DNA from: Limisphaerales bacterium
GTDB taxonomy: Bacteria > Verrucomicrobiota > Verrucomicrobiia > Limisphaerales > AAA164-E04
Assembly (NCBI GenBank): GCA_965204945.1
Contig: OZ242022.1
Location: 3,629,788 to 3,693,787, forward strand
Length of the DNA stretch: 64,000 nucleotides
Direction: 5' to 3'
Shown: piece after piece, positions 1 to 64,000 of the stretch
Layout: every line of letters starts with the position of its first letter
Position numbering within the stretch: the first letter of the stretch is position 1
The notes under the pieces: generated by a model
What the model saw: the letters and a program-made list of their open reading frames with translations, nothing else
Databases searched by the model: none
Told to the model about the DNA's origin: nothing
Translations under genes and position numbers: made by a program

Positions 1-1204
1 ATTCGTCGGGTTCGACGTCGGTGTCTCCCAAGATAGGAATGTCGATAGTTCGGGTGAGGTAGGTGGTGTAGGCGGGAAAGGTGATTGTGCCGCTGGTTGC
101 CGTGTAGTCTTCGCCGGCAGTGGCTGTGCCGTCTTGCGTGACGTAGTCCACGGAGACGTCTTTGGTGGGAACGCCGTTCACTAATAATTGGATATTGAGA
201 GCGGCGTTGGTTGGGCCTTCATCGCCTTCGAGAACGGAAAGAACAGGAGAATGCGCAAAATGGAAGCTCAGTTCAGAAGGATCGTCCAGTCTCTCCCTAG
301 AATACTGTAAGATACCGATAGTGGCGGCAATCGCTTTGCCAGTGGAGCGATTGGTGACAACGAAACGAAAATATTCTTTGGATTCGGATACGTCGTCGTC
401 TAGGATGGGAACGTAAATGACTTGCGTCCAATTCGTCGTGCCGGCGGGAAAGGTGATTGTGCCGCTGGTTGACGTATAGTCTTCGCCGGCGATTGCCGTG
501 TGGTCTTCCGTAGCGTAGTCGAGGACAAGATCTTTGCTTGGAGGTTCAATTCGCCCATTAATTATAGGCAATTGAACATCGACTCTGGCGGTTGTGTCAG
601 CTAATTCGTAAAGGGAGACACTATACTGGCCCGAATTATAGTATCCCCAAAATCCATGATGATACCAAAACACACGGAGAGTATAAGTCCCCGGCTCCAC
701 ATGAGCTTCCATAATCATAGTTTCAAAGGAGTCGTACTCATTTATACTGTGATTGGAATTAACGATTATTTCCCCAGAGCTATCCACCAAGTAGCCTTTG
801 ATGGGGGCGCGGCTGCCTCTAATCTGCAAAAGCATGGGGCGGTCGACCGTGATTGAATATGAATGATACGTCCCTTCCCTTAATGGTGGTGGGGAATTCC
901 ATCGTGTATAGAAAAGATCGACATACATCTGGCTACTGGCTAGAGATTCCTCGCGAGAAAAGGATCCAGAATGAGTTGCAAGCGTAAATCTCCTTTTCAC
1001 TCCCTCACGAATCCATATTACGGCGTTGGTGGTTTGTGGATAGGAAACAGGATTATCAAGGGAAAAAGGAGACCCAAAAAAGATTGAATCCGTCTCTTCT
1101 TGTTGTGCGCTTTGCACCGCGGACGTTTGTTGCCCCCAAACCAGGGGTATTCCGACGGCCAAAATCAAAACCAATAAAAGGGTCCAGCTAATTGTCTTTT
1201 TCAT
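1..1204 (-). CDS. Secreted Calx-beta repeat surface protein (5' part; runs off window start)
   Basis: Manually translated open frame from ATG at 1204: signal peptide MKKTISWTLLLVLILAVGIPLVWGQ, a beta-rich domain (VEPGTYTLRV), then Calx-beta motifs (LDYATEDHTAIAGEDYTSTSGTITF; VDYVTQDGTATAGEDYTATSGTITF...IPILGDTDVEPDE). Absent from ORF track because no stop lies in the window. Confidence 0.9.
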   Translation of the reverse strand, partial: MKKTISWTLLLVLILAVGIPLVWGQQTSAVQSAQQEETDSIFFGSPFSLDNPVSYPQTTNAVIWIREGVKRRFTLATHSGSFSREESLASSQMYVDLFYTRWNSPPPLREGTYHSYSITVDRPMLLQIRGSRAPIKGYLVDSSGEIIVNSNHSINEYDSFETMIMEAHVEPGTYTLRVFWYHHGFWGYYNSGQYSVSLYELADTTARVDVQLPIINGRIEPPSKDLVLDYATEDHTAIAGEDYTSTSGTITFPAGTTNWTQVIYVPILDDDVSESKEYFRFVVTNRSTGKAIAATIGILQYSRERLDDPSELSFHFAHSPVLSVLEGDEGPTNAALNIQLLVNGVPTKDVSVDYVTQDGTATAGEDYTATSGTITFPAYTTYLTRTIDIPILGDTDVEPDE

Positions 1205-1266
1205 CGTCTGCAATAATGTTCGATACCGTTTAATGTCTTCGTGTCTCAGAAAAGTCAAATTCTAGT

Positions 1267-1677
1267 TTATTTAAGCGGCGTTAGGCGGAGGAATCGTTGG
1301 TTTCTCTCCGCTTTCGGCAAAATTATGGTCAATCGGTCTTGGCCGTCTCCGTTGTCTTCCCGAATTATTTTGACTTCATTCTCCGGCAGCGGCTTCCAAG
1401 TTTCTCCCAAAAGATCGGGCGTTTCCTCGATTCCGAACTCTTCGACAGCGGGAACGGCGAACACGAATCGAACGCCGCCGTCCGGCAGAGGCTCGGCAAA
1501 AATCAATCGGCTCTCCCCTTCTCTGATGCCGATGGATGAGCCGGCCAAATCCGCTTGGTTTGTGCTGGAAGTTGCCGAAGGTTGAAAGCTTTGCGGCTGC
1601 GGCAACGGCCCGCCAGAAACCGGCGGCGCCTCGGCCTTCGCAATTCCATTGCTTGAAGTTGATTCCATAAAAGTCAT
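1267..1677 (-). CDS. Small stand-alone 'RFLRL' domain protein, paralog of 39081-39491
   Basis: 136 aa; C-terminal ~75 aa clearly align with 39081-39491 (SRLIFAE.L..GGVRFVF.VPA...GIEET.DL.GETW.PLPE.EV.I.RE....GQD.LTIILP......RFLRLTP). Confidence 0.8.
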   Translation of the reverse strand: MTFMESTSSNGIAKAEAPPVSGGPLPQPQSFQPSATSSTNQADLAGSSIGIREGESRLIFAEPLPDGGVRFVFAVPAVEEFGIEETPDLLGETWKPLPENEVKIIREDNGDGQDRLTIILPKAERNQRFLRLTPLK

Positions 1678-1931
1678 TGGATTTTCTCGTCCAATCTGTT
1701 CTTGTCAACAAAATTAACATACTTAAATTACCCCAGTCAAATGTTTCAACGAATTTAATTCCTCTTCGAAATGAAGAAATATAGCGTTTTTTTGCCAAGC
1801 GCGGAATCTTTTTCCCCGAATTTTTTATTTTTCTTCCAGATTTCTTAAAAGACAAATTGTTTTGATTTTCGGGTGGAATGCCGAAGGCAATGCGTCTTTC
1901 AGAGAGAGTCTCGTGGCGATGCTCAGAACGA

Positions 1932-1945
1932 GGGGGGGGGGGGGG
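1932..1945 (+). repeat. G14 homopolymer in divergent intergenic region
   Basis: 14 consecutive G, followed by CAAGG and TTGACT at 1951-1956. Confidence 0.95.
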
Positions 1946-2209
1946 CAAGGTTGACTTGAGCAATCCTTGACCGGCTTCTGAACCGCTAAAAACGAGTTCG
2001 TTTTCATAATTTTCCCAGACACGAAGGCTATCTTCTTCGATTCAATTTTGGAATGCAAGATTTTTTTTGATGGTTCTTTTGTCCGTCCGCGCGCGCGGGG
2101 GGAAGAGGATGGTTGCGTTTGGGAGGAGAGGGAGGAACTTTTTCTTGCCGATTGTTTCGATTTTTTTGAAGATGCGCTTTTGGGGAGATTCTTTTTTGTT
2201 GATTGAAAG

Positions 2210-2764
2210 ATGGCGGATTTTGACAAAGTTCCTATTCCTGAAGAGTTTTGGTCGTTTGCGGATGGGCGGCCGTTTCGGGCTTGCGTGGTTTGCGGCGAGG
2301 GTTTGTGGGCGGACGGCGGGCGGTTTTATGTGGTTGAGAAAGTTTACAGCGAGGGCGAGGTTGTTTTTGAGTATGCCGTTTGCTTTTCTTGTCAGCGGCG
2401 GTTGGAGGCGGAGCTTTCGCAACAATCGGTTAAGTTGATTGCGCATTATTTTGACGAGCATGTGGATTGGGCGCAGATTCGCGGGATTGGAGAGTTGTCG
2501 TCTTCTGGCGAGGGCGCTGCTTTGTCTGGGTTGTCTCGTTGTCTTATTACTGGGAAGCGGGCTTTTGAGTGCAAGGAGTATCATATTTTGGCGGTGTGTT
2601 TTGGAGAAAATCTTCTGGCGAGTCCGTTTCTGATTGGCGACGAGGCTGTTGAAAGCATTCAAAAGCTTGTTTCCCGGAAGACTAGGGAGCGGCTGGATGG
2701 TTTTGTGGAGGAGTTCCTCGGCTTGCCTCCGGCGGTGAAGAATCCTTTGCCGTGTTTTGGTTAG
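2210..2764 (+). CDS. Hypothetical Cys-rich (putative Zn-binding) protein
   Basis: 184 aa ORF with CVVC and CFSC pairs plus further Cys; directly upstream of hemC. Confidence 0.75.
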   Translation: MADFDKVPIPEEFWSFADGRPFRACVVCGEGLWADGGRFYVVEKVYSEGEVVFEYAVCFSCQRRLEAELSQQSVKLIAHYFDEHVDWAQIRGIGELSSSGEGAALSGLSRCLITGKRAFECKEYHILAVCFGENLLASPFLIGDEAVESIQKLVSRKTRERLDGFVEEFLGLPPAVKNPLPCFG

Positions 2765-2789
2765 GGCGCGCTGGTTTGTTAGGGGGCGA

Positions 2790-3803
2790 ATGTCTTTGAA
2801 GATTCCGAATCGTCCGTTGCGTCTTGCGACTCGGGGTTCTGCTTTGGCGCTTGCTCAGGCGCATTGGGTTCGGGGTTGTTTGCAAAGTTTGCTGCCGGGT
2901 TTGCGGGTTGAGGTTCGGGTTTTTAAGACGGAGGGAGATTGGTTGCAAGGCAAGGCGCAAAATGAAATTTCCGTTTCTCTTCCCAAAGGCTTGTTCACGA
3001 AAGAGTTGGAGAACACTCTTTTGGAAGGCGAAGCGGATTTGGCCGTTCATAGTCTCAAGGATTTGCCAATTGATCTGCCGGACGGTCTTTGTCTTGCGGC
3101 GGTTGCGCCGCGGGAAGATGCGCGGGATGTGTTGCTTACTAATCGGCCGATTGCGGCGGATGGCAATCCGTTGTGTTCTTTGCCGCCGGGCGCCGCCGTT
3201 GGGACGGGAAGTTCGCGGCGGCGGGCTTTTCTTTTGGCGGCGGGATTGAAGTTGCGAGTGGTGTCTTTACGGGGCAATGTGCCGACGAGAATTCGCAAGC
3301 TGGCGGATTCTTCGGATTTAGACGGCATTCTCCTTGCCGCTGCCGGCTTGGAGCGTTTGGGTTACGTTTTGCGAGAAGATCAAGCCGTTGAAGGCAAGGG
3401 CGTTCCGCCAAACATTTTTGCCGCGCTTTTGCCCGTGAGGCATGTCGTTCCCTGCGCCGCACAAGGCGCCGTTGGATTGGAAGCCCGCTTGGAAGATTCG
3501 GCAACGCAGTCTATTTGTCGGCTTTTCAACGACGTTGATTCTCAAATCTGCGTGGAGGCCGAGCGGAGGTTTTTGCAAGCAATGGGCGGCGGTTGCCAAT
3601 CGCCTTTGGCCGCTTATGGTCAACTTGTAGAATCTTCGCTTCGCCTGATGGTTGCCAAGCCGTTGGGCGGAGGCATCAAAATCCTGGAAGGAACAGCTGG
3701 ACGGAATGAAGGAGAGAGGCTGGCTATGGAACTTGCGGCCAAGATGCAATCCGCTTCGCAGGGAGAAACCACAAAAGAGGCTCGGTTGCCTTCAAAATTG
3801 TGA
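2790..3803 (+). CDS. hemC: Hydroxymethylbilane synthase (porphobilinogen deaminase)
   Basis: Motifs LATRGSALALAQA, KGLFTKELE, AVHSLKD, GTGSSRR, LRGNVPTR, GGGCQSP. Start at ATG 2790 preferred over GTG 2757. Confidence 0.97.
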   Translation: MSLKIPNRPLRLATRGSALALAQAHWVRGCLQSLLPGLRVEVRVFKTEGDWLQGKAQNEISVSLPKGLFTKELENTLLEGEADLAVHSLKDLPIDLPDGLCLAAVAPREDARDVLLTNRPIAADGNPLCSLPPGAAVGTGSSRRRAFLLAAGLKLRVVSLRGNVPTRIRKLADSSDLDGILLAAAGLERLGYVLREDQAVEGKGVPPNIFAALLPVRHVVPCAAQGAVGLEARLEDSATQSICRLFNDVDSQICVEAERRFLQAMGGGCQSPLAAYGQLVESSLRLMVAKPLGGGIKILEGTAGRNEGERLAMELAAKMQSASQGETTKEARLPSKL

Positions 3804-3895
3804 TTGTCTTGGCGGGGAAATTCAGGCATAATTTCAAATTCTTGACCTGCGAAGAAAAATCAGGTTCAATGCTCGTCCGGAACCAAGAATTTTTT

Positions 3896-5194
3896 ATGAA
3901 GCCGATTGCAAACATTCTTAAAACTTGTCTGGCCGTCGCACTGGCCAACTCCCTCGCTCTCGCCGCTGAAAACGACGACGCCATCGCCAAGATCAAAGAA
4001 TTTGGCGGCCAAGTTTTGGGCATTGCTCAAAATACGGAAGGCGTCCGAGTCTTGATCCCGCCGAAAACTTTCGAGGGGCGCGTTCTGACGGACGACGACT
4101 TGGCCGTCTTGAAAGACCTAAATCCAGTGATCGAACTGGACTTGAAGAACGCCGGCATTACGGACGCCGGCCTGAAACACCTTTCGCCATTGACCCAGCT
4201 GGAACGGTTGCACTTGGAAAAAACCAAAGTGACCGACGCCGGACTGGTCGATCTCAAAGGATTGACCAAGCTCAAGTATCTCAATCTTTACGGCACCGGA
4301 GTTAGCGACGCCGGCTTGGAACATTTAAAAGGACTCGGCGACCTTCGGAATCTCTACCTCTGGCAAACGAAGGTCACCTTCGAGGCCGCTCAAAAGTTCC
4401 ATGAAGCGGCCGCGGCCGCCGGCAACGAAAACCTGGAAATCAATCTTGGATGGGAAAAAGAGATTCTCAGCAAAACCCGCCTCGCCGCGCTCAAGGCGCA
4501 ACGCGAAAAACTGGAAACCGAAGCCGACAAAACGGATCCGGCCAAAGTGGCCGTCGTGGAGGATCCAGACTTCAAAACCCATATTTTGCCGATCTTCCAA
4601 AACCACTGCGTGCAGTGCCACGGCGAAGAAAAGCAAAAAGAAGCGCTTCGCTTGGACAGCTACGAGTATGCCGTGAAAGGAAGCGAACACGGGGCGGTCG
4701 TCGTGGCGGAGGACTTGATCGAAAGCACGCTTTTCCAACGAATTACTCTGCCCAAAGACGACGACGACATCATGCCGCCCAAAGACGGACCGCTCTCGAA
4801 AGACGAAATCGCCCTGATTAAAAACTGGATCGCCAACGGAGCGAAGGCCGAAGCGGAAGTCAAACCGGCCGCGGCGCCAAAGATTGCCGAGAAAAAACCA
4901 GAGGGGAGCAGTGTGTTTGTCGAATACGTCCTTCCCATTTTCCAATCCACCTGCGTCGATTGCCACGGCGAAGAAAAACAAAAGGCCGGCCTGAGACTGG
5001 ATTCCATCGCCGCCGTTCTCAAAGGAGGCAAAGAAGGCGCCGTAGTCGCCGCCGGCAAACCCGAAGAAAGTCCTCTGTATCAGAGAATCATCCTTCCTAA
5101 AGACGACGACGACATCATGCCGCCGAAGGGCGATCCCTTGAACAAAGCGCAGACCGACTTGATCAAACTCTGGATCGCCAGCGGAGCCAAGTAA
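3896..5194 (+). CDS. Secreted LRR plus two planctomycete-type c-type cytochrome domains
   Basis: Signal peptide; RI-like LRRs (LHLEKTKVTDAGL, LNLYGTGVSDAGL); two CxxCH sites (CVQCH, CVDCH), each followed by LRLDS...MPPK. Confidence 0.9.
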   Translation: MKPIANILKTCLAVALANSLALAAENDDAIAKIKEFGGQVLGIAQNTEGVRVLIPPKTFEGRVLTDDDLAVLKDLNPVIELDLKNAGITDAGLKHLSPLTQLERLHLEKTKVTDAGLVDLKGLTKLKYLNLYGTGVSDAGLEHLKGLGDLRNLYLWQTKVTFEAAQKFHEAAAAAGNENLEINLGWEKEILSKTRLAALKAQREKLETEADKTDPAKVAVVEDPDFKTHILPIFQNHCVQCHGEEKQKEALRLDSYEYAVKGSEHGAVVVAEDLIESTLFQRITLPKDDDDIMPPKDGPLSKDEIALIKNWIANGAKAEAEVKPAAAPKIAEKKPEGSSVFVEYVLPIFQSTCVDCHGEEKQKAGLRLDSIAAVLKGGKEGAVVAAGKPEESPLYQRIILPKDDDDIMPPKGDPLNKAQTDLIKLWIASGAK

Positions 5195-5276
5195 GCGCGG
5201 CTTCCTAAAAACCTTTGCGGACAAAGCCAAACTCCGTTGTTATACAAGTTCTCAAAAAAAAACAGCGTCAAAGTAG

Positions 5277-5304
5277 TTGACTTGCCGAAGAAAATGGCTA
5301 TTTT
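5277..5304 (+). promoter_or_regulatory. Putative sigma70 promoter of rplM
   Basis: TTGACT-16 bp-TATTTT, about 30 bp upstream of the rplM ATG. Confidence 0.45.
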
Positions 5305-5333
5305 AGTTGCGCTTTTTGTTTGCGAAAATGTTC

Positions 5334-5768
5334 ATGAAAACACATCTGCCAAAAATTGACGTTCAAAAACGCGTGTGGCACGTCATTGACGCCGACGGCC
5401 TCGTTCTCGGCCGCTTGGCAGCCAAAATCGCCAACGTTCTGCGCGGGAAAAACAAACCCGTTTTTACGCCTCATTTGGACGCCGGAGACTTCGTCGTCGT
5501 CGTGAACGCTGAAAAAGTCAAACTGACCGGAAACAAAAACGAACAAAAGATTTACTCCTCCTACTCCGGCTGGCGAGGCGGCCAAAAACGCCGAACCGTT
5601 AAAGACTTGCGGGCCAAGCACCCCGACAGAATCATCACTCACGCCGTCAAAGGAATGATTCCCAAAAACCGACTGGGAAAGAGGCTGCTGACCAAACTTA
5701 AAGTTTACGCGGGACCCAAACACCCCCATGCCGCTCAACATCCCTCTCCGCTGACGCTAAACATATAA
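5334..5768 (+). CDS. rplM: 50S ribosomal protein L13
   Basis: WHVIDADGLVLGRLAAKIA, FTPHLDAGDFVVVVNAEKV, KLKVYAGPKHPHAAQ. Confidence 0.98.
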   Translation: MKTHLPKIDVQKRVWHVIDADGLVLGRLAAKIANVLRGKNKPVFTPHLDAGDFVVVVNAEKVKLTGNKNEQKIYSSYSGWRGGQKRRTVKDLRAKHPDRIITHAVKGMIPKNRLGKRLLTKLKVYAGPKHPHAAQHPSPLTLNI

Positions 5769-5783
5769 AAGAAGAATCTTTCT

Positions 5784-6731
5784 ATGGAATCAGAAAAACC
5801 AATCATCCGCCTTCAAACAGGCCAAAAAGATCATCTCCAAATCGTTCCCTCCTGCGGGGATAATGTTCCTATCGGCATGCTCTCTCTCCAAGAAACGCAA
5901 GCTCTCGACCTTTGGCAAGATGCCGGAATCCACCTTTGGTTGAGGCAGCCTCTCGAAAACGGCCGCCATTTGATCGGCGAGATAAACAAACAAGGCGATG
6001 CCGCTTCAAGCCATCCAGAATACAGAGAATTACCCGAAGGCAAGCAACCTTTTGCGGACAATCCCAACTATCAAGGAGGCATTCGCTTTGATTCCGTGAA
6101 ATCCGCAGTCCAATATCTGACGCGCTACTTTGCAGTGGAATTATGCCCTCCCCTATCTTGGAAAGACCTTGGTTTAGAGATGCCCGCCTACCTTTCCTCT
6201 ACATCCCTCCATTTAGAAAATCCGGCGGAGACTCCAGCCCAAACCCAACCCGAAGAAGAAAAAATCGAAGATTCTACACCGTTGCCTCGCGCAAAGGAAC
6301 AAGAATCGGAAGAGCCGGAAGAAAACCAGCGGGTATTGTCCTTGACGAGCGAACATACAGCCACCGGTCGCCGCAAAACCGCTGTGGCTCAAGTTCGAAT
6401 TGCCTCCGGCGATGGAAAAATCACCGTCAACGGCCGGGCTTTTGAGAATTACTTCCCCCTAAAAGCCCATCAAAAAATCGCCATTCATCCACTCTATCTA
6501 GTCAATGTTTCCGAGCATCTCGACGTCTGCATCAAAGTTCGAGGCGGCGGCCTCTCCGGCCAAGCCGAGGCAACTCGACACGGCATTTCCCGCGCTTTGC
6601 TTAAGATTGACGCCGACTTACGCCCTCGCCTTAAGTCCGAAGGCTTGCTCACCCGCGACCCACGCATGAAAGAGCGCAAAAAATACGGACAACCCGGCGC
6701 CCGGCGCCGCTTCCAATACAGCAAACGATAA
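5784..6731 (+). CDS. rpsI: 30S ribosomal protein S9 with ~186-aa N-terminal extension
   Basis: C-terminal ~129 aa are canonical S9 (TGRRKTAVA, GGGLSGQAEA, LLTRDPRMKERKKYG, RRRFQYSKR); frame is open from ATG 15 bp after the rplM stop. Confidence 0.93.
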   Translation: MESEKPIIRLQTGQKDHLQIVPSCGDNVPIGMLSLQETQALDLWQDAGIHLWLRQPLENGRHLIGEINKQGDAASSHPEYRELPEGKQPFADNPNYQGGIRFDSVKSAVQYLTRYFAVELCPPLSWKDLGLEMPAYLSSTSLHLENPAETPAQTQPEEEKIEDSTPLPRAKEQESEEPEENQRVLSLTSEHTATGRRKTAVAQVRIASGDGKITVNGRAFENYFPLKAHQKIAIHPLYLVNVSEHLDVCIKVRGGGLSGQAEATRHGISRALLKIDADLRPRLKSEGLLTRDPRMKERKKYGQPGARRRFQYSKR

Positions 6732-6904
6732 GGAAATCATCTGCCAGAACGCCGATTTTCGAACGGAGAAAACGCAAACTTGGCGAAATGAAAGATTGAA
6801 AGTTTTCCCGTTTCCCTGAAAAAAATCGCTCGCCCGTTGTTCCAGCCAATCGCCGCTGTCCGCTTGGACAAAACATGGTCGTTCGGAAAAGGAGATAAAA
6901 TTAT

Positions 6905-6938
6905 TTGTCGTTTTACTGTGTATATCCTATATTCACAG
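6905..6938 (+). promoter_or_regulatory. Promoter with overlapping palindromic GntR (YtrA-type) operator
   Basis: TTGTCG(6905)-17 bp-TATATT(6928); inverted repeat CTGTGTATAT-CCT-ATATTCACAG (6916-6938, 9/10 pairing) covers the -10. Confidence 0.65.
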
Positions 6939-6944
6939 AAGGCT

Positions 6945-7367
6945 ATGGCGCAAAACGACAACGTTGCCGTAAAGATCGGGCCGATTTCCCCGGCGGGTTC
7001 AGGACCGCTCTACCAACAAATTATCGCTGGATTCAAACGAGAAATTGGAGACAACCGTCTCTCGGAAGGCGCTCCGCTGCCCTCGTTTCGATTGATGGCC
7101 AAACAACTCTTGGTGAGTGTCATCACCGTCAAACGCGCTTACGAAGAACTGGAACAGGAAGGCATCGTCTACCGTTGCCAAGGGCTTGGCACCTTTGTCG
7201 CCGCAGACGGCCGTAACCGCATCCGCGCCAGCAAACAAAAACGCGCCAAGTCTTTCATTCAATCCGGCATCAGGGAGGCTAACGAGTCTGGATTAAGCCT
7301 CGAAGAAACCAAGAAATGGATTGACCAAACCGTCACTGAAACCTTCCACCGCAATCCGCAATTATGA
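6945..7367 (+). CDS. GntR family transcriptional regulator (YtrA subfamily)
   Basis: PLYQQI...LPSFR.MA..L.VS.ITVKRAYEELE.EG......G.GTFV; short C-terminal domain; precedes ABC genes. Confidence 0.93.
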   Translation: MAQNDNVAVKIGPISPAGSGPLYQQIIAGFKREIGDNRLSEGAPLPSFRLMAKQLLVSVITVKRAYEELEQEGIVYRCQGLGTFVAADGRNRIRASKQKRAKSFIQSGIREANESGLSLEETKKWIDQTVTETFHRNPQL

Positions 7368-8230
7368 ACCATTCAAACGCCATTGAAATCCGCCAACTCG
7401 CCAAACGTTTCCCTCAATTCCAACTCGGCCCGCTGGATATGACCGTTCCGGCCGACGCGGTTTACGGTTTTATCGGCCCCAACGGATCGGGAAAAACAAC
7501 CACCTTAGACCTTATGTTCGGCATGGGTTTTCGAGATTCCGGCAGCATTCGAATTCTCGGCCTCGATCACCAGCGAGACGAAGTTGCGGTCAAGCAACAA
7601 ACCGCTTACATGAGCCCTGAATTGGACTATGACTCTTGGGGAAATGTGAAGCGAGCCGTCCTCTTCATTCGCGGCTTTTACGACAACTGGGATCAAGCCT
7701 ATTGCGACGACTTGCTCGCGCGTTTCAAGATCGAACCAACAGCTAAAATTTCCTCCCTCTCTTTTGGCAACAAGGTAAAACTTTCCTTAGTTCTCGCCCT
7801 TGCCCGCCGTCCCAAAGTGATTGTTCTCGACGAGCCGACCGTCGGCATCGACGCTCTTTCCAAACGAGAACTCTTCGCCCAACTACTTTCCCTGATGAGC
7901 GGCAGCGGGCGCACCGTCCTGATTTCCTCGCACAGCCTCGCCGACTTGGAGCGCTTTGCCGATCACATCGGCGTGATTGACGAAGGCCGGATGATTTTGG
8001 AAGGGCGAATCGACAAAATCTTGGAATCTTGGCGCCACGTTGACTTCAACCTTGCCGACGAACCGCCGCCAAACGCCCGCATTGTGGATCGAGACGGCAA
8101 TCGCTTCCGGATGTTGACCAACTCGGCAAGCCAATACAAACAACTTTTGCTGAGCCGAGGCGCAGACCATATCTCCGTCCACCCCGTAACTTTGGAAGAA
8201 CTGCTCGTTGGCCTTGTAAAAGGAAAATAA
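7364..8230 (+). CDS. ABC transporter ATP-binding protein (YtrB-like)
   Basis: Walker A GPNGSGKTT, signature LSFG, Walker B IVLDEP, H-loop ISSH; ATGA overlap with the regulator. Confidence 0.95.
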   Translation: MNHSNAIEIRQLAKRFPQFQLGPLDMTVPADAVYGFIGPNGSGKTTTLDLMFGMGFRDSGSIRILGLDHQRDEVAVKQQTAYMSPELDYDSWGNVKRAVLFIRGFYDNWDQAYCDDLLARFKIEPTAKISSLSFGNKVKLSLVLALARRPKVIVLDEPTVGIDALSKRELFAQLLSLMSGSGRTVLISSHSLADLERFADHIGVIDEGRMILEGRIDKILESWRHVDFNLADEPPPNARIVDRDGNRFRMLTNSASQYKQLLLSRGADHISVHPVTLEELLVGLVKGK

Positions 8231-8233
8231 ACT

Positions 8234-9523
8234 ATGAACGCTACCCTCATTCGAGATTTCCTCTGGCGCCGCCGGCTACTGATTGGAATAGCCAGCATCG
8301 CGCATTTTATCATTTATACCGGCCCTGTTGCCAAAGGGTATAGCTTCATCCTGCTTTTCTCATACTTCATTGGGATAATCGTATTTTCACCCGCTCTGAC
8401 GAAAGAAATGGTTCGTCAGATATTGTTGTTGCCCATTGAACGCGCTTGCTTAGTCAAAACTTATTGGGGAATAAGCGTGGCTCTTCCCACCGCTTGGTTC
8501 ATGTTACTGAGCATCATTGCAACGCTGTTCACTTCCCAACTACCATGGTCTACTATTGTGCAAATTCCCGCAGTGGCTTTTGCTTGTTTTAGCCTCAATT
8601 TTTTTGCGGATCGGTTTCTAATCCGACAATTCTCCTTTAAGAGAAAAATTTTTTATGGAACTTTCACATTGATTGGCATATTAGTCGCCTTTTTTGCGAG
8701 CAATATAGGACAATTGCGTCCCGAACACTTTTTTGCAATCTCAGTGGGATCTATCTTCTCGGCAATCGGCTGCAGAGAAACGAACGTCATGCTCGTCAGT
8801 TTGGCAAGCGAAGGCAACTCAGAGGCAAATACATCCACACCGCGCAAACGCCAACAAAAAGAGTTTGCGGAAAATCTAAGCGGCTTCGCTCATTTTGCCG
8901 CAACTTCAATGTTTCAATTCTTGAAAGGGACAATCATTTTATTAGTCTACCTCACTCTGCTAATGACGATAGTGTTAACGATAGTAGAAGCAGTACAAAT
9001 ATACGTCTTCAGATCAAAGGGAGTTATAGAACTGTCGCGAATTATTGACTTTGTTCCCATGTGGCATTCTCTTATTTTTTGTGTAATTCCTTATATCTAT
9101 ATTGCTGCAAAATTGTCCAGTCTTAGGGTATTTCGCGGGTTGCCTTTGAGCGCAAGACAGATCAGTTCCCGGTTTTTCCAACTTCTCTTCGGCGTTGTGT
9201 TAATTCAGGCTGTGCTCTATAGTCTTCTCATGTTTCTTGCCGGCGAAGGCAACTACGACGTTCCCCAACTCTTGATATTATTAGGGTTTTCCGGAATCGG
9301 ATGTCTCTTCATGCCTCTGGTTTTCCACTTCGGTTTTGATAAGATTCTATTCGCCTTTGCTTTTCTTTTCGTTCCCTTTTTGAGTATTGGAGCGTCGCTA
9401 TTCTTCACGATGGCGGTGCTGGGGATTGGGTTGGTTTGCGTCTTGATTTCTTGGTTGCTAACTTGGCGAGTTCTCGCCCGCTCTTCGCAAGCGTATCGCC
9501 GCAATTTGAGGCGTTTTTCGTAA
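8234..9523 (+). CDS. Polytopic membrane protein, probable ABC permease
   Basis: 429 aa with about 12 hydrophobic segments; starts 3 bp after the ATPase stop. Confidence 0.8.
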   Translation: MNATLIRDFLWRRRLLIGIASIAHFIIYTGPVAKGYSFILLFSYFIGIIVFSPALTKEMVRQILLLPIERACLVKTYWGISVALPTAWFMLLSIIATLFTSQLPWSTIVQIPAVAFACFSLNFFADRFLIRQFSFKRKIFYGTFTLIGILVAFFASNIGQLRPEHFFAISVGSIFSAIGCRETNVMLVSLASEGNSEANTSTPRKRQQKEFAENLSGFAHFAATSMFQFLKGTIILLVYLTLLMTIVLTIVEAVQIYVFRSKGVIELSRIIDFVPMWHSLIFCVIPYIYIAAKLSSLRVFRGLPLSARQISSRFFQLLFGVVLIQAVLYSLLMFLAGEGNYDVPQLLILLGFSGIGCLFMPLVFHFGFDKILFAFAFLFVPFLSIGASLFFTMAVLGIGLVCVLISWLLTWRVLARSSQAYRRNLRRFS

Positions 9524-9706
9524 AGCAACAACGAGCTGTCGATTACTCCGCGTTGCAAAGGAAGGAAGAGTCTGCCGTTCTCATCCAACAAGTCTTCGAA
9601 AAACAAACTTGCGGCAAGCCGTCGGTTTTTCGCCAATTGAGCGCGTTGGGAAAACTATGACGTTGGCATTTGTGGTTTGTTTGGCATAAGGTGAGGCGCC
9701 AAACAC

Positions 9707-11467
9707 ATGGCTACCGATGATTCCAACGGGCGAACCGGCGTTCGTTACCAACCAGATGAAAAACCGCCGGCGGCGCTGGCCTTTGGACTCGGCCTTCAAC
9801 TGGCTGTCCTTTGCATAGCCGGCATCGTCTTGACTCCGGCGATTGTGATTCGGTCTGCTGGCGGAAGCGAGGCCTTTCTTTCTTGGGCGGTGTTTGCCGC
9901 GGTGGCGATCAGCGGGGTCACCACAATGATCCAAGCGATCCGGATCGGACGGATCGGCGCGGGCTACGTTCTTTTGATGGGCACTTCCGGCGCCTTCATT
10001 GCGGTGTGCATTACGGCGATTGCGGACGGCGGGCCGGCGATGCTCGCCACTTTGGTTTTTGCTTCATCACTCTTTCAGTTTGCCTTGTCCGCGCGCCTTT
10101 CGCTGTTTCGACGGATTCTGACGCCAACCGTTGCGGGAACGGTCATCATGCTGATCCCAGTGACGGTGATGCCGATCATCTTTGATCTGTTGAAAGACGT
10201 TCCGGAGGGATCCCCGGCGCCGGCCGCTCCGTTGAGCGCCTTTGCAACGGTGATCATCATTGCCGGCATTGCCTTGAAAGCGACGGGAGCGCTGCGGCTT
10301 TGGGCGCCGGTCATCGGCGTCTTTGTCGGCTCGACGGTAGCGGCGTTTTTTGGGATTTACGACGTCGACCGCATTGCCGAAGCTCCATGGATTGGTCTTC
10401 CCAAAGGGGAATGGCCGGGGTTGGACTTCAGTTTCGGGCCGGTGTTTTGGGCGTTACTGCCGGCCTTTGTGTTTGTGACGCTGGTCGGCGCCATAGAAAC
10501 GATCGGCGATTCGGTGGCCATCCAACAAGTCTCCTGGCGCCGTCAACGAGCAGTAGATTTCCGGGCGGTGCAGGGCGCCGTGGCTGCGGACGGATTGGGA
10601 AATCTGTTGTCCGGCCTTGCGGGAACGGTGCCGAATACAACTTATTCCACAAGTGTTTCAGTGACCGAGTTGACCGGCGTGGGTGCCCGCAGCGTGGGAA
10701 TCGCTGTTGGAGCGGTGTTTCTCTTTTTGGCATTCTTGCCCAAGGGACTGGCCGTGTTTTTGGCGATACCGGGTCCGGTCGCTGCAGCCTACCTGACCGT
10801 TCTGTTGGCAATGCTCTTTGTCGTCGGCATGAAGATCGTCGTTCAAGACGGGATTGACTACCGCAAAGGATTGGTGGCCGGCATCGGCTTTTGGGTCGGC
10901 GCCGGATTTCAAAACGGCGACATCTTTCCCGAATACTTCTCAGAATTCGCTGGCGGGCTGTTGCAGAACGGGATGACGGCCGGCTGCTTGACGGCCATTC
11001 TATTAACCTTGTTTATAGAGATCACAGAAGCCCGGCGGCGGCTGGAAATGGAATTCGACCTTTCCGCCCTGCCCAAAGTGCGGAAGTTCCTCAACGACTT
11101 CGCCTCCCGCAGCGGTTGGAACAAGGCCATGTCCGGCCGACTTGAATCCGCCAGCGAGGAAACCTTGCTAACGCTCTTTCAGCGAGACAACGACGGAAAA
11201 GAACGCCGACGACACTTGCTCCTCATTGCTCACAAGGAAGAAAACGGAGCGGTTCTTGAATTCGTCGCCTCCGCCAGCAAGGAAAACCTCGAAGACCGAA
11301 TCGCGTTGCTTGGCGAGCAGAATGCGAAAACGCCGGCTGAGCGGGAAATTTCCCTTCGCCTGCTGAGGCACTTCGCCTCCTCAGTTCGTCACCAGCAATA
11401 CCACGACACAGACATCATAACCATCCGCGTAAGTCCCCCAGAACCGGGCAACGACAAGCCCTTTTAA
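9707..11467 (+). CDS. NCS2 (xanthine/uracil) permease with C-terminal HATPase_c-like domain
   Basis: NCS2 features (GLQ in TM1, ETIGD, ADGLGN, GTVPNTTYSTS signature region), followed by ~140-aa soluble tail. Confidence 0.88.
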   Translation: MATDDSNGRTGVRYQPDEKPPAALAFGLGLQLAVLCIAGIVLTPAIVIRSAGGSEAFLSWAVFAAVAISGVTTMIQAIRIGRIGAGYVLLMGTSGAFIAVCITAIADGGPAMLATLVFASSLFQFALSARLSLFRRILTPTVAGTVIMLIPVTVMPIIFDLLKDVPEGSPAPAAPLSAFATVIIIAGIALKATGALRLWAPVIGVFVGSTVAAFFGIYDVDRIAEAPWIGLPKGEWPGLDFSFGPVFWALLPAFVFVTLVGAIETIGDSVAIQQVSWRRQRAVDFRAVQGAVAADGLGNLLSGLAGTVPNTTYSTSVSVTELTGVGARSVGIAVGAVFLFLAFLPKGLAVFLAIPGPVAAAYLTVLLAMLFVVGMKIVVQDGIDYRKGLVAGIGFWVGAGFQNGDIFPEYFSEFAGGLLQNGMTAGCLTAILLTLFIEITEARRRLEMEFDLSALPKVRKFLNDFASRSGWNKAMSGRLESASEETLLTLFQRDNDGKERRRHLLLIAHKEENGAVLEFVASASKENLEDRIALLGEQNAKTPAEREISLRLLRHFASSVRHQQYHDTDIITIRVSPPEPGNDKPF

Positions 11468-13833
11468 CTAGAACTATAATGGAACGAAAATTTAACTTAA
11501 TACCGCGAGACGCCAACATAATCTTCTCCATTCATAAACCAACCCTAATACAAAGTTTACGTTAATTGAATTGTGAATCGCCATCGGCAGTATGTTTCTC
11601 CCACACTCGGCAAAGCCTAAAAGCATCCTCCACATGAAACATTAAACAACCCATACTTCCCTCGCCAAATTTCTATAAGAAACCACGAAAACAGATTCCC
11701 CACCAACCGTTATAGCCAAAAATCAATGGAAGCCTTGAGAAGATCCTTGAGTGGCAAGTTATTGACTGGAAAAACTCAAAACAAACAACAGCGAAACATA
11801 TTTACTATCGTCTCCCAAGTATTCCATCTTGACCGCTTACTTTGAAAACCAAAAAAATCTCTTCATATAATTACATCAAGCCATCCCAGATAGCTTTCTT
11901 TAGAAAAAGCATGGAGAAAGCAGTTGGACAAACGAACCAGAGCAAGCGCGCTATATTTCCAGCAACATCCACCTTATCGACAATAGCAACCGTACAAGTG
12001 ACAATCTACCCGGTAGAGGCGTATTACTTGAAGTTGTCGTGATTCCCCCTCAATGCACTGCCAGCATGCATAACCTGAGCAATCCCGTCCCAAACTCTGA
12101 TGTATATGGACGAGGATACCAAGAGCATTGCAACGTCGACAACTTCACCACCGATGTGAATCGCAGCAATCCGTGAATTAACTTGCCTCTTGCCCCTCTC
12201 CCCATCCCAATGCTTCATAAAACCCGCCCAACCACTCTGGAAACTCTACCTAATATCTCAACCTCCAATCCCTTCTCTTCACATCGCTAAACAACATCTT
12301 ATTTAGATTATCAAATCCTTCCCTTCCTGCTAATCAATATGAACGGCGAGATCCAAAGAAACATTGCGGAGAATCCAAAACGACCCGGCTCACGCATCAC
12401 CTCGCAAAACATAAGACGGGGTGCCAGGTCAAATAATAAGGAAACACTCATGTCTCCCCCTTCAAGCACAGCATCGGCAAGCCTTCCTCCTCGCCCCCGC
12501 AATCCCAATCCGCCAACAAGATTGATTCCGATAAACAACCACCCAAGCATGGAACTATGGACATCGCTCTGCCCTTCTCCTCTTGCCGTTTCCGCCGCCA
12601 AAGAAGTGTTTTCCCGCACTCAAAACACATTCTCAACCCGAACGGAAAGTAGCCCGGCAACATCAAAGGCCGCCATTGTAAATATGACCTCTCCCATCAG
12701 AAGTTGAACCTTCGAGCCAGCCCTCCTCTATAAGCCCTTTGACTGCCCCTACAAACTCTAGGAATTGTGGAGGGTTTTTAGTTTGACATATCAACTTCCC
12801 CGCCTCTACCCTCTAAACCTTGCCGACGGTTGTGGACTTTTGCCTTGGCGCATCGCCTTGCGTCCCCAGAGAAACCGCCTCCACAAAATCGGCTGACGTG
12901 GGGTTCGCGTTTCCAGCAAGAGAAACCAAACCTCACATGCCAACATATATAGTTTATAGATTGAGTTCTACCGGTCGTGTTCTTCCTTTCCCTACGCTCC
13001 TGAGAAATCAAATCCGACCGGCAAAGTCTATAGATTGTTAGAATGACTGGGCAACTTGTGAGGAAGGCGTTTGAGGGAGGCTTTTCTCTGCCCGGCGGCG
13101 CGTCCGGGCTTAAATTGTATGATATGGAGGCCAACTGGTAGGCGGCCGACTTCGCTGTTTAGAGGCGGGTTCGGCCGTGCATGCAAAAGCGCGTTGGGCG
13201 ATCCTGGATCGAAGGCGGCGGAGGCAAGACGGTGCATCATTTGGCGCTCTTTCCATTTTTTGATGAGGACAAAGAGACCGTCGTAGATGTCGAATTTCCG
13301 CAGATTCTTCATCCTTCTGTTTTCCGGACTTTTGATTCAACGATATTAGATTTTTGTTGTTATTATTGAGCAAGGTGTGGATCGGCATGGATTGTAAATT
13401 GGTAGTCGCTATTTCTTCATTCTTTATTTCTTTCCAAAAATTCCGATGATTTAGCGTAGAGTATAGTTAGGTTGGTAGAGAAATGGGCATACTCGTTGGG
13501 GTTATCGTTTCTTTTGTTTGGCGGCTTCGTTCCGGATCAATCTTTGAAGAAGGTTGTGTTCGTTGCCGTTCTTTGATTCGGAATTCGCTTTCTTGGACTA
13601 GAGATCGGGAATGATTTTGGTGGGACTTCGTCTTTGGGAAGGGAATTGTCGGCGTTTGGGTTCATCTTGGTTTTTGGGATTTGTGGTGTTACAGGGAAGG
13701 TTTCATGATGGAGGTATCTTTTTTTGTGTTTCTTTCAAATCGTTTTTGAAGTTGAGAGGGGCTCTGTTTTAGCGGAATTGAGGAGTCTTTCTCTGCTTGT
13801 GGAAAGCCATTGGCAGTTTTGGCAACGAATGAC

Positions 13834-13862
13834 TTGACTTTTCGCGCGTTCCTGTGCAAAAT
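13834..13862 (+). promoter_or_regulatory. Putative sigma70 promoter
   Basis: TTGACT-17 bp-CAAAAT, about 55 bp upstream of ATG 13918. Confidence 0.5.
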
Positions 13863-13917
13863 AAGGGTTTTGCATCGCAGCGGAAAAAATTCGTGAAATA
13901 GATAGTTATTAATTGGG

Positions 13918-14889
13918 ATGACAACACAAACGGCGCCTTGGGTGACTTTTCGGTCTGAGATTAAAGTATTGGATTGTACGATTCGGGATGGGGGTTTGAT
14001 TAACGATCACTTGTTTGAAGACAATTTTGTTCGAGCGGTATACGATACGTGTAGGGAATCAGGGATTGACTACATGGAGATAGGCTATAAGGGATCGAAA
14101 AAGCTTTTTGCCCGGGATCAGTTTGGAGACTGGAAATACTGCGACGAGGATCACATCCGCCGAATTGTGGGCGACAATGAAGGCTCGTTGAAGTTGTCGG
14201 CTATGGCCGATGCGGAGAAAACGGACTACAGGGAAGATATTTTGCCCAAAGAGCGAAGCGTTTTGGATTGCATCCGCGTTGCCGCTTATGTGCATCAAAT
14301 TCCGGTTGCGGTGGATATGATTCGGGATGCGCATGACAAGGGCTACGAAACGACGTGCAATATTATGGCGATTTCGACCGTTGGCGATTCCGAAATTGAT
14401 CAGGCACTGGCGACGTTGATGGAAACTCCTGTGGATACCGTAGTGGTGGTGGACAGTTACGGCGCTCTTTATTACGAGCAGATTCGCCGGCTGGTGCAAA
14501 AGTATTTGAAGGCGGGGCGGGCTGTTGGCAAAGAAGTCGGCATTCATGCGCACAACAATCAGCAGATTGCTTTTGCGAACACTATTGAGGCGATTATCCA
14601 AGGCGCCAATCGGGTTGATGCGACGATGTACGGTCTCGGCCGCGGTGCGGGGAATTGCCCGATGGAGCTTTTGATCGGCTTTCTCCGCAATCCAAAGTTC
14701 CGGCTGCGACCGGTCTTGAAACTTTTGCAAGACTATCTCTTGCCGCTTCGGGAGCGGATAGAGTGGGGGCCTTTGGTGCCGTACGGCATTACCGGCTTGC
14801 TTAATCAGCATCCCCGCGCGGCGATGAGGTTCCGCGCCGGCGACCGAAGGGATCAGTTTGTGGAGTTTTATGATTTGTGCAATCAGTAG
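13918..14889 (+). CDS. HMGL-like / DRE-TIM metallolyase (4-hydroxy-2-oxovalerate aldolase-like)
   Basis: DCTIRDGG, DSYG, GIHAHNNQQ, GLGRGAGNCPME. Confidence 0.9.
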   Translation: MTTQTAPWVTFRSEIKVLDCTIRDGGLINDHLFEDNFVRAVYDTCRESGIDYMEIGYKGSKKLFARDQFGDWKYCDEDHIRRIVGDNEGSLKLSAMADAEKTDYREDILPKERSVLDCIRVAAYVHQIPVAVDMIRDAHDKGYETTCNIMAISTVGDSEIDQALATLMETPVDTVVVVDSYGALYYEQIRRLVQKYLKAGRAVGKEVGIHAHNNQQIAFANTIEAIIQGANRVDATMYGLGRGAGNCPMELLIGFLRNPKFRLRPVLKLLQDYLLPLRERIEWGPLVPYGITGLLNQHPRAAMRFRAGDRRDQFVEFYDLCNQ

Positions 14890-14987
14890 AAGGCTCATTG
14901 GGTGAGGACAATGGGACCGTTTTAAATTTAAATTTGGCGCGAAGGAATGCCGAAGTTTGAGGGCGTGAAATTTAATTTTTTAGTCGC

Positions 14988-15016
14988 TTGCATTCGGGTC
15001 GGCGTGCGGTTATGGT
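14988..15016 (+). promoter_or_regulatory. rnpB promoter
   Basis: TTGCAT-17 bp-TATGGT, 7 bp before the P1 helix start. Confidence 0.65.
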
Positions 15017-15023
15017 TGGAGGC

Positions 15024-15475
15024 GTCCCGGATGAGCGGAGGGTCGCTCTCGGCAAGTTGGCAACACCAAGGTTTGTCATTTTACCCGGGTTTGCGAATTT
15101 TGCCGGGGGAGGAAAGTCCGAACTCCATAGGGCACGATGCCGTGTAACCAAGGCGCCGGCGCTTTGTCGCCGGTGGCTGCGGGCATACACGGGAGGGATT
15201 GCCGCGAGGCATCTCGGCGGAAAGTGCCACAGAAAACAAACCGTCCGGATTTATTCGGATAAGGGTGAAAAGGTGGGGTAAGAGCCCACCGCTCCCGGAG
15301 TAATCCGCGGAGGCACGGCAAACCCCATTGGGAGCAAGATCGAATAGAGGACTTTGGAGTTGCCCGCTCCGTTTGCCGGCTTTGCCGGTGACAGTTCCGG
15401 GTGGATCGCTGAGATGAATGATCCTCTCTGTTCTTAGGAACGCAGACAGAATTCGGCTTACAGCTTGTTCGGGAC
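15024..15475 (+). ncRNA. rnpB: RNase P RNA (bacterial type A-like)
   Basis: GAGGAAAGTCC (15109), ACAGAAAACAAACCG, GGTAAGAGC, GGCAAACCCC, ACAGAATTCGGCTTA; P1 pairing GTCCCG (15024) with CGGGAC (15470-15475). Confidence 0.97.
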
Positions 15476-16993
15476 ACTTTTGCGCCCCCCGGTTTTTTCC
15501 GATCGGGGGGCTTTTGTTTCCGCGCTGGACGCGGCCGGGGGTTGCGTTGTTTGCTTGCCGTTGCCGGGGTGGGAAATTTGCCGAAGGATTTTTTGAAGGA
15601 GCCGGCGAAATTCTCGTTCGGCGTTTTCCTGCTTTTCCAAGGACGCGCTGGCGGTTGTAGAGCGAATGAACCGGGCGCAAATTTTTCTTTGTTCTTGGCT
15701 CCAACGCCGTGTGAATCCTTGTTCGGCGTCTTTTGGTTTGGCGGATTGAGACGTCTTCTCGTCCGTTGGCAGGGGACGCGCGTGCGCCCAGTTGGCGACG
15801 TGTTGGAAGTAGAGCAGGGCGCGGTCGATAAGGATGAAGGGGAATTGAGGGTTGGCGTTAGGGCCGACGGTGATTTTGACGCCGCCGAGCTTCTGTTTTT
15901 TGATGCTGGCGCGGGCGAGGGTTTCTCCCTTTAGCCAAGCGGCGCTGGCTCCTGCGGCGGCGCCTGAGAGGGTGAAAAGGCCGAAGGCAAGTCCGGCGGC
16001 CAGCAAGTCTAGTTTGACGCCCAATCCGCCGCCAAGGATCGCGGCCGTTGAAATGATTTGTTTTTTGGAAAGTCCTAAAACTTGCCAGGTGCGGGAGGCA
16101 AGCAAGTTTTCATGAAGGACGGACTGCGGGGGAACGTCGACGTTGAAGATGTTGTGTTTGAATAGGCGGCGGATTTGCCGATGGCCTTTTTGTTCGATTT
16201 CAAGGAGTGTTTTTCGGTATTTCTCTCGCAAAAGGCCTTGGGCGTTGGCTTCTTCGTTTGGCTGGAAGAGGAGTTTGGATTCTGTGTGCGCAATGGCGTT
16301 TCGGGCGATGTTGCAGAGGATGCCGGCGACTTGGCGGATTCGGTTTGTCCAATCTTCTTCGAAGGCGCTGATGGCGGCGGCTAAGGCTGGTTCCCAATCT
16401 TGGTGGATGCTTTTGAGGCTTTCCAGCAAGGCGATGCGCTCGGCGTAGGTTGCTTGATGAGCGTTGAAGGTTCGGATGGAGTTGAACGATTTGGCGCAAG
16501 CGCTTTTCCATAGGGCAATGTAGGTGTTGTCGGAGTCTTTGGGATTGATTATCGCCATTCTGGGGTTGCCGGTCAGTCTCAGGATTTCTATTTCCATTCG
16601 GTCGGCAATGCTGATGGGGCGGCTTCCGTCGACGACGTAGATAATGCCGCTGCCTTGAGCGAGCGGCCTCAACAATTCAAGGTCGTGCGCCAAACCGGAA
16701 TCGCCGGAGTGGGAGGCCAGAAATTGTTCCGCCAAGTTGGATGACGAGGCTTCGCGCTGGCGAAACCATTGGAGAATTTGCCGCGGATGCTGAAATCCCG
16801 GAGTGTCCACAAATTGAATCACCGTGCGTCCGTCGATGCGGACGGGATATTCTCGGTTGACGGTAGTTTCTCCGGGAAACGGGCTGATGCGGACTGAATC
16901 GTTTTCCGTCAAAGTGGCGACCACCGAAGATTTCCCTTCGTTGGGATGGCCGACGACGGCATAGGCGGGGATTGGGTTACTTGCCGTCATCAT
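15458..16993 (-). CDS. GTPase with DUF3482-like C-terminal domain
   Basis: G1 GHPNEGKSS, G2 PGETT, G3 DTPG; central hydrophobic Gly/Ala-rich segment. Confidence 0.85.
   Translation of the reverse strand: MMTASNPIPAYAVVGHPNEGKSSVVATLTENDSVRISPFPGETTVNREYPVRIDGRTVIQFVDTPGFQHPRQILQWFRQREASSSNLAEQFLASHSGDSGLAHDLELLRPLAQGSGIIYVVDGSRPISIADRMEIEILRLTGNPRMAIINPKDSDNTYIALWKSACAKSFNSIRTFNAHQATYAERIALLESLKSIHQDWEPALAAAISAFEEDWTNRIRQVAGILCNIARNAIAHTESKLLFQPNEEANAQGLLREKYRKTLLEIEQKGHRQIRRLFKHNIFNVDVPPQSVLHENLLASRTWQVLGLSKKQIISTAAILGGGLGVKLDLLAAGLAFGLFTLSGAAAGASAAWLKGETLARASIKKQKLGGVKITVGPNANPQFPFILIDRALLYFQHVANWAHARPLPTDEKTSQSAKPKDAEQGFTRRWSQEQRKICARFIRSTTASASLEKQENAEREFRRLLQKILRQISHPGNGKQTTQPPAASSAETKAPRSEKTGGRKSVPNKL
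15484..15519 (+). terminator. Intrinsic terminator of rnpB
   Basis: GCCCCCCGGT/ATCGGGGGGC 10-bp stem followed by TTTTGTTT. Confidence 0.75.
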
Positions 16994-18590
16994 TGCGGAT
17001 TGCCGGGGACGCCACCGCGAGATTTGCGTCTCCGAGGGACTGGACGGATCGTTCCCAGATTTGGCGGTGGATTTCGCTTACGGCGCCGATTTGCCCTGTA
17101 TCCTCCGTCCGTCCGACAAGAAGTACGATCGTTTTTCCGCCCGCGTCTTGAGTTTCTTTGAGCCGTTTTAGCCAGTCCAAAAACTCGCGGATTGGAGGTT
17201 GAAAACTCTCTTGCAGGACGATGATCCGGGCATAGGCGTCTTGGGATCGCATCGGATCCAATGCCTTCGAAAAGTCTTCCCACGATTCATTTTCGTTAGG
17301 AAGCGAAATCCATCTGCGAACCCGCCAATGAATTTGCCGATGAATCCATTCGTTGACGGCTTCGCGCCGGATGCGCTTGGCCAATTCAGGCTCGGCAAGA
17401 AGCAAGGCGGTCTGGGGGTTCGCGGAACAAACGGCCGTTGTTGGCTGTTTTTCTTTCGGCGTTTGGCAAAAGGGAGGATTCGCCGTGAATGCCGCCGATG
17501 ATTCTTCGTCAACAGCAGTTCGAAGTTGCCGGCGGATCATGCTTTCCCAAAGCCAATCGCAGCGCAGCGAATCAAAGCCGATCTTTCCCAACTGCCGGCG
17601 AATGATTCCCCAAGCAACAAGCCAGAGCAGAAGACGCGGAAGCAAACCATACACGAGAAGCGAACATACGAGAAAAGGCCACCAAGCGACCAAATTTTCG
17701 TTAGCCAGCGATCGGATGCCGTCCTTGAGGCGGATTCGGCTGCCTTCAATTTGCAAAACCGAGGGCGAGCCGGCCGGATAAAACGACGACCAAGGATGGG
17801 CAACGACGCGAGTTGCTCGATGCACGCTTTCAGCGGAAAGATTCAGCGAAGATTGCCAACCGAAAGCGCGGTCGCTAAATGAGATCAGCAAAAGAGTCGA
17901 CGCAACGGCGGCAATATTGAACCAAACGCCAAAAGTTTGCGCCAAGCCGGCGACCAAACCGGCCAGCAACGGTCGATAGCGCGAATGTTTCTTTCCTAAG
18001 GAACCGAGAAAGGCGGCGATTCGAAGGCGCGCTTCGCCGCTGCTTCGTCTCAGAACGTCCTTTTGCATGCCGGCCGCAATTTGCTTCCAGAGGCGGTAAA
18101 TTACCGGAGCAATGATTCCGGTCTCCATACTCAACAAGCCAAGAGGCCGAAGAATCATCGACGCAAAAGAGGCGGACAGCAGAAGCAGTTGGCCTCCGAG
18201 CAGAAAAAAGAGAAAGCCGAAGACGTTGACCGGTTGAATTCCATCGTAGTGGAGCAAACCGGCGCTGGACAGGGCGCCGGCGAACACGGCGACGACGATG
18301 AATGCGCGAGTCAACAGAGTTTTGCCGCGGCAAAAGAGAGCGCCCGGCCAGATTGTCGAAGGCGGCGCTTGGTTTCGTTGCGCTTCCAGCCAAAATCGAA
18401 AAACCCGGCGGCGATCCAAGGAATCGGCCATTTCTCTTTTGCGGGCGGCGAGAAATGCCAAGAAAACTTTGCGGTGAGAGGAATCCAACTCCAAGCCGGA
18501 CTCCTCCGCTCTTTCAACTGCGTAATCAAAGTCCAGGACGTCTTCCAATCGCCACCGCGCCGTCCCATCGGCTGGAATCTTGCCGGGCAT
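16977..18590 (-). CDS. DUF2868-like membrane protein
   Basis: TM segments, AFGWQSSL and WWPFL..LLVYGLLPRL motifs; overlaps the GTPase start. Start placed at ATG 18590 because the upstream ORF extension overlaps the glutaredoxin gene. Confidence 0.8.
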   Translation of the reverse strand: MPGKIPADGTARWRLEDVLDFDYAVERAEESGLELDSSHRKVFLAFLAARKREMADSLDRRRVFRFWLEAQRNQAPPSTIWPGALFCRGKTLLTRAFIVVAVFAGALSSAGLLHYDGIQPVNVFGFLFFLLGGQLLLLSASFASMILRPLGLLSMETGIIAPVIYRLWKQIAAGMQKDVLRRSSGEARLRIAAFLGSLGKKHSRYRPLLAGLVAGLAQTFGVWFNIAAVASTLLLISFSDRAFGWQSSLNLSAESVHRATRVVAHPWSSFYPAGSPSVLQIEGSRIRLKDGIRSLANENLVAWWPFLVCSLLVYGLLPRLLLWLVAWGIIRRQLGKIGFDSLRCDWLWESMIRRQLRTAVDEESSAAFTANPPFCQTPKEKQPTTAVCSANPQTALLLAEPELAKRIRREAVNEWIHRQIHWRVRRWISLPNENESWEDFSKALDPMRSQDAYARIIVLQESFQPPIREFLDWLKRLKETQDAGGKTIVLLVGRTEDTGQIGAVSEIHRQIWERSVQSLGDANLAVASPAIRNDDGK

Positions 18591-18669
18591 TATCGCGTCG
18601 ATGGATTGGAAACAAAAACGCGAAGCCGCCCTTCTCTTCGCGTTGGATCCAACGGATCGGAAACCCCTC

Positions 18670-19023
18670 TCAATCTTTGAACTTGACCGTTTGCTCCTCA
18701 TCATGCGCCTCATCGGCGCAGGGAGCATTGGTGGGAGCGTCCGCCGCTTTTTCAGAAGGGACGACCAACTTGTTGGCAAGGAGATAGGCTTCAACTTCTT
18801 CGCCGCTGACGTCGGCGAGCATAAAGCCGTTGACTTGCACGCACGGGCTGAGCATCTGCCCGCTCTTCTCGATCATCTCCTGCCGCTGCGCCGGGTCGTT
18901 AATGATGTCGCGGTCTTCAAAGGCAATATCATACTTCCGCATGATGGCCCGTACCCCCTCGCTCCAGCCGCAATACGGTTTCAAATAAGCAACCACTTCC
19001 AAATTTTGACTTTTCTCACTCAT
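18670..19023 (-). CDS. Glutaredoxin family protein (CGWS motif)
   Basis: YLKPYCGWSEGVR, GQMLSPCVQVNG. Confidence 0.85.
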   Translation of the reverse strand: MSEKSQNLEVVAYLKPYCGWSEGVRAIMRKYDIAFEDRDIINDPAQRQEMIEKSGQMLSPCVQVNGFMLADVSGEEVEAYLLANKLVVPSEKAADAPTNAPCADEAHDEEQTVKFKD

Positions 19024-19208
19024 ATCAATCCTTTTCCGCACGGTTTCCGCCGCTGTTTAATTAAAGAAGAAAATGCCGCGTCTTTCAAAAAAAATCAATA
19101 CGGAATTTCGGAAAAAAGCGCAAAACCAACAAAGACGCGCCGACAAACCTTGAAATCATCTTCAAGTTTTGATTGCATGGCGGTGTTTTACTCTGTTTAA
19201 CTCAAGAA

Positions 19209-19628
19209 ATGTCCGGTCGAAAAGTCATCCTTATTTGCGCGGCAACGTCGATGCTTGTTGCCGCCGCGCCGAACGTCGAAGCCGATGGTTGGCGCTTTTG
19301 GAAAAAGAAAAACTCTTCCCAAAACAGCGAAAGCCGCCAATCGAAACCAGCCCGGCAAAGCCTCGAAACCCTGGAAAAACAACTGCGGGACAAGCAGAAA
19401 AAACAAACGCAGGAAGAGAAAAAGCAGCGCGAGGAATTCATCAAAGCCCTCAAGAAAAAAGAGCGAGAAATGCTGCGCCGGCAACGGGACGCCCAACGCA
19501 AGTTTCAGAAAACACAGCGAAGGCAACAACGTCGCCTCCAACGACTTTTACAGCAAAATCAAGGGAAATCCTCCTGGCGGTTTTGGAAGCGTCCGAACGC
19601 TTCCGATGGTTTCTTTTTGCCGAAGTGA
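19209..19628 (+). CDS. Secreted basic coiled-coil protein flanked by WRFWK motifs
   Basis: Signal peptide ending VEA, then DGWRFWKKK, a K/Q/R/E-rich helix, and SSWRFWKR. Confidence 0.7.
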   Translation: MSGRKVILICAATSMLVAAAPNVEADGWRFWKKKNSSQNSESRQSKPARQSLETLEKQLRDKQKKQTQEEKKQREEFIKALKKKEREMLRRQRDAQRKFQKTQRRQQRRLQRLLQQNQGKSSWRFWKRPNASDGFFLPK

Positions 19629-20156
19629 CTTTGCTCGGAGGCCGCCCGGCATCCGCAAGGACTGGGGAGGGGTTTTTGTTTGTTTCCCTCCTTTCCCGAC
19701 CTCCGGGCAATTTCCCAAAATGCGGCACAAACACAAGGAAAGGAAACGCCGCAACTTCCCGCCGCCAACAATCTGCGCAGAAACAGATTCAGGCCAAGCG
19801 AGCAGACGGCGCAAATCGTTGCTTCTCGCAGACAAAAGAACGCGGTAGAGAAATTCTTGCTTGGGTTTCGGTCTTGGCAAAAACGCTTATGTTGTGAGAG
19901 TTGATTTTCGAACGAAGGCGAGCGCCCGTCTAGGTTCTCTCACGTTCAAAAGGCTTGGGACGTCGCTAGAAAAAAGAAAGAGCTCGCAAACCGGCTGGGA
20001 GAGTTGTTTTCAGTTTGTTGCGTTGCTTTGTCCACGATAAGCGGAGGAGATATTGATTGCGTCTTGCCATAAGGATTGGGATGGGCGAAAGTTGGGGCGA
20101 GACGTATCGCAAGCTTGCGTTTAGCTGGTGGGCGGGAAAGAAAAGGAAGAAAGTTT

Positions 20157-23100
20157 ATGAAGAAGAGGGAGAGGATGGGGGTTATAGGGAGGCGTTGGGC
20201 TTGGCGGGGATGGGGTCTGAGATTGTTGGGCGGGCTGACTGTTTGGTTTGGGTTAGGATTGGGGTTGCGGGGGGAGTTGGTAGTATCAGAGCTTTTGTAT
20301 TGGCCGTCGGAAGAGGAAGGAGGAGAGCGCGGAGAGTATATGGAGTTGAGGAATAGGGGGTATGTGGCGGTGGATGTGAGCGGATGGTATTTTGATCGGG
20401 GGATAGAGTTTGTGTTTCCGGCGGGGAGTGTGATCGGGGCGCGGGAGCATTTGGTTGTGGCGAAGGATGCGGATTATTTGGTGGGTCGATATTATGGGAT
20501 AGAGTTGGGGAAAGTGGTTGGGGGGTATTCGGGGAGGTTGTCCAATTCTGGGGAGCGGATTCGGTTGCGGGATACGGTGGGGATGGAGCGGATAGATTTT
20601 GAGTATGGGGTTGGCGGGGATTGGCCTGCTGTTGCGTTTGGAGGGACGGGGCATTCGTTGGAGTTTGTAGGGGATTGGGCGAGGGATATGGGGGATGGGC
20701 GGGCTTGGGCAGGAAGTCGGCATCCGAAAGGGGCGCTAATGGAGAGGCCGAGTTGGTGGACGGCGGAGATGTATGCAGCGCTCAATTCGTTGCGTGGGGT
20801 GGTGATTAACGAGGTGGGTGCTAGTCGTAGTATGGGGATGGATTATGTGGAGTTTTACAATCCGACGGGGGAGGCGATAGATATGAGCGGGGCGTGGTTG
20901 TCGGATGAGGGGAGTGAGTTGGGGAAGCATCGTTTGCCGGCGGGGAGTGTGATTGGGTCTGGGGAGTTTTTCGTGGTGGAAGTTTCTGGGGAGGGGACGG
21001 GGTTTGGGTTAAGTTCCAGTGGGGAGACGATTTATTTGGCGGCGCCGGATGGTTCGTTTGTGGTGGGGGCGTATGGGTTTGGGCCGCAGGAGAGGGATGT
21101 GAGCATAGGGCGGTATCCGGACGGGGGTCGGAATTGGTATCGGAGTGTTGAGGGTTCGCCGGGGGAGGCGAATGGGCGGTTGTATAGGCCGTTGGTTGGG
21201 ATTAGCGAGTTAATGTATCATAGCAGGGAAGGGGCGGGCGGAGAGTATTTGGAGTTGTATGTGTTAGGGGAGGAAGCGGTGGATGTGAGTGGCTGGGAGT
21301 TTCGGGGGGTTCGGTTTGGGTTTGGGGCGGGGGTGGTGTTAGAGCCGGGGCGGTATTATGTGATAGCGGATGAGGAGGCGGGTTTGCGGGCGGGTTATGA
21401 GTTGCCGTTGGGGAGTTTGTTGGGGGAGTATGGGGGTTCGTTGAGCAATGGGGGGGAGCGGATAAGTTTGTTGGATGCATGGGATGTGGTTGTGGATTCG
21501 GTTCGGTATGAGGATGGTCTGCCGTGGCCGTTCGGGGCGGATGGGTTGGGGTCGTCGTTGGAGAGGGGATGTTGGGAGTTGTCTTATGATGAGGCTGGGG
21601 CTTGGACGGATTCGCCGTTGGGGAGGCCGTCGCCGGGACGGGCGAATTCTAAGGAGGATTGTGAAGAGGCGGAGGAGGAAGGGGTGTCAGTTCGGGTGTC
21701 GGAGTTTGTGTATCATCCTGGGTTGCGGGGCGAGGATGATCGGGGGACGGAGTTTATAGAGTTAACGAATTACGGGGGGGAGGCGATGTCCTTAGAGGGC
21801 TGGTCGTTGGTTGAGGAAGTTTTCTATGAGTTTGGAGAGGGGGTAGTTCTAGGTTCTGGGGAGAGCATAGTCGTGGCTTGGTCGCCGGAGCGGTTGGCGC
21901 AAGAGTATTCGTGGCTCGGGGAAGGAGGGGTTGTGGGGGCTTATGAGGGAGATATGGGGAACGGCGGGGGGCGGATATTGTTGGTTCGGCCGGATAAGAG
22001 TTTGGCGGATGGGGTAGTTTATGATGATGATTTTCCTTGGCCTTCGTTGGCGGACGGGGGTTTGGCGGATGGGGAAGGTGGGGATATATCATTACGTCGG
22101 GCATGTTGGGAGGGGATAGGATGGGATGCGTCTAACTGGGTGGCGGAGAGGGAGCCGTCGCCGGGGAGGAGGGAAGGGGAAGAGGGAGCATGCGAGGGGC
22201 CGGCGGTGTTGTGGGAGGCGGGGACGGAGCCTGAGAGAGTGAGGGGCGAAGAGGGGCCGTTGTTGGCGGTCAGGTTTGCGAAGGGCGGGTTGGTGGATTC
22301 GGCAAGGGTGAGGTATTGGGTGGAGGATATAGAGGCGGATGGGGGGGAGGCGGTGATGAGTTTGGGGATGAGCGATTTAGGCGAGGGGAAGTGGAGCGTG
22401 CGGATGCCTTTGTTGCCTGTCAATTCGATAGTTCGCTATCAAGTGGAGTGGGAAGAGCGCGGGGGGCGGCGGGGCGTTTCGCCATCGGAAGAGCGGGATG
22501 CGTTTGGGTGGCATGGGTATTTTGTGGAGCCGCAGGGGCTAAATGGGCGTTTTGATGTTTATCATCTATTTCTTTCTTCGGCCAATTGGCGGCGATTGGA
22601 AGAGAACATCGCCGTGGGGCCGGTGATCGACAATCGGGACAATCCTCGCTGGAATGAAGAAGTGCCGGCGGTTTTTGTGGCCAATGGAATAGTGCACGAC
22701 GTGCAAGCCCGCCACCAAGGAAGCAGATTGCGAAGACATGTAAGCGCAGGCGACATTCCCTTTGAATGCGCATCGAGTCGGAACGACGATCAAGTGCCCT
22801 TCCTCAATTGGCGGATTGACTTTCCCTCTTATCGGAAGCACGACGGCATGGATGTATTGATCCTTAGAAACTCACATGGTTGGGTGCAACACATCTCTTT
22901 CCGTCTGTTTGAGTTGGCGGGAGTGCCGGCGCCGCGCACCGGCTGGGCGAAGTTGCGCATTAACGGCTGCGACTATACTACACAACGGATCCCTAATATA
23001 AGCAGAGGCAGTTACCGGATAGAGAGGCCTGGCCGCGACTTCATCGCCCGCTGGTTTGACGAAGTGGGCGACCTTTTCAAAACGCAGGTCTCTCCTCTTT

Positions 23101-24005
23101 TCCGAAATGCAAACGCTGATCTTCTTACCGGGCCGATCTACAATTACACCAAGCAGGAGCGATATGAACACATCTACAACCGCAAGACTTTGGAGTGGAA
23201 GAACAACCCCTTTGACGGCGTTGGGGACGCGCCCCAAGCGATGATCGAAGCCCTCCACCAAGCCCGAGGCCAAGGCAAGAAGGCACTGCGAGCTTGGCTG
23301 GCCGAACACTTCGACGTCGACCTCACCTTGCGCTATCTCTGCGCCCAAAATTATGTTGCCACTCGCGATGGGAGTATCAATCACAATTATTTTCTCTACA
23401 AAAAGGCCGACGACGGCAAATGGTGCTTGCTGCCTTGGGACTTGGACGCCTCGATGCTAAAGGAAAACGCCATGATGCACCCGTTTAACGGGGGCGACGA
23501 ATCCCGCTTCGGCAATGTCGGCAACTTATGGGGGAATTGGAACCGGATCCGAGACTCTTTCTTTATCGCTTACGAAGCCGAGTATCTAGAAATGCTCTAT
23601 GAATTTAACAATACGATCTACCATCCGGAGGCGTTGTTGCCCGTTGTTCAGGAAGCCGCTATTTCGGGGGGCTTTAGCGAGAGTTGGATAGCCTGGATAA
23701 TGCCTTTCATCTATCAGCGTCACGACTTTCTAAACTGTTACATTGCAGGAACTCAATGCCCGCCTCCCCTGCTTACCCTTCGCATCGAGGAAGGCCAAAT
23801 TCTATTAGAGTGGCCGGCGGGTCGAAGCGATTACATATTAGAAACGGCCGCCGCAATAGACTATGAGGAGGAAGAAGATGGCTATAAAGTCGATTGGATC
23901 GAAGTTCCCACGACCAACAATCGCTACCTCGTTCCTCCCAACCACCTCAGCGCTTTCTTCCGCCTCGCCCCCAACAAAGAATCCACCACTATACCCACTC
24001 CGTAA
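20157..24005 (+). CDS. Secreted protein: 4 lamin-tail domains + CotH kinase + C-terminal FFRL domain
   Basis: LTD starts (VVSELLY..EYMELRN; VVINEV..DYVEFYN; ISELMY..EYLELY; VSEFVY..EFIELTN); CotH motifs HNYFLY, KWCLLPWDLD; tail ...DWIEVP...AFFRLAP. Start codon uncertain (20076, 20157 or 20175). Confidence 0.88.
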   Translation: MKKRERMGVIGRRWAWRGWGLRLLGGLTVWFGLGLGLRGELVVSELLYWPSEEEGGERGEYMELRNRGYVAVDVSGWYFDRGIEFVFPAGSVIGAREHLVVAKDADYLVGRYYGIELGKVVGGYSGRLSNSGERIRLRDTVGMERIDFEYGVGGDWPAVAFGGTGHSLEFVGDWARDMGDGRAWAGSRHPKGALMERPSWWTAEMYAALNSLRGVVINEVGASRSMGMDYVEFYNPTGEAIDMSGAWLSDEGSELGKHRLPAGSVIGSGEFFVVEVSGEGTGFGLSSSGETIYLAAPDGSFVVGAYGFGPQERDVSIGRYPDGGRNWYRSVEGSPGEANGRLYRPLVGISELMYHSREGAGGEYLELYVLGEEAVDVSGWEFRGVRFGFGAGVVLEPGRYYVIADEEAGLRAGYELPLGSLLGEYGGSLSNGGERISLLDAWDVVVDSVRYEDGLPWPFGADGLGSSLERGCWELSYDEAGAWTDSPLGRPSPGRANSKEDCEEAEEEGVSVRVSEFVYHPGLRGEDDRGTEFIELTNYGGEAMSLEGWSLVEEVFYEFGEGVVLGSGESIVVAWSPERLAQEYSWLGEGGVVGAYEGDMGNGGGRILLVRPDKSLADGVVYDDDFPWPSLADGGLADGEGGDISLRRACWEGIGWDASNWVAEREPSPGRREGEEGACEGPAVLWEAGTEPERVRGEEGPLLAVRFAKGGLVDSARVRYWVEDIEADGGEAVMSLGMSDLGEGKWSVRMPLLPVNSIVRYQVEWEERGGRRGVSPSEERDAFGWHGYFVEPQGLNGRFDVYHLFLSSANWRRLEENIAVGPVIDNRDNPRWNEEVPAVFVANGIVHDVQARHQGSRLRRHVSAGDIPFECASSRNDDQVPFLNWRIDFPSYRKHDGMDVLILRNSHGWVQHISFRLFELAGVPAPRTGWAKLRINGCDYTTQRIPNISRGSYRIERPGRDFIARWFDEVGDLFKTQVSPLFRNANADLLTGPIYNYTKQERYEHIYNRKTLEWKNNPFDGVGDAPQAMIEALHQARGQGKKALRAWLAEHFDVDLTLRYLCAQNYVATRDGSINHNYFLYKKADDGKWCLLPWDLDASMLKENAMMHPFNGGDESRFGNVGNLWGNWNRIRDSFFIAYEAEYLEMLYEFNNTIYHPEALLPVVQEAAISGGFSESWIAWIMPFIYQRHDFLNCYIAGTQCPPPLLTLRIEEGQILLEWPAGRSDYILETAAAIDYEEEEDGYKVDWIEVPTTNNRYLVPPNHLSAFFRLAPNKESTTIPTP

Positions 24006-24129
24006 AGTCCTTCTCCCCTTGGCGAAAATAATCTTCGCTGTTTAGAGGAAATGGCGCAATATAAAATCCCGGGTTGGCAGCGGTGAGAACTTTGCCGCTG
24101 AATTTGCGTTTTATAGCGTTAGCGCTTTT

Positions 24130-24825
24130 CTAATTTTCTTTTTCTAATTGGAAGGTCACTTGTACTTTTGTGTTAAGGGCGGGAATTTGAGTTTCGTTGG
24201 GAAACCAGATTTCGTCGTTTTCGTTGCCGGTTCGGGGGTTGTTGACTAGGGCATGGATGTCGAGGATGAGGGCGACGATGGATTGGTCGGCGGAAGCGGT
24301 AAACTGCCCGTTTTCGATGCGGGCGCCGTTGTAAATCCACTTGCCTTTGCCGGCGGGAAGTTTGTTTTCTCCGACGATGATCCAGTCCTCAAGGCGTCTT
24401 GTTTGCTCTTTTCGGTTTTGTTGCCAAGAGATGAGAATGTCTATGGCTTGTCCGGGAGGCAGGGGGTTGTTTTTGTCTTTGGATTTTCTTGGCGGCGTTT
24501 TGGTTCCGAGCAAGAGCATGGCAAGGTGAATGTGGAGCGGATCAGCTTCGGTCATCAGCAGGGATTCATGTCGTTTGCCCGTTTTGCCGACAATGGCGTA
24601 TTCGATGAGGGCGTCGCGAAGGTTAACTTGGGCGGGGAAGGAGACTTTCCGCTTGCGCGAGTCGAATCTGACTTTGCCAATTTGAAATTTTCCTGGACCG
24701 GCGGGTTGGATGAGGTTTTGGGATTTTTGGAGTTCTTTTGTCGAAGAAGAGTCCGCTGTCTTCGCGCTTTGTGTTAGCGCCGCAAGCAGGAGGCCGGTGG
24801 TCAAGGAAAGGAGTAGGAGTCGCAT
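24130..24825 (-). CDS. YdjY-domain secreted protein
   Basis: Signal peptide; FPAQVN...IEY......GK.HESLL...P.HIHLAMLLLG. Confidence 0.75.
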   Translation of the reverse strand: MRLLLLSLTTGLLLAALTQSAKTADSSSTKELQKSQNLIQPAGPGKFQIGKVRFDSRKRKVSFPAQVNLRDALIEYAIVGKTGKRHESLLMTEADPLHIHLAMLLLGTKTPPRKSKDKNNPLPPGQAIDILISWQQNRKEQTRRLEDWIIVGENKLPAGKGKWIYNGARIENGQFTASADQSIVALILDIHALVNNPRTGNENDEIWFPNETQIPALNTKVQVTFQLEKEN

Positions 24826-24972
24826 ATCTTTTATCCGATGAGGATTTTAGCGGCTGATGATGGAATGGCAAGTTTGTCGGCAAGAAGATAATGGAGGCCG
24901 GATGCGGCCGGCTGGCCGTTCGCGAGGAATGCTTTGCGTTTGGGAGCGGTTTGTGGTTTGCTGGCGGGAGCG

Positions 24973-26175
24973 ATGATGTTCAAATGCATTTTCACGAGGA
25001 TGGTTTTGCGGGCGGCGGTTGGGGTTTTGACGGTCTTTTGGATCACCGCCGCTGAGGCCAATTGGAAGCCGCTGTTCAACGGCGAGAATTTTGACGGCTG
25101 GACGCAAAAAGGAGGGAAGGCAAAGTATGAAGTTCGGGACGGCGCCATTGTGGGAACGACGGTTCCGAAGTCTCGAAATAGTTTCCTTTGCACGGCTAGG
25201 GACTATGGCGATTTCATTTTGGAGCTGGAGTTCAAGGTAAATCCCAAGATGAACGCCGGGATTCAAATTCGGAGCGCCAGCATTCCGACTTATCGAAGGG
25301 GGATTGTGCATGGCTATCAGGTTGAGATTGACCCTTCCAAACGAGCTTGGTCCGGCGGGATTTACGACGAGTCTCGCCGAGGCTGGATTTACGATTTCAA
25401 AGAAAATGAGCCGGCGCGAAAAGCCTTTCGCCAAAACCAATGGAATCACTATCGAATTGAAGCCGTTGGAGACCATATTCGGACGTGGATCAACGGAGTT
25501 TTGGCGGCCGACCTGCGTGACTCGATGAGCTTGAGCGGGTTTATCGCATTGCAAGTTCACGGAACGCAGAGCGATGTTCCTATGGAGATTGCCTGGCGCA
25601 ATTTGCGCATCCAAGACTTGGGGCGGCACGAATGGAAGCCGATGTTCGATGGAAAAACCTTGGCGGGTTGGGACCCGCAACCGGGCGGAGAATGGCGCGT
25701 CCGCGAAGGAATCCTCCAAGGCCGCAGCAACAAGGCGGAACGCCGCCACGGATTGCTGCTGAGCCGGGAAGTCTTTGGCGATTTTACGGCGCGTCTCCAA
25801 TTCAAAATTAATCGGGGCGACAGCGGATTCTACTTTCGATCAGAGCCGGTCAATCACGCAGTGGGCGTCCACGGCTTTCAAGTGGAACTGGACACAAGCT
25901 ATGAAACCGGCGGATTATATGAAACTGGCGGAAGAGGCTGGGTGATTCAACATCCGGCGGACAAAAAAACAAAGTGGTACAAGCCGGGAGAATGGAACGA
26001 ACTGACGGTGTCGGCTTGGGGACGGAGAACGGTCGTCCGAATCAACGGCCGCAAATCCGCCGAACTGGTGGAAGATGGCGGACGGGCAGAAGGTCGCTTT
26101 GCACTACAACTGCACGGAGGCCAAGATATGGACGTGGAGTTTAAGAATATCGAACGGTTGGCGCGCGTGGAATAG
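24973..26175 (+). CDS. Tandem DUF1080 (3-keto-disaccharide hydrolase family) protein
   Basis: Two domains (WKPLFNGENFDGW; WKPMFDGKTLAGW), YGDFILELEFK, NAGIQIRS, GFIALQVH, ALQLHGG. Start approximate. Confidence 0.92.
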   Translation: MMFKCIFTRMVLRAAVGVLTVFWITAAEANWKPLFNGENFDGWTQKGGKAKYEVRDGAIVGTTVPKSRNSFLCTARDYGDFILELEFKVNPKMNAGIQIRSASIPTYRRGIVHGYQVEIDPSKRAWSGGIYDESRRGWIYDFKENEPARKAFRQNQWNHYRIEAVGDHIRTWINGVLAADLRDSMSLSGFIALQVHGTQSDVPMEIAWRNLRIQDLGRHEWKPMFDGKTLAGWDPQPGGEWRVREGILQGRSNKAERRHGLLLSREVFGDFTARLQFKINRGDSGFYFRSEPVNHAVGVHGFQVELDTSYETGGLYETGGRGWVIQHPADKKTKWYKPGEWNELTVSAWGRRTVVRINGRKSAELVEDGGRAEGRFALQLHGGQDMDVEFKNIERLARVE

Positions 26176-26249
26176 CGCGGCTAGAGAGCTATTTTGCCAA
26201 GTGATCCGGCTTCCAACGAGCGGAGAGTGTGAAGATGGAGTGATTTGAT

Positions 26250-27219
26250 ATGAGGTTATCTTGGACTAAGGGAGCGGTCGAGGCGGTATCGGAACGGGAC
26301 CGTCGGGGCGGTTCCTTGCGCACCGTGCTCTGCAGCGAAACCGGATTGGTCCGGAACGATCCCGTGCCGGATGACGAAGAGTTGGCAAAGTTCTACTCCG
26401 AGGAGTACCGCATCGCATACAAGGGAGCTAGGCGTCCGCGCCGCCGCCAGATCCTGCGCAATTTCCGCCGGGTGGCCGATCATTTCCGCTGCTTCCGCGA
26501 CGTGATCGAACCGGCGGGAAGGGTTCTGGATGTGGGAGCGGGCTCAGGCGAGTTCGTTTTCCTGATGCAATCTCTGGGCAAGGAGTCTGTCGGCATTGAG
26601 TCGAACAAGGACTACTCTGCTTGGTGCCGCGAGGAACTCGGAGTCGACGTGCGCACCGCCTACATTGCCCCGGATTTGTTCGATGCGGGGGGGGGGGGGG
26701 GTGGGGGGCTTCGATCTTATCAGGCTCAACCATGTGCTTGAGCACCTCAACGACCCGGTGAAGTATCTTGCTATGGTTAGGGCTTGGCTGGCGCCCGGCG
26801 GAGTGGTGTACGTCGAGGTCCCGAACATCGAGGAATATTGCCGCGTCAAGTCGCGGGGAAACATGTTCCATTATGGGCATATCTGGAATTTCAACCCTTG
26901 GACGCTGCGTGCCGTGGCGGGTCTGGCTGGGCTTGAGGAGCTGGAAGTGACCCGGGAGAGAAGCGCCGGCACGACCGGTGTCGTGTTCCGGGTCGGGCCG
27001 GTGCGTGCGGCGGCGGATTTCGTCAACGCGGAGAATGCCGCCCGGGTGCGTGACCTGATCGCGCGCCACTATGCGGGTGGCTTTCGCGAGGGGAAGGCGA
27101 TGAAGCCGCTGGTGAACCTGGCGGCGCGGATTGAGGAGGCGTTGAGCGCACTCCTTGCCGGCACGCCGCGGGACATGGGAGCGAGAGCGGCGCGCTCTAT
27201 TGGAGCGTATAGAACTTGA
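26250..27219 (+). pseudogene. Class I SAM methyltransferase, frameshifted at a poly-G tract (candidate phase-variable, OFF state)
   Basis: ORF 26250-26741 carries motif I (VLDVGAGSGEF); the +1 frame continues FDLIRLNHVLEHL..P...L...L.PGGVVYVEVPN. Removing one G from G15 joins them. Confidence 0.88.
26687..26708 (+). repeat. G15-T-G6 homopolymer tract
   Basis: Directly visible; coincides with the frameshift. Confidence 0.95.
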
Positions 27220-27313
27220 AACTTATATTCCGGAGGGATTTTAGTTGCATAGCTCTCTTAATCTTGATCATTTGTGGGTGCATTGCGAGATGAGGGAGTT
27301 TTTGATATATTAG

Positions 27314-27823
27314 CGTGATCTCGCAGACCCAATCGATGCGACAATCCCGGCTGCGAAGGAATTAATAAAGAATGAAAGCCCATACAGTGATGGGTTTTTC
27401 AAGGTTGATGTCGAAACTAATTCCGAATATGGAATCTTCGTTTCTGGCTCTGTTTTAATTGATGTTTATGGAGCGCCGCCAACAATAAAAATGATCCGCA
27501 GGGAAGACGGACGCTTAGAAATTGTTTGGGAAGACAGCCTATTGCAAACATCCCCAACCATAGACGGACCTTGGGAAGACGTCGCATTTGGCGGCGGAAC
27601 ATTGCGTTGGCGAATGTTTCCTTCGGCACCTTCCAAGTTTTTTTCGTTTGAAGAAGCCATGATACCGACAGCGAGAATCGCAAAAAGAACAAACAGCGCA
27701 GTCTCGCGAGGCAGCGCGTTGACTGGGCGTTCAACGAAGTTCAGTTTGGAGAAACTCGCGGACGCCAATCTGAAAGCAATGGAGTCGAACTTGCGAAGGG
27801 CCTTTGCTTTAGGAAAACCTTGA
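27314..27823 (+). pseudogene. 3' remnant of a secreted protein carrying a verrucomicrobial-type C-terminal domain
   Basis: Frame open from 27314 (after TAG at 27311) with no start until 27491; PPTIKMIRREDGRLEIVWEDSLLQTSPTIDGPWEDVA...SKFFSF. Confidence 0.6.
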
Positions 27824-28608
27824 ATAGGATGTCCGTTTTGAATTTTGTCAACGAGTTCCTAAAAATGTTGGTCGATCCCGTCGCCATCATTTGGTTGCTT
27901 CTCATCGTTTTCGGCGTCTTCTTGATCGCTCGAAAGCGATACCGGCCGGCTTCGGTAGTCTTCTCTGTGGTTGCTTTTTTGACGGTGTTTGGAGGAACGG
28001 GAGTTTCCGGCTGGTTGTTGGCGACTCTGGAACGCCCGTATTATAGGGAAAATCCACTCCATGTGCCGGATGCGGATATTGTGTTTGTGTTGGGCGGACA
28101 TGTGAGAAGAGGCGACGGAGAACTTCACGGATTCGACGCCAGAGAAAGCATGGATCGGCTCTTGGCGGGAGTGGCCCTCGCTCGAGCGGGCAAGGCGGAC
28201 GTTCTGCTCATCGGCGGCGGCGCCGCGGGAGATGAAGGCCCACAAATTTCCGAATACGCCGCAACCAAAGATTGGCTGGAAAGTTGGAATCTTCCCGTGG
28301 CCATCGAGCATCTTGGCATTCTCAAAAATACTTATGAAGAGGTGTGCGCGGTCAAAAGATTAATGGAAAAGCGCCAATGGCAGAGTATGATCCTCGTAAC
28401 GTCGGCCTCTCACATCCGCCGAGCCGAAGCGGTTTGCCAAAGCATGGGCATTGAGAATGCGATTCTGGTAGCTTGTGATTTTCACACCTTCCCTCCACCT
28501 TCCTGGTGTCTTATCCCTGAGCTTAGACACTTGTCGATCCTCCGATTGTATCTCTACGAGCAGGTTGGCTGGCTCATCTATCGTTGGAAGGGATGGATTG
28601 ACGTTTAG
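27820..28608 (+). CDS. YdcF/ElyC (DUF218) family membrane protein
   Basis: IFVLGG, LLIGGG, NTYEE, LVTSASHIRRA, YEQVG. Confidence 0.9.
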   Translation: MNRMSVLNFVNEFLKMLVDPVAIIWLLLIVFGVFLIARKRYRPASVVFSVVAFLTVFGGTGVSGWLLATLERPYYRENPLHVPDADIVFVLGGHVRRGDGELHGFDARESMDRLLAGVALARAGKADVLLIGGGAAGDEGPQISEYAATKDWLESWNLPVAIEHLGILKNTYEEVCAVKRLMEKRQWQSMILVTSASHIRRAEAVCQSMGIENAILVACDFHTFPPPSWCLIPELRHLSILRLYLYEQVGWLIYRWKGWIDV

Positions 28609-29248
28609 TCCGCTCTTCCTTCGCTTTGTTGAATTTTTGCAACTTTGGCCGAATGACGAAGTAACAATAGGAATTCTTCGGATTGTTGCGGAAAAAGTCC
28701 TGATGCTCTTTTTCAGCCGGGTAGAATTTCTCAAAGGGGACAATCTCCGTTACGATGGGATCCGCAAAAGAATCAGCAGCGGCGGCTTTTGATTTTTCGG
28801 CGGCGGCTTTTTGTTCGTCGTCGTGATAGAGAATGATAGAGCGATACTGCGTGCCGACGTCATTTCCCTGACGATTAAGGGTTGTCGGATCGTGAGATTG
28901 CCAGAAATAGAAAAGAATCTCCTCGTAAGAGATTGTTTTCGGGTCGAAGACAATTTGCACTACCTCCGCATGGCCGGTGGTTTCCGAACAGACTTCCTTG
29001 TAGGTCGGATTTTCTTTGTGCCCCCCCGAATAACCCGAAGTGACGGACTTCACACCGTCCAAGGTTTCCAAAAGCGCCTCCGTGCACCAAAAACAGCCCG
29101 TTCCCAAAGTGGCCAATCTCATGGATGATTCATCAACGGGTTTAGGCGAAAAGTCACTCACGGCTTCCTCCTTGGCGTCGAGGCACCCCGTCAACAATTG
29201 AAGGGCAAGAGCGGCAACTGTAATTCTGCATAAATGTTCCATTGTCAA
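28574..29248 (-). CDS. msrA: Peptide-methionine (S)-S-oxide reductase, predicted lipoprotein
   Basis: GCFWC, GYSGG, TGHAEVV, HDPT.LNRQG.D.GTQYRS; N-terminal lipobox LTGC. Confidence 0.97.
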   Translation of the reverse strand: MTMEHLCRITVAALALQLLTGCLDAKEEAVSDFSPKPVDESSMRLATLGTGCFWCTEALLETLDGVKSVTSGYSGGHKENPTYKEVCSETTGHAEVVQIVFDPKTISYEEILFYFWQSHDPTTLNRQGNDVGTQYRSIILYHDDEQKAAAEKSKAAAADSFADPIVTEIVPFEKFYPAEKEHQDFFRNNPKNSYCYFVIRPKLQKFNKAKEERTKRQSIPSNDR

Positions 29249-29501
29249 AAATTGATTTCTTCCTCGCTAAGAGTAGATAGAATTTCTAGTTTTGTCAACT
29301 TCGCAAATGCTTCACAACGCTGTTTTTTTTTTGCTGCACTCAACTCTATTTCTTGAGACCGAGAAACCAATCATTTGCCCAAAATCAGAAAATCGTTTTG
29401 GATTTTATGGTGGAGAGTTGCGGGGTTCTCTACAATTAAACGAGGCGCTGGTTGTCTGTCTGATAAAATTGGCATTTAGCGCGATAAACGGGGATTCAGC
29501 T

Positions 29502-29921
29502 TTATAGATTGGTGTTGCTGAGTTTTAGGATTCGTTGGAAGTGGCGGGCGGTGACGGGCATGACGGAAAGGCGGGATTGCTTGAGCAAAGGGATGTCGAG
29601 GAGTTGGGTGTCTTTCTTGATTGTTTTTAGAGAGACGGGGTTGTTGAGAGCTTTGAGGGGTTTTAGGTCGACGGCGGACCAGTCGCCTTGTTGAGAGGTT
29701 GTGTCCGGGTAGGCTTCCCTGAGGACTTCGGCGATGCCCATGATTTCTTTGCCGACAACGGAATGGTAGAAGAGGACGAGGTCGCCTTGGGACATAGCGC
29801 GAAGGTAGTTGCGCGCTTGGTAGTTTCGGACGCCGTCCCATTCGGTTTGGCCTTCTTTGACGAAATCAGACCATGAGTAGGATTTCGGTTCTTGTTTTAC
29901 GAGCCAGTAGTGTGTGGTCAT
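29502..29921 (-). CDS. EVE domain protein
   Basis: YWLVKQEP, WDGVRNYQARN, FYHS, QSRLSV.PV. Confidence 0.93.
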   Translation of the reverse strand: MTTHYWLVKQEPKSYSWSDFVKEGQTEWDGVRNYQARNYLRAMSQGDLVLFYHSVVGKEIMGIAEVLREAYPDTTSQQGDWSAVDLKPLKALNNPVSLKTIKKDTQLLDIPLLKQSRLSVMPVTARHFQRILKLSNTNL

Positions 29922-30943
29922 GCTATTTGTGTTTGGTGGTATTTTTGGGAGATGTTTGGCCTTATGGAAGGTTTTGTAGTAGTATTAAGGATGGCAAATT
30001 GATTTCCCGGCGCGATAGAAAATCCAGCAAGGAAGGCCCCGACGGGGAGCGGTTTTCCGCCGGCTCTTTGGAGTTTAGTGATTCGGAGATAGTTTTGGCC
30101 GCAGGCGACTATGACGCCTTGTGAAGAGGTTTTGGCGACGGTTCCGGGTTTGAGTTTGGGTCCCGGTTGGGATTCGGCCTGCCAAAATTTGATAGTGAGG
30201 GATTCATTGTGTTTTTGCAAGCGGCTGAATGTTCCGGGCCGGGGATTGAGTCCGCGGATTTGGTTGGCGAGTTCGGTTGATGTTCGACGCCAGTCGATTT
30301 CACCGTCGTTTCGGGAGAGTTTTGGGGCGTAGGTGGCGTGTTGGTGGTTTTGGGGGCGGGGCATTATGTCGCCTTTGAGGTATTTGGGCAAGGTGCGGGC
30401 GAGGAGTTGGGTGCCGAGTTGGGCGAGTCGGTTATGTAGTTGGCCTCCGGTTTCTGTGGAGGAGATGGGGGTGGTTTCTTGCGCGACGATGTCTCCGGTG
30501 TCGAGTGTTTCGTCCATTTTCATAATGGTGACGCCGGTTTGGGGGTCGCCATTGAGGATGGGCCAAGGGATAGGCGCGGCGCCTCGGTATTTGGGCAAAA
30601 GGGAAGGATGCAGGTTGAGGCAGCCGAGTTTGGGGATTTCAAGGACTTCGGGGGGGAGCATTTGGCCGTAGGCGACGAGGAGGAGGAGGTCGGGGGCTAG
30701 GTTTTTCAAGTGTTTGAGCAGGGCGGCGTCTGTGCGCAGAGAGGATGGCTGCCAGAGTGGCAGGGAGTGTTGGAGGGCTTCAGTTTTGACTGGGGTGGGT
30801 TTGATCCGCAGGCGTCGGCCTTGGGGTTTGTCCGGCTGGCTAATGATTCCGATCAGGTTCACTGCGGGCGAGTGAATTAAGGTTTGGAGAGAGCGGCGGG
30901 CCAGTTCCGCCGTTCCGAGGAAAATTGTGCGGACTGCTTTCAC
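29918..30943 (-). CDS. fmt: Methionyl-tRNA formyltransferase
   Basis: SQPDKPQGR, VAYGQML, NLHPSLLPKYRGAAPI, GVTIM.MD..LDTGD. Confidence 0.97.
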   Translation of the reverse strand: MKAVRTIFLGTAELARRSLQTLIHSPAVNLIGIISQPDKPQGRRLRIKPTPVKTEALQHSLPLWQPSSLRTDAALLKHLKNLAPDLLLLVAYGQMLPPEVLEIPKLGCLNLHPSLLPKYRGAAPIPWPILNGDPQTGVTIMKMDETLDTGDIVAQETTPISSTETGGQLHNRLAQLGTQLLARTLPKYLKGDIMPRPQNHQHATYAPKLSRNDGEIDWRRTSTELANQIRGLNPRPGTFSRLQKHNESLTIKFWQAESQPGPKLKPGTVAKTSSQGVIVACGQNYLRITKLQRAGGKPLPVGAFLAGFSIAPGNQFAILNTTTKPSIRPNISQKYHQTQIA

Positions 30944-30981
30944 ATCAGAGTTTTGCGGCCGGCGGTCGGGTTTGGCGGTGG

Positions 30982-31938
30982 CTATTTTTCGTTTTTATGC
31001 CGCAGGTTGACTTGAACAATTTCGCCAAAACGCATGGCCGCTTCTTTCTTTCCCGACAGCAGTTGCAGGTGAATTTCGTTGGCGGAGATTCGGGTGATGC
31101 GCTTGGCGACGAGTTCTTTTTTGGTTCCTTTGAATTCGATGACCATGTCTTTGATTGCGGGCGAGGGGACGATGCGGAAAAATTCGGAGAAAGTTGTTTC
31201 AAAGAAGTGGCGGTTGAACTCAGTGTTGCTGCGGGTGTAGGAGGACGGCGTTGCCTCTTGGCCACTCTTGGGGGCGGCGGATTGTCGGAGTCCCAGTTTT
31301 GAGGGTTTGTTTGCCGAAATTCCAACCGGGCGAGGGTCTTCTTTTGGTTTTGGCGGCGGCGGCGTTTCTTCAGCTTCTTCCCAAGAAGGATCCGCATACG
31401 AACCTTCGGCGGCGGGCAGCAAAAGGAAGATAATGGGGGTCGCCACCGGCGCAATGACCGCCAAACCGCATACAAGCGGAACGGGTCGTCCCCGATAGAC
31501 TGCCGTTTCGTAAGCCGCCAAAAGGTTGGCTAAGTAAAACGCGAGCAGAAAGAGAAGGCCGATGGGACTGGCAAAGGCGGCGAGAAAGGAAGATTCTTCG
31601 GGCGCGCGCGGCAGCCGATCCACCGGTTTGGGAACAATCGGCGGCGGCTGTTTCATCTCCTCTTCGGGCAGCTCAATGAACGGGGTCACAAAGGGCTTGT
31701 ACTTGGGAGTTTCCGCCAACTGTTCCAGGGTTTCCTGCGATAGATAAACGAGCTCGATGCGCTCTGAAAACCCGCCGATGTCCTCCTCTATTCGAATCAC
31801 TAGGCCGTCTTCGTCCAGTTTCGACACTTCGCCGTAAAATGTGTTGCCGTTTTCCAACTCAAAAGTTGCCGCCTCTCCGAAGATCGCGAATCCCAGCAGC
31901 AGATAAATCAACGCGACGATGCCGGTTTTGCTTCTTTG
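30982..31938 (-). CDS. Hypothetical membrane-anchored protein
   Basis: Signal-like N-terminus, two central TM segments, Pro-rich linker, soluble C-terminal domain. Confidence 0.75.
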   Translation of the reverse strand, partial: QRSKTGIVALIYLLLGFAIFGEAATFELENGNTFYGEVSKLDEDGLVIRIEEDIGGFSERIELVYLSQETLEQLAETPKYKPFVTPFIELPEEEMKQPPPIVPKPVDRLPRAPEESSFLAAFASPIGLLFLLAFYLANLLAAYETAVYRGRPVPLVCGLAVIAPVATPIIFLLLPAAEGSYADPSWEEAEETPPPPKPKEDPRPVGISANKPSKLGLRQSAAPKSGQEATPSSYTRSNTEFNRHFFETTFSEFFRIVPSPAIKDMVIEFKGTKKELVAKRITRISANEIHLQLLSGKKEAAMRFGEIVQVNLRHKNEK

Positions 31939-32034
31939 CATTCCGCCAGTTTGCGCGCGCCAGAACATTTCGTAAAGGAAAAATTTCGATCCAAAAGGGG
32001 AGTCAACTCCTTGCTTGGAACGGCCATGGATTGA

Positions 32035-33516
32035 TTACAGATGAAGAGCGGCGGGAAGTTCTTCAACGGTCCAGTTGTTTCGCGTTTTTTGCAGCCGCTC
32101 GGCGGCTTCGCCGTGCTTCCAAACGCCATAACGCAAGGCCGTCTCCGGGTCGTTTTGGCATCGGGGTTGCGAAAGAAGACCGGCCAAGAATCCGGCGAGA
32201 ACGTCGCCGCTGCCGCCTTGGGCGAGTCCCGGCGTTCCAGTAGCGTTAAAAAAGGCGGATCCTTGTTTCCGTCCAATCAGGCTGTGGGCGCCTTTCAGCA
32301 CAACCCAGCAACCGCCGAATTGCGACGACAATTCGCGCAGGCAGGCGACCGAGTTTTCGTTCACGTCGGCCGGCCGACGTTTCAAAAGCCGAGCCGCTTC
32401 GCCGGCGTGGGGCGTGATCACTCGCAAACCCGCAGTTTCGGCGCCTTGCGGCAGCCAATCCAGAGCGGAAGCGTCAACCAAAACGGGACGTTCGTCCTCG
32501 CGCCACAGCCCGCGCAGTTGTTCCATGAGTCGATCAGAAACGTCCTTTCCCGCTAAACCGGGCCCGGCAAGAATTCCGGTTGCCTTGGCGGGCGGTTGCC
32601 AAAATTCTCCCCAAGGCTCAACCATGGCTTGTTGCAAGTGAGCGGCCGCAGGCAGATAGCATTCGGGCGTTGTCGAAAGAGTGATAAGCCCGGGGCAAGC
32701 CCGCATCGCGCCGAGAGCCGCCAACACGGCGGCGCCGTGATACCCGCGGCTGCCGGCAAGGATGGCCAAGTGTCCAAAGCTTCCTTTATGATCCGTGGCC
32801 CGCCGCGGCGGTGGAAAGCTCCGAAAGTCCTCTTCTTGGCTGAAGAAAAGCGAATCGTCGCGGGCCGGCTCTTCGTTTTGGCCATTCCCCGAATCTTTGC
32901 GCTTTGACGGTTCCCCGAATTGGGATGCGGAGAAGAAGTTCGACAGCAGTCCGACGTCGGCAAGAACGCGCACATAGCCGACAAAGGGACGCGCTTGAGA
33001 AGTCAACATTCCCACTTTCGGAGCGCCGACCGTCAAAGTGTAATCCGCTCGAACGCCGCCGCCCATTAGGAAACCAGTCTGGGCGTTCAATCCGGAGGGA
33101 ACGTCGACGGCAACGACCATCGCCCCGGCTTGATTGATCCGGCGAATCACGGCTTGCCAAGCCGTCGATAAATCTCGATTGAGGCCAATGCCGAACAAGC
33201 AATCCAGAATCACCGAAGGACGCCGGGACAATGCCCGATCTAAGCGGCCGCCGGCTTGCTCTGGGTTTCGAACGTCCAACAAAGACGCGTCCCGCTCGGC
33301 GGATAACAAGCATTTGAAGGTAGCGCGTCCATCGTCTCCGTTGTGTCCCTTGCCGGCGACAATCAGAATCGAATCCGAAGAATGCGTGCGCGACAAAAGC
33401 CAATCCGCAATCGCCCGTCCAACCCTGCCGATAACCTCGGATTCTTGAATGCCGGATGCCCAAGTCGCCTCCTCCCACGAGCGTATTTCTTCAACGCTGA
33501 TTACAGGAATCGGCAT
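32035..33516 (-). CDS. nnr: Bifunctional NAD(P)H-hydrate epimerase/dehydratase
   Basis: GKGHNGDDG, D.LFGIGL, AVDVPSG, HKGSFG, VDASAL, ITPHAGEAARL, GGSGDVLAG. Confidence 0.93.
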   Translation of the reverse strand: MPIPVISVEEIRSWEEATWASGIQESEVIGRVGRAIADWLLSRTHSSDSILIVAGKGHNGDDGRATFKCLLSAERDASLLDVRNPEQAGGRLDRALSRRPSVILDCLFGIGLNRDLSTAWQAVIRRINQAGAMVVAVDVPSGLNAQTGFLMGGGVRADYTLTVGAPKVGMLTSQARPFVGYVRVLADVGLLSNFFSASQFGEPSKRKDSGNGQNEEPARDDSLFFSQEEDFRSFPPPRRATDHKGSFGHLAILAGSRGYHGAAVLAALGAMRACPGLITLSTTPECYLPAAAHLQQAMVEPWGEFWQPPAKATGILAGPGLAGKDVSDRLMEQLRGLWREDERPVLVDASALDWLPQGAETAGLRVITPHAGEAARLLKRRPADVNENSVACLRELSSQFGGCWVVLKGAHSLIGRKQGSAFFNATGTPGLAQGGSGDVLAGFLAGLLSQPRCQNDPETALRYGVWKHGEAAERLQKTRNNWTVEELPAALHL

Positions 33517-33726
33517 GGCAAAAAGCGTATTGTCGCGTTTATCAACCCGCAGAAAGATTCTTTGAAAACAACGCTCATACAAATCCTTGAGCAAGCAAAT
33601 TATGCCCGAACGCGAAGACTCTGTTCTACAAAAATCTGCTCTTTGCGAAAGAGCGCATTCATGCAAAACTGCCCAAAAGCGCGAAGACAATGAACAAGGA
33701 GTCTCCCGCGCGAATCTATTTTTGCT

Positions 33727-34188
33727 ATGAGAATTCTGTTGCAGCGCGTTCGCCAAGCGGATGTGAAAGTGGACGGAGCCGTCTGCGGCGAGATTGGACG
33801 AGGCTTGTTATTATTCGTCGGCATGGAGGCCGGAGACGCAAAAGACGATATCCAGTGGATTTGCAAAAAGACTCTTCGAATGCGAATTTTCAACGACTCA
33901 GAAGGGAAAATGAACCATTCCCTGCTCGACGTCGGCGGGGAGGTTTTGCTCGTAAGCCAATTTACCCTGCACGCCATTACAAAGAAAGGAGATCGTCCCT
34001 CGTTCATCCGCTCCGCCCCGCCGGCCATTGCCCTTCCGTTATACGATCTTCTGGTTCAAGAGCTGGAAAAGCGACTGGGATCCCCCATTGCCACAGGCCG
34101 GTTTGGAGCAAACATGCAAGTAAGTCTAATCAACGACGGCCCGGTTACCATCCTACTGGATTCCAAAAATCGCAAAAATCGAAGATAG
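33727..34188 (+). CDS. dtd: D-aminoacyl-tRNA deacylase
   Basis: MRILLQRV, LVSQFTL, TGRFGANMQVSLINDGPVT. Confidence 0.97.
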   Translation: MRILLQRVRQADVKVDGAVCGEIGRGLLLFVGMEAGDAKDDIQWICKKTLRMRIFNDSEGKMNHSLLDVGGEVLLVSQFTLHAITKKGDRPSFIRSAPPAIALPLYDLLVQELEKRLGSPIATGRFGANMQVSLINDGPVTILLDSKNRKNRR

Positions 34189-34245
34189 CCCGTGTGTCTT
34201 TTGTAGCGGATGATTCTTCGGCAGTTTTCCCTTCTGATCTCAACG

Positions 34246-35187
34246 ATGAAAAACAACCCCCAATCCAATTCCAGAAACGCCGAAGTTCCCCGCGCCTGCC
34301 CGGGATGCGGCAACATCCACCGACAACCAGTATGGGACAAAGGCAACCTGCACGTGAAACGTTGCCTACAATGCGACCTCTACTACGCCAGCCCCGTAGC
34401 AACAGACTTGGCTTCGGGAAAGTTTTACAACCAACTAGCCGTTCCCTTCTACCTCTCGCCAAACAAGCTGGAAAGTGACTACGCTCCCGTGCGGTTTGAA
34501 CGAGAAATGCAATACTTCCGAAAATGGTGCCCAGCAGGGCAAGTACTAGACGTCGGATGCTCCACTGGTGCCTTCCTCTATCACCTCCAAAAACAAGGAA
34601 ACTACCAAGGCGTCGGCATCGACATCGCCGGGCCTGGCTTGGACTATGCCGAATCCAAAGGATTGAAAGTTATCCGAAAGCCATTCCTTAGCCATGATTT
34701 CGGCAACCAACAATTTCACGCAGTTACTTTTTGGGCCGTTCTCGAACACTTAATAGAACCGCTTCCATTTTTGCAAAAAGCGGCCAACCTCCTCAAACTC
34801 AACAGCCTTTGCTTCATCCTAGTCCCCAACCGAAAAAGCCTGGCCGTCCGACTTCTAGGAACCAAATACCGCTATATCATGCCCGAACACCTAAACTACT
34901 TTTCCGAACAAACACTCCTCCAATTCATCCAACGCGTACCTCATCTCAAAATCGTCGACCACTCTACAATAAAGTTCAATCCCCTTGTCATTGCGCAAGA
35001 CTTATACCATCAAAGGAAAAACCGCGTACCCGATGCCGAACGAGCAAAACTGCTCAAAAAAACAACCGCTTGGAAACAATCCCCACGACTCGCGCCGCTG
35101 CGTTGGGCTTACAACAAAACCGAAGCACTGCTGGGACATCTAGAACTGGCGGACAACTTAATCGCCGTAGCCCGAAAATCCGCTTGA
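34246..35187 (+). CDS. Class I SAM methyltransferase with N-terminal Zn ribbon
   Basis: CPGC...CLQC, VLDVGCSTGAFL, TFWAVLEHL, LVPN, PEHLNYFS. Confidence 0.9.
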   Translation: MKNNPQSNSRNAEVPRACPGCGNIHRQPVWDKGNLHVKRCLQCDLYYASPVATDLASGKFYNQLAVPFYLSPNKLESDYAPVRFEREMQYFRKWCPAGQVLDVGCSTGAFLYHLQKQGNYQGVGIDIAGPGLDYAESKGLKVIRKPFLSHDFGNQQFHAVTFWAVLEHLIEPLPFLQKAANLLKLNSLCFILVPNRKSLAVRLLGTKYRYIMPEHLNYFSEQTLLQFIQRVPHLKIVDHSTIKFNPLVIAQDLYHQRKNRVPDAERAKLLKKTTAWKQSPRLAPLRWAYNKTEALLGHLELADNLIAVARKSA

Positions 35188-35278
35188 AGAGCTTTCCTCT
35201 GTTTTCCAAACTGGGACGGCCGCACCTACCAGTTCAACGGCAGAACGAAAAAACGGCATTCCCCGAGACGCCGCTTTC

Positions 35279-35575
35279 CTACGGCTCCGATGACCGTTTT
35301 GACTTTATCCAACGAATCAAAGATCTCCCCCGCTTTGCGAAGGACATAAATACAGAAAGCAAGCCAGACAATTGCCTTGATGGGCCAAATGGCACGCAGG
35401 ATGTCCGTTTGTCCAAGGAAAGCCCGGACGATCCCATGAAAAACCCATACGAAGCACTAAAAACAAGAAGAAAAAGAACCGAACACATAAGCAGCCGCCC
35501 ATACCTTGACAACTGCCAGGCCGCAAAGACTATGAAAATAAGAAACAACCAACTAAAAACCAACTCCCAATCCAT
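35279..35575 (-). CDS. Possible small two-TM membrane protein
   Basis: Two hydrophobic helices after MDWELV. The hydrophobicity could be a by-product of the T-rich minus strand. Confidence 0.35.
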   Translation of the reverse strand: MDWELVFSWLFLIFIVFAAWQLSRYGRLLMCSVLFLLVFSASYGFFMGSSGLSLDKRTSCVPFGPSRQLSGLLSVFMSFAKRGRSLIRWIKSKRSSEP

Positions 35576-36166
35576 GCCCGGAAGCATAGACGACAGACAC
35601 AGCAAACGCAAGACATAAAAATCCCGGCGGCCGGCTCTTCTTCAAACCAGAGCAAAAGCCTCTGCGGATGCTTCTGGTGTCCCCAAAGGCCGACTGTCTC
35701 CCATCCATACGAGAAAGACAACGGCCTCCGTCTTTTTTGAATGGATGCTTTGAAAACGATGAAAATCACCCGCAAAGAAACGAAGGTGGATTTGCCGTTT
35801 CAAATCCCGGCGCGATGCCAAGATGGCGAATATTCGGCGAAGAGCGAGTATCCCAGCGCAGAGGAAGCGGAGAAAGCCATGGCCTCTGCAAAACGATTAT
35901 GTATCTCAGAACAGCCACGCAGTCACGGTCAACGCGCGAAACACCACCATAATCGAAATCAAGGAAGAAAAAGAATAGGGCAATTGTCGACCACGGACAT
36001 TTCTCGCTATTCCACTTGCGCCAGAGAAACTCCCCTCTCTTTTCGATTGCCTCCCTCGAAAAGATGGGAATCAACGCCCCGCAGCTCCGCTGGAATAACC
36101 CCGCTCTCTCCTTTCTCCCGATAAATTCTCTATGGAACTTGGGGAAATAATCTTCCAAAAGAAATG

Positions 36167-36203
36167 TAAAAGAAAACGCCCCCCTTTTTAAACAAGAGGG
36201 GCG
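36167..36203 (-). terminator. Possible terminator downstream of the adhesin gene
   Basis: Imperfect CGCCCC/GGGGCG hairpin followed by a T-run on the minus strand. Confidence 0.45.
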
Positions 36204-36241
36204 AAACCACGAAGATGCTCTCGGAAAATGCGGGATTCTCC

Positions 36242-38964
36242 TCAGCGCGCCGGCGTGCCAAAGCCCACTAATCCAAGAGACTCTTGGCCTTCTTGGCCGG
36301 GCGCGGTGCTTCCCTCAATTAAACCGCCCGCATTCCAACCCACTAAACCACCTACCCCAATGTTCCCCAAAACTGCCGCATGAACATGGCTGTCCGCTAT
36401 ATGGCCAAAGTTATGACCCACTAAACCCCCAACGCTGTTCGCTCCTGCTACCCGACCCCGAACAGAACAATTGCGAATAAGCCCTTGACTCAACCCGGCC
36501 AATGCACCCACAAAGTTAACCCCTTGAATATGAACGCCTTCTAAGCCTACATTGACCACTTGCCCCCGATTGCCGATTGCGCCGAACAAGCCACTTGGCT
36601 TCTCATAGAAAAGAGCGGCGTCGCTCTGGTCTTGGAACAGGTTGACAATCCCATGGCCGTTGCCCTCCAATATCGCTTGGAAAGGGTTGGCGAAAACCCC
36701 GATGGACTGCCAGCCGTTTCCTTGATTCCAAAAGGGGTCTGCTTCATCGGCTTGATTGTTTTTGTGAGAATCAAAGTGGAGGTTCGTTGTGAGTTCGTAG
36801 CCTTGGGCTTGGGTATTATTGGGAAGCCCCATGTTGGCGATGGCGCTGGGGAAGGCTTGGTTGTAAGCTTTGGCAAACTCTTCTTTGTCGGGTTGGCCGT
36901 CGCCGTTCAAGTCCCAGCGAATCGCATTCAGCTGCGTCAAGTTGCTAACATCAATCAAGCCGTTATCATCTTGGTCGTAATCGGTTGGAGGCAACTGGAC
37001 TTGTTGAACTTCTTGCCGCTCCTCTGATGGTGTTTCGGGTTCTTCCTCTTCGACGACGGTGTGGGAAAGGGTGACGGAGACAATCCCGGCGTTGTTGATG
37101 GCTAGGAAACCCGGGCTGGATGGTATTGAATGCTGGATGCTTGCCTGCTCGTTGGTGTCGGCGGCGTCTGCGCTGGCGGTCACGGTCACGGTTTGATAGT
37201 CCTGCCAATCGGATGGTGTGAACATCAGCTTGCTGGGGTTCACCGTGATTCCGGAATGCGCTGTTTCTAGGTTGACAATTGTATTCTCAAACCCACGAGA
37301 GGAAGTGGGTTTCACTTGGTAAGTGGCGGAGCCGCTCTCGCTCAAGGACACCTGCTTGGTGTTGAACATGAGCGAGGACGGAGTCGATCCGCCGGGCCGC
37401 GAGGGGAACGGGGTGATTATCGGAGTCACACCGCCGCCGCCAATGTTCACATTGACCCGCGGACCCACAGGATCAGGCTCGTCGTCGTCTATAATTTCGA
37501 TGCGCACCGTCTTGGGTTGGAGAACGGAGTTCGTGGGGTTGCTCAAAACCACGCTGAAAGATTCGTCCGGCTCGTCTATGGCGTCTCCAAGGATGGGAAT
37601 AGAGATGGTTTGGGTGAGGTTGGTGGTGTAGGCGAGAAAGGTGAGCGTGCCGCTGGTGGCCGTGTAGTCTTGGCCGGCGGTTGCGGTGCCGTCCTGCGTG
37701 GCATAGTCGATGGACGTGGTTTGGGCGGAGACTAGGCCGAGTTCAACATGAAACACGGCGTTGGTTGTGCCTTCGTCGCCTTCTGATATTCTCAAAATAT
37801 GGGCGTTAAGCGGAACGTTAGAAAAAGAGACGGTTGGCGGCTCTTCGTCGTCTGTGATGGTAACGGTGGCCGTCAACTCAGAAACGCCGTCCAAAAACAC
37901 GGCGTTGGTAGGATTGCTTAAGGTTAACGTAAAGGTCTTGGGCGACTCATGGGTCACGTCGTCTTCCAAAAGAGAGATGGAGATGGCTTGCGCCGCGCGG
38001 ACAACGTTGGTCTCGCTGAAGGTAAGCGTGCCACTGGTCGCCGTGTAGTCCACTCCGGCACGAGCCGTGCCGTCGCTCGTGGCGTAGTCTACCGAGGAGA
38101 CGCCAAAAAAAGCGTTGGTGGCGATCAAATTCCGCTTAATATTGATAACCGCTCTTTCCCCCTCGTCCGCCTCTGCCTCAGACGCCTCTAGGGAAATGAC
38201 GCCATCATGGGTTAGAAGAGTATAGTCAATATAATGAAGACCGACAAGTTTGTCAAATATTCCCGCAGGCAAATAAGAAACCCTCCTTCCGTCGCGCCAA
38301 GTTGCAATAGGGTTGCCAGAAAGAGACAGACTTTGCAGGTTCACCAGATTGTCAAATATCCCCAAAGGCAGGGTAGTGAATTCGTTATCATCAAGATCTA
38401 GCCTTTGCAGGTTCACCAGATTGTCAAATATCCCCAAAGGCAGGGTAGTGAATTCGTTATCATCAAGATCTAGCCTTTGCAGGTTCACCAGATTGTCAAA
38501 TATCCCCTCAGGCAACGGGGCAAGGAGGTAGTTGTCTCTAAAATCCAGCCTTTGCAAGTTTACCAAATCGTCAAATATCCCCGCAGTTAAATTGGTGAAG
38601 AAGTTAACGCCAAGATCCAGCGTTACTAAGTTGGTAAGGCCCGCTAAGTCGCTGACTCGCGGTGACGCGGGATAGATTCTGCCGTCTAATCCACGATTGA
38701 ACTTTCTGCGGAGGTTTAGCGATGTGATGCTGTGAAGTTGCGCTGAGTTGGTGACTTGATTGTACCGCCCAATTCCAAGCTTCGGAGGAGTTCGTCGGCC
38801 ACGGCTACCGTCCTGCCATGCAACACGGATCCAGGGCTGTCAACCTGTCCCCAATTCGCATTGGGGATCGCTTGCGCCGTGACTGTCGATTGCGTCGAAA
38901 ACACCGACAGGCCAACAATAGCCAGCAGAGCGCAGATTCTAGTTTTGCACAATTTAGTTGCCAT
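36242..38964 (-). pseudogene. Secreted LRR + 2 Calx-beta + Ig-like + GLUG-like surface protein, frameshifted near 38775
   Basis: Signal peptide in ORF 38716-38964; -1 frame continues GIGRYNQVTNSAQLHSITSLNL into LRRs (LVNLQRLDLDDNEFTTLPLGIFDN), Calx-beta x2, DYDQDDNGLIDV, and VGALAG/VGGLVG repeats. One extra G in CTTGGAATT restores the frame. Confidence 0.85.
38331..38506. repeat. Perfect 72-bp tandem repeat (2.4 copies) encoding 24-aa LRRs
   Basis: Identical unit starts at 38331, 38403 and 38475. Confidence 0.95.
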
Positions 38965-39080
38965 AATGCTGTCTTTAAAAAATTCTAGATATTTTAATAG
39001 TAACTTCGTATCTTTTCTGATTTCTAAACTTCTAAACCAAAATTTCTTGCGTCATTGTTTTCTCTGGTTACCGGAACTTT

Positions 39081-39491
39081 TTAGCGTTGCGGAGTCAAGC
39101 GGAGGAATCGTTGCTTTCCTGCCGCCGCCGGCAAAATTATGGTCAATTGATCTTGTCCGTTGCTGTTGGATTCACGCAGGATTTGGACTTCATCCTCCGG
39201 CAGCGGCCTCCAAGTTTCTCCAATCAAATCGACGGTTTCTTCGATTCCCACCTCTCCCGCGGGAACAACAAACACGAATCGAACGCCGCCGCTCGCCAAA
39301 GACTCGGCAAAGATCAAACGACTCTTCCATTCTCCAAGTCCGGCAGCAGAGGAGGAACTCGCCGTTGGATTGTTGCTAACCGATGCAGATTGGAAGACTG
39401 GCAACGGCCCGCCCGAAACCGGCAGCGTTCTAACGGTCCCAATCAAAACAATCACCAACATCAACCACAACAAACAAGGCGAGTTTTTCAT
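39081..39491 (-). CDS. Small secreted stand-alone 'RFLRL' domain protein
   Basis: Signal peptide MKNSPCLLWLMLVIVLIGTVRT, Ser-rich linker, ~75-aa domain ending KQRFLRLTPQR; paralog of 1267-1677. Confidence 0.85.
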   Translation of the reverse strand: MKNSPCLLWLMLVIVLIGTVRTLPVSGGPLPVFQSASVSNNPTASSSSAAGLGEWKSRLIFAESLASGGVRFVFVVPAGEVGIEETVDLIGETWRPLPEDEVQILRESNSNGQDQLTIILPAAAGKQRFLRLTPQR

Positions 39492-39801
39492 AATCCTATC
39501 CCCTTTCTTTAATCCGCCTCCATTCTGCCACCGCCCCCCAACAAAGCAAGGGAAAAATCAATTGGCTCTTCCATCCTCCAAGTCCGGCGGCAGAGGAGGA
39601 ACTCGCCGATGGATTGCCGCCAACCGATGCAGATTGGAAGAGGGACAACGGCCCGCCCGATACCGGCAGCGTTCTAACGGTCCCAATCAAAACAATCACC
39701 AACATCAACCACAACAAACAAGGCGAGTTTTTCATAATCCTATCCCCTTTCTTTAATCCGCCTCCATTCTGCCGCCGCCCGCCAACAAAGCAAGGGAAAA
39801 A
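39322..39801. repeat. Near-identical direct duplication, 244-bp period
   Basis: 39322-39557 is repeated at 39566-39801. Confidence 0.92.
39566..39735 (-). pseudogene. 5' half copy of the small RFLRL gene
   Basis: MKNSPCLLWL...KSQLIF, then breaks into the upstream sequence of the intact copy. Confidence 0.85.
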
Positions 39802-39844
39802 AGGAAAAAATCGCCTCCCTAAGCAAAAATTCCCCTTCCCAAAC

Positions 39845-40035
39845 CTTTTCTTCAGACGGAGACGCGGCGCCAACCGCAAGAATCGGCGTTTTCCTTCTGC
39901 GCTTGGCAGAATCACAGTCAACGATATTGGCCGTCGCCAAGGGATTCCCACAGTATTTTGACTTCATCATCCGGCAATAGCCGCCAAGCTTCTCCAAGCA
40001 AATCGGCGGTTTCCTCGATTCCGAACTCCTCAGCC
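39845..40035 (-). pseudogene. 3' half, frameshifted copy of the small RFLRL gene
   Basis: EEFGIEETADLLGEAWRLLPDDEVKIL...GDGQYR, frameshift, LTVILPSAEGKRRFLRLAP. Confidence 0.8.
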
Positions 40036-40642
40036 ATAGATGTTCTTTTGTTACTTTGTTTAATTCCTTTATTTCAGGCAACGGGAGTCCCATTGAGAGA
40101 CTTTCATCCTCTCCTCAATCCCTTTTGGGAAAACTGCTCCCGCGTCCAGGCCGATTGGCATTTCCAAGCGGAGCAAATCACGCGAGTTCCTGCCTGTTCG
40201 CCGAAGCCAACAGGAAAGGCAATTGCGACTCTCCCGAAACTCTGTCAAAAACTGTGATATTTAGCAAGGAGACCCATATGACGAATCCCTCCTGCGTTTA
40301 TTGCTTCAAGAGCGAGAAAATCAAAAAACAACCAGGAGCATAACGTTTGTTTTGAGGATTCCACGATTTTGTGTCTTTTTTGGCGGAATGGTAGAATTCA
40401 GGTGATCGTGTTTGTTGGCGGATTAAAGAAGAACGTCCTCGCGGATGTCTGCCAACTCCTTTTTTGATTTAGCGCAAAAGGGTTTTTGGTAAAACCGAAG
40501 CAGGCAAAAGACCGCGCGTGGAAAAATCTGCTTGCGGAGTCTGGCTGTTTTTGGTGGCTTTTGGATGGGCATCATTCTCGTTGAAATCGAAGGCGAGGGA
40601 TTGCATTCTGGCTGGAATCAAAGGGAACGAAAAGGCGGCGGC

Positions 40643-41533
40643 ATGGCGAAGTTGACAGTGGTTTCGGAAGGGTTGGCGTTTGGCGAGCGGACGGTTCTTT
40701 GCCTTCCCTGCGAACTTCAGTTTGACCGAAGCGATCTCAAGTGCGTTCAGGCGGGCGGGCAGTCGGCTTGGTTTTGTCCGGAATGCGGACGTCGTTGTCA
40801 GACGGCGCAAGATTGGTTGGCGGCGCAGAATCCCGCTGAGGAAAAGGGTTTTGCCGTATGGGTTTGGGAGGCGTTTGGGTATCCGCTCAATCCCAATGGG
40901 GCGATACTTTTGGTTGGCGGGGCTTTGTTTTTTTCGATCATTCATTTTATGGGAACGGCCGCGCCTGCGGCGGGGATGATTGGATTGCTTTTGATTGTTC
41001 TTCTGGGCGTGGTGAGCGTTGGCTATTTGTTTTCGTATTTGAAGAGCGTTGTTGTTGCGTCTTCGCAAGGAGAGGAGGATTTGCCGGATTGGCCGGACTT
41101 GACGGACGGGCGGGATGTTTTGGAGCCGTTGTTGCAGTTGGTTGTCTTGCTGTGGCTGTGTTTGGGGCCGGGTTTGGTGACGCTTTGGACGGCGGGAAGC
41201 GAAGTCGGCTGGGTGGTTTTGAGTTTGGGTTTGTTTTATTTGCCGATGGGTTTTCTGGGCGTCTCTCTTGGAGATTCCGTAACCGCCGGCCTCAACCCGG
41301 CGCTTGTGATTCTTTCCATTCTCAAAGTATTCGGGCATTATTTGGCGGCTTGCGCGGTTTTGGCGGTTTTGCTCGGCGCTCGTTGGGCGGGCATGCAGCT
41401 GGGGGATTATTTGCCGATCTTGATTGGAATTCTGGTAACGGAGTTGGCTTCGCTTTATTTCTTGATCGTGATGATGCGGGTATTAGGTTGCATGTATTAC
41501 GTCAATCGGGAAAAACTGCGCTGGCATGGATAG
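40643..41533 (+). CDS. Membrane protein with N-terminal Zn ribbon (DUF4013-like)
   Basis: CLPC...CPEC, AF.YPL, GY....L......G...LPDWPD, about 6 TM segments. Confidence 0.75.
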   Translation: MAKLTVVSEGLAFGERTVLCLPCELQFDRSDLKCVQAGGQSAWFCPECGRRCQTAQDWLAAQNPAEEKGFAVWVWEAFGYPLNPNGAILLVGGALFFSIIHFMGTAAPAAGMIGLLLIVLLGVVSVGYLFSYLKSVVVASSQGEEDLPDWPDLTDGRDVLEPLLQLVVLLWLCLGPGLVTLWTAGSEVGWVVLSLGLFYLPMGFLGVSLGDSVTAGLNPALVILSILKVFGHYLAACAVLAVLLGARWAGMQLGDYLPILIGILVTELASLYFLIVMMRVLGCMYYVNREKLRWHG

Positions 41534-41574
41534 GGCAAGACGGCTTTGCGCAAGAGGCGAGGGCAAAAAATCCT

Positions 41575-41874
41575 ATGGGCAAGGGCGAGATAGCGTGGAA
41601 GGGAGAATTCGAAGACGGCCGTCGGCGGCAGGTGTACGCCAAGTGCGTTCGCAAGGTTTGGCGGTTCTTCGAGCGCGAGAAACGCTTCGATCCGTGGCGT
41701 CCGCTGAAGCATCCTTCTTTGAAAGATTGGCGAATGCTTCTGGACGGCCTAGAGCGGCGGGCGCAGCGGCGGACGATGTCGGCGGCGGAGGTTCAACGAA
41801 TCCAACAGCGAATAAAGGAGCTGTTCCCAGAATTAGACGACGATTATGAAACTGGAACCAAAGAATTTCATTAA
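41575..41874 (+). CDS. Hypothetical protein (99 aa)
   Basis: MGKGEIAWK...WRFFEREKRFDPWRPL..PSLKDWRMLLDGLERR; fills the gap before ppk1. Resembles small verrucomicrobial proteins from memory (not searched). Confidence 0.7.
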   Translation: MGKGEIAWKGEFEDGRRRQVYAKCVRKVWRFFEREKRFDPWRPLKHPSLKDWRMLLDGLERRAQRRTMSAAEVQRIQQRIKELFPELDDDYETGTKEFH

Positions 41875-43981
41875 TCGAGAATTCAGCTGGCTGGAGTTTA
41901 ACCGCCGCGTGCTGGAAGAAGCGCAAGACGCGTCCAACCCGCTCTTGGAAAGGCTCAAGTTCCTAGGCATTGTCAGCTCCAATCTGGACGAGTTTTTTGA
42001 AGTGCGCGTGGCCGGCCTCAAGCAACAAGTCGAAAGCAACGTCTCCCGCCGCAGCCCAGACGGCAACACTCCGTCCGAAACCTTGCGGGAAGCGGCGGCG
42101 CGAACGCGCCGCATAGTCTCGGATCAATACCGAACTTGGAGCGGGCAAATTCAGCCGGACTTGGCGGCGGCCGGCATTCGATTCTGCGCAGTGGATGAGT
42201 TGAGCGCCGAAGAAACAGCGTGGCTTGACGGGTTCTACGCTGATCAAGTTTCTTCCGTGCTGACTCCTCTGGGGATTGACCCGGCGCATCCCTTTCCCGA
42301 CTTGCGCAACAAGAGCTTGAACATCCTCGTCGAGCTGCAAGTGAACACTCGAGGCCATGAGGAGCGGCGCTTGGCCATCGTTCAAGTTCCCGGAATTCTA
42401 TCGCGACTGGTTCGTCTGCCGCAAAAGGGCGAGACGAGACGGTTTGTTTTTCTGGAAGAAGTGATTTTCCATCGATTAGAAGACCTTTTTCCCGGCAACC
42501 GCATCTTGGGCCGTTGGTGTTTCCGGGTCACTCGCAACAGCGAATTATACATTGACGAAGAATCAACGGCCAACCTGCTCAAAGCGGTCGAGAAAGAGCT
42601 GTTCAACCGCCGCAAAGGAGCAGCCGTGCGGCTGGAGATTGACGCCGCTTGCCCCAAGCCTCTCCAAACCAAACTGGCTCGATATTTAAGGTTGTCGGAC
42701 GCCGAAGTGTACGAAATCCACGGGCCGATAGATCCCATCCCTTTGATTGAAGTTGGGCGGGGCGAACACTCGCCCGAACTTCGCGATAAACCCTTCGCGG
42801 CTGCCGAAGCGCCGGCGTTGCGCGGCTGCAACGACTTCTTCGAACGTCTTCGCCAACGCGACGTGTTGCTCCATCATCCCTACGAAAGCTTCTCCAGCGT
42901 GATCGAATTCATCGAAAAAGCCGCCGCCGACCCGCAAGTCTTGGCCATCAAACAAACCCTCTACCGCTCTGGCTCGGACGAGCGCATCTTCCGCGCCCTC
43001 ACAGCCGCCGCCCGCCAAGGCAAACAAGTCGCCGTGGTCATCGAGCTGAAGGCCCGCTTCGACGAAGACAACAACATCCGCGCCGCCCGCAAACTAGAAG
43101 AAGACGGCGTCCACGTGCTTTACGGCATGGTCGGCTATAAAATTCACGGCAAAATGTGTTTAATCGTACGGCGCGACGCCGACCAAATTCGCCGCTACGT
43201 GCATTTAGCCACGGGAAACTACAACCCCACCACCGCCCGCCTTTACACCGACCTTGGCCTTTTGAGCGCCCGCGAAGACCTCGGCGAAGACGTGGCCGGT
43301 CTGTTCAACTTGCTAACGGGCATTTGTCAATTTCAACCAATGAAAAAACTCCTGGCCGCTCCGTTCAACCTGCACCGAAAAATGTTGACCCTAGTGGAGA
43401 CGGAAACAACCAACGCCCGAAGAGGCTTGCCGGCGCGCATTATTGCCAAAATGAACGCCCTAGTGGACCGCGAAATGATCGAAGCACTCTATCGAGCCTC
43501 CCAAGCCGGCGTCCAAACGCAACTCATCATCCGCGGCATCTGCTGCTTGAGACCCGGCGTGCCCGGCCTCAGCGAAAACATCGCCGCCAAAAGCATCGTG
43601 GGACGCTTCCTCGAACACAGCCGGATTTTCTACTTCGAAAACGCCTGCCAACCAAAAGTTTATATCGGAAGTGCCGATTGGATGCCCCGAAACTTCTTCC
43701 ACCGAATCGAAACCGTCTTTCCCATCGAAGATGGCGTCCTCAGAGACCGCGTCATCAACGAAATCCTGGCCGGATGCCTGGCCGAAGGCGCCAAAAGCCG
43801 ATTCCTTCAACCCGACGGAAGTTACCAACGCCCGCCATCCACCGACCCGCAAGTCAACTGCCAGCAAGAGTTTATGAGGCTCGCCGCCGCAACCTCTTCC
43901 CATTCCCAATCACAAAACCGCGAAGCGTCGCTATCCCTTCCGATGAAAGTCCGCCGTCAACCGGGACATCCACCCGCCTAG
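41846..43981 (+). CDS. ppk1: Polyphosphate kinase 1
   Basis: NREFSWLEFNRRVL, SSNLDEFF.VRV, HHPYESF, IKQTLYR, ELKARFDE, KIHGK, GRFLEHSR. Confidence 0.98.
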   Translation: MKLEPKNFINREFSWLEFNRRVLEEAQDASNPLLERLKFLGIVSSNLDEFFEVRVAGLKQQVESNVSRRSPDGNTPSETLREAAARTRRIVSDQYRTWSGQIQPDLAAAGIRFCAVDELSAEETAWLDGFYADQVSSVLTPLGIDPAHPFPDLRNKSLNILVELQVNTRGHEERRLAIVQVPGILSRLVRLPQKGETRRFVFLEEVIFHRLEDLFPGNRILGRWCFRVTRNSELYIDEESTANLLKAVEKELFNRRKGAAVRLEIDAACPKPLQTKLARYLRLSDAEVYEIHGPIDPIPLIEVGRGEHSPELRDKPFAAAEAPALRGCNDFFERLRQRDVLLHHPYESFSSVIEFIEKAAADPQVLAIKQTLYRSGSDERIFRALTAAARQGKQVAVVIELKARFDEDNNIRAARKLEEDGVHVLYGMVGYKIHGKMCLIVRRDADQIRRYVHLATGNYNPTTARLYTDLGLLSAREDLGEDVAGLFNLLTGICQFQPMKKLLAAPFNLHRKMLTLVETETTNARRGLPARIIAKMNALVDREMIEALYRASQAGVQTQLIIRGICCLRPGVPGLSENIAAKSIVGRFLEHSRIFYFENACQPKVYIGSADWMPRNFFHRIETVFPIEDGVLRDRVINEILAGCLAEGAKSRFLQPDGSYQRPPSTDPQVNCQQEFMRLAAATSSHSQSQNREASLSLPMKVRRQPGHPPA

Positions 43982-44390
43982 CGCATGTTCCCCAAATCCA
44001 AATTCATTGCCCTTTGCGAAACAAAAAAACTCCGCTCTGGAAAAATCCCAAAAGCAAAGCCAAAAACCCAATCCCCCTTTGCAAATAACAACCGCTAGCC
44101 CAACTACAAATCACATCACAAAACCCCGCTTCCCAACTTGCAGAAACAAGACGGAAAAAGACGCCTTTGCCATCTTGTCATTAACAGGCTACCAACTACC
44201 CATCCTCGACCTCTGACTAGGTCGACATAAGAACTGCGTGGTTTCCTGATCGTCGGGATAACGATAAATCATTAGTTGGCCGCTAATTTCAAATCGCAAG
44301 CCATTGGCTATATATGTTCACTACTCCCCTAGCTGTTGACGCTGACTAATCCAACACAGAAATCATGATCCCTTAGCCACAAACCACAAT

Positions 44391-45260
44391 TCAATAAGCA
44401 TCGGCCGCTTGGTCCTTTCGGCACAAAGACCAGCGACCACAAACACCCAGCCACGAAGCTGTGATAGCTTGTTGGCATTTCTTATGAAAGCGTTGGCGGA
44501 CAACCACCAAACTCAGCGCAAACAAACGAAACACAAATGCGTATTCCTCCGGTTCGGGGATGATCTGGCTGTCGTTGACAACACACACCGAGCGGTTGGA
44601 ATTCACCGCTAAGAAGGATTCGTAAGCCTCTGCTCTCTGGGCTAATAGAGCCCCCAGAATTATTGTCGCTCTGCGCATAAAAGACGCTAATAGATTTGTT
44701 GTCCAGCCCGCTCTCACCTAAGAAGAAGTCTAATCGATGAAATAGAACAAACTGCTTCCAGATACGCTCATCCCAACGACATCGTATGGATTATCGTAGT
44801 CCATGAAAAATCCATCGTTCTGCTGTTGTCGCCATTCATGACCGTCGAAATGTTAGTGGCACTAGCAACAAAAGGAATGTTGGTTCTGCCTCCTCCCAGA
44901 ATTCTCTTTCTTGCCGAATCGATGTCTTGGGTCTTAGAGATAGCAAACAAGAATGAATATGAAAAGTTCGTATTGCTGGGCTTGTTGGCATCGTAAATAT
45001 GTCCGTTATTGAAGGAGTTCCCAAGCCTCTCGGCTATGGTAATGATTAGAGATTGCGGAGGTGGGGATGCTTTGGAGGACACTTTGGGTCGCCGTAGCGG
45101 GAGAACCGCTAAACACCCAGAGCGTGTCGGCGTTGTCTTAGCTATGGTGAACATCAATACACAACTGCCCTTGGCTTTGCGCCAAAACAAACCAAAGAAG
45201 AAAACGACACAACTACCAACACAGATAAAAGAGATGTATTGTCGATGCCTGTTGTTCTAG
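44391..45260 (-). pseudogene. Degraded PEP-CTERM protein gene
   Basis: 3' end IIPEPEEYAFVFRLFALSLVVVRQRF (PEP at 44550-44558); 5' hydrophobic signal, then AQSQGQLCIDVHHS*DNADTLWVFSG with in-frame stops at ~45138 and ~45006 and frameshifts. Boundaries approximate. Confidence 0.6.
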
Positions 45261-46029
45261 TTTTGACACAAACGATGGGAATCTCTTTATCATGTTCCAT
45301 CCTTCTTGGAATGAAACAACGAATAAACGACCGCAAAGGAAGTCCATCCTCGTCTAACGAATTGGTTTCTAAATCCCAAGAATCGGCAATTGGAAATCAG
45401 TCCATAATCCAATCGGCAAGGTGATTTACGCTTTTGGAGAAACACTTATTCGTCCGGCATCCAGCAGTGTTTCGCAATCCAATCTAGCTTGTTAGAAGTC
45501 TCTTGTCCATCCCGCGTCCAACCTCAAAATACAAAGGGAGAGAAAAGAGGGAAAAACTCGGTTGAAACAACAAAATCCGCCAGGGGCGTGTTGACACTAA
45601 ATTTCAAAATGACTGACGGCAGTGCGAGAAGTCGAAAATATGATTCAAGCCCTAGTCGCTGGAAAATATCGTCTAAAGTATTGGCATTGAATGACAATGA
45701 GTTATCGACATTTTTCCTTAAATCCATGGAGTGTTCAGGGGTTCAGGAAAATGCTTGCGCGAGAAAAAAAAGATTGTGGGCGAAAGTTCGAATCTGGTTT
45801 TTTGGAGGTGGAAACGTTAGTTGACCGAAACAAACAAAGCAGATGCAATCTCTTTGGAAACTCAGAGGCGCGACTCTCGGCGTTGCAGAGATTGGATCGC
45901 GGTCGCGGCGGTGACGAAAATCAAGGAAGCGGCCGTTTCCCTCGTTTCCAAACTTTTCTCCCCTCTGACGCAAAAGGAGGGCGTCCGTTTGCGGCCAGGA
46001 AGCCTTCTGCCTTAAGCGCAATCTTTCAA

Positions 46030-46685
46030 ACCGCCGGCATCGGGATGCTCTTCGCGGCCTTCTGCTTGTGCCCTTGCCAAGCATTGAAGCGCAAAAGAGC
46101 GGTGGCGGTGTTGGAAGCGTTCTTGCCAACTACATTTACGACGCTCTCACCGGAAACAGAGTCCAAATCACTCCTCCCATGGACGGTAAAATCATCGCTA
46201 AACCAAAATTGGAAGCGTTTGGCGGATATCGCAAATACGAGACCATCAATGGATACTCGCACAGCGGATTGACTCCCGATGTTGACGTAGATCGCAAACG
46301 AGGCTACGATGACAAATGGCCCGAATACTTTGACGTGGATTACGGCGAAGTAGTGGAAAACCCGACTGCGAACCAGACGCTGAACCTAGCAGGGGATTAA
46401 ACTCCAACAAATACGAACTCCGAATGCATGCGGAATTCAACGACCACGGCGACGAATACAAGAGCCGATCCCAAATGCAAAAAGAATGCTCCACCGCCAA
46501 ACTCGGCTACGTTTAAAATCGATACATTCAATACAAGAAAACAGGAAGGTGGGTTTATTACGGCACAAGCGAAAGAAATCAAATGCTACCATCGCTTAGT
46601 GGACAAAATCACGGACATCGACACTCGACTAGCCAACCACCAGAAATACACGGCGCAAGCGCTGTGGGGAAACTGGATCATTTGA
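46030..46685 (+). pseudogene. Multiply frameshifted unknown (probably secreted) protein inside the IS ends
   Basis: Hydrophobic leader, then protein-like segments in successive frames (46068-46400, ~46400-46515, 46428-46685). Confidence 0.45.
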
Positions 46686-46958
46686 CTTGGAAAAAAGAGG
46701 AAGAAGACTATGCTGTGCACAAACAGCCCTACTTTGGGACATGAGAGCGTATGTATTGAGCGCCATCAGTCCTAATTCTGTGAGAGTCCCAATACTTCGG
46801 AAAAAGAACACGTGGAGTAACACAGTCAACGTGCGAGGGCAGAGCCAGTTGCATTGGTCATCCATGACGGTAAATGAGCCATGGGAAGCCCCCCTACACC
46901 CTTTGGGATCGGAATCAACACGACGAACTCAACAGCAAGTAAAAGAAAGGAGAACGGG

Positions 46959-47057
46959 TTGAAAGGCTATCGCCGCGTGTTCTCTCGCTTTGACAAACTG
47001 GATGTAATATTTATGGGATTCATAATGTTCACCCTCATCTTTGCCATGTTCCATTAG
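46959..47057 (+). pseudogene. C-terminal fragment of IS5-family transposase
   Basis: LKGYRRVFSRFDKLDVIFMGFIMFTLIFAMFH*, with the stop inside the right TIR. Confidence 0.85.
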
Positions 47058-48269
47058 TGTCAACACGCACTAATCTTTTTTATATCGCTGCCCGACCAAT
47101 TCCAGAGAAGATGATGTTTGAGGTAATGATAAAAATGCAACAATGGATAATCCATCCTAAACCGGCGACTGCGAATTCAGTAGGAAATTCAGAACTTAAG
47201 AATCTAGAATAGAATCCTCCTCAATTTTACACAAGACAAGTCCGCGAGTGGTTTTTAAGACGGTGGCTTTATCGGATAGATTAAACAGACTTAGTTCGTT
47301 GGAAAGTTTTGTGAAATTCTATCATGAGATGGAGGAAAACCCTGAAGAGTCGACTAAAAATTCTTGGCAAATTATAAGGTTTTTGTTTATAGCATTTAAG
47401 AACGCTTGAGCACTGAGGACTTGGTGCTTGATCATACTGACGTAACCATTATGGACACTAATTTTTTAAAAGGAACAGGGTATTCCGACGTCAAAAAATT
47501 CAGTATTTCTCACAATAAGCAATTTGCTGGGGGTTCTTACGGTAGCGACTTTTATTACTCCAAGAAATGTGCCGAGTTTTTCTGCTAATTTATGGAAGGC
47601 GAATATATTGGATACTGAATTGGCGTTTGCAATTGTTCTTCATTTTCTGAGGAAGTCAAAAACAGTGGCTCGAAACATATATCGGAATAGTCCTTCTTAA
47701 TCTTTTTCAGGATTTCTCCCTGATATTGCCAAAATTGAAGAGTTGATTCTTGGAAGAGGGCAGTATAATATCCAAGCGCGCGAGGAAAAATTGGCTCAAG
47801 TTTGTGACTCATATTGCGTTCCAAAGCTCGCCTTCAGTGGTTAAATATGTTAAAAATGCATTGAAATTATTCCCCTCGGATGCCCAGTCTGCCGCCCTAG
47901 CGCTGCCAACAATTTTTGGCGACGTCGATTATTCATATTGGATGGATAGACATAATCCCTCTCAATTGATCAGAACGGAAGAAATTATGGATGGGAAAAT
48001 TGTGACAGTGCCATAGTATGGGATTCTTTGAATGAACCAGAATTTCCAATGTATTGACGGACAGAAGTGCCGTATCCTTTTACGCCAAGTGACACTGTCA
48101 CCAACGTTGTCAACTTTGTTTTGGCAGATTTAAATCCCAAATTCCAAGATGGTTGATTTTCTTTACTGTTTTATTTTTTCTGTGGAGAAGGCGATTGGTT
48201 TGCTCTGGGTAGCAAGAGATATTGTTCTGTGGATTGGGGAGGGATGATCCAGTTTGGCCAGCGGCTCTA

Positions 48270-49250
48270 TTAGGAGATATTGGCGCGGGCTTCAGCGGCG
48301 AGCGGGGTGCTGAGGTAGCGTTCTCCGGTGGAGCAGGCTATGGTGACGATCATTTTTCCTTTGTTTTCCGGTCTGGAGGCGACTTGGACGGCGGCCCAGA
48401 CGTTGGCGCCGGAGCTGATTCCGGAGAGGATTCCTTCTTCTTTGGCAAGTCGGCGGGCCATTATGAAGGCGTCGTCGCTGGCGACTTGGATGCATTCTGC
48501 GATTTGGAGGGTTTTTGAGCGGTCGTAGAGGTGAAAGTTGGCGGGGATGAATCCGGCGCCGATGCCTTGGATGCGGTTGATGCCGGGTCGGAGGGGTTTT
48601 CCGGCGATTGTTTGGGTGATGACGGGGGAGTCTTTGGGTTCGACGGCGATGGCGGTGAAGGTGGGTTTTTTGGTTTTGATGGATTCCATACAGCCGGTGA
48701 TTGTTCCGCCCGTGCCGACGGCGGCCACGAGGATGTCGATTTGGCCTTCGGTGGATTCCCAGATTTCTTCCGCGGTGGTGCGGCGATGGATTTCGGGGTT
48801 GGCGGGGTTGTCGAATTGTTGGGGTATCCAGGAGTTTTTGATTTGCCGCGCTAGTTGTTGGGCTTTATCGATAGCGCCTTTCATGCCTGCGCCGCCGGGC
48901 GTTAGCACGAGTTGGGCGCCTAGTATGGCGAGGAGGGTTCGTCGTTCCATGGACATGGTGTCGGGCATTGTGAGGAGGAGTTTGTAGCCTTTGGCGGCGG
49001 CGACGAAGGCCAGGGCGATGCCGGTGTTGCCGCTGGTGGGTTCGATGATGGTTGTGTCGGGATTGATGATTCCGCGTTGTTCGGCGTCTTCGATCATTGC
49101 TTTGCCGATGCGGTCTTTGACGCTTCCCAATGGGTTGAAGAATTCGCATTTGAGAAGGACGTCTGCTTGGAGGCCGGCGGCTATTTTGCGGAGTCGAACC
49201 AGTGGTGTGTTGCCCACGGTTTCCAGTATGTTTTCAGCGATTTTTGCCAT
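48270..49250 (-). CDS. cysK: Cysteine synthase A
   Basis: VGNTPLV, FNPLGSVKDR, EPTSGNTGI, GTGGTITG, IQGIGAG, GISSGA. Confidence 0.97.
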   Translation of the reverse strand: MAKIAENILETVGNTPLVRLRKIAAGLQADVLLKCEFFNPLGSVKDRIGKAMIEDAEQRGIINPDTTIIEPTSGNTGIALAFVAAAKGYKLLLTMPDTMSMERRTLLAILGAQLVLTPGGAGMKGAIDKAQQLARQIKNSWIPQQFDNPANPEIHRRTTAEEIWESTEGQIDILVAAVGTGGTITGCMESIKTKKPTFTAIAVEPKDSPVITQTIAGKPLRPGINRIQGIGAGFIPANFHLYDRSKTLQIAECIQVASDDAFIMARRLAKEEGILSGISSGANVWAAVQVASRPENKGKMIVTIACSTGERYLSTPLAAEARANIS

Positions 49251-49288
49251 TGCGCGGTTTCGCGGTTTGAGCGGTTGGGGAGGGATGG

Positions 49289-50017
49289 TTAGCCGTTGGT
49301 TTCGGTTTGCATTCCGTCGGCAAAATAGACGATGCGGCCGCAGTAGGGACAGGCGACGATTTCTTTTTGGGCTTTGCAGATGATGATGATTTGGATGGGA
49401 AGTTTGACGTGGCAGCCGTCGCAGATTCCTCGGTCTACTCCGACGATGCTGTTTTCGCCTTTGTTTTTGAGCAAGCGTTCGTATCTCGACAAAATGTCTG
49501 GGTCCATTTTCTCTACCAGCACCTTTCGTTCTTGGATCAGGTCGCCGAGCTCTCGTTGGAGGTTTTTTTCGCGTTGTTCGAGTTCTTTGTTTTTTTCGTC
49601 GGCCAGTTTTTTGGCGTTTTCGGCTTCTGCTTTGGCTGTTTGGATGGAGGCTTGGGCTTGGTCGAATTGTTCCATGAGTTCCAGCTGGCGGTCTTCCAAA
49701 TCTGAAATTGCTTTTTTGCAAGTGTTAATTTCGTTTGTAAGGGCTTGGTATTCCTCGTTTTTTTTGGTTTGGAATTGCTGGTTGGAGTATTTCTGGATGA
49801 GTGCTTGTTTGCTTTGGGTTTCCAGTTCCAGTTCTTTGCGGTTGGATTCGATTTGGTTGGCGTTTTTTTTTGCCGCTTCAAGCGTTTTTTGGGTCATCGA
49901 GAGTTGGCTGGAAAGCGCTTCTCGCTCTGGTCGGATTCGTTTTAGTTGGGCGCGGTGGTGAAGAACCTTGCGATCGCGGTCTTGGATTACGAGGAGCTTT
50001 TCAATTATTTCTTGCAT
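49289..50017 (-). CDS. Coiled-coil protein with C4 Zn ribbon (DUF164/CT398-like)
   Basis: Long coiled coil, NEEYQALTNEI, CDGC...CPYCGRI. Confidence 0.9.
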   Translation of the reverse strand: MQEIIEKLLVIQDRDRKVLHHRAQLKRIRPEREALSSQLSMTQKTLEAAKKNANQIESNRKELELETQSKQALIQKYSNQQFQTKKNEEYQALTNEINTCKKAISDLEDRQLELMEQFDQAQASIQTAKAEAENAKKLADEKNKELEQREKNLQRELGDLIQERKVLVEKMDPDILSRYERLLKNKGENSIVGVDRGICDGCHVKLPIQIIIICKAQKEIVACPYCGRIVYFADGMQTETNG

Positions 50018-50171
50018 GAACGAACAGGATCTCTGGTCCACGGCAAGTTAATCGGAAACTTTCCGATAAGTCAATCCCAACGGTTGCGTCTTCTGTCCAA
50101 GGTGGCATTTTGTTGACTGTTTTAGGAATAAAGTTTTTCTTTTGAACGTTTGTCGGTGAAAGGATTCTAAA

Positions 50172-51653
50172 ATGATTGTGAGGTTTGTTGGGAAGGCGGG
50201 TTTGGGGAGGATGTGGTTGTCGGGGGTAGTGTCTGCGGTTTTGAGTTGCGCGGCGGTTGTTGCGGGAGGAACGGATGGCTCTGCCGTCGGCGATGATTCT
50301 CTTTCTTTGGCGGATCGTCTCAATGCGGTCTTTGTTCGTGCGGCGGAAGCTGTGTCGGCTTCGGTGGTGGTGATTGAGGTTGCCCATCGAAGGCCGAGCC
50401 GCTTGGCGACCGGGCAATCGCCTTCGGCGGATGAGTCGGCGCCGGGCGAGGATGTGTTTGACGCTGGGGGTTCGGGCGTTGTGATTTCGCGCGGCGGCTA
50501 TGTGTTGACCAACTTTCATGTGATTGAGGGCGCTTCTCGGTTGCGCGTTCGGCTGCGGGACGGGCAAAGTTTTTCCGCCTCGGTGCGGGGGCAAGACCCT
50601 CAGTCGGACATTGCTGTGATCCAGATAGAGGACGGCGAACGGCGGCGAGTGTTTCAACCGGCGGTCTTTGGGGATTCGGACAAGGTTCGAGTGGGCGAGT
50701 TTGCCATTGCCGTTGGGGCGCCGTTTGATCTGGATTACAGCGTCACTTTTGGTCACGTCAGCGCCAAGGGGCGTTCTGGCGGAGGGTTTGGTTCCGCGGA
50801 TGCGGATCAGGATTTTATTCAAACGGATGCCGATATCAATCCCGGCAACAGCGGGGGGCCGTTGGTGAACATTCGGGGCGAGGTCATCGGCGTTAATACC
50901 TTAGTTCGCGGGATGAACACGGGGATTGGATTTGCCATTCCGATCAACATGGCGCGGGAGATTGCCGGCCAGATTATGGAGCATGGCAAGTTCACACGGG
51001 CGCGATTGGGGATTGAGATTGAGACTTTGGCGGATGGCGACGACTTTAACCAGTTTCTGAAGGAAGTGGATCAAGGGGTTGTTGTTCGAGGAATGAACCC
51101 GAACGGCCCGGCGGCGGATTCGGATTTGCAACCGGCCGATGTAATTGTCGCCGTGCAAGGCGTGTCCGTGGCTACCGTTCAGGAGTTGAAGAATCAAGTG
51201 CGGTCAAAGCCGATTGGCGATCCTTTGAATCTGTCGGTGGTTCGAATGGGGCGCCGGCAGGAAACCCGTCGTCTTGAAATTGAAGTGATCCCGGAAGAAT
51301 GGTTGGCGGAGACTGTGGTTTCCGTTCCGTCGCGGAAACATCATCGGGAAAGTAAAGCGCCGACTTCGGGGTTGAGGTTGCGGGCAATTGACGATGATTG
51401 GGCCAAACTATACGGCTTGAAAACCAGAGAGGGGGTTGTCCTCACCGAGATTGAGCGCAATACTCCGGCCGGTCGTTCGACTCGGTTGCGTCCCGGCGTG
51501 GTTGTCACGGCGGTTAATTCGATTCCGGTTCGATCGCCTTGGGATGTTGCCGAGGCGTGGGAGAATGTGGACCTCCGAAAAGGCGTTGTGATTCACTTTG
51601 TGGACTCGAATGGCGCGCCAATGTTTGAATTTCTCAAGGATCGCGGCGATTAG
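50172..51653 (+). CDS. HtrA/DegP-like serine protease with two PDZ domains
   Basis: GSGVVI, LTNFHV, SDIAVI, IQTDADINPGNSGGPL. Confidence 0.95.
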   Translation: MIVRFVGKAGLGRMWLSGVVSAVLSCAAVVAGGTDGSAVGDDSLSLADRLNAVFVRAAEAVSASVVVIEVAHRRPSRLATGQSPSADESAPGEDVFDAGGSGVVISRGGYVLTNFHVIEGASRLRVRLRDGQSFSASVRGQDPQSDIAVIQIEDGERRRVFQPAVFGDSDKVRVGEFAIAVGAPFDLDYSVTFGHVSAKGRSGGGFGSADADQDFIQTDADINPGNSGGPLVNIRGEVIGVNTLVRGMNTGIGFAIPINMAREIAGQIMEHGKFTRARLGIEIETLADGDDFNQFLKEVDQGVVVRGMNPNGPAADSDLQPADVIVAVQGVSVATVQELKNQVRSKPIGDPLNLSVVRMGRRQETRRLEIEVIPEEWLAETVVSVPSRKHHRESKAPTSGLRLRAIDDDWAKLYGLKTREGVVLTEIERNTPAGRSTRLRPGVVVTAVNSIPVRSPWDVAEAWENVDLRKGVVIHFVDSNGAPMFEFLKDRGD

Positions 51654-51680
51654 CCTCCTTTGTCGCTTTCCAAGAGGCGG

Positions 51681-51718
51681 CGCCGGCTTCGATAAAAAGG
51701 AGCCGGCGTTTGTTTTTT
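51681..51718 (+). terminator. Intrinsic terminator after the HtrA gene
   Basis: CGCCGGCTTC/GGAGCCGGCG stem followed by TTTGTTTTTT. Confidence 0.8.
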
Positions 51719-51763
51719 AGAGCGGTGTCCAGTCAAGTGGAAAAGCGACGGGAACGAAAAACC

Positions 51764-52129
51764 TCACGATATCAGGCCGAGACTTTTCCGCCATTCCTCT
51801 TCTTTGAACCCCAGCAGTCCGATTGATTTTGAGAGGGCGAAGGGCCGTTTGATTAGATTGCCGTTGCTGGCGAGAAGTTGAATGGCCTGCGCGGTCGTCA
51901 TACCGGGCAACTGATCCTTGACGCCCTGCTCGCGGTAGTCTCTGCCGGAAGTGTTGAAGAGTTTGCGCAAGTTGCCTCCTTGGATCCTGAGCATTTGTTC
52001 GATTTCGGCCTTTGTCGGCGGCGTTTCTCGAATTGGGATTTTTGTGCAGGCGATTTTGTGCCGTTCCAGGAATTGGAGCGCTTTGCGGCAGGTGGAGCAT
52101 CGGTCGTATACGTACACTTTTAAGGTCAT
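51764..52129 (-). CDS. ArsC/Spx/MgsR family protein
   Basis: CSTCRKA, LFNTSG..YR, LIKRP. Confidence 0.9.
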   Translation of the reverse strand: MTLKVYVYDRCSTCRKALQFLERHKIACTKIPIRETPPTKAEIEQMLRIQGGNLRKLFNTSGRDYREQGVKDQLPGMTTAQAIQLLASNGNLIKRPFALSKSIGLLGFKEEEWRKSLGLIS

Positions 52130-53487
52130 GGGGTTTGCTTTGCTTTGAGAATGGCGCGGTGAATTCGCCGCAACACTCGTTCTTTGCCGAGAATGGAGAG
52201 GAGGTGGTAAAGGCTGGGGCCGGCGGTTTTGCCCGTGCAGGCTAGGCGGATCGGATGCACCAGCGCTCGAACCTTCACTTGCAGTTTTCCGGAAACTTCT
52301 TTGAAAGCGGTTTGAATGGCCTCTGGCTGGAACGACTCCAGCTCGTCAAGAACCGCTTGCAATTGCTGCATGCCCTTCAGATTGGATGGCGAGAAGTGTG
52401 TTTCCGCCTCTTTTGGATCGAAGGCAATGGAGTCGTCCGTTTCGAAGTAAAATCCGGCGTAGTTGGGGAGTTCGGAGAGCTCTCGGAGTTTGCCCTGAGT
52501 GGTGGCCAAGGCGTTGCGAATATACTCCGTTCCGAACCGGGACAACGAGAATCCTTTGGATTCGAGGCATGATTGGGCGAGCCGGGCGTAGCGGGAGGGT
52601 TCCATTTCCCTCAAATATTCGCTGTTTAGCCATTGGAGTTTCTCTCGGTCGAACTTTGCGTTGTGCCTCAAGATATGGCGAAGATCAAAGAGCCGGATGA
52701 CTTCTTCCATCGGGAGTTTTTCTTGGTCGTTCTTGGGAGACCAGCCGAGCAGGCAGAGATAGTTGGCCACCGCTTCCGGCGCATAGTGTTCTTTCATGTA
52801 GTGGTCAATGGAGGCGCCCGAATCGCGCTTGCTCATTTTCGTTCCGTCGGCGTTGAGAATGAGGGGAATGTGCGCGTATCGGGGCGGCGTTTTGCCGAGA
52901 GCGCGGATGATGGCCAGATGTTTCGAAGTGTTGATCAAATGGTCCTCGCCTCGGATCACGTGGGTGATGCCCATTTCTAGATCATCCACGGCGTTGACCA
53001 GATGAAAGACCGGCTGACTGTCGGCTCGGACGAGGACAAAATCCGGCTGTTGCGCCTCGCGATCCGTTAGTTTTCGGGTCACTTCGCCCACGATAAGATC
53101 GGGAATCACAATCGGACTTCGAGGCATTTTGAAGCGAATTACTCCGTCTTTTTCATAGACGCGGCCTTTTGCCTCCAAATCGTCGAGGTATCGCCGGTAG
53201 ACGGTGGATCGTTGCGATTGAAAGTACGGTTCCTTCTCTCCGAATGATTCCGAAGAAGGGCAGTTTGTTTGAGGGCCTTCGTCCCATTGAATTCCCAGCC
53301 AGCGCAGTCCGTCGAGGAGAACTTTCAAGGACGCTTGGGAGTTTCTCTCTTTGTCGGTGTCTTCGATGCGCAGGATAAATTGGCCGCCGGCGTGCCGGGC
53401 GTAAAGCCAGTTAAACAGAGCGGTTCTTGCGCCCCCGATATGAAGAGAGCCGGTGGGGCTGGGTGCAAATCGGGTTCGAACTTCCAT
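52126..53487 (-). CDS. gltX: Glutamate--tRNA ligase
   Basis: RFAPSPTG.LHIGG, LRIEDTD, HVIRGEDH, KMSKR. Confidence 0.96.
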   Translation of the reverse strand: MEVRTRFAPSPTGSLHIGGARTALFNWLYARHAGGQFILRIEDTDKERNSQASLKVLLDGLRWLGIQWDEGPQTNCPSSESFGEKEPYFQSQRSTVYRRYLDDLEAKGRVYEKDGVIRFKMPRSPIVIPDLIVGEVTRKLTDREAQQPDFVLVRADSQPVFHLVNAVDDLEMGITHVIRGEDHLINTSKHLAIIRALGKTPPRYAHIPLILNADGTKMSKRDSGASIDHYMKEHYAPEAVANYLCLLGWSPKNDQEKLPMEEVIRLFDLRHILRHNAKFDREKLQWLNSEYLREMEPSRYARLAQSCLESKGFSLSRFGTEYIRNALATTQGKLRELSELPNYAGFYFETDDSIAFDPKEAETHFSPSNLKGMQQLQAVLDELESFQPEAIQTAFKEVSGKLQVKVRALVHPIRLACTGKTAGPSLYHLLSILGKERVLRRIHRAILKAKQTP

Positions 53488-53760
53488 TTTAACGCGGCAG
53501 CGCGAGCGAAACGAAGACGACCGTCAACTCGCCGAATTCATCGACGACATCGACCAACTCCAAACCATAAAAATCATCGCCCAAAATGCTTATCCACCTT
53601 CTCATATTTGGAAACGAGATGCGGCGGCAGGTTGATTCCCGCCACCGCTCGACCAACCGCTTTGCCGACAACCGGGAGTTTCCCTTGCCTAAAATCTGTT
53701 GAGAACAAAAAAACGCCCTGCACACAGAACGTCTTTGCGGATTAGAAAATTGTGAGCGGA

Positions 53761-54141
53761 TTATTTCTTGGGAGGGAGAATGGTGTCCTTGCAAGACTTG
53801 GCAATGCGGAATTTGACCACTTTCTTTGCGGGAATCTTGATTTTCTCGCCAGTCATAGGATTGCGTCCGATTCGAGCTTTTCGATGAACGAGAACCAACT
53901 TCCCGACGCCGTGAATGGTAAAGGACGAATTCTTCTTGGTCTCTTTGCAGGCTAATTGAGCCAAAACGTTGATCGTTTCCGTAACTTGTTTCTTCTCATT
54001 GCCGGTTGCCTCGGCAATTTCAGAGACGACTTCCAACTTTGTGAGCGGTTTCAATTTTTTCGGCGCCTTCTTTGCCGCCTTCTTCGCCGCTTTCTTTGTT
54101 GGCTTCTTCGCCGCCTTTTTTGCTGTCTTCTTTGCTGCCAT
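53761..54141 (-). CDS. HU family DNA-binding protein with Lys/Ala-rich N-terminal tail
   Basis: MAAKKTAKKAAKKPTKKAAKKAAKKAPKK, then HU core (GVGKL...RKAR.GRNP.TGE.I.IPAK.VVKFR). Confidence 0.93.
   Translation of the reverse strand: MAAKKTAKKAAKKPTKKAAKKAAKKAPKKLKPLTKLEVVSEIAEATGNEKKQVTETINVLAQLACKETKKNSSFTIHGVGKLVLVHRKARIGRNPMTGEKIKIPAKKVVKFRIAKSCKDTILPPKK
54055..54138 (-). repeat. Seven 12-bp units encoding xxKK tetrapeptides
   Basis: Degenerate CTTCTT(C/T)GCCGC units on the + strand. Confidence 0.85.
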
Positions 54142-54383
54142 AATATTATTCGATTTCAGATTCTCTGAATTGGATTCTTTCCATCCATCCGTAAAAAAGA
54201 GAATTAAATCGTTTTTCCAATGGATAAGCAAGAAAAAAAGCAAAATTTTTGAAATATTTTTGAACGAGGTCTTTCTACCGAGAAAGTGCGGGCTTGACTG
54301 GAAAGTGGTTTTGCCCACCATCTTTGGCTGTCGCTTAGGCTTTTCCGGCCGAGAAGAAAGCCTCCGGCAGCGAAGCGGGAAGA

Positions 54384-55274
54384 ATGGAGATGGAAGAACG
54401 GAAGTGTTGCGTTGGCTTGGTGCAAAGTCGTTGCGGACCGGATGTCGCTCAAAATCAGGCCAAGACGTTGGCCGGCATTCGAGAAGCGGCCAAGCGGGGC
54501 GCAACCATCGTCTGCACTCAGGAGCTGTTCCAGTTCCCCTACTTCTGCCAGCGTGAAGAAACCGCGCATTTTCAACTGGCGGAGGCAATTCCCGGCCCCA
54601 CCACGGAACGGCTTCAAGCTGAGGCCAAATCGCTTGGCGTGGCCGTTATTGCCTCTCTTTTTGAACGGAGAGCGCCGGGATTATACCACAATACCGCGGT
54701 GTTTGTTGACGAAAACGGCCGGCTCGCGGGCAAGTATCGAAAGATGCACATCCCAGAGGATCCGGGTTTCCACGAAAAGTATTACTTTGCTCCGGGAGAT
54801 CTCGGCGTTCGCGTTTGGCAGACCCGATTTGCCGCCGTCGGCGTTCTTCTCTGCTGGGATCAATGGTATCCCGAAGCCGCCCGCTTGGCCGCTTTGCAAG
54901 GCGCCGAGATACTATTTTTCCCCACGGCAATCGGTTGGCTTCCGCAAGAAAAACCGTCGCAAGGAGCTCTTCAAGTAGATTCTTGGGAAACGATCCAACG
55001 AGCGCACGCCATTGCCAATGGCTGTTACGTCGCCGCAGTGAATCGCGTCGGCGTCGAAGACCCCCATTCGACCGGCGGGATTGAGTTTTGGGGAAGGAGC
55101 TTTGTCGCCGGAACCTCCGGCGAAATTCTCGCCCGCGCGTCCCAATCCCAAGAGCAGATATTGACCGTTGAGATCGACCTGAACCGAATTCAAGAAACGC
55201 GGACTGCTTGGCCGTTCCTGCGAGATCGACGCCCGGATGCCTACCAAGACATCTTGCAGCGATTTAAGGATTAA
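54384..55274 (+). CDS. Carbon-nitrogen hydrolase (N-carbamoylputrescine amidase-like)
   Basis: E-K-C triad (TQELF, YRKMHIP, LCWDQWYPE), FFPTAIGW. Confidence 0.92.
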   Translation: MEMEERKCCVGLVQSRCGPDVAQNQAKTLAGIREAAKRGATIVCTQELFQFPYFCQREETAHFQLAEAIPGPTTERLQAEAKSLGVAVIASLFERRAPGLYHNTAVFVDENGRLAGKYRKMHIPEDPGFHEKYYFAPGDLGVRVWQTRFAAVGVLLCWDQWYPEAARLAALQGAEILFFPTAIGWLPQEKPSQGALQVDSWETIQRAHAIANGCYVAAVNRVGVEDPHSTGGIEFWGRSFVAGTSGEILARASQSQEQILTVEIDLNRIQETRTAWPFLRDRRPDAYQDILQRFKD

Positions 55275-55361
55275 CCGCCGAAGGATTCCCTCCCGCAAGA
55301 TTGGATGGTCGGCGAGGATTTTTCACATTTCTCAAAAGGAAAAATTCGAATCAAAATGGAA

Positions 55362-56252
55362 ATGGGAAGGGAGATTGCAGTTGCCGGTGAGACGGATTCA
55401 AAGGGAAAATATCGCGGGCGAATCGCGCCAACCCCCTCCGGCTATCTCCATTTGGGACATGCCCGAACCTTTTGGCAAGCGCAGGCCAGAGCGACCGAAC
55501 GCAACGGACAACTCATCCTTCGCGTGGAAGATTTGGACGCCGCCCGCTCTCAACCTCGATTTTTGGAAGCAATGTTGGAAGACCTTCGCTGGTTTGGTCT
55601 CCGTTGGGATGAAGGCCCAGACATCGAAGGAAGAAGCGGACCTTACCAGCAAAGCGCCCGATTCCAGCGGTATCGCCACGCGTTGGAACGATTGATCGTT
55701 TTGGGGCGAGTCTATCGCTGTGATTGCTCGCGCAAAGACATCCAAACGGCCTCTTTGGCGCCGCATCTTGACGACGAAGGCCCCTTATATCCGGGAACTT
55801 GCCGCAAAAACACGGGCAAAGCGCCGGCGGAAAAACAAAGAAAACCCAACTGGCGATTCCGCGTTCCAGACAACCGGCAAATTGCCTTTGAGGACGGCAA
55901 CTTGGGAAACTTTTCCGCCGTTGCCGGCGTTCATTTCGGAGACTTCGTCGTGTGGCGGCAAGACAATACGCCCGCTTATCAACTGGCGGCGGTTGTGGAC
56001 GATCATGCGATGGGCATCACCGAAGTTGTCCGCGGCGAAGACCTCTTGCTCTCGACTTGCCGCCAACTGCTTCTTTACAAAGCGTTGAACTGGTCGGCGC
56101 CCGAATTTTTCCACTGCCCGCTGATGAAGGACGCCCGCGGAGAACGCTTGTCCAAGCGGAATCAGTCTCTGGCCTTGCGTTCTTTGCGCGAGCAAGGCCT
56201 TACGCCCGAGCAAGCGCGAGAGCGACACGGCATCCAGCCGATCCGCTTTTAG
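55362..56252 (+). CDS. gluQ: tRNA glutamyl-Q(34) synthetase
   Basis: RIAPTPSGYLHLGH, YRCDCSRK, YQLAAVVDD, VVRGEDL, RLSKR; no anticodon-binding domain. Start approximate. Confidence 0.92.
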   Translation: MGREIAVAGETDSKGKYRGRIAPTPSGYLHLGHARTFWQAQARATERNGQLILRVEDLDAARSQPRFLEAMLEDLRWFGLRWDEGPDIEGRSGPYQQSARFQRYRHALERLIVLGRVYRCDCSRKDIQTASLAPHLDDEGPLYPGTCRKNTGKAPAEKQRKPNWRFRVPDNRQIAFEDGNLGNFSAVAGVHFGDFVVWRQDNTPAYQLAAVVDDHAMGITEVVRGEDLLLSTCRQLLLYKALNWSAPEFFHCPLMKDARGERLSKRNQSLALRSLREQGLTPEQARERHGIQPIRF

Positions 56253-57238
56253 CCCGCGGCGATACCAAAACGAGAAATGTTGCCATCTCCGGTTCCAAAG
56301 CATTCTCTAAATTGGGCGAAAACCTGCTCGACCGGAAGACTTCGCAACCCCTTCTCGTGACGGACGATGACGAATCGATCGCTGCGCGGACGCCAAACCG
56401 TTTCTTTGCTTTCCCCCCACAAAACCAGCCCCGGCAACCCGACGGCCGCAGCCAGATGAGAAATGCCGGAATCGTGACCGATAAATCCGCCGCATTCCGC
56501 CAGCAGAGAAGCGAGTTGAGGCAGCGGCATGCAAAATTCCAAACGGGAGCGAGAAGCGTCCAGCGACGGTTGCAGTCTTTGGAATGTTTCCCGCTCGGCT
56601 TCCCCGCCGACCAGTAGCAAGTTCCAGTTTGTCTTTGCCTGAATTTGCGCAATCAGTTGCCGCCAATGTTCGACGGGCCAGTTCTTGGACAAACTGCCGC
56701 TGCCGGGATGAATCGCCAGCCAAGAACGGTTGCCATTAGCGCTTCGGCGAGGAATTCGAATTTGCGGCCTGCTATCGGCGGCAAAGACGGTCAATTGTTT
56801 TAGCGGCTCCAGCAAAATTTCGGCGGCGTGAACGTCTCCCCTTTCCTCCGGCTGATGCGGACCTTGAATGAAAGTCAAAGTCTTCGAGTCCGTCGCGCTT
56901 TCTAAATTTGCCCGAAAACAACGGCGGACGTTGTTTTGAAAAATCCCATCCGGATCGTAGAGATAGGAAAGAACGACGTCGAATCGACCAAAGTATTCCA
57001 TCCAATCCTCGTCCAACGTTCCTTGGACAGCGAAAAAACCCGCCAACGCGGGCGCTTCAATGGCTTTGGCATCATCCGCCAGTCCGGCAAAACGGGCTAA
57101 ATCGGCTATGTTGGGATAGCCGAGAATTTCCACTTTGGCTTGAGGAAAAGCCTCTCGAATCGCCCGAAGCGCCGGCAAAGTCAAAATAAAATCGCCAATC
57201 GCCCCGCCTCGTATCACCAGTATGCGGCCGGCGGACAT
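56249..57238 (-). CDS. Glycosyltransferase family 9 (heptosyltransferase-like)
   Basis: RGGAIGDFIL..P, IHPGSG...KNWP, FIGHDSGISHLAAA. Confidence 0.92.
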   Translation of the reverse strand: MSAGRILVIRGGAIGDFILTLPALRAIREAFPQAKVEILGYPNIADLARFAGLADDAKAIEAPALAGFFAVQGTLDEDWMEYFGRFDVVLSYLYDPDGIFQNNVRRCFRANLESATDSKTLTFIQGPHQPEERGDVHAAEILLEPLKQLTVFAADSRPQIRIPRRSANGNRSWLAIHPGSGSLSKNWPVEHWRQLIAQIQAKTNWNLLLVGGEAERETFQRLQPSLDASRSRLEFCMPLPQLASLLAECGGFIGHDSGISHLAAAVGLPGLVLWGESKETVWRPRSDRFVIVRHEKGLRSLPVEQVFAQFRECFGTGDGNISRFGIAAG

Positions 57239-57385
57239 TGCGTTTTGAAAAGAACTTTTTTCGCGCAGCTTCGCTCGCTCTCATCTTCGGCGTTTGTCAA
57301 TGGCAACGGCTGGAATTTTTCCCGTTGCCAAAAGCAATCTCTTTTAGGAAAAATCCTAAAGCGTCGCCGCGCTAACGGCCAAAAC

Positions 57386-58207
57386 TTACTTGGGCGCGCT
57401 ACTTCGCTCGGACATCCAAAGCACGTCTCGGTTGTTGGGCGTTCGCTGTTTATCCTCAATTCTCCCGCCGTAGTTAGGGGGCTTTATCGTTCTCGGATCC
57501 GTCCATTTTTTGATTTCAGAATGGCCGTCGGCGAAGGAGAAGCCGCAGGCGCCGTTGTGGTAACTGGCGGGAAAGTCAATGATTCTTGCTTGGGCCAAGT
57601 CCGCTTCACTACGCATTTCTACGGCGAAGGCGGCGTCGTTGATAGTGCCGGGATGCTCGTCCACCAAAACCCAAGTCATGGAAGGGCCGGGATCGGTCAA
57701 GTCGGTCTCTTTGGCGTAAACGCGGAATCTCGAGGACGGAAGCCAACCCCCAAAGTCAAAGCTTTGGCTCATGGAGTTGCTGCGGACGCGCGGCCAAGTT
57801 TTGCCGTCGGCTTTGACGGTTACCTTGTCCGCCGGACATTTCCAAACTTCCGCCGTTCGGCCGGTATACTCAAAAAGCGGGCTTTTCTCGACGTGCATTG
57901 TGACATCCCAGTTGTCTCGCCTGTTGGCGGCGTAAGTTAGAATGCCTTTTGTCCAGCTTGGCCGGCCGTCGCGGTCTCCCAGAGAGGAAACCAGCCAGCC
58001 TTCGTTGTCGTGGGCGTAGAACTTCCAAGCCAGCATCAAGGTGCGCAGATTGTTCATGCAAGAGATGCCGTGCGCCTTGGCTTTGGCCTTGCCGAGCGCG
58101 GGCAGAAGCATGCCGGCCAAAATGGCGATGATGGCAATCACCACCAGCAGTTCGATGAGAGTGAATCCGGTTGCCCGGTTAATATTTGAGGATGGGATTA
58201 TTTTCAT
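57386..58207 (-). CDS. Prepilin-type N-terminal cleavage/methylation protein with H-X9-DG C-terminus
   Basis: [25 protein letters not shown]; [14 protein letters not shown]. Confidence 0.93.
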
Positions 58208-58276
58208 GATGTCAAGAATATTCTGATTTCAAGTGAATGAGGGCAATTGAAAGTTTTATTTTGGCGGCGAGTCAAG

Positions 58277-58831
58277 TTAAAAAACAAAGATGCCGAGGCT
58301 GATTAGCAGGATGGCAAAGGCGCTTCGCAGGCCGCAGACGAGCCGCAGGCGTGCGGGGTTGGCCGTTTTCCACAGGATGATGTCTCGAACGCGCCACGGC
58401 GAGATGGTGAACCAAACGCCGCCCAGAACCCAAAGGTATGCCCAAGTAATGATGATGAGTCGCCATTGGCTGTCGTGCCAGCGCGCGGTTTCGACCATAA
58501 GTTTGGCGAGCAGGAGCAGAAGAACGGCGTAGCCGCGCACGGCGAGGAAGTCTCTGAGGTAGATGCAGACGGCGATGCCCAGGCAGCTGAAGAAAAGGAA
58601 CATGAGGTTTTTGAAGCGGACGAAGTCGCTGACTTCTTTTTGCGTTTGGTTGACGACAGCGAGGAACCAAAGAGTGGCCAGCGCGACAAGGCAAAGGCCC
58701 CAAGCGGGGGAGCGGGGGAACTTTTGGAGACGGTTGCCAAAGTCGTTCGGCCGGATTAGGCCGTATATTTGAGGAAGGAGGTAGCCGAGTCCGAGGAGAA
58801 TGGAAAGGTTGGCGAGCGAGATTTGGGGCAT
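58277..58831 (-). CDS. Hypothetical polytopic membrane protein
   Basis: 184 aa, about 6 TM segments; starts 5 bp downstream of the miaB stop. Confidence 0.8.
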   Translation of the reverse strand: MPQISLANLSILLGLGYLLPQIYGLIRPNDFGNRLQKFPRSPAWGLCLVALATLWFLAVVNQTQKEVSDFVRFKNLMFLFFSCLGIAVCIYLRDFLAVRGYAVLLLLLAKLMVETARWHDSQWRLIIITWAYLWVLGGVWFTISPWRVRDIILWKTANPARLRLVCGLRSAFAILLISLGIFVF

Positions 58832-58836
58832 AAGTT

Positions 58837-60189
58837 TTAAGCAGGTTGGCCGGTTGCGGGGAGGCCGTAGAGAGTGAACGAGCCGGCGCGGTAAATGTTT
58901 AGGTGGAGGATTTTTCCGATATGGCGGTTTTCCCCTTCAAAGACGACGATTTTGTTGCAGGAGGTGCGGCCTTGAAGGCGGTTGGGATTGCGGCGGCTGG
59001 GGCCTTCGACGAGGATTGGCGCGGTTTTGCCGATGAATTTTTGGTATTTTGGGATGCCGATTTCGGAGATTTTCTCCAGCAATTGAGCGTGCCTGCGCTG
59101 ATTGATTTCTTGCGGAATTTGCTCTTCCATCTCGGCGGCCGGCGTGTCTTGGCGGGGCGAGTATTTGAAGACGAAGGCGTTGTCAAATTGAGCTTCTTCG
59201 GCTAAGGAAAGGGTTTCTTGAAAGTCGGATTCGGTTTCGCCGGGGAAGGCGACGATGATGTCGGTGGTGATGCCGATGTCGGGTTTGGCTTGGCGGAGTT
59301 TGCGGATGATTTCCAGAAAACGTTCTCTGGTGTAGCCTCGGCGCATGCGTTTGAGGACGCGGTCGCTGCCGCTTTGGAGGGGGACGTGGGCACTGGCGCA
59401 GAGTTTGGGAAGTGTGCGGTAGGCCTCGATCAAGTCGTTTCCGTAGCCTTTGGGATGCGGCGAGGTGAAGCGGATTCGCTGGATGCCGGGGATTTGGTGG
59501 ACGGCTTCGAGGAGTTGGACGAAGGCTGATTTTCCGTTTTTGGCGCCGATTTCCCGCTTGCCGTAGCTGGTGACGATTTGGCCGAGAAGCGTGACTTCTT
59601 TGACGTTGGCGGCGGCTAGTTCTTGGCATTCCTTGACGATGTCTTGGATGGAACGGCTTCGTTCGCGGCCGCGGGTGCGGGGGACGATGCAAAAAGCGCA
59701 GTGTTGGTTGCAACCTTGCATGATGCTGACATAAGCGGTTGGCGGGCGGTTTGTCGTTTGCCCGGCGGCGAGGTGTTCTCGGATGGTTGCCTCGCTTCCC
59801 GGTTCTTCTTCGGTGTCGCAAATTTTCCCGCGTTCTCCGGACAAGATTTGGTCGAGGTAGTCTCCGGCGCGATGGAATTTTTGAGTGCCGAGAACCAAGT
59901 CTACGTCCGGCAGTTTGTCCATCAGGCTTTGCCCTCGGTTTTGGGCCATGCAACCCATAAATCCGAGAATGGCGCCGCGGCGTCGGGTTTGGCCGGCAAG
60001 GTGCGCCATTTTTCCGAATGCTTTTTGTTCCGCTTGGTCGCGCACGCTACAGGTGTTGAGCAGGATTATGTCTGCCTGCTGTTCGGACTTTGCCAGAGCG
60101 TAGCCTCTGGCCGAGAGTTGGGCGGCGACGGCTTCTGAATCGCGCTCGTTCATTTGGCATCCGTAAGTTTTGATGAATACGCTTGGCAT
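58837..60189 (-). CDS. miaB: tRNA-i6A37 methylthiotransferase
   Basis: TYGCQMN, NTCSVR, GCNQHCAFC, RFTSPHP, QSGSD, YSPR..T.A, TRAM domain. Confidence 0.97.
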   Translation of the reverse strand: MPSVFIKTYGCQMNERDSEAVAAQLSARGYALAKSEQQADIILLNTCSVRDQAEQKAFGKMAHLAGQTRRRGAILGFMGCMAQNRGQSLMDKLPDVDLVLGTQKFHRAGDYLDQILSGERGKICDTEEEPGSEATIREHLAAGQTTNRPPTAYVSIMQGCNQHCAFCIVPRTRGRERSRSIQDIVKECQELAAANVKEVTLLGQIVTSYGKREIGAKNGKSAFVQLLEAVHQIPGIQRIRFTSPHPKGYGNDLIEAYRTLPKLCASAHVPLQSGSDRVLKRMRRGYTRERFLEIIRKLRQAKPDIGITTDIIVAFPGETESDFQETLSLAEEAQFDNAFVFKYSPRQDTPAAEMEEQIPQEINQRRHAQLLEKISEIGIPKYQKFIGKTAPILVEGPSRRNPNRLQGRTSCNKIVVFEGENRHIGKILHLNIYRAGSFTLYGLPATGQPA

Positions 60190-60324
60190 TTTTTAAGGCG
60201 CTTGAATTTACGGAAGGAAGGGCGCGTTTGCCAAGATGGAATCTTGCGGACAAGACGTCGACTGCGCGCGGGCGAGTTGTTTTTGCTTTGTTTTTTTCAT
60301 TTTCCTCAGCGCTTTGTCCGAGCC

Positions 60325-61677
60325 TTATGCAGTGGAACGGCCGGTATCGGAAGCGCCGGCTTCGGGCTTGGCGGAGCGTTCGGGCGGAATGGGAACGGCT
60401 AGAATTTTGTCGATGCGATGCTTGTCCATGTCGACTACTTCGAAGCGATAGTTTTCGTGTTGGAAGCTGTCGCCTTCGGAAGGGATTTTGCCGAACAAGG
60501 AGAGGACGAAACCGCCGACGCTGTGGTAGTCGTCGACGTCTTCGTTGGGGAGGTTTTTGAGTTGGAGCAGGTTTTTGAAGTCGTCTGCTTCCATCATGGC
60601 GTCGACGAGATAGCTTCCGTCTTCTCGTTTGGCGAAGGGTTCTCGGAGTTTTTCTTCTTCCGAAGGGATGTCGCCGACGATGGCTTCGAGGACGTCGATG
60701 AGGGTTACTAAGCCGGCAACGCCGCCGAATTCATCGGTGACCAGAGCAATGTGTTTGCCGGATTGTTTGAAGGATTCCAAGAGTTTTACGGCGATCATGG
60801 TTTCCGGGACGATGAGGGGGGGAACGGCCAGGTTTTTGAGGCTGGTTGGGACGCCGGCCGACATGTTGGCCCACATTGCCTTGACGGAGATCATTCCGAC
60901 GACGTTGTCGCGGTTACCCGTATAAAGGGGAAAGTGGGAGTGGTTGCTGGTCACAATTTTGCGCCAATTGACGTTGTCGCTGTCGCCAGCGTTGAGCCAG
61001 ACGATTTTAGGGCGGGGCGTCATGAGATCGCCGACGCGCTCTTCATCCAGCCGCATAACGCCTTCGACCATGCCAATTTCGGCTTGATGAAAGACACCGG
61101 CGTGCGACCCCTGCTCCACCATTACTTGCACTTCTTCGCGGGTGATGGCCGGCTCTTCGGATCGTTTGACGCCGATCAAGTCCAAAAGCGAGTCGGTCGT
61201 TCGGCCAATCGCCCAAACAAAGGGCGCGGCCAGTTTGCCAAGCTTGCTGATGGGGCCGGCGATGAGCATAGAGGTTTTTTCCGGCGCATGAAGGGCGAGG
61301 CGTTTGGGAACGATTTCGCCCAGCACAAGCGACGCAAAGGTAATGAAGGCGACGACCAAACCAAAGGCGATTTCTTCGTGAAAGCCTTGCAGCCAAGGTG
61401 TTTCTAGGCTTTTGGCGAGTTTGTCCGCAATTTTTGCGCCTCCAAAAGCGCCCGCCAGAATTCCAATCAACGTGATGCCAAATTGAACGGTGGAAAGAAA
61501 GTGATTGGGCGTTTCCACCAAGTCCAGCACTTTTCTGGCCTTTTTGTCGCCGCTCCGGGCGAGGTGTTTCAGCTTGGGCTTGCGGGAAGAGACGACCGCC
61601 ATTTCCGCCATGGCAAATACGCCGTTGCCCAAGATGAGAACTAAGACGACGACGAGGTGAAAACTGATTTCTGACAT
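60325..61677 (-). CDS. Hemolysin/CorC-family (CNNM + CBS + CorC_HlyC) protein
   Basis: NGVFAMAEMA, QFGIT, GEIVPK, DEFGG..GLVT.IDVLEAIVG. Confidence 0.94.
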   Translation of the reverse strand: MSEISFHLVVVLVLILGNGVFAMAEMAVVSSRKPKLKHLARSGDKKARKVLDLVETPNHFLSTVQFGITLIGILAGAFGGAKIADKLAKSLETPWLQGFHEEIAFGLVVAFITFASLVLGEIVPKRLALHAPEKTSMLIAGPISKLGKLAAPFVWAIGRTTDSLLDLIGVKRSEEPAITREEVQVMVEQGSHAGVFHQAEIGMVEGVMRLDEERVGDLMTPRPKIVWLNAGDSDNVNWRKIVTSNHSHFPLYTGNRDNVVGMISVKAMWANMSAGVPTSLKNLAVPPLIVPETMIAVKLLESFKQSGKHIALVTDEFGGVAGLVTLIDVLEAIVGDIPSEEEKLREPFAKREDGSYLVDAMMEADDFKNLLQLKNLPNEDVDDYHSVGGFVLSLFGKIPSEGDSFQHENYRFEVVDMDKHRIDKILAVPIPPERSAKPEAGASDTGRSTA

Positions 61678-61690
61678 ATCGTTCCCTGAA

Positions 61691-62374
61691 TCAGCCGGGC
61701 GTTTTCGGGCTGAAATCTCTTGACTCGGAAAAGGCGTTCGGCGCGTCTATTTCCGCTGCGGCTTCCCTGACAGCGGCGACAAAGCGCCTCATTTTATCCG
61801 CGTTCTTTTTTCCCGGCTCCTCTTCAACTCCCGAAGAGACGTCAACAGCATAAGGGCGGACGGTTTTAATGCAATTGCCGACGTTGGCGGGGGCGAGACC
61901 TCCGGCGACAATAAAAGGGCGAGGAAGGGGGCTGGATTGCCGAATCCACTCCCAGTTGAAGGGAAGCCCCGCGCCGCCGCGTTGATTCGGTGAATAGCCG
62001 TCAAAAAGCCATGCGCCGGTGGAAAAAGCATAGGCGGCGGCCAAAGATTCCGCATTCCGCAAGCGAAAGGCCTTGATCGTTTTTCCGGGAAGAGACCGAC
62101 AGAACTCGGGAGTTTCCTCGCCGTGCAGTTGCACTGCGTCCAGTTCACAAGTTTCTCGAACAGCGGCGATTGTTTCGGCGCTTTCGTTGGCAAAGACGCC
62201 GACGGCGGTGATTAGAGGCGGCAACGCCCGGATAATGTCGCGGGCTCGTTCCGGAGAGATATGCCGTTTGCTCTTTGGATAGAACAGAAATCCCAAGGCG
62301 TCCGCCCCGGCCCGAACTGCGGCCAAGGCGTCGCCTTCCCGCGTGATGCCGCAGATTTTGATTCGAACCGTCAT
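61691..62374 (-). CDS. trpF: Phosphoribosylanthranilate isomerase
   Basis: IKICGIT, QLHGEE, GG.G..FNW, AGGL..NV, VDVSSGVE..PG.K. Confidence 0.96.
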   Translation of the reverse strand: MTVRIKICGITREGDALAAVRAGADALGFLFYPKSKRHISPERARDIIRALPPLITAVGVFANESAETIAAVRETCELDAVQLHGEETPEFCRSLPGKTIKAFRLRNAESLAAAYAFSTGAWLFDGYSPNQRGGAGLPFNWEWIRQSSPLPRPFIVAGGLAPANVGNCIKTVRPYAVDVSSGVEEEPGKKNADKMRRFVAAVREAAAEIDAPNAFSESRDFSPKTPG

Positions 62375-62444
62375 CGGCTGGATTGGACTGGAAACAGGAG
62401 GATGCTAACGATGATTTCAGAGAATGGCGAGCTGGGATGCATTA

Positions 62445-63716
62445 TTAGACGACCATGCCGGCGGCGACGGTGGCGTGCGTTTGTTCGTCGATCAGAATGA
62501 GACTGCCCGTGGATCGATTTTGCTTGTAAGAATCTAGAAAGAAGGGCGCCGAAGAGCGAATTGAAATGCGGGCGATGTCGTTCATGCCCACTTCGAAGTC
62601 GTTCTCGATTTTGTGCAACGTGTTTACGTCGACCTTGTATTTGACTTTCTCAACTATGCATTTGGCCTCTCTGGTTGTGGAGCGAAGAAGGTATTTCCGC
62701 CCGATCCGCAATTTTGCGTTTCCAGAAAACCAGCAGATCATGCTTTCGATGTTTTGGGTGACTTGCGGCGGGTTGTTCTGTTTGACGATCATATCGCCGC
62801 GACTGACGTCGATTTCGTCCTCCAAAGTCACCACTACGGACATCGGCGCGAAAGCTTCATCGATAGCGGTTTCCATAACGTGAATGCCGCGAATTTTGGA
62901 TTGAAACCCGGAGGGCAGAACGGTCACTTCGTCGCCGCTTTTGAAAACGCCGCTGGCAATCCGACCGGCGAAACCGCGAAAGTCGTGGTGTTCGCGGCTT
63001 TGCGGACGGATCACCCACTGCACGGGAAAGCGCGCGTCCACATGATTAAATTCGTTGCCCGCGTATACGTTCTCCAAAGTGTGAAGCAAGGCGCCGCCCC
63101 GATACCAAGGCATCGAGGCGGAGGGATCGACGACGTTGTCTCCGTGCAACGCGCTGATCGGGATAAAGTCGATGTGGGGAACGTTGAGCCGAGAGGAAAA
63201 CTCTTTGTAGTCTTTTACGATCTTTCGGAAAACTTCCTCCCGATAACCGACCAGGTCCATTTTGTTAACGGCGAGGATGATATGTTGAATTTGAAGCAAC
63301 GAGGCGATAAAGGAGTGCCGGCAGGTTTGCTCGACGACGCCTTTTCTGGCGTCCACCAAGATGACGGCAAGATTGGCGGTCGAAGCGCCGGTGACCATGT
63401 TTCGAGTGTATTGGACGTGTCCTGGCGTGTCGGCGATGATGAACTTTCTGCGCGGGGTGGCAAAGTAACGATAAGCCACGTCGATGGTGATGCCTTGTTC
63501 CCGCTCGGCGCGAAGGCTGTCGGTCAACAGGGCGAGGTTCACGATTTCATCGCCGCGTTGCATGCTGGATTCTTGGACGGCCTTCAGTTGGTCGTCAAAG
63601 ATGGATTTGCTATCGTAAAGCAGGCGGCCGATCAAGGTGCTTTTTCCGTCATCGACACTGCCAGCGGTGGTAAACCGCAACAAGTCCACATCCAAATATT
63701 CCTCGGCGTCGTTCAT
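62445..63716 (-). CDS. cysN: Sulfate adenylyltransferase subunit 1
   Basis: GSVDDGKSTLIGRLL, EREQGITIDVAYRYF, DTPGH.QYTRNM, NKMD. Confidence 0.96.
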   Translation of the reverse strand: MNDAEEYLDVDLLRFTTAGSVDDGKSTLIGRLLYDSKSIFDDQLKAVQESSMQRGDEIVNLALLTDSLRAEREQGITIDVAYRYFATPRRKFIIADTPGHVQYTRNMVTGASTANLAVILVDARKGVVEQTCRHSFIASLLQIQHIILAVNKMDLVGYREEVFRKIVKDYKEFSSRLNVPHIDFIPISALHGDNVVDPSASMPWYRGGALLHTLENVYAGNEFNHVDARFPVQWVIRPQSREHHDFRGFAGRIASGVFKSGDEVTVLPSGFQSKIRGIHVMETAIDEAFAPMSVVVTLEDEIDVSRGDMIVKQNNPPQVTQNIESMICWFSGNAKLRIGRKYLLRSTTREAKCIVEKVKYKVDVNTLHKIENDFEVGMNDIARISIRSSAPFFLDSYKQNRSTGSLILIDEQTHATVAAGMVV

Positions 63717-63736
63717 TGCGATGGAGTTTGCGGCGT

Positions 63737-64000
63737 CTAAAAATAGCCTTCTTTTTTGCGGTCTTCCATGGCGGTTTCCGATCTTTTGTCGTCCGCCCGC
63801 GCGCCGCGTTCGGCCAAGCGGGCGCAAGCGACTTCGGCAATGATCTCGTCAATGGATTTGGCGGCGGACTCAACGGCGCCGGTGCAGGTCATGTCTCCGA
63901 CGGTGCGAAAACGAACTTGCGCTTTGTGAACGGTTTCGCCGGCGCGAGTTTGGATGTGCGCAGAATGCGCCAAGAGAACGCCGTTGCGCCGCACTACTTC
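63737..64000 (-). CDS. cysD: Sulfate adenylyltransferase subunit 2 (3' end only)
   Basis: VRFRTVGD..CTGAVES...ER..RADD.....MEDRKKEGYF. Confidence 0.95.
   Translation of the reverse strand, partial: EVVRRNGVLLAHSAHIQTRAGETVHKAQVRFRTVGDMTCTGAVESAAKSIDEIIAEVACARLAERGARADDKRSETAMEDRKKEGYF

Follow-up and report, generated by a model that had tools for sequence, protein, structure and literature searches.

A small RFLRL-domain ORF upstream of a Calx-beta gene in a Limisphaerales bacterium is probably the 3' remnant of a giant surface-protein gene

The silent cassettes of antigenic variation, such as Neisseria pilS and Borrelia vls, are numerous partial copies in which conserved flanks surround a variable segment, and the flanks are homogenised within the genome. 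The cassettes described in this study, each of which carries a C-terminal domain named here RFLRL, are likewise partial copies in which flanks homogenised within one genome enclose a variable segment; they differ in that the downstream genes (gene B) are complete, with a start codon and a signal peptide of their own, in that there is no single expression locus, and in that conversion events were not observed. The orphan 3' modules of polymorphic toxins (cdiA-CT/cdiI and the rhs orphans) are also similar, i.e., the truncated 3' ends of giant genes are kept with a downstream gene, the copies are many and scattered, and a conserved junction permits recombination. On the other hand, neither a toxin domain nor a small immunity gene is present in the RFLRL cassettes; what they keep is a conserved end domain of Ig-like fold, what varies is the N-terminus of the large secreted protein encoded downstream, and exchange is something that we infer. 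With regard to the domain itself, the C-terminal domain of type IX secretion (Por_Secre_tail, TIGR04183) is comparable as a β-sandwich of approximately 80 residues that is placed behind a linker at the extreme C-terminus of large secreted proteins; the RFLRL domain differs in its terminal motif, QRFLRLTP, and in its host, a member of the Verrucomicrobiota. TIGR04183/Por_Secre_tail had no match in the two small proteins examined here (NCBIfam, E ≤ 1) or anywhere in the genome, and a search of the genome for PorP/SprF also gave no match, although the control genomes were equally silent. In contrast to PEP-CTERM/exosortase sorting signals, RFLRL is a folded domain that has no transmembrane helix, PEP motif or NCBIfam match, and the protein that is the main subject of this study ends in ...LTIILPKAERNQRFLRLTPLK with no hydrophobic helix.

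The window analysed is a stretch of 64,000 nucleotides (C1:3629788-3693787) of a 4.3-Mb genome assembled in two contigs. An earlier note on this DNA had pointed to a 136-aa ORF separated by 62 bp from a secreted Calx-beta gene downstream of it, and to a second such pair near 39 kb; both pairs are present as it described, as are the Calx-beta strings that it quoted from the translations. The first ORF (p1) is ATG-initiated and lies at positions 1267 to 1677 of the reverse strand. Its partner starts on the same strand with an ATG at position 1204, and the 5' part of this gene (1 to 1204, reverse strand) encodes a clear signal peptide, MKKTISWTLLLVLILAVGIPLVWGQQ, a variable N-terminal region and two Calx-beta domains (PF03160, E = 7e-25; 87.8 and 113.1 bits, cut-off 27); the left end of the window cuts the gene, the rest of which lies beyond it. 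The second ORF (p2), at 39081 to 39491 of the reverse strand, stands upstream of a gene at 36242 to 38964 on that strand that encodes a signal peptide, LRR, two Calx-beta domains and GLUG. The two small proteins are 61% identical over their shared part. The difference in their N-termini reported by the note was also found: p2 starts with the hydrophobic segment MKNSPCLLWLMLVIVLIGTVRT, and the N-terminus of p1 has no hydrophobic export signal.

The RFLRL unit is a real, undescribed domain. An HMM was built from the copies in the genome itself, and it places a unit of approximately 82 residues at the end of seven large ORFs (425, 1143, 1707, 1828, 1834, 1860, and 2115 aa). Five short frames also contain the unit, as do five or more broken fragments; about half of the copies are stubs. 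The intact proteins encoded by the large form (gene A; 1100 to 2800 aa) consist of a signal peptide, many blade repeats of approximately 45 residues that read ...GLWSDGTTMWV...KLYAY..., cadherin-like β-sandwich domains (PF12733, E = 8e-36), a Pro/Ser/Gln-rich linker of approximately 40 residues, and the 82-aa C-terminal domain ending in QRFLRLTP. AlphaFold2 predicted a six-stranded Ig-like sandwich from an alignment of 12 copies (pLDDT = 88.6). A Foldseek comparison with the PDB returned generic Ig-like folds only (best E = 9e-3), and therefore no specific sorting-domain fold was assigned; the structural comparison proposed in the earlier note thus yielded an Ig-like fold and nothing that would single out a sorting domain. 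Neither p1 nor p2 matched Pfam or NCBIfam (the latter at E ≤ 1), and a literature search did not find a description of the domain. A profile search of 1.84 billion representative proteins gave only 57 matches; almost without exception, these proteins have the domain at the extreme C-terminus. Among 30 relatives searched, three genomes of the same genus, from three species, hold 18 to 20 copies each, three more genomes of the genus have one weak match each, and the remaining relatives have none. The resemblance to the C-terminal tails of secreted proteins that had been remarked on is borne out: ends of the type [FYW]xR[LIVM] close approximately 50 of the 2250 long ORFs of this genome, compared with 6 in a random internal control, and profile-profile comparison (hhalign) relates the RFLRL domain to the wider "...W...FFRV" tail class with a probability of 72% and E = 3e-5. 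In the cases tested, the FFRV-class tails had no match in Pfam or NCBIfam. On the intact gene A proteins, the domain may plausibly serve in surface retention, in contact with the partner, or as an export tag.

In p1, the domain (82 aa, positions 1270 to 1515, reverse strand) matches the HMM over positions 1 to 81 and is predicted to form the Ig-like β-sandwich. It is preceded at 1516 to 1668 (reverse strand) by a Pro/Ser/Gln-rich linker (KAEAPPVSGGPLPQPQSFQPS...) and by STSSNGI, which alignment with the long paralogs identifies as a vestige of the end of the cadherin-like domain. In the alignment of 12 copies, p1 reads ...SNGIAKAEAPPVSGGPLP... at the positions where the long paralogs have ...TAENGISRSTYLIEVTKAEAPPVSGGPLP..., and the alignment of the tails shows that it retains ...STSSNGIAKAEAPPVSGGPLP..., i.e., the linker and the cadherin-like vestige with a small deletion. 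In two other short copies, at genome positions 2250869 and 1145112, the frame extends into the end of the cadherin-like domain (...EGYNIIAVGVTAENGISRSTYLIEVTKAEAPP...). Thus, p1 is collinear with the 3' end of its full-length paralogs, parts of the preceding domain and linker included. The linker and the vestige from a larger gene had escaped the earlier note.

Comparison with an intact locus at 1871578 to 1879100 of the genome, in which a 1707-aa gene (1873980 to 1879100) is followed by an 806-aa partner gene, shows what is missing. The two loci have three pieces in common, i.e., an upstream block of 88% identity to the 5' region of the 1707-aa gene (window positions 1981 to 2066, reverse strand), the domain (79%), and a downstream block of 1.67 kb (93.8%) that spans the 3' half of the partner gene and approximately 465 bp past it. 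The distance from the upstream block to the domain is 341 bp in the p1 locus compared with approximately 5 kb in the intact locus. The N-terminal part of the partner, which lies between conserved blocks, cannot be aligned between the two loci, and the identity is thus a mosaic. Multi-kilobase deletions, such as the loss of a gene body of approximately 5 kb at the p1 locus, cannot be explained as assembly errors. A G14 homopolymer (C14 on the gene strand) is found at 1932 to 1945, approximately 250 bp upstream of p1, and C12 tracts lie upstream of the cassettes at 1.879 and 1.146 Mb of the genome. The C14 tract was considered as the positional homolog of the C12 tract of the intact locus, and this was rejected because the alignment puts the two tracts at different positions. 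A scan of window positions 1 to 2800 for promoters and terminators gave three promoter-like sites compared with 2.5 expected, and since this is the level of chance, the scan was not used as evidence; an Rfam scan of the window matched RNase P RNA only.

The flank containing hemC is syntenic in two sister species (89% identity in genome G009 and 82% in G005), and both have RFLRL copies at the place that corresponds to p1. These orthologous copies carry disabling lesions. The counterpart in G009 is a 100-aa frame with a GTG start that has lost the linker and ends in QRLLRPTPPQP, and the otherwise invariant F and L are thereby replaced. G005 contains two copies at this site, one of which has two indels that scramble approximately 20 codons, and the other of which is the end of a miniature gene A split over three frames, i.e., a signal-peptide piece, a piece with blades and a cadherin-like domain, and the RFLRL domain. 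At the syntenic position of p2, G005 has the tail end of a large blade-repeat gene that is broken by frameshifts. A tree of 43 copies from three genomes shows short and long copies mingled, and the short copies form no clade of their own. At columns that are invariant in the long copies, replacements amount to 7.2% in the short copies versus 2.4% in the long ones, a threefold difference (leave-one-out; Mann-Whitney p = 0.006). Hence, the comparison of stand-alone with fused occurrences went against the earlier note: the domain is natively fused to the C-terminus of giant proteins, and the short copies are not a separate lineage. In a set of 15 billion proteins, p1 and p2 each remain a singleton at 90% identity.

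From the collinearity of p1 with the ends of its long paralogs, the deletion of the gene body, and the lesions in the orthologous copies, we conclude that p1 is probably (at a rough probability of 0.8) not a dedicated gene but a gene remnant, the 3' end of a deleted giant gene A. That p1 is an intact ORF with an ATG start, and that a stub has been kept at this one site in three species, speak against this conclusion. The same applies to its dN/dS of approximately 0.4, which in our weighing is no higher than that of hemC. The values against the syntenic counterparts are 0.38 to 0.42, and those of the neighboring hemC are 0.24 to 0.38, but gene conversion confounds the comparison; they could reflect selection on p1 or conversion from copies under selection. 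Conversion is evident in the 94% tract beside p1 and in the head/tail mosaics of the p2 type, and the dN/dS of the stubs was therefore judged to be uninformative. The proposal that a sorting or anchoring domain is encoded in trans as its own gene, as an adaptor or chaperone, was accordingly not supported: the small ORFs are most likely pieces cut loose from the 3' ends of larger genes, an outcome that the earlier note itself had named as refuting it.

The pairing with the Calx-beta gene, by contrast, is genuine, and the native unit is a two-gene A-B cassette. Gene B follows gene A within 10 to 60 bp; its product is secreted and combines an N-terminal half that is hypervariable (Calx-beta, in some cases with LRR) with a C-terminal half that contains GLUG and is conserved. 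Of the 17 loci in this genome that have the conserved C-terminal half of the partner, 10 have a same-strand RFLRL copy within the 1.7 kb upstream of them, compared with approximately 0.1 expected by chance; the neighbour enrichment that the earlier note had proposed to look for is thus found. In the three genomes, the next gene downstream of the core-clade copies, long or short, is a same-strand gene with this GLUG half; a diverged RFLRL subclade has no GLUG neighbor. On the further check proposed in the note, the partner proteins have no RFLRL tail of their own and end in ...GLVGFGTPAR. What remains of the proposed undescribed two-gene module is thus the linkage and the undescribed domain, while in its native form the module begins with a giant protein that bears the domain in cis. 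The C-terminal halves of the partners are 79 to 100% identical within the genome in most copies compared with 59 to 72% to sister species, and the N-terminal halves can scarcely be aligned (36 to 45% protein identity, or no match at the DNA level), which indicates that one half evolves in concert while the other diversifies.

The partner genes of p1 and p2 are both frameshifted in the assembly as it stands, which the earlier note had overlooked. The cassette-1 partner is read in two frames (481 and 392 aa) compared with the intact 806-aa paralog; one T is added (CCGTTTCCCC versus CCGTTCCCC in three paralogs) after ...GGVTPIITPFP, approximately 115 bp to the left of the window. The p2 partner has a 1-nt deletion approximately 190 nt after the ATG, near window position 38770, in comparison with a paralog of 84% identity at 2.319 Mb of the genome. 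Single-base changes of this kind in a two-contig assembly could in part be assembly errors. Phase variation was considered and rejected, since the sites are a T3/C4 sequence and a non-repeat. Intact partner genes follow the stubs at 1.145 and 1.845 Mb of the genome, an observation that goes against reading the stubs as remnants.

p2 differs from p1 in being a 136-aa chimera of a partner-type signal peptide, a linker and the RFLRL domain. The signal peptide (39426 to 39491, reverse strand) has its homolog in G009, in the intergenic spacer and first part of a gene of the partner type (ILFPFFGGWRQNRDGLKNGNRIMKNSPFLLLAPLVVVLILTGGTPTAFGQ), and in p2 the junction falls between T and L in ...TLPVSGGPLP. 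At the G009 locus L027, the frame does not stop after the domain but reads on through the spacer into the beginning of the gene that follows (...QFLRLT...ILFPFFGGWRQNRDGLKNGNRIMKNSPFLLLAPLVVVLILTGGTPTAFGQGQ), which is a signal peptide of the partner type. p2 and the copy at 1.845 Mb share the L027 spacer and MKNSPCLLWLMLV(I/V)VLIGT and then switch to ...PVSGGPLP, the linker of gene A, and the signal peptide of p2 is thus borrowed from a partner-type gene through recombination at the linker. Upstream, at 39496 to 40037 (reverse strand), a tandem partial duplicate of this head (spacer, signal peptide, and start of the linker) is accompanied by an older broken RFLRL fragment that begins at AEEFGIEE, and at 40100 to 40400 (reverse strand) there is a dispersed repeat of approximately 150 to 270 nt, present in 37 copies in the genome; the repeat is also found upstream of 30-odd other genes. 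The p2-type head with its signal peptide occurs at only three places in the genome, and two metagenome contigs repeat the layout of a broken domain fragment from AEEFGIEE, a spacer, the small ORF, and a partner. The heads are nearly identical (dS = 0 to 0.36), whereas the tails behind them are not (dS = 0.66 to 1.95), which indicates that recombination at the linker has spread a young head onto old and differing tails. The metagenome protein P0001 is a chimera in which the breakpoint is a different one: a partner signal peptide and the start of the LRR lead into a cadherin-like end, the linker and the domain. The small ORF of the p2 type is intact in four of its five known copies and has a plausible ribosome-binding site, i.e., a purine-rich stretch before the ATG, together with the export signal; these features speak against a remnant.

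These observations may be brought together as follows. The cassettes would duplicate, recombine and convert one another, as the mosaic patterns of identity suggest, and internal deletions or illegitimate joins between repeated or conserved segments would repeatedly remove the body of gene A. Such a deletion would leave gene B preceded by the upstream region, linker and C-terminal domain of gene A, and the stubs would be by-products of this process. Cassette 1 would be such a copy: approximately 5 kb of gene A is missing, the stub has no export signal, and gene B is frameshifted. p2 would be a different by-product, in which a young head (the dispersed repeat, a fragment of a broken domain, a spacer, and a signal peptide of the partner type) was fused with the C-terminal domain at the conserved linker. 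The pairing of the stubs with Calx-beta genes would then be inherited from the A-B operon.

One alternative, an unlikely one, gives the cassettes two uses at once: the RFLRL DNA and the GLUG half would act as arms by which the N-terminal halves of the partners are shuffled among the approximately 10 cassettes of a genome, and the young, exported mini-proteins represented by p2 would be made and would compete with, or serve as adaptors for, whatever binds to the domain on the giant proteins. If it were true, arm shuffling together with such mini-proteins would constitute a surface-variation system in a free-living Verrucomicrobium.

That the free domain is a functional small protein, a trans-acting adaptor, chaperone or anchor for the adjacent Calx-beta adhesin, at least in the exported p2 type, is quite improbable. 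The ORF is intact in p1, p2, the copy at 1.845 Mb, and the two metagenome loci of the same layout, its adjacency to the partner genes is tight and recurrent, dN/dS is approximately 0.2 to 0.5, and p2 has the export signal and the purine-rich stretch. However, p1 has no export signal even though its supposed client is secreted, the clients of p1 and p2 are both frameshifted, and the domain is natively in cis on giant proteins; moreover, the syntenic orthologs are damaged, the short copies form no clade and appear to be under relaxed constraint, the p2 head is young and mosaic, and no homolog is found elsewhere at 90% identity.

It is likewise improbable that the DNA of the stub is kept for use in cis, either as a homology arm for swapping the N-terminal variants of gene B or as a promoter or leader that drives gene B. 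In the first version, the domain DNA upstream and the GLUG half downstream bracket the hypervariable N-terminus, and conversion would proceed as in orphan or silent cassettes. This agrees with the mosaic of identity (88% upstream, 79% in the domain, an unalignable N-terminus of gene B, and 94% over its C-terminus plus approximately 465 bp) and with the concerted evolution of the C-terminal halves (79 to 100% within versus 59 to 72% between species). Use in cis would also suit the retention of the upstream block and homopolymer tracts in the stubs and the presence of the dispersed repeat of the p2 head upstream of 30-odd other genes. Against it, a donor-to-recipient conversion tract across the variable region was not demonstrated, unlike in classical silent cassettes, gene B in a stub cassette comes with a start codon and a signal peptide of its own, there are several long A genes per genome and thus no single expression site, and the synonymous divergence of the stubs is not consistently low. 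A single expression locus of the pilE/pilS type was considered and then discarded, given that several long copies are present in the sister genomes.

With p1 read as a gene remnant, the practical consequence concerns annotation: where small ORFs consisting only of a C-terminal domain stand beside adhesin genes, paralogs and syntenic loci should be checked before new adaptors are named. What is new here is an undescribed Ig-like end domain, tied distantly to unannotated FFRV tails on approximately 50 proteins, and a linked gene family with variable N-terminal halves in gene B and unusually frequent truncations and chimeras, which points to a rapid turnover of the cell surface in these uncultivated Limisphaerales. 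The family as a whole merits more study than the p1 ORF.

The partner gene, which lies downstream of the giant gene in the native cassette, encodes a secreted protein with Calx-beta domains, with or without leucine-rich repeats, in the N-terminal half and GLUG repeats in the C-terminal half. The N-terminal halves are hypervariable, whereas the C-terminal halves are nearly identical, with 88-100% identity within the genome for most copies; homogenised examples are found at genome 3628507-3629682, to the left of the window, and at window 36242-37400. Against the sister species, the identity of the C-terminal halves falls to 59-72%, and this difference in sequence identity points to concerted evolution through gene conversion. 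All partner proteins share a conserved Asp/Gly-rich, EF-hand/dockerin-like segment (...DYDQDDNGLIDVSNLTQLNAIRWDLNGDGQPD... in the partner protein at window 36242-38566), with the Ig-like region on one side and the GLUG repeats on the other; its only Pfam matches are weak ones to EF-hand.

The giant secreted protein at genome C1:1873980-1879100 and its paralogs contain a blade repeat of approximately 45 residues (...P.GLWSDG.TMWV.D....KLYAY...) that has no Pfam match; the cadherin-like domains are the sole recognised part. A 5'-truncated version of the giant gene has the same length of 425 residues in two species (genome C1:2319902-2321176; locus L022 of the sister genome G009) and is an open frame without a signal peptide, which may represent either an old truncation or a shorter form that has been conserved.

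An unannotated C-terminal tail of approximately 70 residues, with a conserved Trp and a terminal FFRV/FYRL strand, ends about 50 long ORFs genome-wide (e.g., C1:1461122-1462384 and C1:2132-4654), compared with 6 matches at random internal positions. The LTD-CotH protein of the window (20076-24005) ends in a tail of this type. In the examples tested, the tail had no match to any model in Pfam or NCBIfam. The window also contains a bacterial class A RNase P RNA (RF00010, 227.7 bits) at 15027-15476.

At the head of the cassette of p2, the second short RFLRL-domain ORF, lies a dispersed repeat of approximately 150-270 nt (window 40100-40400). It has 37 copies genome-wide, most of them located tens of base pairs upstream of genes whose products begin with ...KKTPWHLRFAP.... 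A G14 homopolymer (window 1932-1945) is located approximately 250 bp upstream of p1, the 136-residue RFLRL-domain ORF, and a C12 tract with similar flanks lies upstream both of the cassette at genome 1879033 and of the one at 1145631; G/C runs of at least nine number 74 genome-wide. The G14 and C12 tracts are possible slippage switches for these three cassettes.

Follow-up and report, generated by a model that had tools for sequence, protein, structure and literature searches.

Saw-tooth strand asymmetry switching at inter-operon spacers in one clade of Limisphaerales bacteria

Strand asymmetry across the window

The window examined in this study is a 64,000-nt stretch of the 4.3-Mb chromosome of an uncultured Limisphaerales bacterium. 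Keto skew, S=(G+T-A-C)/N, was followed along its + strand, where an up-jump is a switch from A/C to G/T, and the resulting saw-teeth are listed in Table 1 together with the genes, repeats and non-syntenic segments found among them.

Table 1. Saw-teeth of keto skew (S, + strand) and associated features in the window
Feature	Position	Strand	Remarks
Up-jump	2045		S about 0 to +0.4; divergent spacer; left end of synteny block relative to G009 and G005
Two saw-teeth	2045..12190		S +0.41 to -0.30 by 5.5 kb
hemC	2757-3803	+	Pfam; G/T-rich coding strand
Variable non-syntenic spacer	12190..13740		Encloses up-jump at about 13025
Multi-copy repeat	12238-12760		Within spacer 12190..13740
Saw-tooth	13025..19992		S +0.44 to -0.28
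HMGL-like gene	13918-14889	+	Pfam; G/T-rich coding strand
Strongest saw-tooth	19992..24070		Both ends are synteny breakpoints
LTD/CotH	20076-24005	+	Pfam; G/T-rich coding strand
Saw-tooth	24070..29420		Starts at convergent gene junction; S +0.31 to about 0
Saw-tooth	29420..36733		S +0.46 to -0.30
Calx-beta/LRR gene, multi-copy	36242-38566	-	
Shorter saw-tooth	36733..40344		Starts within multi-copy Calx-beta/LRR gene
Saw-tooth	40344..44450		S +0.50 to -0.34
Low-GC non-syntenic island	44450..48149		S near 0
Repeat	44450-45553		In low-GC island; about 25 diverged copies in G009
Saw-tooth	48149..58800		S +0.44 to about 0; left end is a synteny breakpoint
HtrA	50172-51653	+	Pfam; G/T-rich coding strand
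Weaker saw-tooth	58800..64000		S +0.33 to about 0; - genes, inside collinear block

The alternating blocks reported in a preliminary description of this DNA are real. All 10 of the G+T-rich blocks that it listed have S between +0.13 and +0.41 (z of +5 to +21 versus binomial), all seven A+C-rich blocks have S between -0.14 and -0.22 (z of -3 to -9), GC skew and TA skew share their sign in these blocks, and its five 60-nt hand counts were exact on recount. Local amplitude of S reaches about 0.5 in 250-nt bins. As was also claimed, the open reading frames are intact, with translations matching Pfam families, and the blocks are independent of gene direction, since + and - genes are found in either kind. 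While the four Pfam-confirmed + genes in Table 1 have G/T-rich coding strands, those of their neighbours on the - strand are A/C-rich.

The first interval (2045..12190) is a single block collinear with G009 that contains + genes only (hemC, cytochrome c, rplM-rpsI and a permease); within it, S shows a weak second rise at about 9.0 kb before dropping to -0.29 at 11.5-12.7 kb. The saw-tooth from 13025 spans the HMGL-like gene, RNase P RNA and two - genes. Over 20.0-22.5 kb of the strongest saw-tooth, S ranges from +0.36 to +0.58 with a GC skew of 0.6; S is down to -0.20 at 23.75 kb, and both stretches lie in the LTD/CotH gene. The up-jump at 29.4 kb lies in the interior of a collinear block and is followed by an unbroken fall, first across - genes at 29502-33756 (fmt among them) and then across + genes at 33727-35187. 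The DNA at 35.2-40.6 kb is a non-syntenic cassette, and the saw-tooth from 40344 matches near-exactly a 3.8-kb synteny block containing ppk (40666-44448), which has a different location in G009, G005 and G006. Gene orientations in the saw-tooth from 48149 are -, -, +, -, - (PALP enzyme, CT398-like, HtrA and gltX).

Genome-wide size, shape and distribution

Genome-wide, the standard deviation (sd) of S in 500-nt bins is about 0.155, compared to 0.045 from binomial sampling and 0.080 after synonymous codons were redrawn with proteins unchanged; the skew therefore exceeds both controls, and because an sd of 0.080 survives the redraw, protein composition carries part of the variance. The sd is only 0.04-0.08 in 14 sampled relatives. 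The strong trait is present in G000, G009, G005 and G006 only, with G001 intermediate, so that the saw-tooth skew is limited to one clade and is absent from congeneric genomes. In the skewed genomes, GC skew and TA skew are correlated (+0.4 to +0.7). Autocorrelation of S is down to 0 by 3 kb, and the distribution of per-gene skew is unimodal, not bimodal.

The sharp-up, gradual-down shape noted in the window holds across the genome, with up-jumps exceeding down-jumps 2-3:1 (256:137 at |step|>0.3, then 64:27 and 15:5 as the threshold rises) and increments of S positively skewed in all nine of the genome regions. The S profile is thus N-shaped, with sharp rises and a slow fall between them, but this shape is only partly saw-tooth because the up:down ratio is just 2-3:1. 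Sharp switches are mostly intergenic, as had been suggested (78% of up-jumps versus 28% expected); 12-16% of inter-operon spacers carry a large up-step, compared to 4% of intra-operon junctions, and up-jump frequency is equal at convergent and divergent junctions. Polarity flips sharply from A+C to G+T at roughly 10-15% of inter-operon spacers, domains are about 2-10 kb long, and the skew decays over about 2-3 kb on either side of the spacer; the strand running 5' to 3' away from the spacer is therefore G+T-rich.

In bacterial replichore skew, the leading strand has G>C and T>A, with two switches per chromosome, and in Borrelia and similar genomes this skew reaches all codon positions and protein composition. 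The present pattern shares the G+T versus A+C polarity, the C>T and A>G changes on one strand and the effects on codon positions and protein, but differs in having hundreds of switches, about ten times the amplitude, and no counterpart in congeneric genomes. Ordinary replichore skew, with about two switches per chromosome at origin and terminus, is ruled out by the 256 up-jumps and 137 down-jumps. Within the same genome, 4-fold skew at replichore scale amounts to just +0.022 and -0.040, and the local amplitude exceeds this 0.02-0.04 about tenfold; relative to dnaA/oriC, the gene-strand bias is 50.8%.

Substitutions that maintain the skew

Substitutions at third positions were polarised over 42 kb on the G000 and G009 branches using G005 as outgroup. 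In domains with S>+0.15, the ratio of C>T to G>A was 2.28 (p=1e-9), of A>G to T>C 4.65 (p=7e-15) and of C>G to G>C 3.6; in domains with S<-0.15, the first two ratios were 0.51 and 0.28, and where |S|<0.15 both were about 1. The G-over-C and T-over-A excess thus has its source in asymmetric C>T (and A>G) change, and since substitutions on two recent branches match the local skew direction, the local strand-specific mutational process put forward in the preliminary description is supported; the sources that it named for such a process (many replication or restart sites, resection or ssDNA exposure) are candidates. The bias is strong, tied to the strand and ongoing, with one strand gaining T from C, G from A and G from C. 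The asymmetry is seen in + genes, - genes and non-coding DNA alike, is somewhat stronger where the G+T-rich strand is the coding strand, and reverses between adjacent domains of one collinear block. The ortholog of the hemC block in G006 has the opposite skew, with nearly all differences being directional, and in relatives with flat profiles the ppk locus is flat as well.

Relative to neutral domains, C>T occurs at 1.46 times, G>A at 0.59 times, A>G at 1.82 times and T>C at 0.44 times the rate. Third-position divergence is not higher in skewed domains (about 0.070 and 0.086 versus 0.086 elsewhere), and complementary rates have roughly constant sums across domains. Unraised divergence and constant sums agree less well with extra local mutagenesis than with a fixed process divided between strands (by fork direction or strand choice) or with a fixation bias. 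Trinucleotide context was sought and none was found, as multiplying the single-base skews nearly reproduces the trinucleotide strand ratios. Hypermutation by a sequence-specific deaminase (APOBEC-, DddA- or SsdA-like) was rejected, the mutated C having no preferred di- or trinucleotide context.

Relation of the skew to genes and proteins

Third-position skew on the + strand, compared over 120 codons on each side of gene boundaries, was correlated whatever the gene orientations (r=0.66 for ++, 0.56 for +-, 0.61 for -+ and 0.62 for --). The skew runs continuously through convergent and divergent junctions, and flank skew is alike for + and - genes. Orientation explains 2.2% of the variance of S and thus fails as an explanation, with mean S being -0.026 in + genes and +0.021 in - genes, i.e., coding strands are slightly A+C-rich. 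The skew belongs to the DNA strand and is unrelated to which strand is transcribed. The preliminary description had placed the bias mostly at synonymous positions, which needs correction: 4-fold skew tracks skew at first (r=0.7) and second (r=0.4) positions. Between the lowest and the highest skew decile, the share of residues with G/T-rich codons (Gly, Val, Trp, Phe, Cys, Leu) goes up from 28% to 36%, and that of residues with A/C-rich codons (Thr, Pro, His, Gln, Asn, Lys) goes down from 29% to 19%. The effect extends to every codon position and to the composition of proteins.

A cause at the level of genes (transcription-associated mutation, codon-usage selection or amino-acid composition) or a technical artefact (chimeric assembly or strand-specific sequencing error) is extremely improbable. 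The slight A+C-richness of coding strands, the sd left after the synonymous redraw and the somewhat stronger asymmetry with a G+T-rich coding strand are all in keeping with a genic contribution, but the small share of variance due to orientation, the continuity over junctions, the same rate asymmetry in non-coding DNA and the inconsistent polarity of highly expressed genes argue against it. Artefact is difficult to reconcile with intact, Pfam-matching reading frames and with a pattern common to four or five separate genomes, between which it can be seen as substitutions. Transcription-associated asymmetry is known as non-template C>T in E. coli and as A>G excess in mammalian genes. It resembles the present pattern in mutation types and gene-sized scale, and was rejected given r2=0.022 for orientation, the junction-continuous skew and the involvement of non-coding DNA. 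Heterogeneity in codon usage or amino acids was likewise rejected, as the redraw leaves only 0.080, non-coding DNA is asymmetric and positions 1 and 2 co-vary.

Rearrangement and the skew switches

Gene order in G000 is extremely rearranged, with synteny blocks of 3-20 kb relative to a genome of about 91% nucleotide identity. Of the roughly ten up-jumps in the window, six coincide with synteny breakpoints relative to G009, and polarised S inside 29 synteny-block ends is +0.132 versus 0.021 for all spacers (P<1e-4). Up-jump spacers also hold strain-specific DNA and gene-order breaks between close relatives.

Blocks thus do coincide with rearrangement breakpoints, a coincidence that the preliminary description had expected to count against a local process, but relic shuffling as the cause is not supported. 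On that explanation, strong ancestral replichore skew was scattered into a mosaic by very frequent inversions and translocations, which would account for the small synteny blocks, for skew switches at their ends and for the absence of gene-strand bias. However, shuffling of formerly skewed segments predicts strand-symmetric present rates, equally sharp boundaries and no gradient within blocks, whereas present rates are asymmetric and reverse within a single collinear block, gradients lie inside blocks and even single genes, and up-jumps outnumber down-jumps. In addition, per-gene skew is unimodal, and relatives outside the clade lack strong skew to shuffle. A relic mosaic is therefore very improbable and already largely refuted.

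Candidate processes at the spacers

We hold, tentatively, that the asymmetry may well reflect recurrent outward DNA transactions at spacer hot spots, either recombination and repair synthesis or dispersed initiation of DNA synthesis. Such transactions would recur at hot-spot spacers and proceed outwards, so that the outward-running strand would repeatedly be single-stranded, with its C and A exposed to deamination; alternatively, this strand may be newly synthesised with G:T-type misincorporations. The transaction would most likely be recombinational exchange or repair at variable loci, with 3' tails or repair synthesis extending from these loci into conserved flanks. A closely related possibility is initiation of DNA synthesis at the spacers, primed by recombination or R-loops. 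Against outward transactions, a search for a shared sequence motif at up-jump spacers found none, DnaA boxes show no enrichment there, and the GC dip at these spacers equals that at control spacers. Total divergence in skewed domains, which is not raised, also counts against it, and a pure site model leaves the 137 sharp down-jumps unexplained. MutS and UDG are present in all genomes compared, and none of these has Ku; most of the genus, flat genomes included, lacks RNase HI; and no gain or loss of a repair gene tracking the trait was found among these genomes.

Similar asymmetries are known from other systems. As in vertebrate mitochondrial DNA, where time spent single-stranded matters, C>T and A>G fall on one strand in a gradient from a start site and A>G is at least as asymmetric as C>T; that molecule, however, is one small strand-displacement replicon, compared to many bidirectional sites on a 4.3-Mb chromosome. 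Strand-coordinated mutation clusters at resected breaks and in break-induced replication (in yeast, and as kataegis in cancer) likewise form one-strand tracts of kilobases that switch at the break and are tied to rearrangement junctions, but these are single events with a deaminase context, while the present pattern is an evolutionary steady state without context. Its polarity is also opposite to that given by 3'-overhang deamination at a chromosomal double-strand break, so only some recombination and repair scenarios fit.

Taken on its own, dispersed replication initiation, in which synthesis starts at hundreds of spacers, terminates at random between them and leaves local fork polarity to set the skew, is unlikely. 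It amounts to the replicon model of mammalian N-domains at kilobase scale, these replication domains having reportedly been treated by Touchon in 2005 and Huvet in 2007. In mammalian N-domains, the profile of S=TA+GC has the form of an N, rising abruptly at fixed sites and declining slowly from one to the next, and domain borders are enriched in evolutionary rearrangement breakpoints (PMC2722678). The bacterial pattern is similar in its N-shaped S, its keto-rich strand running away from the jump and its breakpoints at borders, but it is about 1000-fold smaller (kb rather than Mb), its amplitude reaches about 0.5, and it occurs in a bacterium with dnaA, where genes are not co-oriented with polarity and initiation at jumps is putative. 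Several observations favour dispersed initiation: origin-polarity jumps followed by decay, transition sums that stay about constant as if one replication pass were split by fork direction, the small replichore-scale skew and gene-strand bias, and the clustering of breakpoints at jumps as at human N-domain borders (PMC2722678). Others oppose it, since dnaA is present with a weak conventional skew minimum nearby, the jumps lack enrichment in DnaA boxes and in AT-rich unwinding elements, genes beside up-jumps are co-oriented with putative forks in 166 cases and opposed in 187, the rpoBC/ribosomal-protein region is flat instead of a long ramp, and two simultaneous changes would be required, namely a much stronger intrinsic asymmetry between leading and lagging strands and a changed pattern of initiation. 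It is similarly doubtful that this Limisphaerales sub-clade synthesises its DNA from hundreds of inter-operon hot spots and not mainly from two oriC forks. Priming would then be by recombination or R-loops, fork-polarity domains would measure a few kb, and the same sites would scramble gene order and rewrite protein composition gene by gene.

A strand-specific fixation bias, by polar biased gene conversion or heteroduplex repair from recombination hot spots or by direct selection, is quite improbable. Mutation input would stay unchanged under such a bias, with G and T favoured on the outward strand, and it agrees with favoured changes being raised and their complements lowered by factors fitting one bias coefficient, with the unraised divergence and with the link to hot spots of rearrangement and insertion. 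The known kind of biased conversion, however, enriches G:C on both strands, whereas here GC skew and TA skew move together with GC content constant at jumps; to our knowledge, no repair process prefers keto bases on one defined strand, and selection of such amplitude over coding and non-coding DNA has no obvious target.

Implications

Strand skew is the standard sequence footprint of chromosome replication, and two switches are expected in bacteria. In this free-living clade, the footprint switches hundreds of times, is ongoing and independent of transcription direction, and coincides with breakpoints. Such genomes will mislead origin predictors and skew-based misassembly checks, and also methods that detect horizontal transfer from codon usage and phylogenetic models in which composition is taken as stationary. 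In the search for the responsible gene, congeneric genomes lacking the trait are a natural set for comparison. If recombination or repair hot spots are the cause, the skew would be a sequence-readable map of recombination initiation in a bacterium, and would show hot spots both scrambling gene order and pushing protein composition. If dispersed initiation of DNA synthesis is the cause, the single-origin picture would be overturned for a bacterial lineage.

Saw-tooth keto skew in the window

Keto skew on the + strand, S = (G+T-A-C)/N, was computed at 250-nt resolution, and approximately 10 saw-teeth were observed in the window, with sharp rises separated by slower falls through zero down to -0.2 or -0.35. 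All 17 of the G+T-rich (high S) and A+C-rich (low S) blocks listed in the preliminary description carry the sign assigned to them, GC skew and TA skew vary in concert, and the five 60-nt hand counts of that description are exact. The most extreme block (S of +0.36 to +0.58, GC skew of ~0.6) sits within an intact LTD/CotH gene of 1309 aa, where the DNA is nearly free of C. The table gives the positions of the features.

Genes were called with a home-made three-class codon model and greedy selection, and the calls in the window were compared with Pfam; this model was adopted after a single-class version overlooked genuine G/T-rich genes (hemC and a PALP enzyme). As had been described, the skew affects + and - genes alike, and each kind of block holds both orientations. 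The Pfam-confirmed hemC, HMGL-like, LTD/CotH and HtrA genes lie on the + strand and have G/T-rich coding strands, and the adjoining fmt, gltX, GTPase and miaB-like genes lie on the - strand and have A/C-rich coding strands. The sole Rfam match in the window, RNase P RNA, is located between the HMGL-like and GTPase genes in a G+T-rich domain, off any jump, and no tRNA genes were found in the window. A G13 run lies ~100 nt to the left of the 2.0-kb rise, and a T11 run adjoins the rise at 29.4 kb.

Positions of features discussed in the text, in window coordinates unless a genome is named (G000, host genome; G009, its closest relative sampled)
Feature	Position	Strand	Remarks
Sharp rises of S	~2.0, 9.0, 13.0, 20.0, 24.07, 29.4, 36.7, 40.3, 48.15, 58.8 kb		Rise at 9.0 kb weak
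Most extreme G+T-rich block	20.0-22.5 kb		
LTD/CotH gene	20076-24005	+	
LTD/CotH copies in G009	C1:720512-730783, 836684-845870 (G009)		~110 kb apart
RNase P RNA, bacterial class A	15027-15476	+	Rfam, 228 bits
G13 run	1933-1945		
T11 run	~29322		
Synteny blocks with G009	2.03-12.19, 13.74-24.05, 20.13-35.19, 40.67-44.45, 48.19-64.0 kb		
Multi-copy families	44450-45553, 12238-12760, 1125-1648, 38918-39427, 36169-38100		Fill gaps between synteny blocks
Island	44200-48200		Low GC (38-49%), gene-poor, S ~0
Flat rpoBC/ribosomal-protein region	G000:C1:326000-366000		Absolute S below 0.15 across 40 kb

Magnitude and genome-wide scope

Across the host genome (4.31 Mb, 52% GC, two contigs; the window is C1:3629788-3693787), the standard deviation (sd) of S in 500-nt bins was 0.155, compared to 0.045 for binomial sampling, and the sd of four-fold-site skew per gene was 0.275, compared to 0.07 for sampling. 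When synonymous codons were redrawn for the same proteins the sd of S was still 0.080, and gene orientation accounted for 2.2% of the variance in S. It had been considered that the skew might lie within controls or be explained by amino-acid content or gene orientation; every control was exceeded. Genes seemed to prefer the A/C-rich strand (40% vs 63%), which the 2% orientation effect explains entirely. Skew amplitude along the chromosome was unimodal (median over 25-kb blocks, 0.146), and the region containing rpoBC and the ribosomal-protein cluster is among the very few flat stretches.

The suggestion that the bias is mostly synonymous did not hold, as four-fold skew also tracks skew at first (r ~0.7) and second (~0.4) codon positions. 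From the lowest to the highest skew decile, Gly, Val, Trp, Phe, Cys and Leu together rose from 28% to 36% of residues, and Thr, Pro, His, Gln, Asn and Lys fell from 29% to 19%. The second contig of the host genome (C2, L065; 5117 bp) is A+C-rich end to end (S of -0.12 to -0.44) and has no terminal overlap. A rolling-circle replicon was considered for it and rejected, since it carries ordinary pilin-like (N_methyl/DUF1559) and HTH genes instead; it is probably an unplaced piece of the chromosome rather than a plasmid.

Strand dependence and handedness of the skew

The skew belongs to the DNA strand and not to the gene. Third-position + strand skew, measured over 120 codons on each side of gene boundaries, was correlated across every type of boundary (r=0.66 for ++, 0.56 for +-, 0.61 for -+ and 0.62 for --). 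For neighbouring whole genes the skew correlation was +0.39 in the same orientation and, in coding-strand terms, -0.29 for convergent and -0.15 for divergent pairs, and it vanished at a lag of two genes. Highly expressed genes showed no consistent polarity.

A saw-tooth in skew reads the same off either strand; therefore, a sharp rise followed by a gradual fall is an intrinsic handedness. This shape, first noticed in the window, is borne out genome-wide: sharp switches from A/C-rich to G/T-rich (up-jumps) outnumbered the reverse (down-jumps) by 256 to 137 at an absolute step above 0.3, and by 64 to 27 and 15 to 5 as the threshold was raised. All nine genome regions showed positively skewed increments of S, and in long genes the coding-strand third-position skew dropped by ~0.25 between the 5' and 3' ends, whatever the skew class. 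The switches are also mostly intergenic, as proposed (78% of up-jumps compared to 28% of random positions), occurring at 8.9% of convergent, 8.9% of divergent and ~5% of tandem junctions, and down-jumps fall mostly within genes. Large up-steps were found at 12-16% of inter-operon spacers of any orientation and at 4% of intra-operon junctions, and down-steps at 5-7% of every junction type. Since the up-steps are concentrated at some inter-operon spacers, the saw-tooth resides in a subset of the spacers and is superposed on a broader blocky heterogeneity.

These data bear on a pure operon model, in which skew would ramp along each transcription unit and reset at terminators. The model is rejected because + genes that begin on the right flank of an up-jump (S +0.22) match - genes that end there (+0.19) in G/T-richness, and because large up-steps are equally common at divergent and convergent spacers. 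On the left flank, the corresponding values were -0.19 where a gene starts and -0.15 where one ends.

Present-day substitution patterns

Polarising substitutions against relatives, as the preliminary description had proposed, revealed strand asymmetry matching the sign of the local skew. Three-taxon parsimony was applied to single-lineage changes in 42 kb of the window, with G009 as sister (91.7% identical) and another relative, G005, as outgroup (89%); rates are for third positions, per ancestral base, on the + strand. Where S exceeded +0.15, the rate of C>T was 0.101 compared to 0.045 for G>A (ratio 2.3, p=1e-9), that of A>G was 0.109 compared to 0.023 for T>C (ratio 4.7, p=7e-15), and C>G exceeded G>C 3.6-fold. 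The first two ratios fell to 0.51 and 0.28 where S was below -0.15 and were both ~1 where absolute S was below 0.15. In the domains with S above +0.15 they were 3.1 and 6.0 in + genes, 1.8 and 3.7 in - genes, and 1.9 and 2.2 in non-coding DNA. Parsimony in skewed sequence reportedly overestimates changes from common to rare bases (Eyre-Walker, 1998), a bias that works against the asymmetry observed here. The measured rates imply upkeep of a strong keto skew.

Several explanations can be weighed against these results. If relic skewed segments had been shuffled, current rates would be symmetric, gradients would be absent and up and down edges would be equally numerous; none of these is the case. 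Transcription, codon usage and amino-acid content fail against the controls, the boundary correlations and the polarised rates. A sequence-specific deaminase is unlikely, since multiplying the single-base skews nearly reproduces the trinucleotide strand ratios. Conventional replication is ruled out as the cause: four-fold skew at the replichore scale is only +0.022 and -0.040, and genes show no strand bias relative to dnaA (3.197 Mb)/oriC, 50.8% of them being on the presumed leading strand. In addition, both domain signs occur inside single blocks that are collinear in three genomes, and replichore position therefore cannot explain the asymmetry.

Aligned DNA has the same S profile in G000, G009 and G005. 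In a third relative, G006, the correlation with aligned window DNA is only 0.62, and the hemC block has the opposite sign, with nearly all differences directional; this reversal indicates that the bias is set by genomic context and not by the gene. Across domains, the third-position sums were 0.144, 0.146 and 0.186 for C>T plus G>A and 0.113, 0.132 and 0.134 for A>G plus T>C, and total third-position divergence does not rise in skewed domains. The near-constant complementary sums and unraised divergence caution against simple extra local mutagenesis; they fit a fixed process split between the strands, or a fixation bias.

Distribution among relatives

Of 18 genomes of relatives, sampled at 16-80 kb each, three are strongly skewed (G009, G005 and G006; ppk 92%, 91% and 79% identical; sd of S 0.19, 0.16 and 0.14; GC-TA skew correlation of +0.4 to +0.7) and one is intermediate (G001; ppk 74%, sd 0.12, correlation +0.6). 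The other 14 are flat (sd of 0.04-0.08 in 500-nt bins, correlation ~0), comprising six of the same genus (G007, G002, G003, G008, G010 and G004) as well as members of other genera and families. Because several relatives share it, the trait does not stem from faulty sequencing or assembly of a single genome. In G000, G009 and G006 the orthologous ppk locus shows ramps, and the remaining genomes are flat there; the trait is thus derived and heritable. The skew of ppk at first seemed to differ by 0.2 between G000 and G009, but the loci had been compared out of register, and S is equal at aligned positions.

The presence or absence of MutS, uracil-DNA glycosylase (UDG), RNase HI or Ku did not track the trait. 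Every genome has MutS and the main UDG, and none has Ku. A second, short UDG paralogue occurs only in G003, G007, G008 and G010; the skewed clade lacks it, but so do the flat G002 and G004. The RNase HI family (PF00075) is missing in 8 of the 11 genomes of the genus, flat ones included.

Rearrangement and variable DNA

Gene order is extremely scrambled given ~91% nucleotide identity, and blocks of G000 collinear with a relative are merely 3-20 kb long; for example, 80 kb of G009 corresponds to six such blocks spread over 1.3 Mb. The proposed comparison of switch points with synteny breakpoints placed 6 of the ~10 up-jumps in the window at block ends, and the ppk block is exactly one saw-tooth. 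At 29 block ends (G009 and G005), polarised S was +0.132±0.029 in the first 1 kb inside (76% positive), compared to 0.021 for all spacers and 0.035 for long spacers (resampling P<1e-4), and no polarity was found in the DNA just outside these ends. Conserved blocks thus start G+T-rich on the strand entering them, and the intervening variable DNA is neutral.

The gaps between the G009 blocks in the window consist of variable or repeat DNA. Among the multi-copy families are a ~1.1-kb element with ~25 diverged (~72%) copies in G009, a ~0.5-kb repeat, a small 'RFLRL' gene and Calx-beta paralogues; no Pfam transposase match was found in the families of the window, and ORFs of variable spacers had no Pfam match. 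The low-GC island is missing at the syntenic position in G009, G005 and G006. The LTD/CotH gene is duplicated in G009, and the single G000 copy bridges both G009 contexts, an arrangement that looks like a deletion or fusion via recombination between duplicates.

Search for site determinants

Nothing that determines which spacers become jump sites emerged from the analysis. A search for shared motifs, also proposed earlier, found none common to the up-jump spacers. The enriched 8-9-mers (AAGGTTATG, CCTCTCACC, GGATCGTTGGA, GCGAACAGCG and others) all derive from repeat families, which carry ~10-20 jumps elsewhere in the genome and are absent from the sites in the window. Two of these families, one with GGATCGTTGGA and GCGAACAGCG and one with AAGGTTATG and CCTCTCACC, account for ~20 sites outside the window, and in each the up-jump occupies a constant position within the element. 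Another sequence, TATAGATTG, occurs at two window sites and is not general.

Possible mechanisms and known systems

The polarity requires a gain of G+T on the strand running 5' to 3' away from the site. Such a gain could arise from divergent DNA synthesis from the site, either origin-like or primed by a D-loop or R-loop; from re-synthesis during repair of a recurrent break, in which the 5'-resected strands are refilled with G:T-type misincorporation; or from linear DNA recombinationally replacing a variable locus, whose outward 3' tails would be single-stranded for a time. Deamination of 3' overhangs at a chromosomal break would give the opposite sign. Given that the jumps and the spacers with variable DNA and breakpoints coincide, recombination or repair hot spots are favoured, a tentative choice that we put at close to an even chance. 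The chief alternative, dispersed initiation of synthesis, seems improbable; DnaA boxes are not enriched at up-jumps (0.203 vs 0.203 per kb), and AT-rich unwinding dips show no excess there.

The nearest analogue to the pattern is the skew of mammalian N-domains, which climbs abruptly, declines gradually and is accompanied by an enrichment of breakpoints at domain borders (PMC2722678), and all three features are present here too. However, the scale here is ~1000-fold different and gene co-orientation is not seen; initiation at the jumps, the defining feature of N-domains, would be putative here. The base signature is the same as in bacterial replichore skew and in the mitochondrial single-strand gradient. 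In a full-text literature search, no bacterium was found for which skew domains of kb scale and independent of gene orientation have been described. With a mechanism that we can only infer and descriptive claims that rest on strong statistics, these domains represent a form of strand mutational asymmetry.

Follow-up and report, generated by a model that had tools for sequence, protein, structure and literature searches.

All coordinates given here are positions in the window, by which we mean the whole stretch of 64,000 nt from a Limisphaerales bacterium (contig OZ242022.1) that was analyzed. The genes and features that concern us are the following:

5334..5768, + strand: rplM (uL13), directly upstream of the fused rpsI; Pfam PF00572, E = 5.3e-46; stop codon TAA at 5766-5768
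5784..6731, + strand: fused rpsI, 315 aa, consisting of N-domain, linker and uS9, from open reading frame and translation; sole S9 gene of the genome
5784..6188, + strand: N-domain, residues 1-135, predicted to be folded (AlphaFold2 pLDDT 88, pTM 0.83); member of an undescribed domain family
5901..5927, + strand: loop insertion ALDLWQDAG, residues 40-48, specific to the S9-fused clade, in which L43, W44 and G48 are invariant
6189..6335, + strand: acidic linker, residues 136-184, rich in Pro, Glu, Ser, Thr and Gln
6336..6338, + strand: TTG (Leu185) at the site of the ancestral rpsI ATG, from the junction alignment with eight non-fusion relatives
6336..6731, + strand: complete ancestral uS9, residues 185-315 plus stop; Pfam S9 match at 6366-6728

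The start of rplM was set at MKTHLPK by comparison with relatives. Exactly 15 nt separate its stop codon from the ATG of the fused rpsI, which is the first start of its frame; the stop-to-stop frame is longer by only 5 codons. A first-pass annotation, made from the letters alone, had described a single open frame beginning with an ATG 15 bp after rplM, and both its coordinates and its description proved correct in light of the frame itself and the PF00572 and PF00380 matches. The same annotation had put the extra part at ~186 aa and the beginning of S9 at about 6342. The length was close, but the addition comes to 184 aa, and the ancestral start is the TTG at 6336-6338, two codons earlier.

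The C-terminal part is a complete uS9. PF00380 (Ribosomal_S9) aligns with residues 195-315 over model positions 1-121 of 121 (E = 2.7e-47, 160.6 bits against a cut-off of 22.5), and NF001099 (30S ribosomal protein S9) scores 174.8 bits against a cut-off of 112. The tail RRRFQYSKR is invariant among all 17 fused homologues; in ribosome structures the basic C-terminal tail of uS9, ending in YSKR, reaches the P-site tRNA. Compared with S9 of the non-fusion species of the genus, the uS9 part is 70-76% identical. The fusion thereby shows the features that mark a uS9: the full profile, the YSKR tail, the position in the rplM-rpsI operon and the single copy. What precedes the uS9 is of opposite charge: the N-domain has a pI of 5.1 and a net charge of -6, against a pI of 11 and a net charge of +17 for the S9 core. 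The annotation had expected about 130 globular residues followed by an acidic Pro/Glu linker; the confident model of residues 1-135 and the net charge of -10 over residues 136-190 agree with this picture. An Rfam search around the operon returned no match.

Distribution of the fusion

Searching 5.8 billion proteins, we found the same full-length architecture in 16 other protein clusters, at 60-95% identity and with lengths of 282-329 aa. These clusters stem from ENA, Logan and NCBI assemblies, and two metagenome contigs with the fusion were read. Within the genus, which named relatives place in Verrucomicrobiota, 4 of the 11 species genomes carry it, namely the window genome (G000), G009, G005 and G006, each held in 1-3 contigs. 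The length of uS9 in relatives, a check suggested at the outset, divides the genus accordingly: the other seven species have an ordinary S9, as does every sampled genome of the family and order with an S9 match. Because each of the four carriers has exactly one PF00380 locus, the fusion is their sole S9 gene. The gene order around it (PSCyt/LRR protein, rplM, fused rpsI, GntR regulator, ABC transporter) is identical in G005, and each half of this order recurs on a metagenome contig.

That an assembly error, a frameshift or a mistaken gene call has joined two genes is therefore next to inconceivable: the open frame is shared by four genomes, each in 1-3 contigs, and by independent ENA, Logan and NCBI assemblies, and the linkers differ in length yet always stay in frame. 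The assembly error that the first-pass annotation had named as a possible undoing of the fusion fails for the same reason, with independent genome assemblies and metagenome contigs all carrying it. Long frames at the S9 locus also occur elsewhere in the order (G025, G023, G036 and G033). These encode an ordinary S9 and only appear long because the frames were read from stop to stop, through the overlap with rplM.

Specifically, the linker ranges from ~22 aa in G006 to 67 aa in G005, counted to three residues before TGRRK. Between the window linker (6189-6335) and that of G005 (L003), the length differs by a 12-14-aa block, AESPTQPQSAEEK, which resembles a tandem copy of the adjoining QPEEEKxE unit and suggests that the linker may grow and shrink by slippage.

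Some further observations concern the surroundings of the gene and other unusual S9 proteins. The gene upstream of rplM (3800-5194, + strand), which is syntenic in all relatives examined, encodes an LRR region and then two near-identical repeats of the form ILPIFQxxCxxCHGEEKQKxxLRLDS...DDDDIMPPK; the Pfam note on the homologue in L116 describes such repeats as haem-binding-like modules of the PSCyt1 type. Two metagenome proteins of 265-269 aa (P0020 and P0021) apparently have two tandem S9 domains, with TGRRKT...GGG...GISRAL appearing twice per polypeptide, which would be an internal duplication of uS9. Many proteins of 200-290 aa (e.g., P0027, P0034, P0038 and P0041) carry both PF00572 (L13) and PF00380 (S9), and these may be either true fusions or gene calls that read through overlapping rplM and rpsI.

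Selection and the ancestral start codon

Pairwise dN/dS values over the four genomes were 0.14-0.24 for the N-domain, 0.12-0.38 for the S9 core and 0.3-0.6 for the linker, which also has indels and evolves fast. By these estimates, purifying selection on the N-domain is as strong as on the S9 core. In the comparisons with G006, dS is ~1.0-1.1 for the N-domain and 0.65-0.82 for the S9 core, and these comparable values indicate that the two are of similar age. The fused architecture is far beyond chance, since the same architecture is found in 16 clusters and three other genomes and the N-domain has a dN/dS of only 0.14-0.24. Because the N-domain is under purifying selection, the upstream part is evidently translated, and this disposes of the possibility, raised in the first-pass annotation, that translation begins at S9 and leaves the region before it untranslated; G006 moreover has no canonical in-frame start between domain and S9.

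The junction can be aligned codon by codon. In eight non-fusion relatives it reads ATG-S-D-T-S-E-H-I-A-TGRRK and in the fused genes TTG-S-L-T-G-E-H-T-A-TGRRK, with CTC in place of TTG in G009 and CCA at the corresponding position in G006. The entire ancestral S9 is thus retained in the fusions, while the ancestral ATG was replaced in every fused lineage, by TTG, CTC or CCA. No in-frame ATG, GTG or TTG occurs in G006 within 44 codons of the S9 core, and hence S9 would be made there only as the fusion. At the third codon position, the GC content is 0.49 in the N-domain and 0.47 in the linker, compared with 0.61 in rplM and 0.58 in the S9 core; the sample is small, but the low values are consistent with the N-domain and linker being foreign or under weaker codon selection.

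The N-domain and its family

Given a 29-sequence family alignment, AlphaFold2 modelled the N-domain with a pLDDT of 88 and a pTM of 0.83. The predicted topology has strands at residues 7-12, 17-21, 31-34 and 48-54, a helix at 63-69, strands at 80-82 and 96-102, a helix at 105-113 and a final strand at 117-120. The model of the full-length fusion was poor (pLDDT 44.6), yet it contained the same N-domain elements. No profile of Pfam, NCBIfam, PHROGs or PADLOC matched residues 1-185 above threshold, and the only sub-threshold lines for the N-terminal part were TilS_C (E = 0.06) and phrog_18758 (E = 0.066). Foldseek, run with the N-domain model, found no match in the PDB (best E = 1.1) or in BFVD (best E = 0.21), with query-normalised TM-scores of at most 0.32.

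Several identities were considered and set aside. Profile searches of PDB sequences brought up the SH2 domains of RasGAP and GRB2, with E-values of 0.002-0.2 only, among matches to antibody VH domains driven by the resemblance of 'YLIGEI' to 'EWIGEI'. These SH2 and VH matches rest on one short motif and are spurious, as Foldseek gave no SH2 or Ig match. A Cys/His protease or a single Zn(Cys)4 site is unlikely because the cysteines were lost pairwise and independently and none is universal. Descent from a copied host domain was rejected, as neither G000 nor the other genomes of the genus contain a paralogue.

A profile built from the N-domains of the fused clade matched 36 proteins at E ≤ 1e-3 among 1.84 billion representative proteins. 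Four of these are unrelated repeat proteins; the others align along the whole domain, and the best non-repeat matches have E-values of 2.7e-15 to 4.7e-11. In the opposite direction, a profile of 26 free members only was compared with the 46,712 frames of the home genome and found a single match, the S9 fusion, at E = 2.4e-25. This reciprocal single match makes the homology secure. Judged from these profiles, the N-domain is a member of a rare, undescribed family absent from Pfam, NCBIfam, PHROGs and PADLOC. The first-pass annotation did not recognize the domain, but behind it stands a real family, characterized by the blocks YLKIV-x-CG, N-x-GMIC, H-x-WLK, RYLIGEI, AGGxF, PGY, C-x-GG-x-NYQGG and YLKxYFxVxxC. 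The family is rare and patchy: of 401 genomes of the phylum, 2 have it, and within the genus every copy found is the S9 fusion.

The free members (P0123-P0157 and P0158-P0166) come in three architectures: stand-alone proteins of 107-136 aa, C-terminal domains of diverse larger proteins, and domains N-terminal to a shared module of ~200 aa with GIY-YIG-like motifs. An OGG-like domain, PF21790, is fused to the family domain in P0131, P0138 and P0157 (weakly in P0139) and is encoded near it in L102 (weakly in L106). PF21790 is reported to be the C-terminal domain of END antiphage nucleases, whose target is hypermodified phage DNA (PMC12191111), and serves there as the sensor of modified DNA. The GIY-YIG-like module is fused to the domain in P0136, P0141, P0151 and P0156 and forms an adjacent gene in G348; it was assigned by motifs, and searches of Pfam, NCBIfam and PDB sequences gave no confirming match. 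In the G348 locus (L098, contig C79, 1474-2428, - strand), a 156-aa ORF with the motifs GVYIV...LYIGSSGK...R...LE...N immediately precedes a stand-alone member of 99 aa. Yet another partner is the 'MPCC...KLDCLRTYYGFQL' module, which is fused to the domain in P0127, P0145 and P0155 and is an adjacent gene in L100. There (1275-2710, + strand) the module, of ~350 aa, reads MPCCHIP...LAQKLINIFIKYExCWQV...LCALHAPIDRIL...RPWSKLDCLRTYYGFQL...CAC and is encoded by an upstream gene that overlaps the domain gene. Searches of Pfam, NCBIfam and PDB sequences gave no identification of this module or of the N-terminal region of P0143. In freshwater metagenomes, PAS and LuxR-type regulators and 74-aa ORFs recur in the neighbourhoods of free members, and the GC content of free-member loci is 38-59%. 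The patchy distribution and these neighbourhoods suggest a horizontally moving, mobile-looking family. In the window, neither the OGG-like domain nor any other partner of the family was found near the fused rpsI.

The copies fused to S9 differ from the rest of the family in several respects. Throughout the family, the cysteines co-vary as two separate pairs: C24/C121 is present as two cysteines in 23 members and absent altogether in 5, with 1 mismatch, and the corresponding numbers for C34/C90 are 21, 6 and 2. The clade of the window has no C34/C90 pair (S34 and F90 instead), and G006 keeps both pairs. Of the family motifs, the window copy has kept C24/C121, LIGEI, NYQGG and YLxRYFAVELC; missing are C34/C90 and AGGxF, which reads QGDAA, and the AGGxF loop is missing from all fused copies. 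The three fused copies analyzed are acidic (pI 5.1-5.4) and free members mostly basic (pI 8-9.5). The insertion columns with L43, W44 and G48 are gaps in 85-100% of the free members and invariant in the 17 fused sequences. Further invariants of the fused clade, which the free members do not show, are R54, P56, H62, Q70, E79, E82, Q88, P94 and K106, some of which fall within its polar run H77-P-E-Y-R-E-L-P84. Taken together, the alignments show a directed divergence from the family after capture.

Origin of the fusion

As the first-pass annotation saw it, the N-terminal part was either a lineage-specific domain or a gene inserted in frame between rplM and rpsI. Each description holds: the fusion is found in 4 of 11 genomes of the genus, in none of the other sampled genomes of the family and order, and the domain in 2 of 401 genomes of the phylum, and the ancestral rpsI is complete, with its old start position still recognizable. 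The two alternatives are thus supported as parts of one story. The absence of a paralogue in the genus, the 2 of 401 genomes in the phylum and the GC3 of 0.49, as against 0.58-0.61 in the flanking ribosomal genes, together fit a foreign origin of the domain. In the simplest history, a stand-alone domain gene from this rare, horizontally moving family would have landed once in the rplM-rpsI spacer, in the ancestor of one subclade; it would then have lost its stop codon, so as to read through the former spacer into rpsI, and the rpsI ATG would have been replaced.

A tree of L13 and S9 (274 columns) groups G000, G009 and G005 with support values of 99/99. The placement of G006 is not settled, and the non-carrier G004 falls beside the main clade with support values of 89/87. 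A single gain of the fusion is possible on this tree, and in G004 the domain could have been lost secondarily. In G006, the N-domain, S9 and L13 have diverged to a similar degree, which fits vertical co-inheritance. As for G004 itself (L011), it has a GC-rich 3.3-Mb genome and a long branch; its S9 starts three codons later (MAEYTA...) than that of the other non-fusion relatives, and its rpsI begins before the rplM frame has ended. Along with the position in the tree, this could mark such a loss.

Possible role on the ribosome

From the gene content of the carriers, their only uS9 is shown to be a predicted polypeptide of 282-329 aa in which the N-domain is followed by an acidic, disordered linker and then by uS9. 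Going by what is known of the family, the intact uS9 part is expected to take its usual place in the 30S head and to extend its C-terminal tail to the P site. At the other end, the N-terminus of uS9 faces the solvent above the mRNA exit side, and its known position leads us to expect the domain to be displayed on the 30S head, outside the small subunit, on a leash of 22-67 residues that could reach ~70-200 Å from the uS9 N-terminus. The acidic linker may hold the domain off the rRNA surface. The domain itself would have been re-tooled after capture: from mildly basic it became acidic, it lost the glycine loop and, in most lineages, one cysteine pair, and it gained the insertion and the polar motif. 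Taken as a whole, the best explanation is a captured gene that became an obligate fusion and now serves as a tethered module on the 30S head, to which we assign a probability of roughly 60%.

What such a module would do is a more tentative matter. Our favoured suggestion, for which we would put the odds somewhat below even, is that it binds or docks a protein or a small ligand while tethered to the ribosome, and is not a general RNA binder. The grounds for this are its charge, its pattern of conservation and its geometry; against it, the sole identified partner of the family, PF21790, points to DNA and not to ribosomes. It is a long shot that the domain, coming from a conflict- or defence-type family, constitutes a ribosome-integrated sensor, decoy or immunity module, which may for example mimic or occupy what invaders bearing the domain would target, or switch translation on binding a signal. 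If this were true, a core ribosomal protein would have absorbed a piece of the arms race of mobile elements.

The alternatives to a tethered module differ in what they take the N-domain to be for. It may be there for nothing: an insertion, whether selfish or accidental, that was caught in an essential gene and is selected merely to stay folded and harmless. The source family is indeed sporadic and mobile-looking, the glycine loop and one cysteine pair were lost after capture, and the non-carrier species of the genus do well without the domain. However, over a dS of ~1 the dN/dS of the N-domain equals that of the S9 core, many of its invariant residues are polar and of surface type, and it has a conserved clade-specific insertion. 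A deletion restoring the old start would also be easy, yet the domain has been kept in at least 17 sequence clusters, and we regard a functionless passenger as unlikely. The invariant polar residues bear equally on the idea that the extension is an in-cis escort or chaperone that neutralises the basic S9 during synthesis and assembly and is later cleaved off, like ubiquitin on eS31 and eL40. The charges nearly compensate (about -16 for domain and linker versus +17 for S9), a disordered linker would be open to proteases, and globular N-terminal fusions on small basic ribosomal proteins have a eukaryotic precedent. But clade-specific invariant polar residues suggest a specific surface rather than bulk charge, the extension of G006 carries a charge of only about -9, the linker, which evolves fast, shows no obvious conserved motif for cleavage, and Foldseek found no match to a ubiquitin-like fold. 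Since S9 is made without any such aid in the relatives and in almost all bacteria, we think an escort function quite improbable.

The remaining alternative is that there are two products, with most S9 of the main clade made from an internal TTG or GTG (residues 183-187) and the fusion being a minor or regulatory product, or with the N-domain acting off the ribosome. Suitable codons do exist: in G000, G005 and both metagenome contigs, the ancestral start position itself is occupied by TTG, a GTG lies one codon upstream of this position in G009, G005 and L116, and in the main clade GGAGG is found 11 nt upstream of that GTG. From the retained TTG or GTG and this GGAGG-like stretch, some free S9 could be made in the main clade. 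Because the eight non-fusion relatives have no SD before rpsI, though, the GGAGG probably reflects nothing but Glu codons (GAG GAA). The strong ATG has been replaced in every lineage, by CTC in G009, and G006 is left without a canonical start over 44 codons. The site furthermore lies ~550 nt inside an actively translated ORF, and with no intervening stop, translation from 5784 must still give the fusion. We therefore consider it rather unlikely that internal initiation supplies most of the S9, and prefer the obligate fusion with a tethered domain.

Comparison with known systems

To our knowledge, it is very rare for a core bacterial ribosomal protein to gain a folded domain, and the known additions to bacterial uS9 are short disordered tails. 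A search of the literature turned up no bacterial uS9 with a folded foreign domain. The fused rpsI, as the sole uS9 gene of several free-living species and with a conserved, selected and structurally unmatched domain, would represent a natural case of ribosome customisation. It also offers a dated example of how a foreign gene can join an essential protein, by spacer insertion, loss of a stop codon and erosion of the downstream start. Finally, it reveals a domain family that is itself undescribed, that has a confident model but no counterpart in the PDB or BFVD, and that travels with OGG-like and other modules.

The closest bacterial parallels are the uS9 tails of actinobacteria. In Cutibacterium acnes, uS9 has an N-terminal extension of 46 aa, which lies on the solvent side of the 30S head, over the mRNA exit site, and proved flexible in cryo-EM; the extension in Mycobacterium smegmatis is 23 aa shorter (PMC10085706). 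These are likewise lineage-specific additions at the same end of the same protein, but they are disordered tails of 20-50 residues, whereas 184 residues were added here, including a folded domain of 135 residues of foreign origin. Long N-terminal extensions are also found on the organellar uS9m and uS9c; they arose during the remodelling of organelle ribosomes and pack on other added proteins. As in those cases, uS9 appears to tolerate large N-terminal additions that make new features on the surface of the head, but the present one occurs in a free-living bacterium, with the domain on a leash and traceable to an identifiable mobile domain family.

A small globular domain fused in frame to the N-terminus of a small basic ribosomal protein is familiar from ubiquitin-eS31, ubiquitin-eL40 and FUBI-eS30. 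The uS9 fusion resembles these in having an N-terminal globular domain and in being the sole gene copy. It differs in its bacterial origin, in the lack of a beta-grasp match by Foldseek and in having no Gly-Gly at the boundary between domain and linker. The domain itself compares most closely with the free members of its family, among whose partners is PF21790; with them it shares homology over the whole domain, the C24/C121 pair, the LIGEI helix, the NYQGG loop and the YLxxYFxV strand. The free members are mostly basic, have both cysteine pairs and the AGGxF loop, and stand beside or are fused to DNA-enzyme-like modules. The S9 copy, by contrast, is acidic, has no AGGxF loop and mostly lacks one cysteine pair, and its partner is a ribosomal protein.
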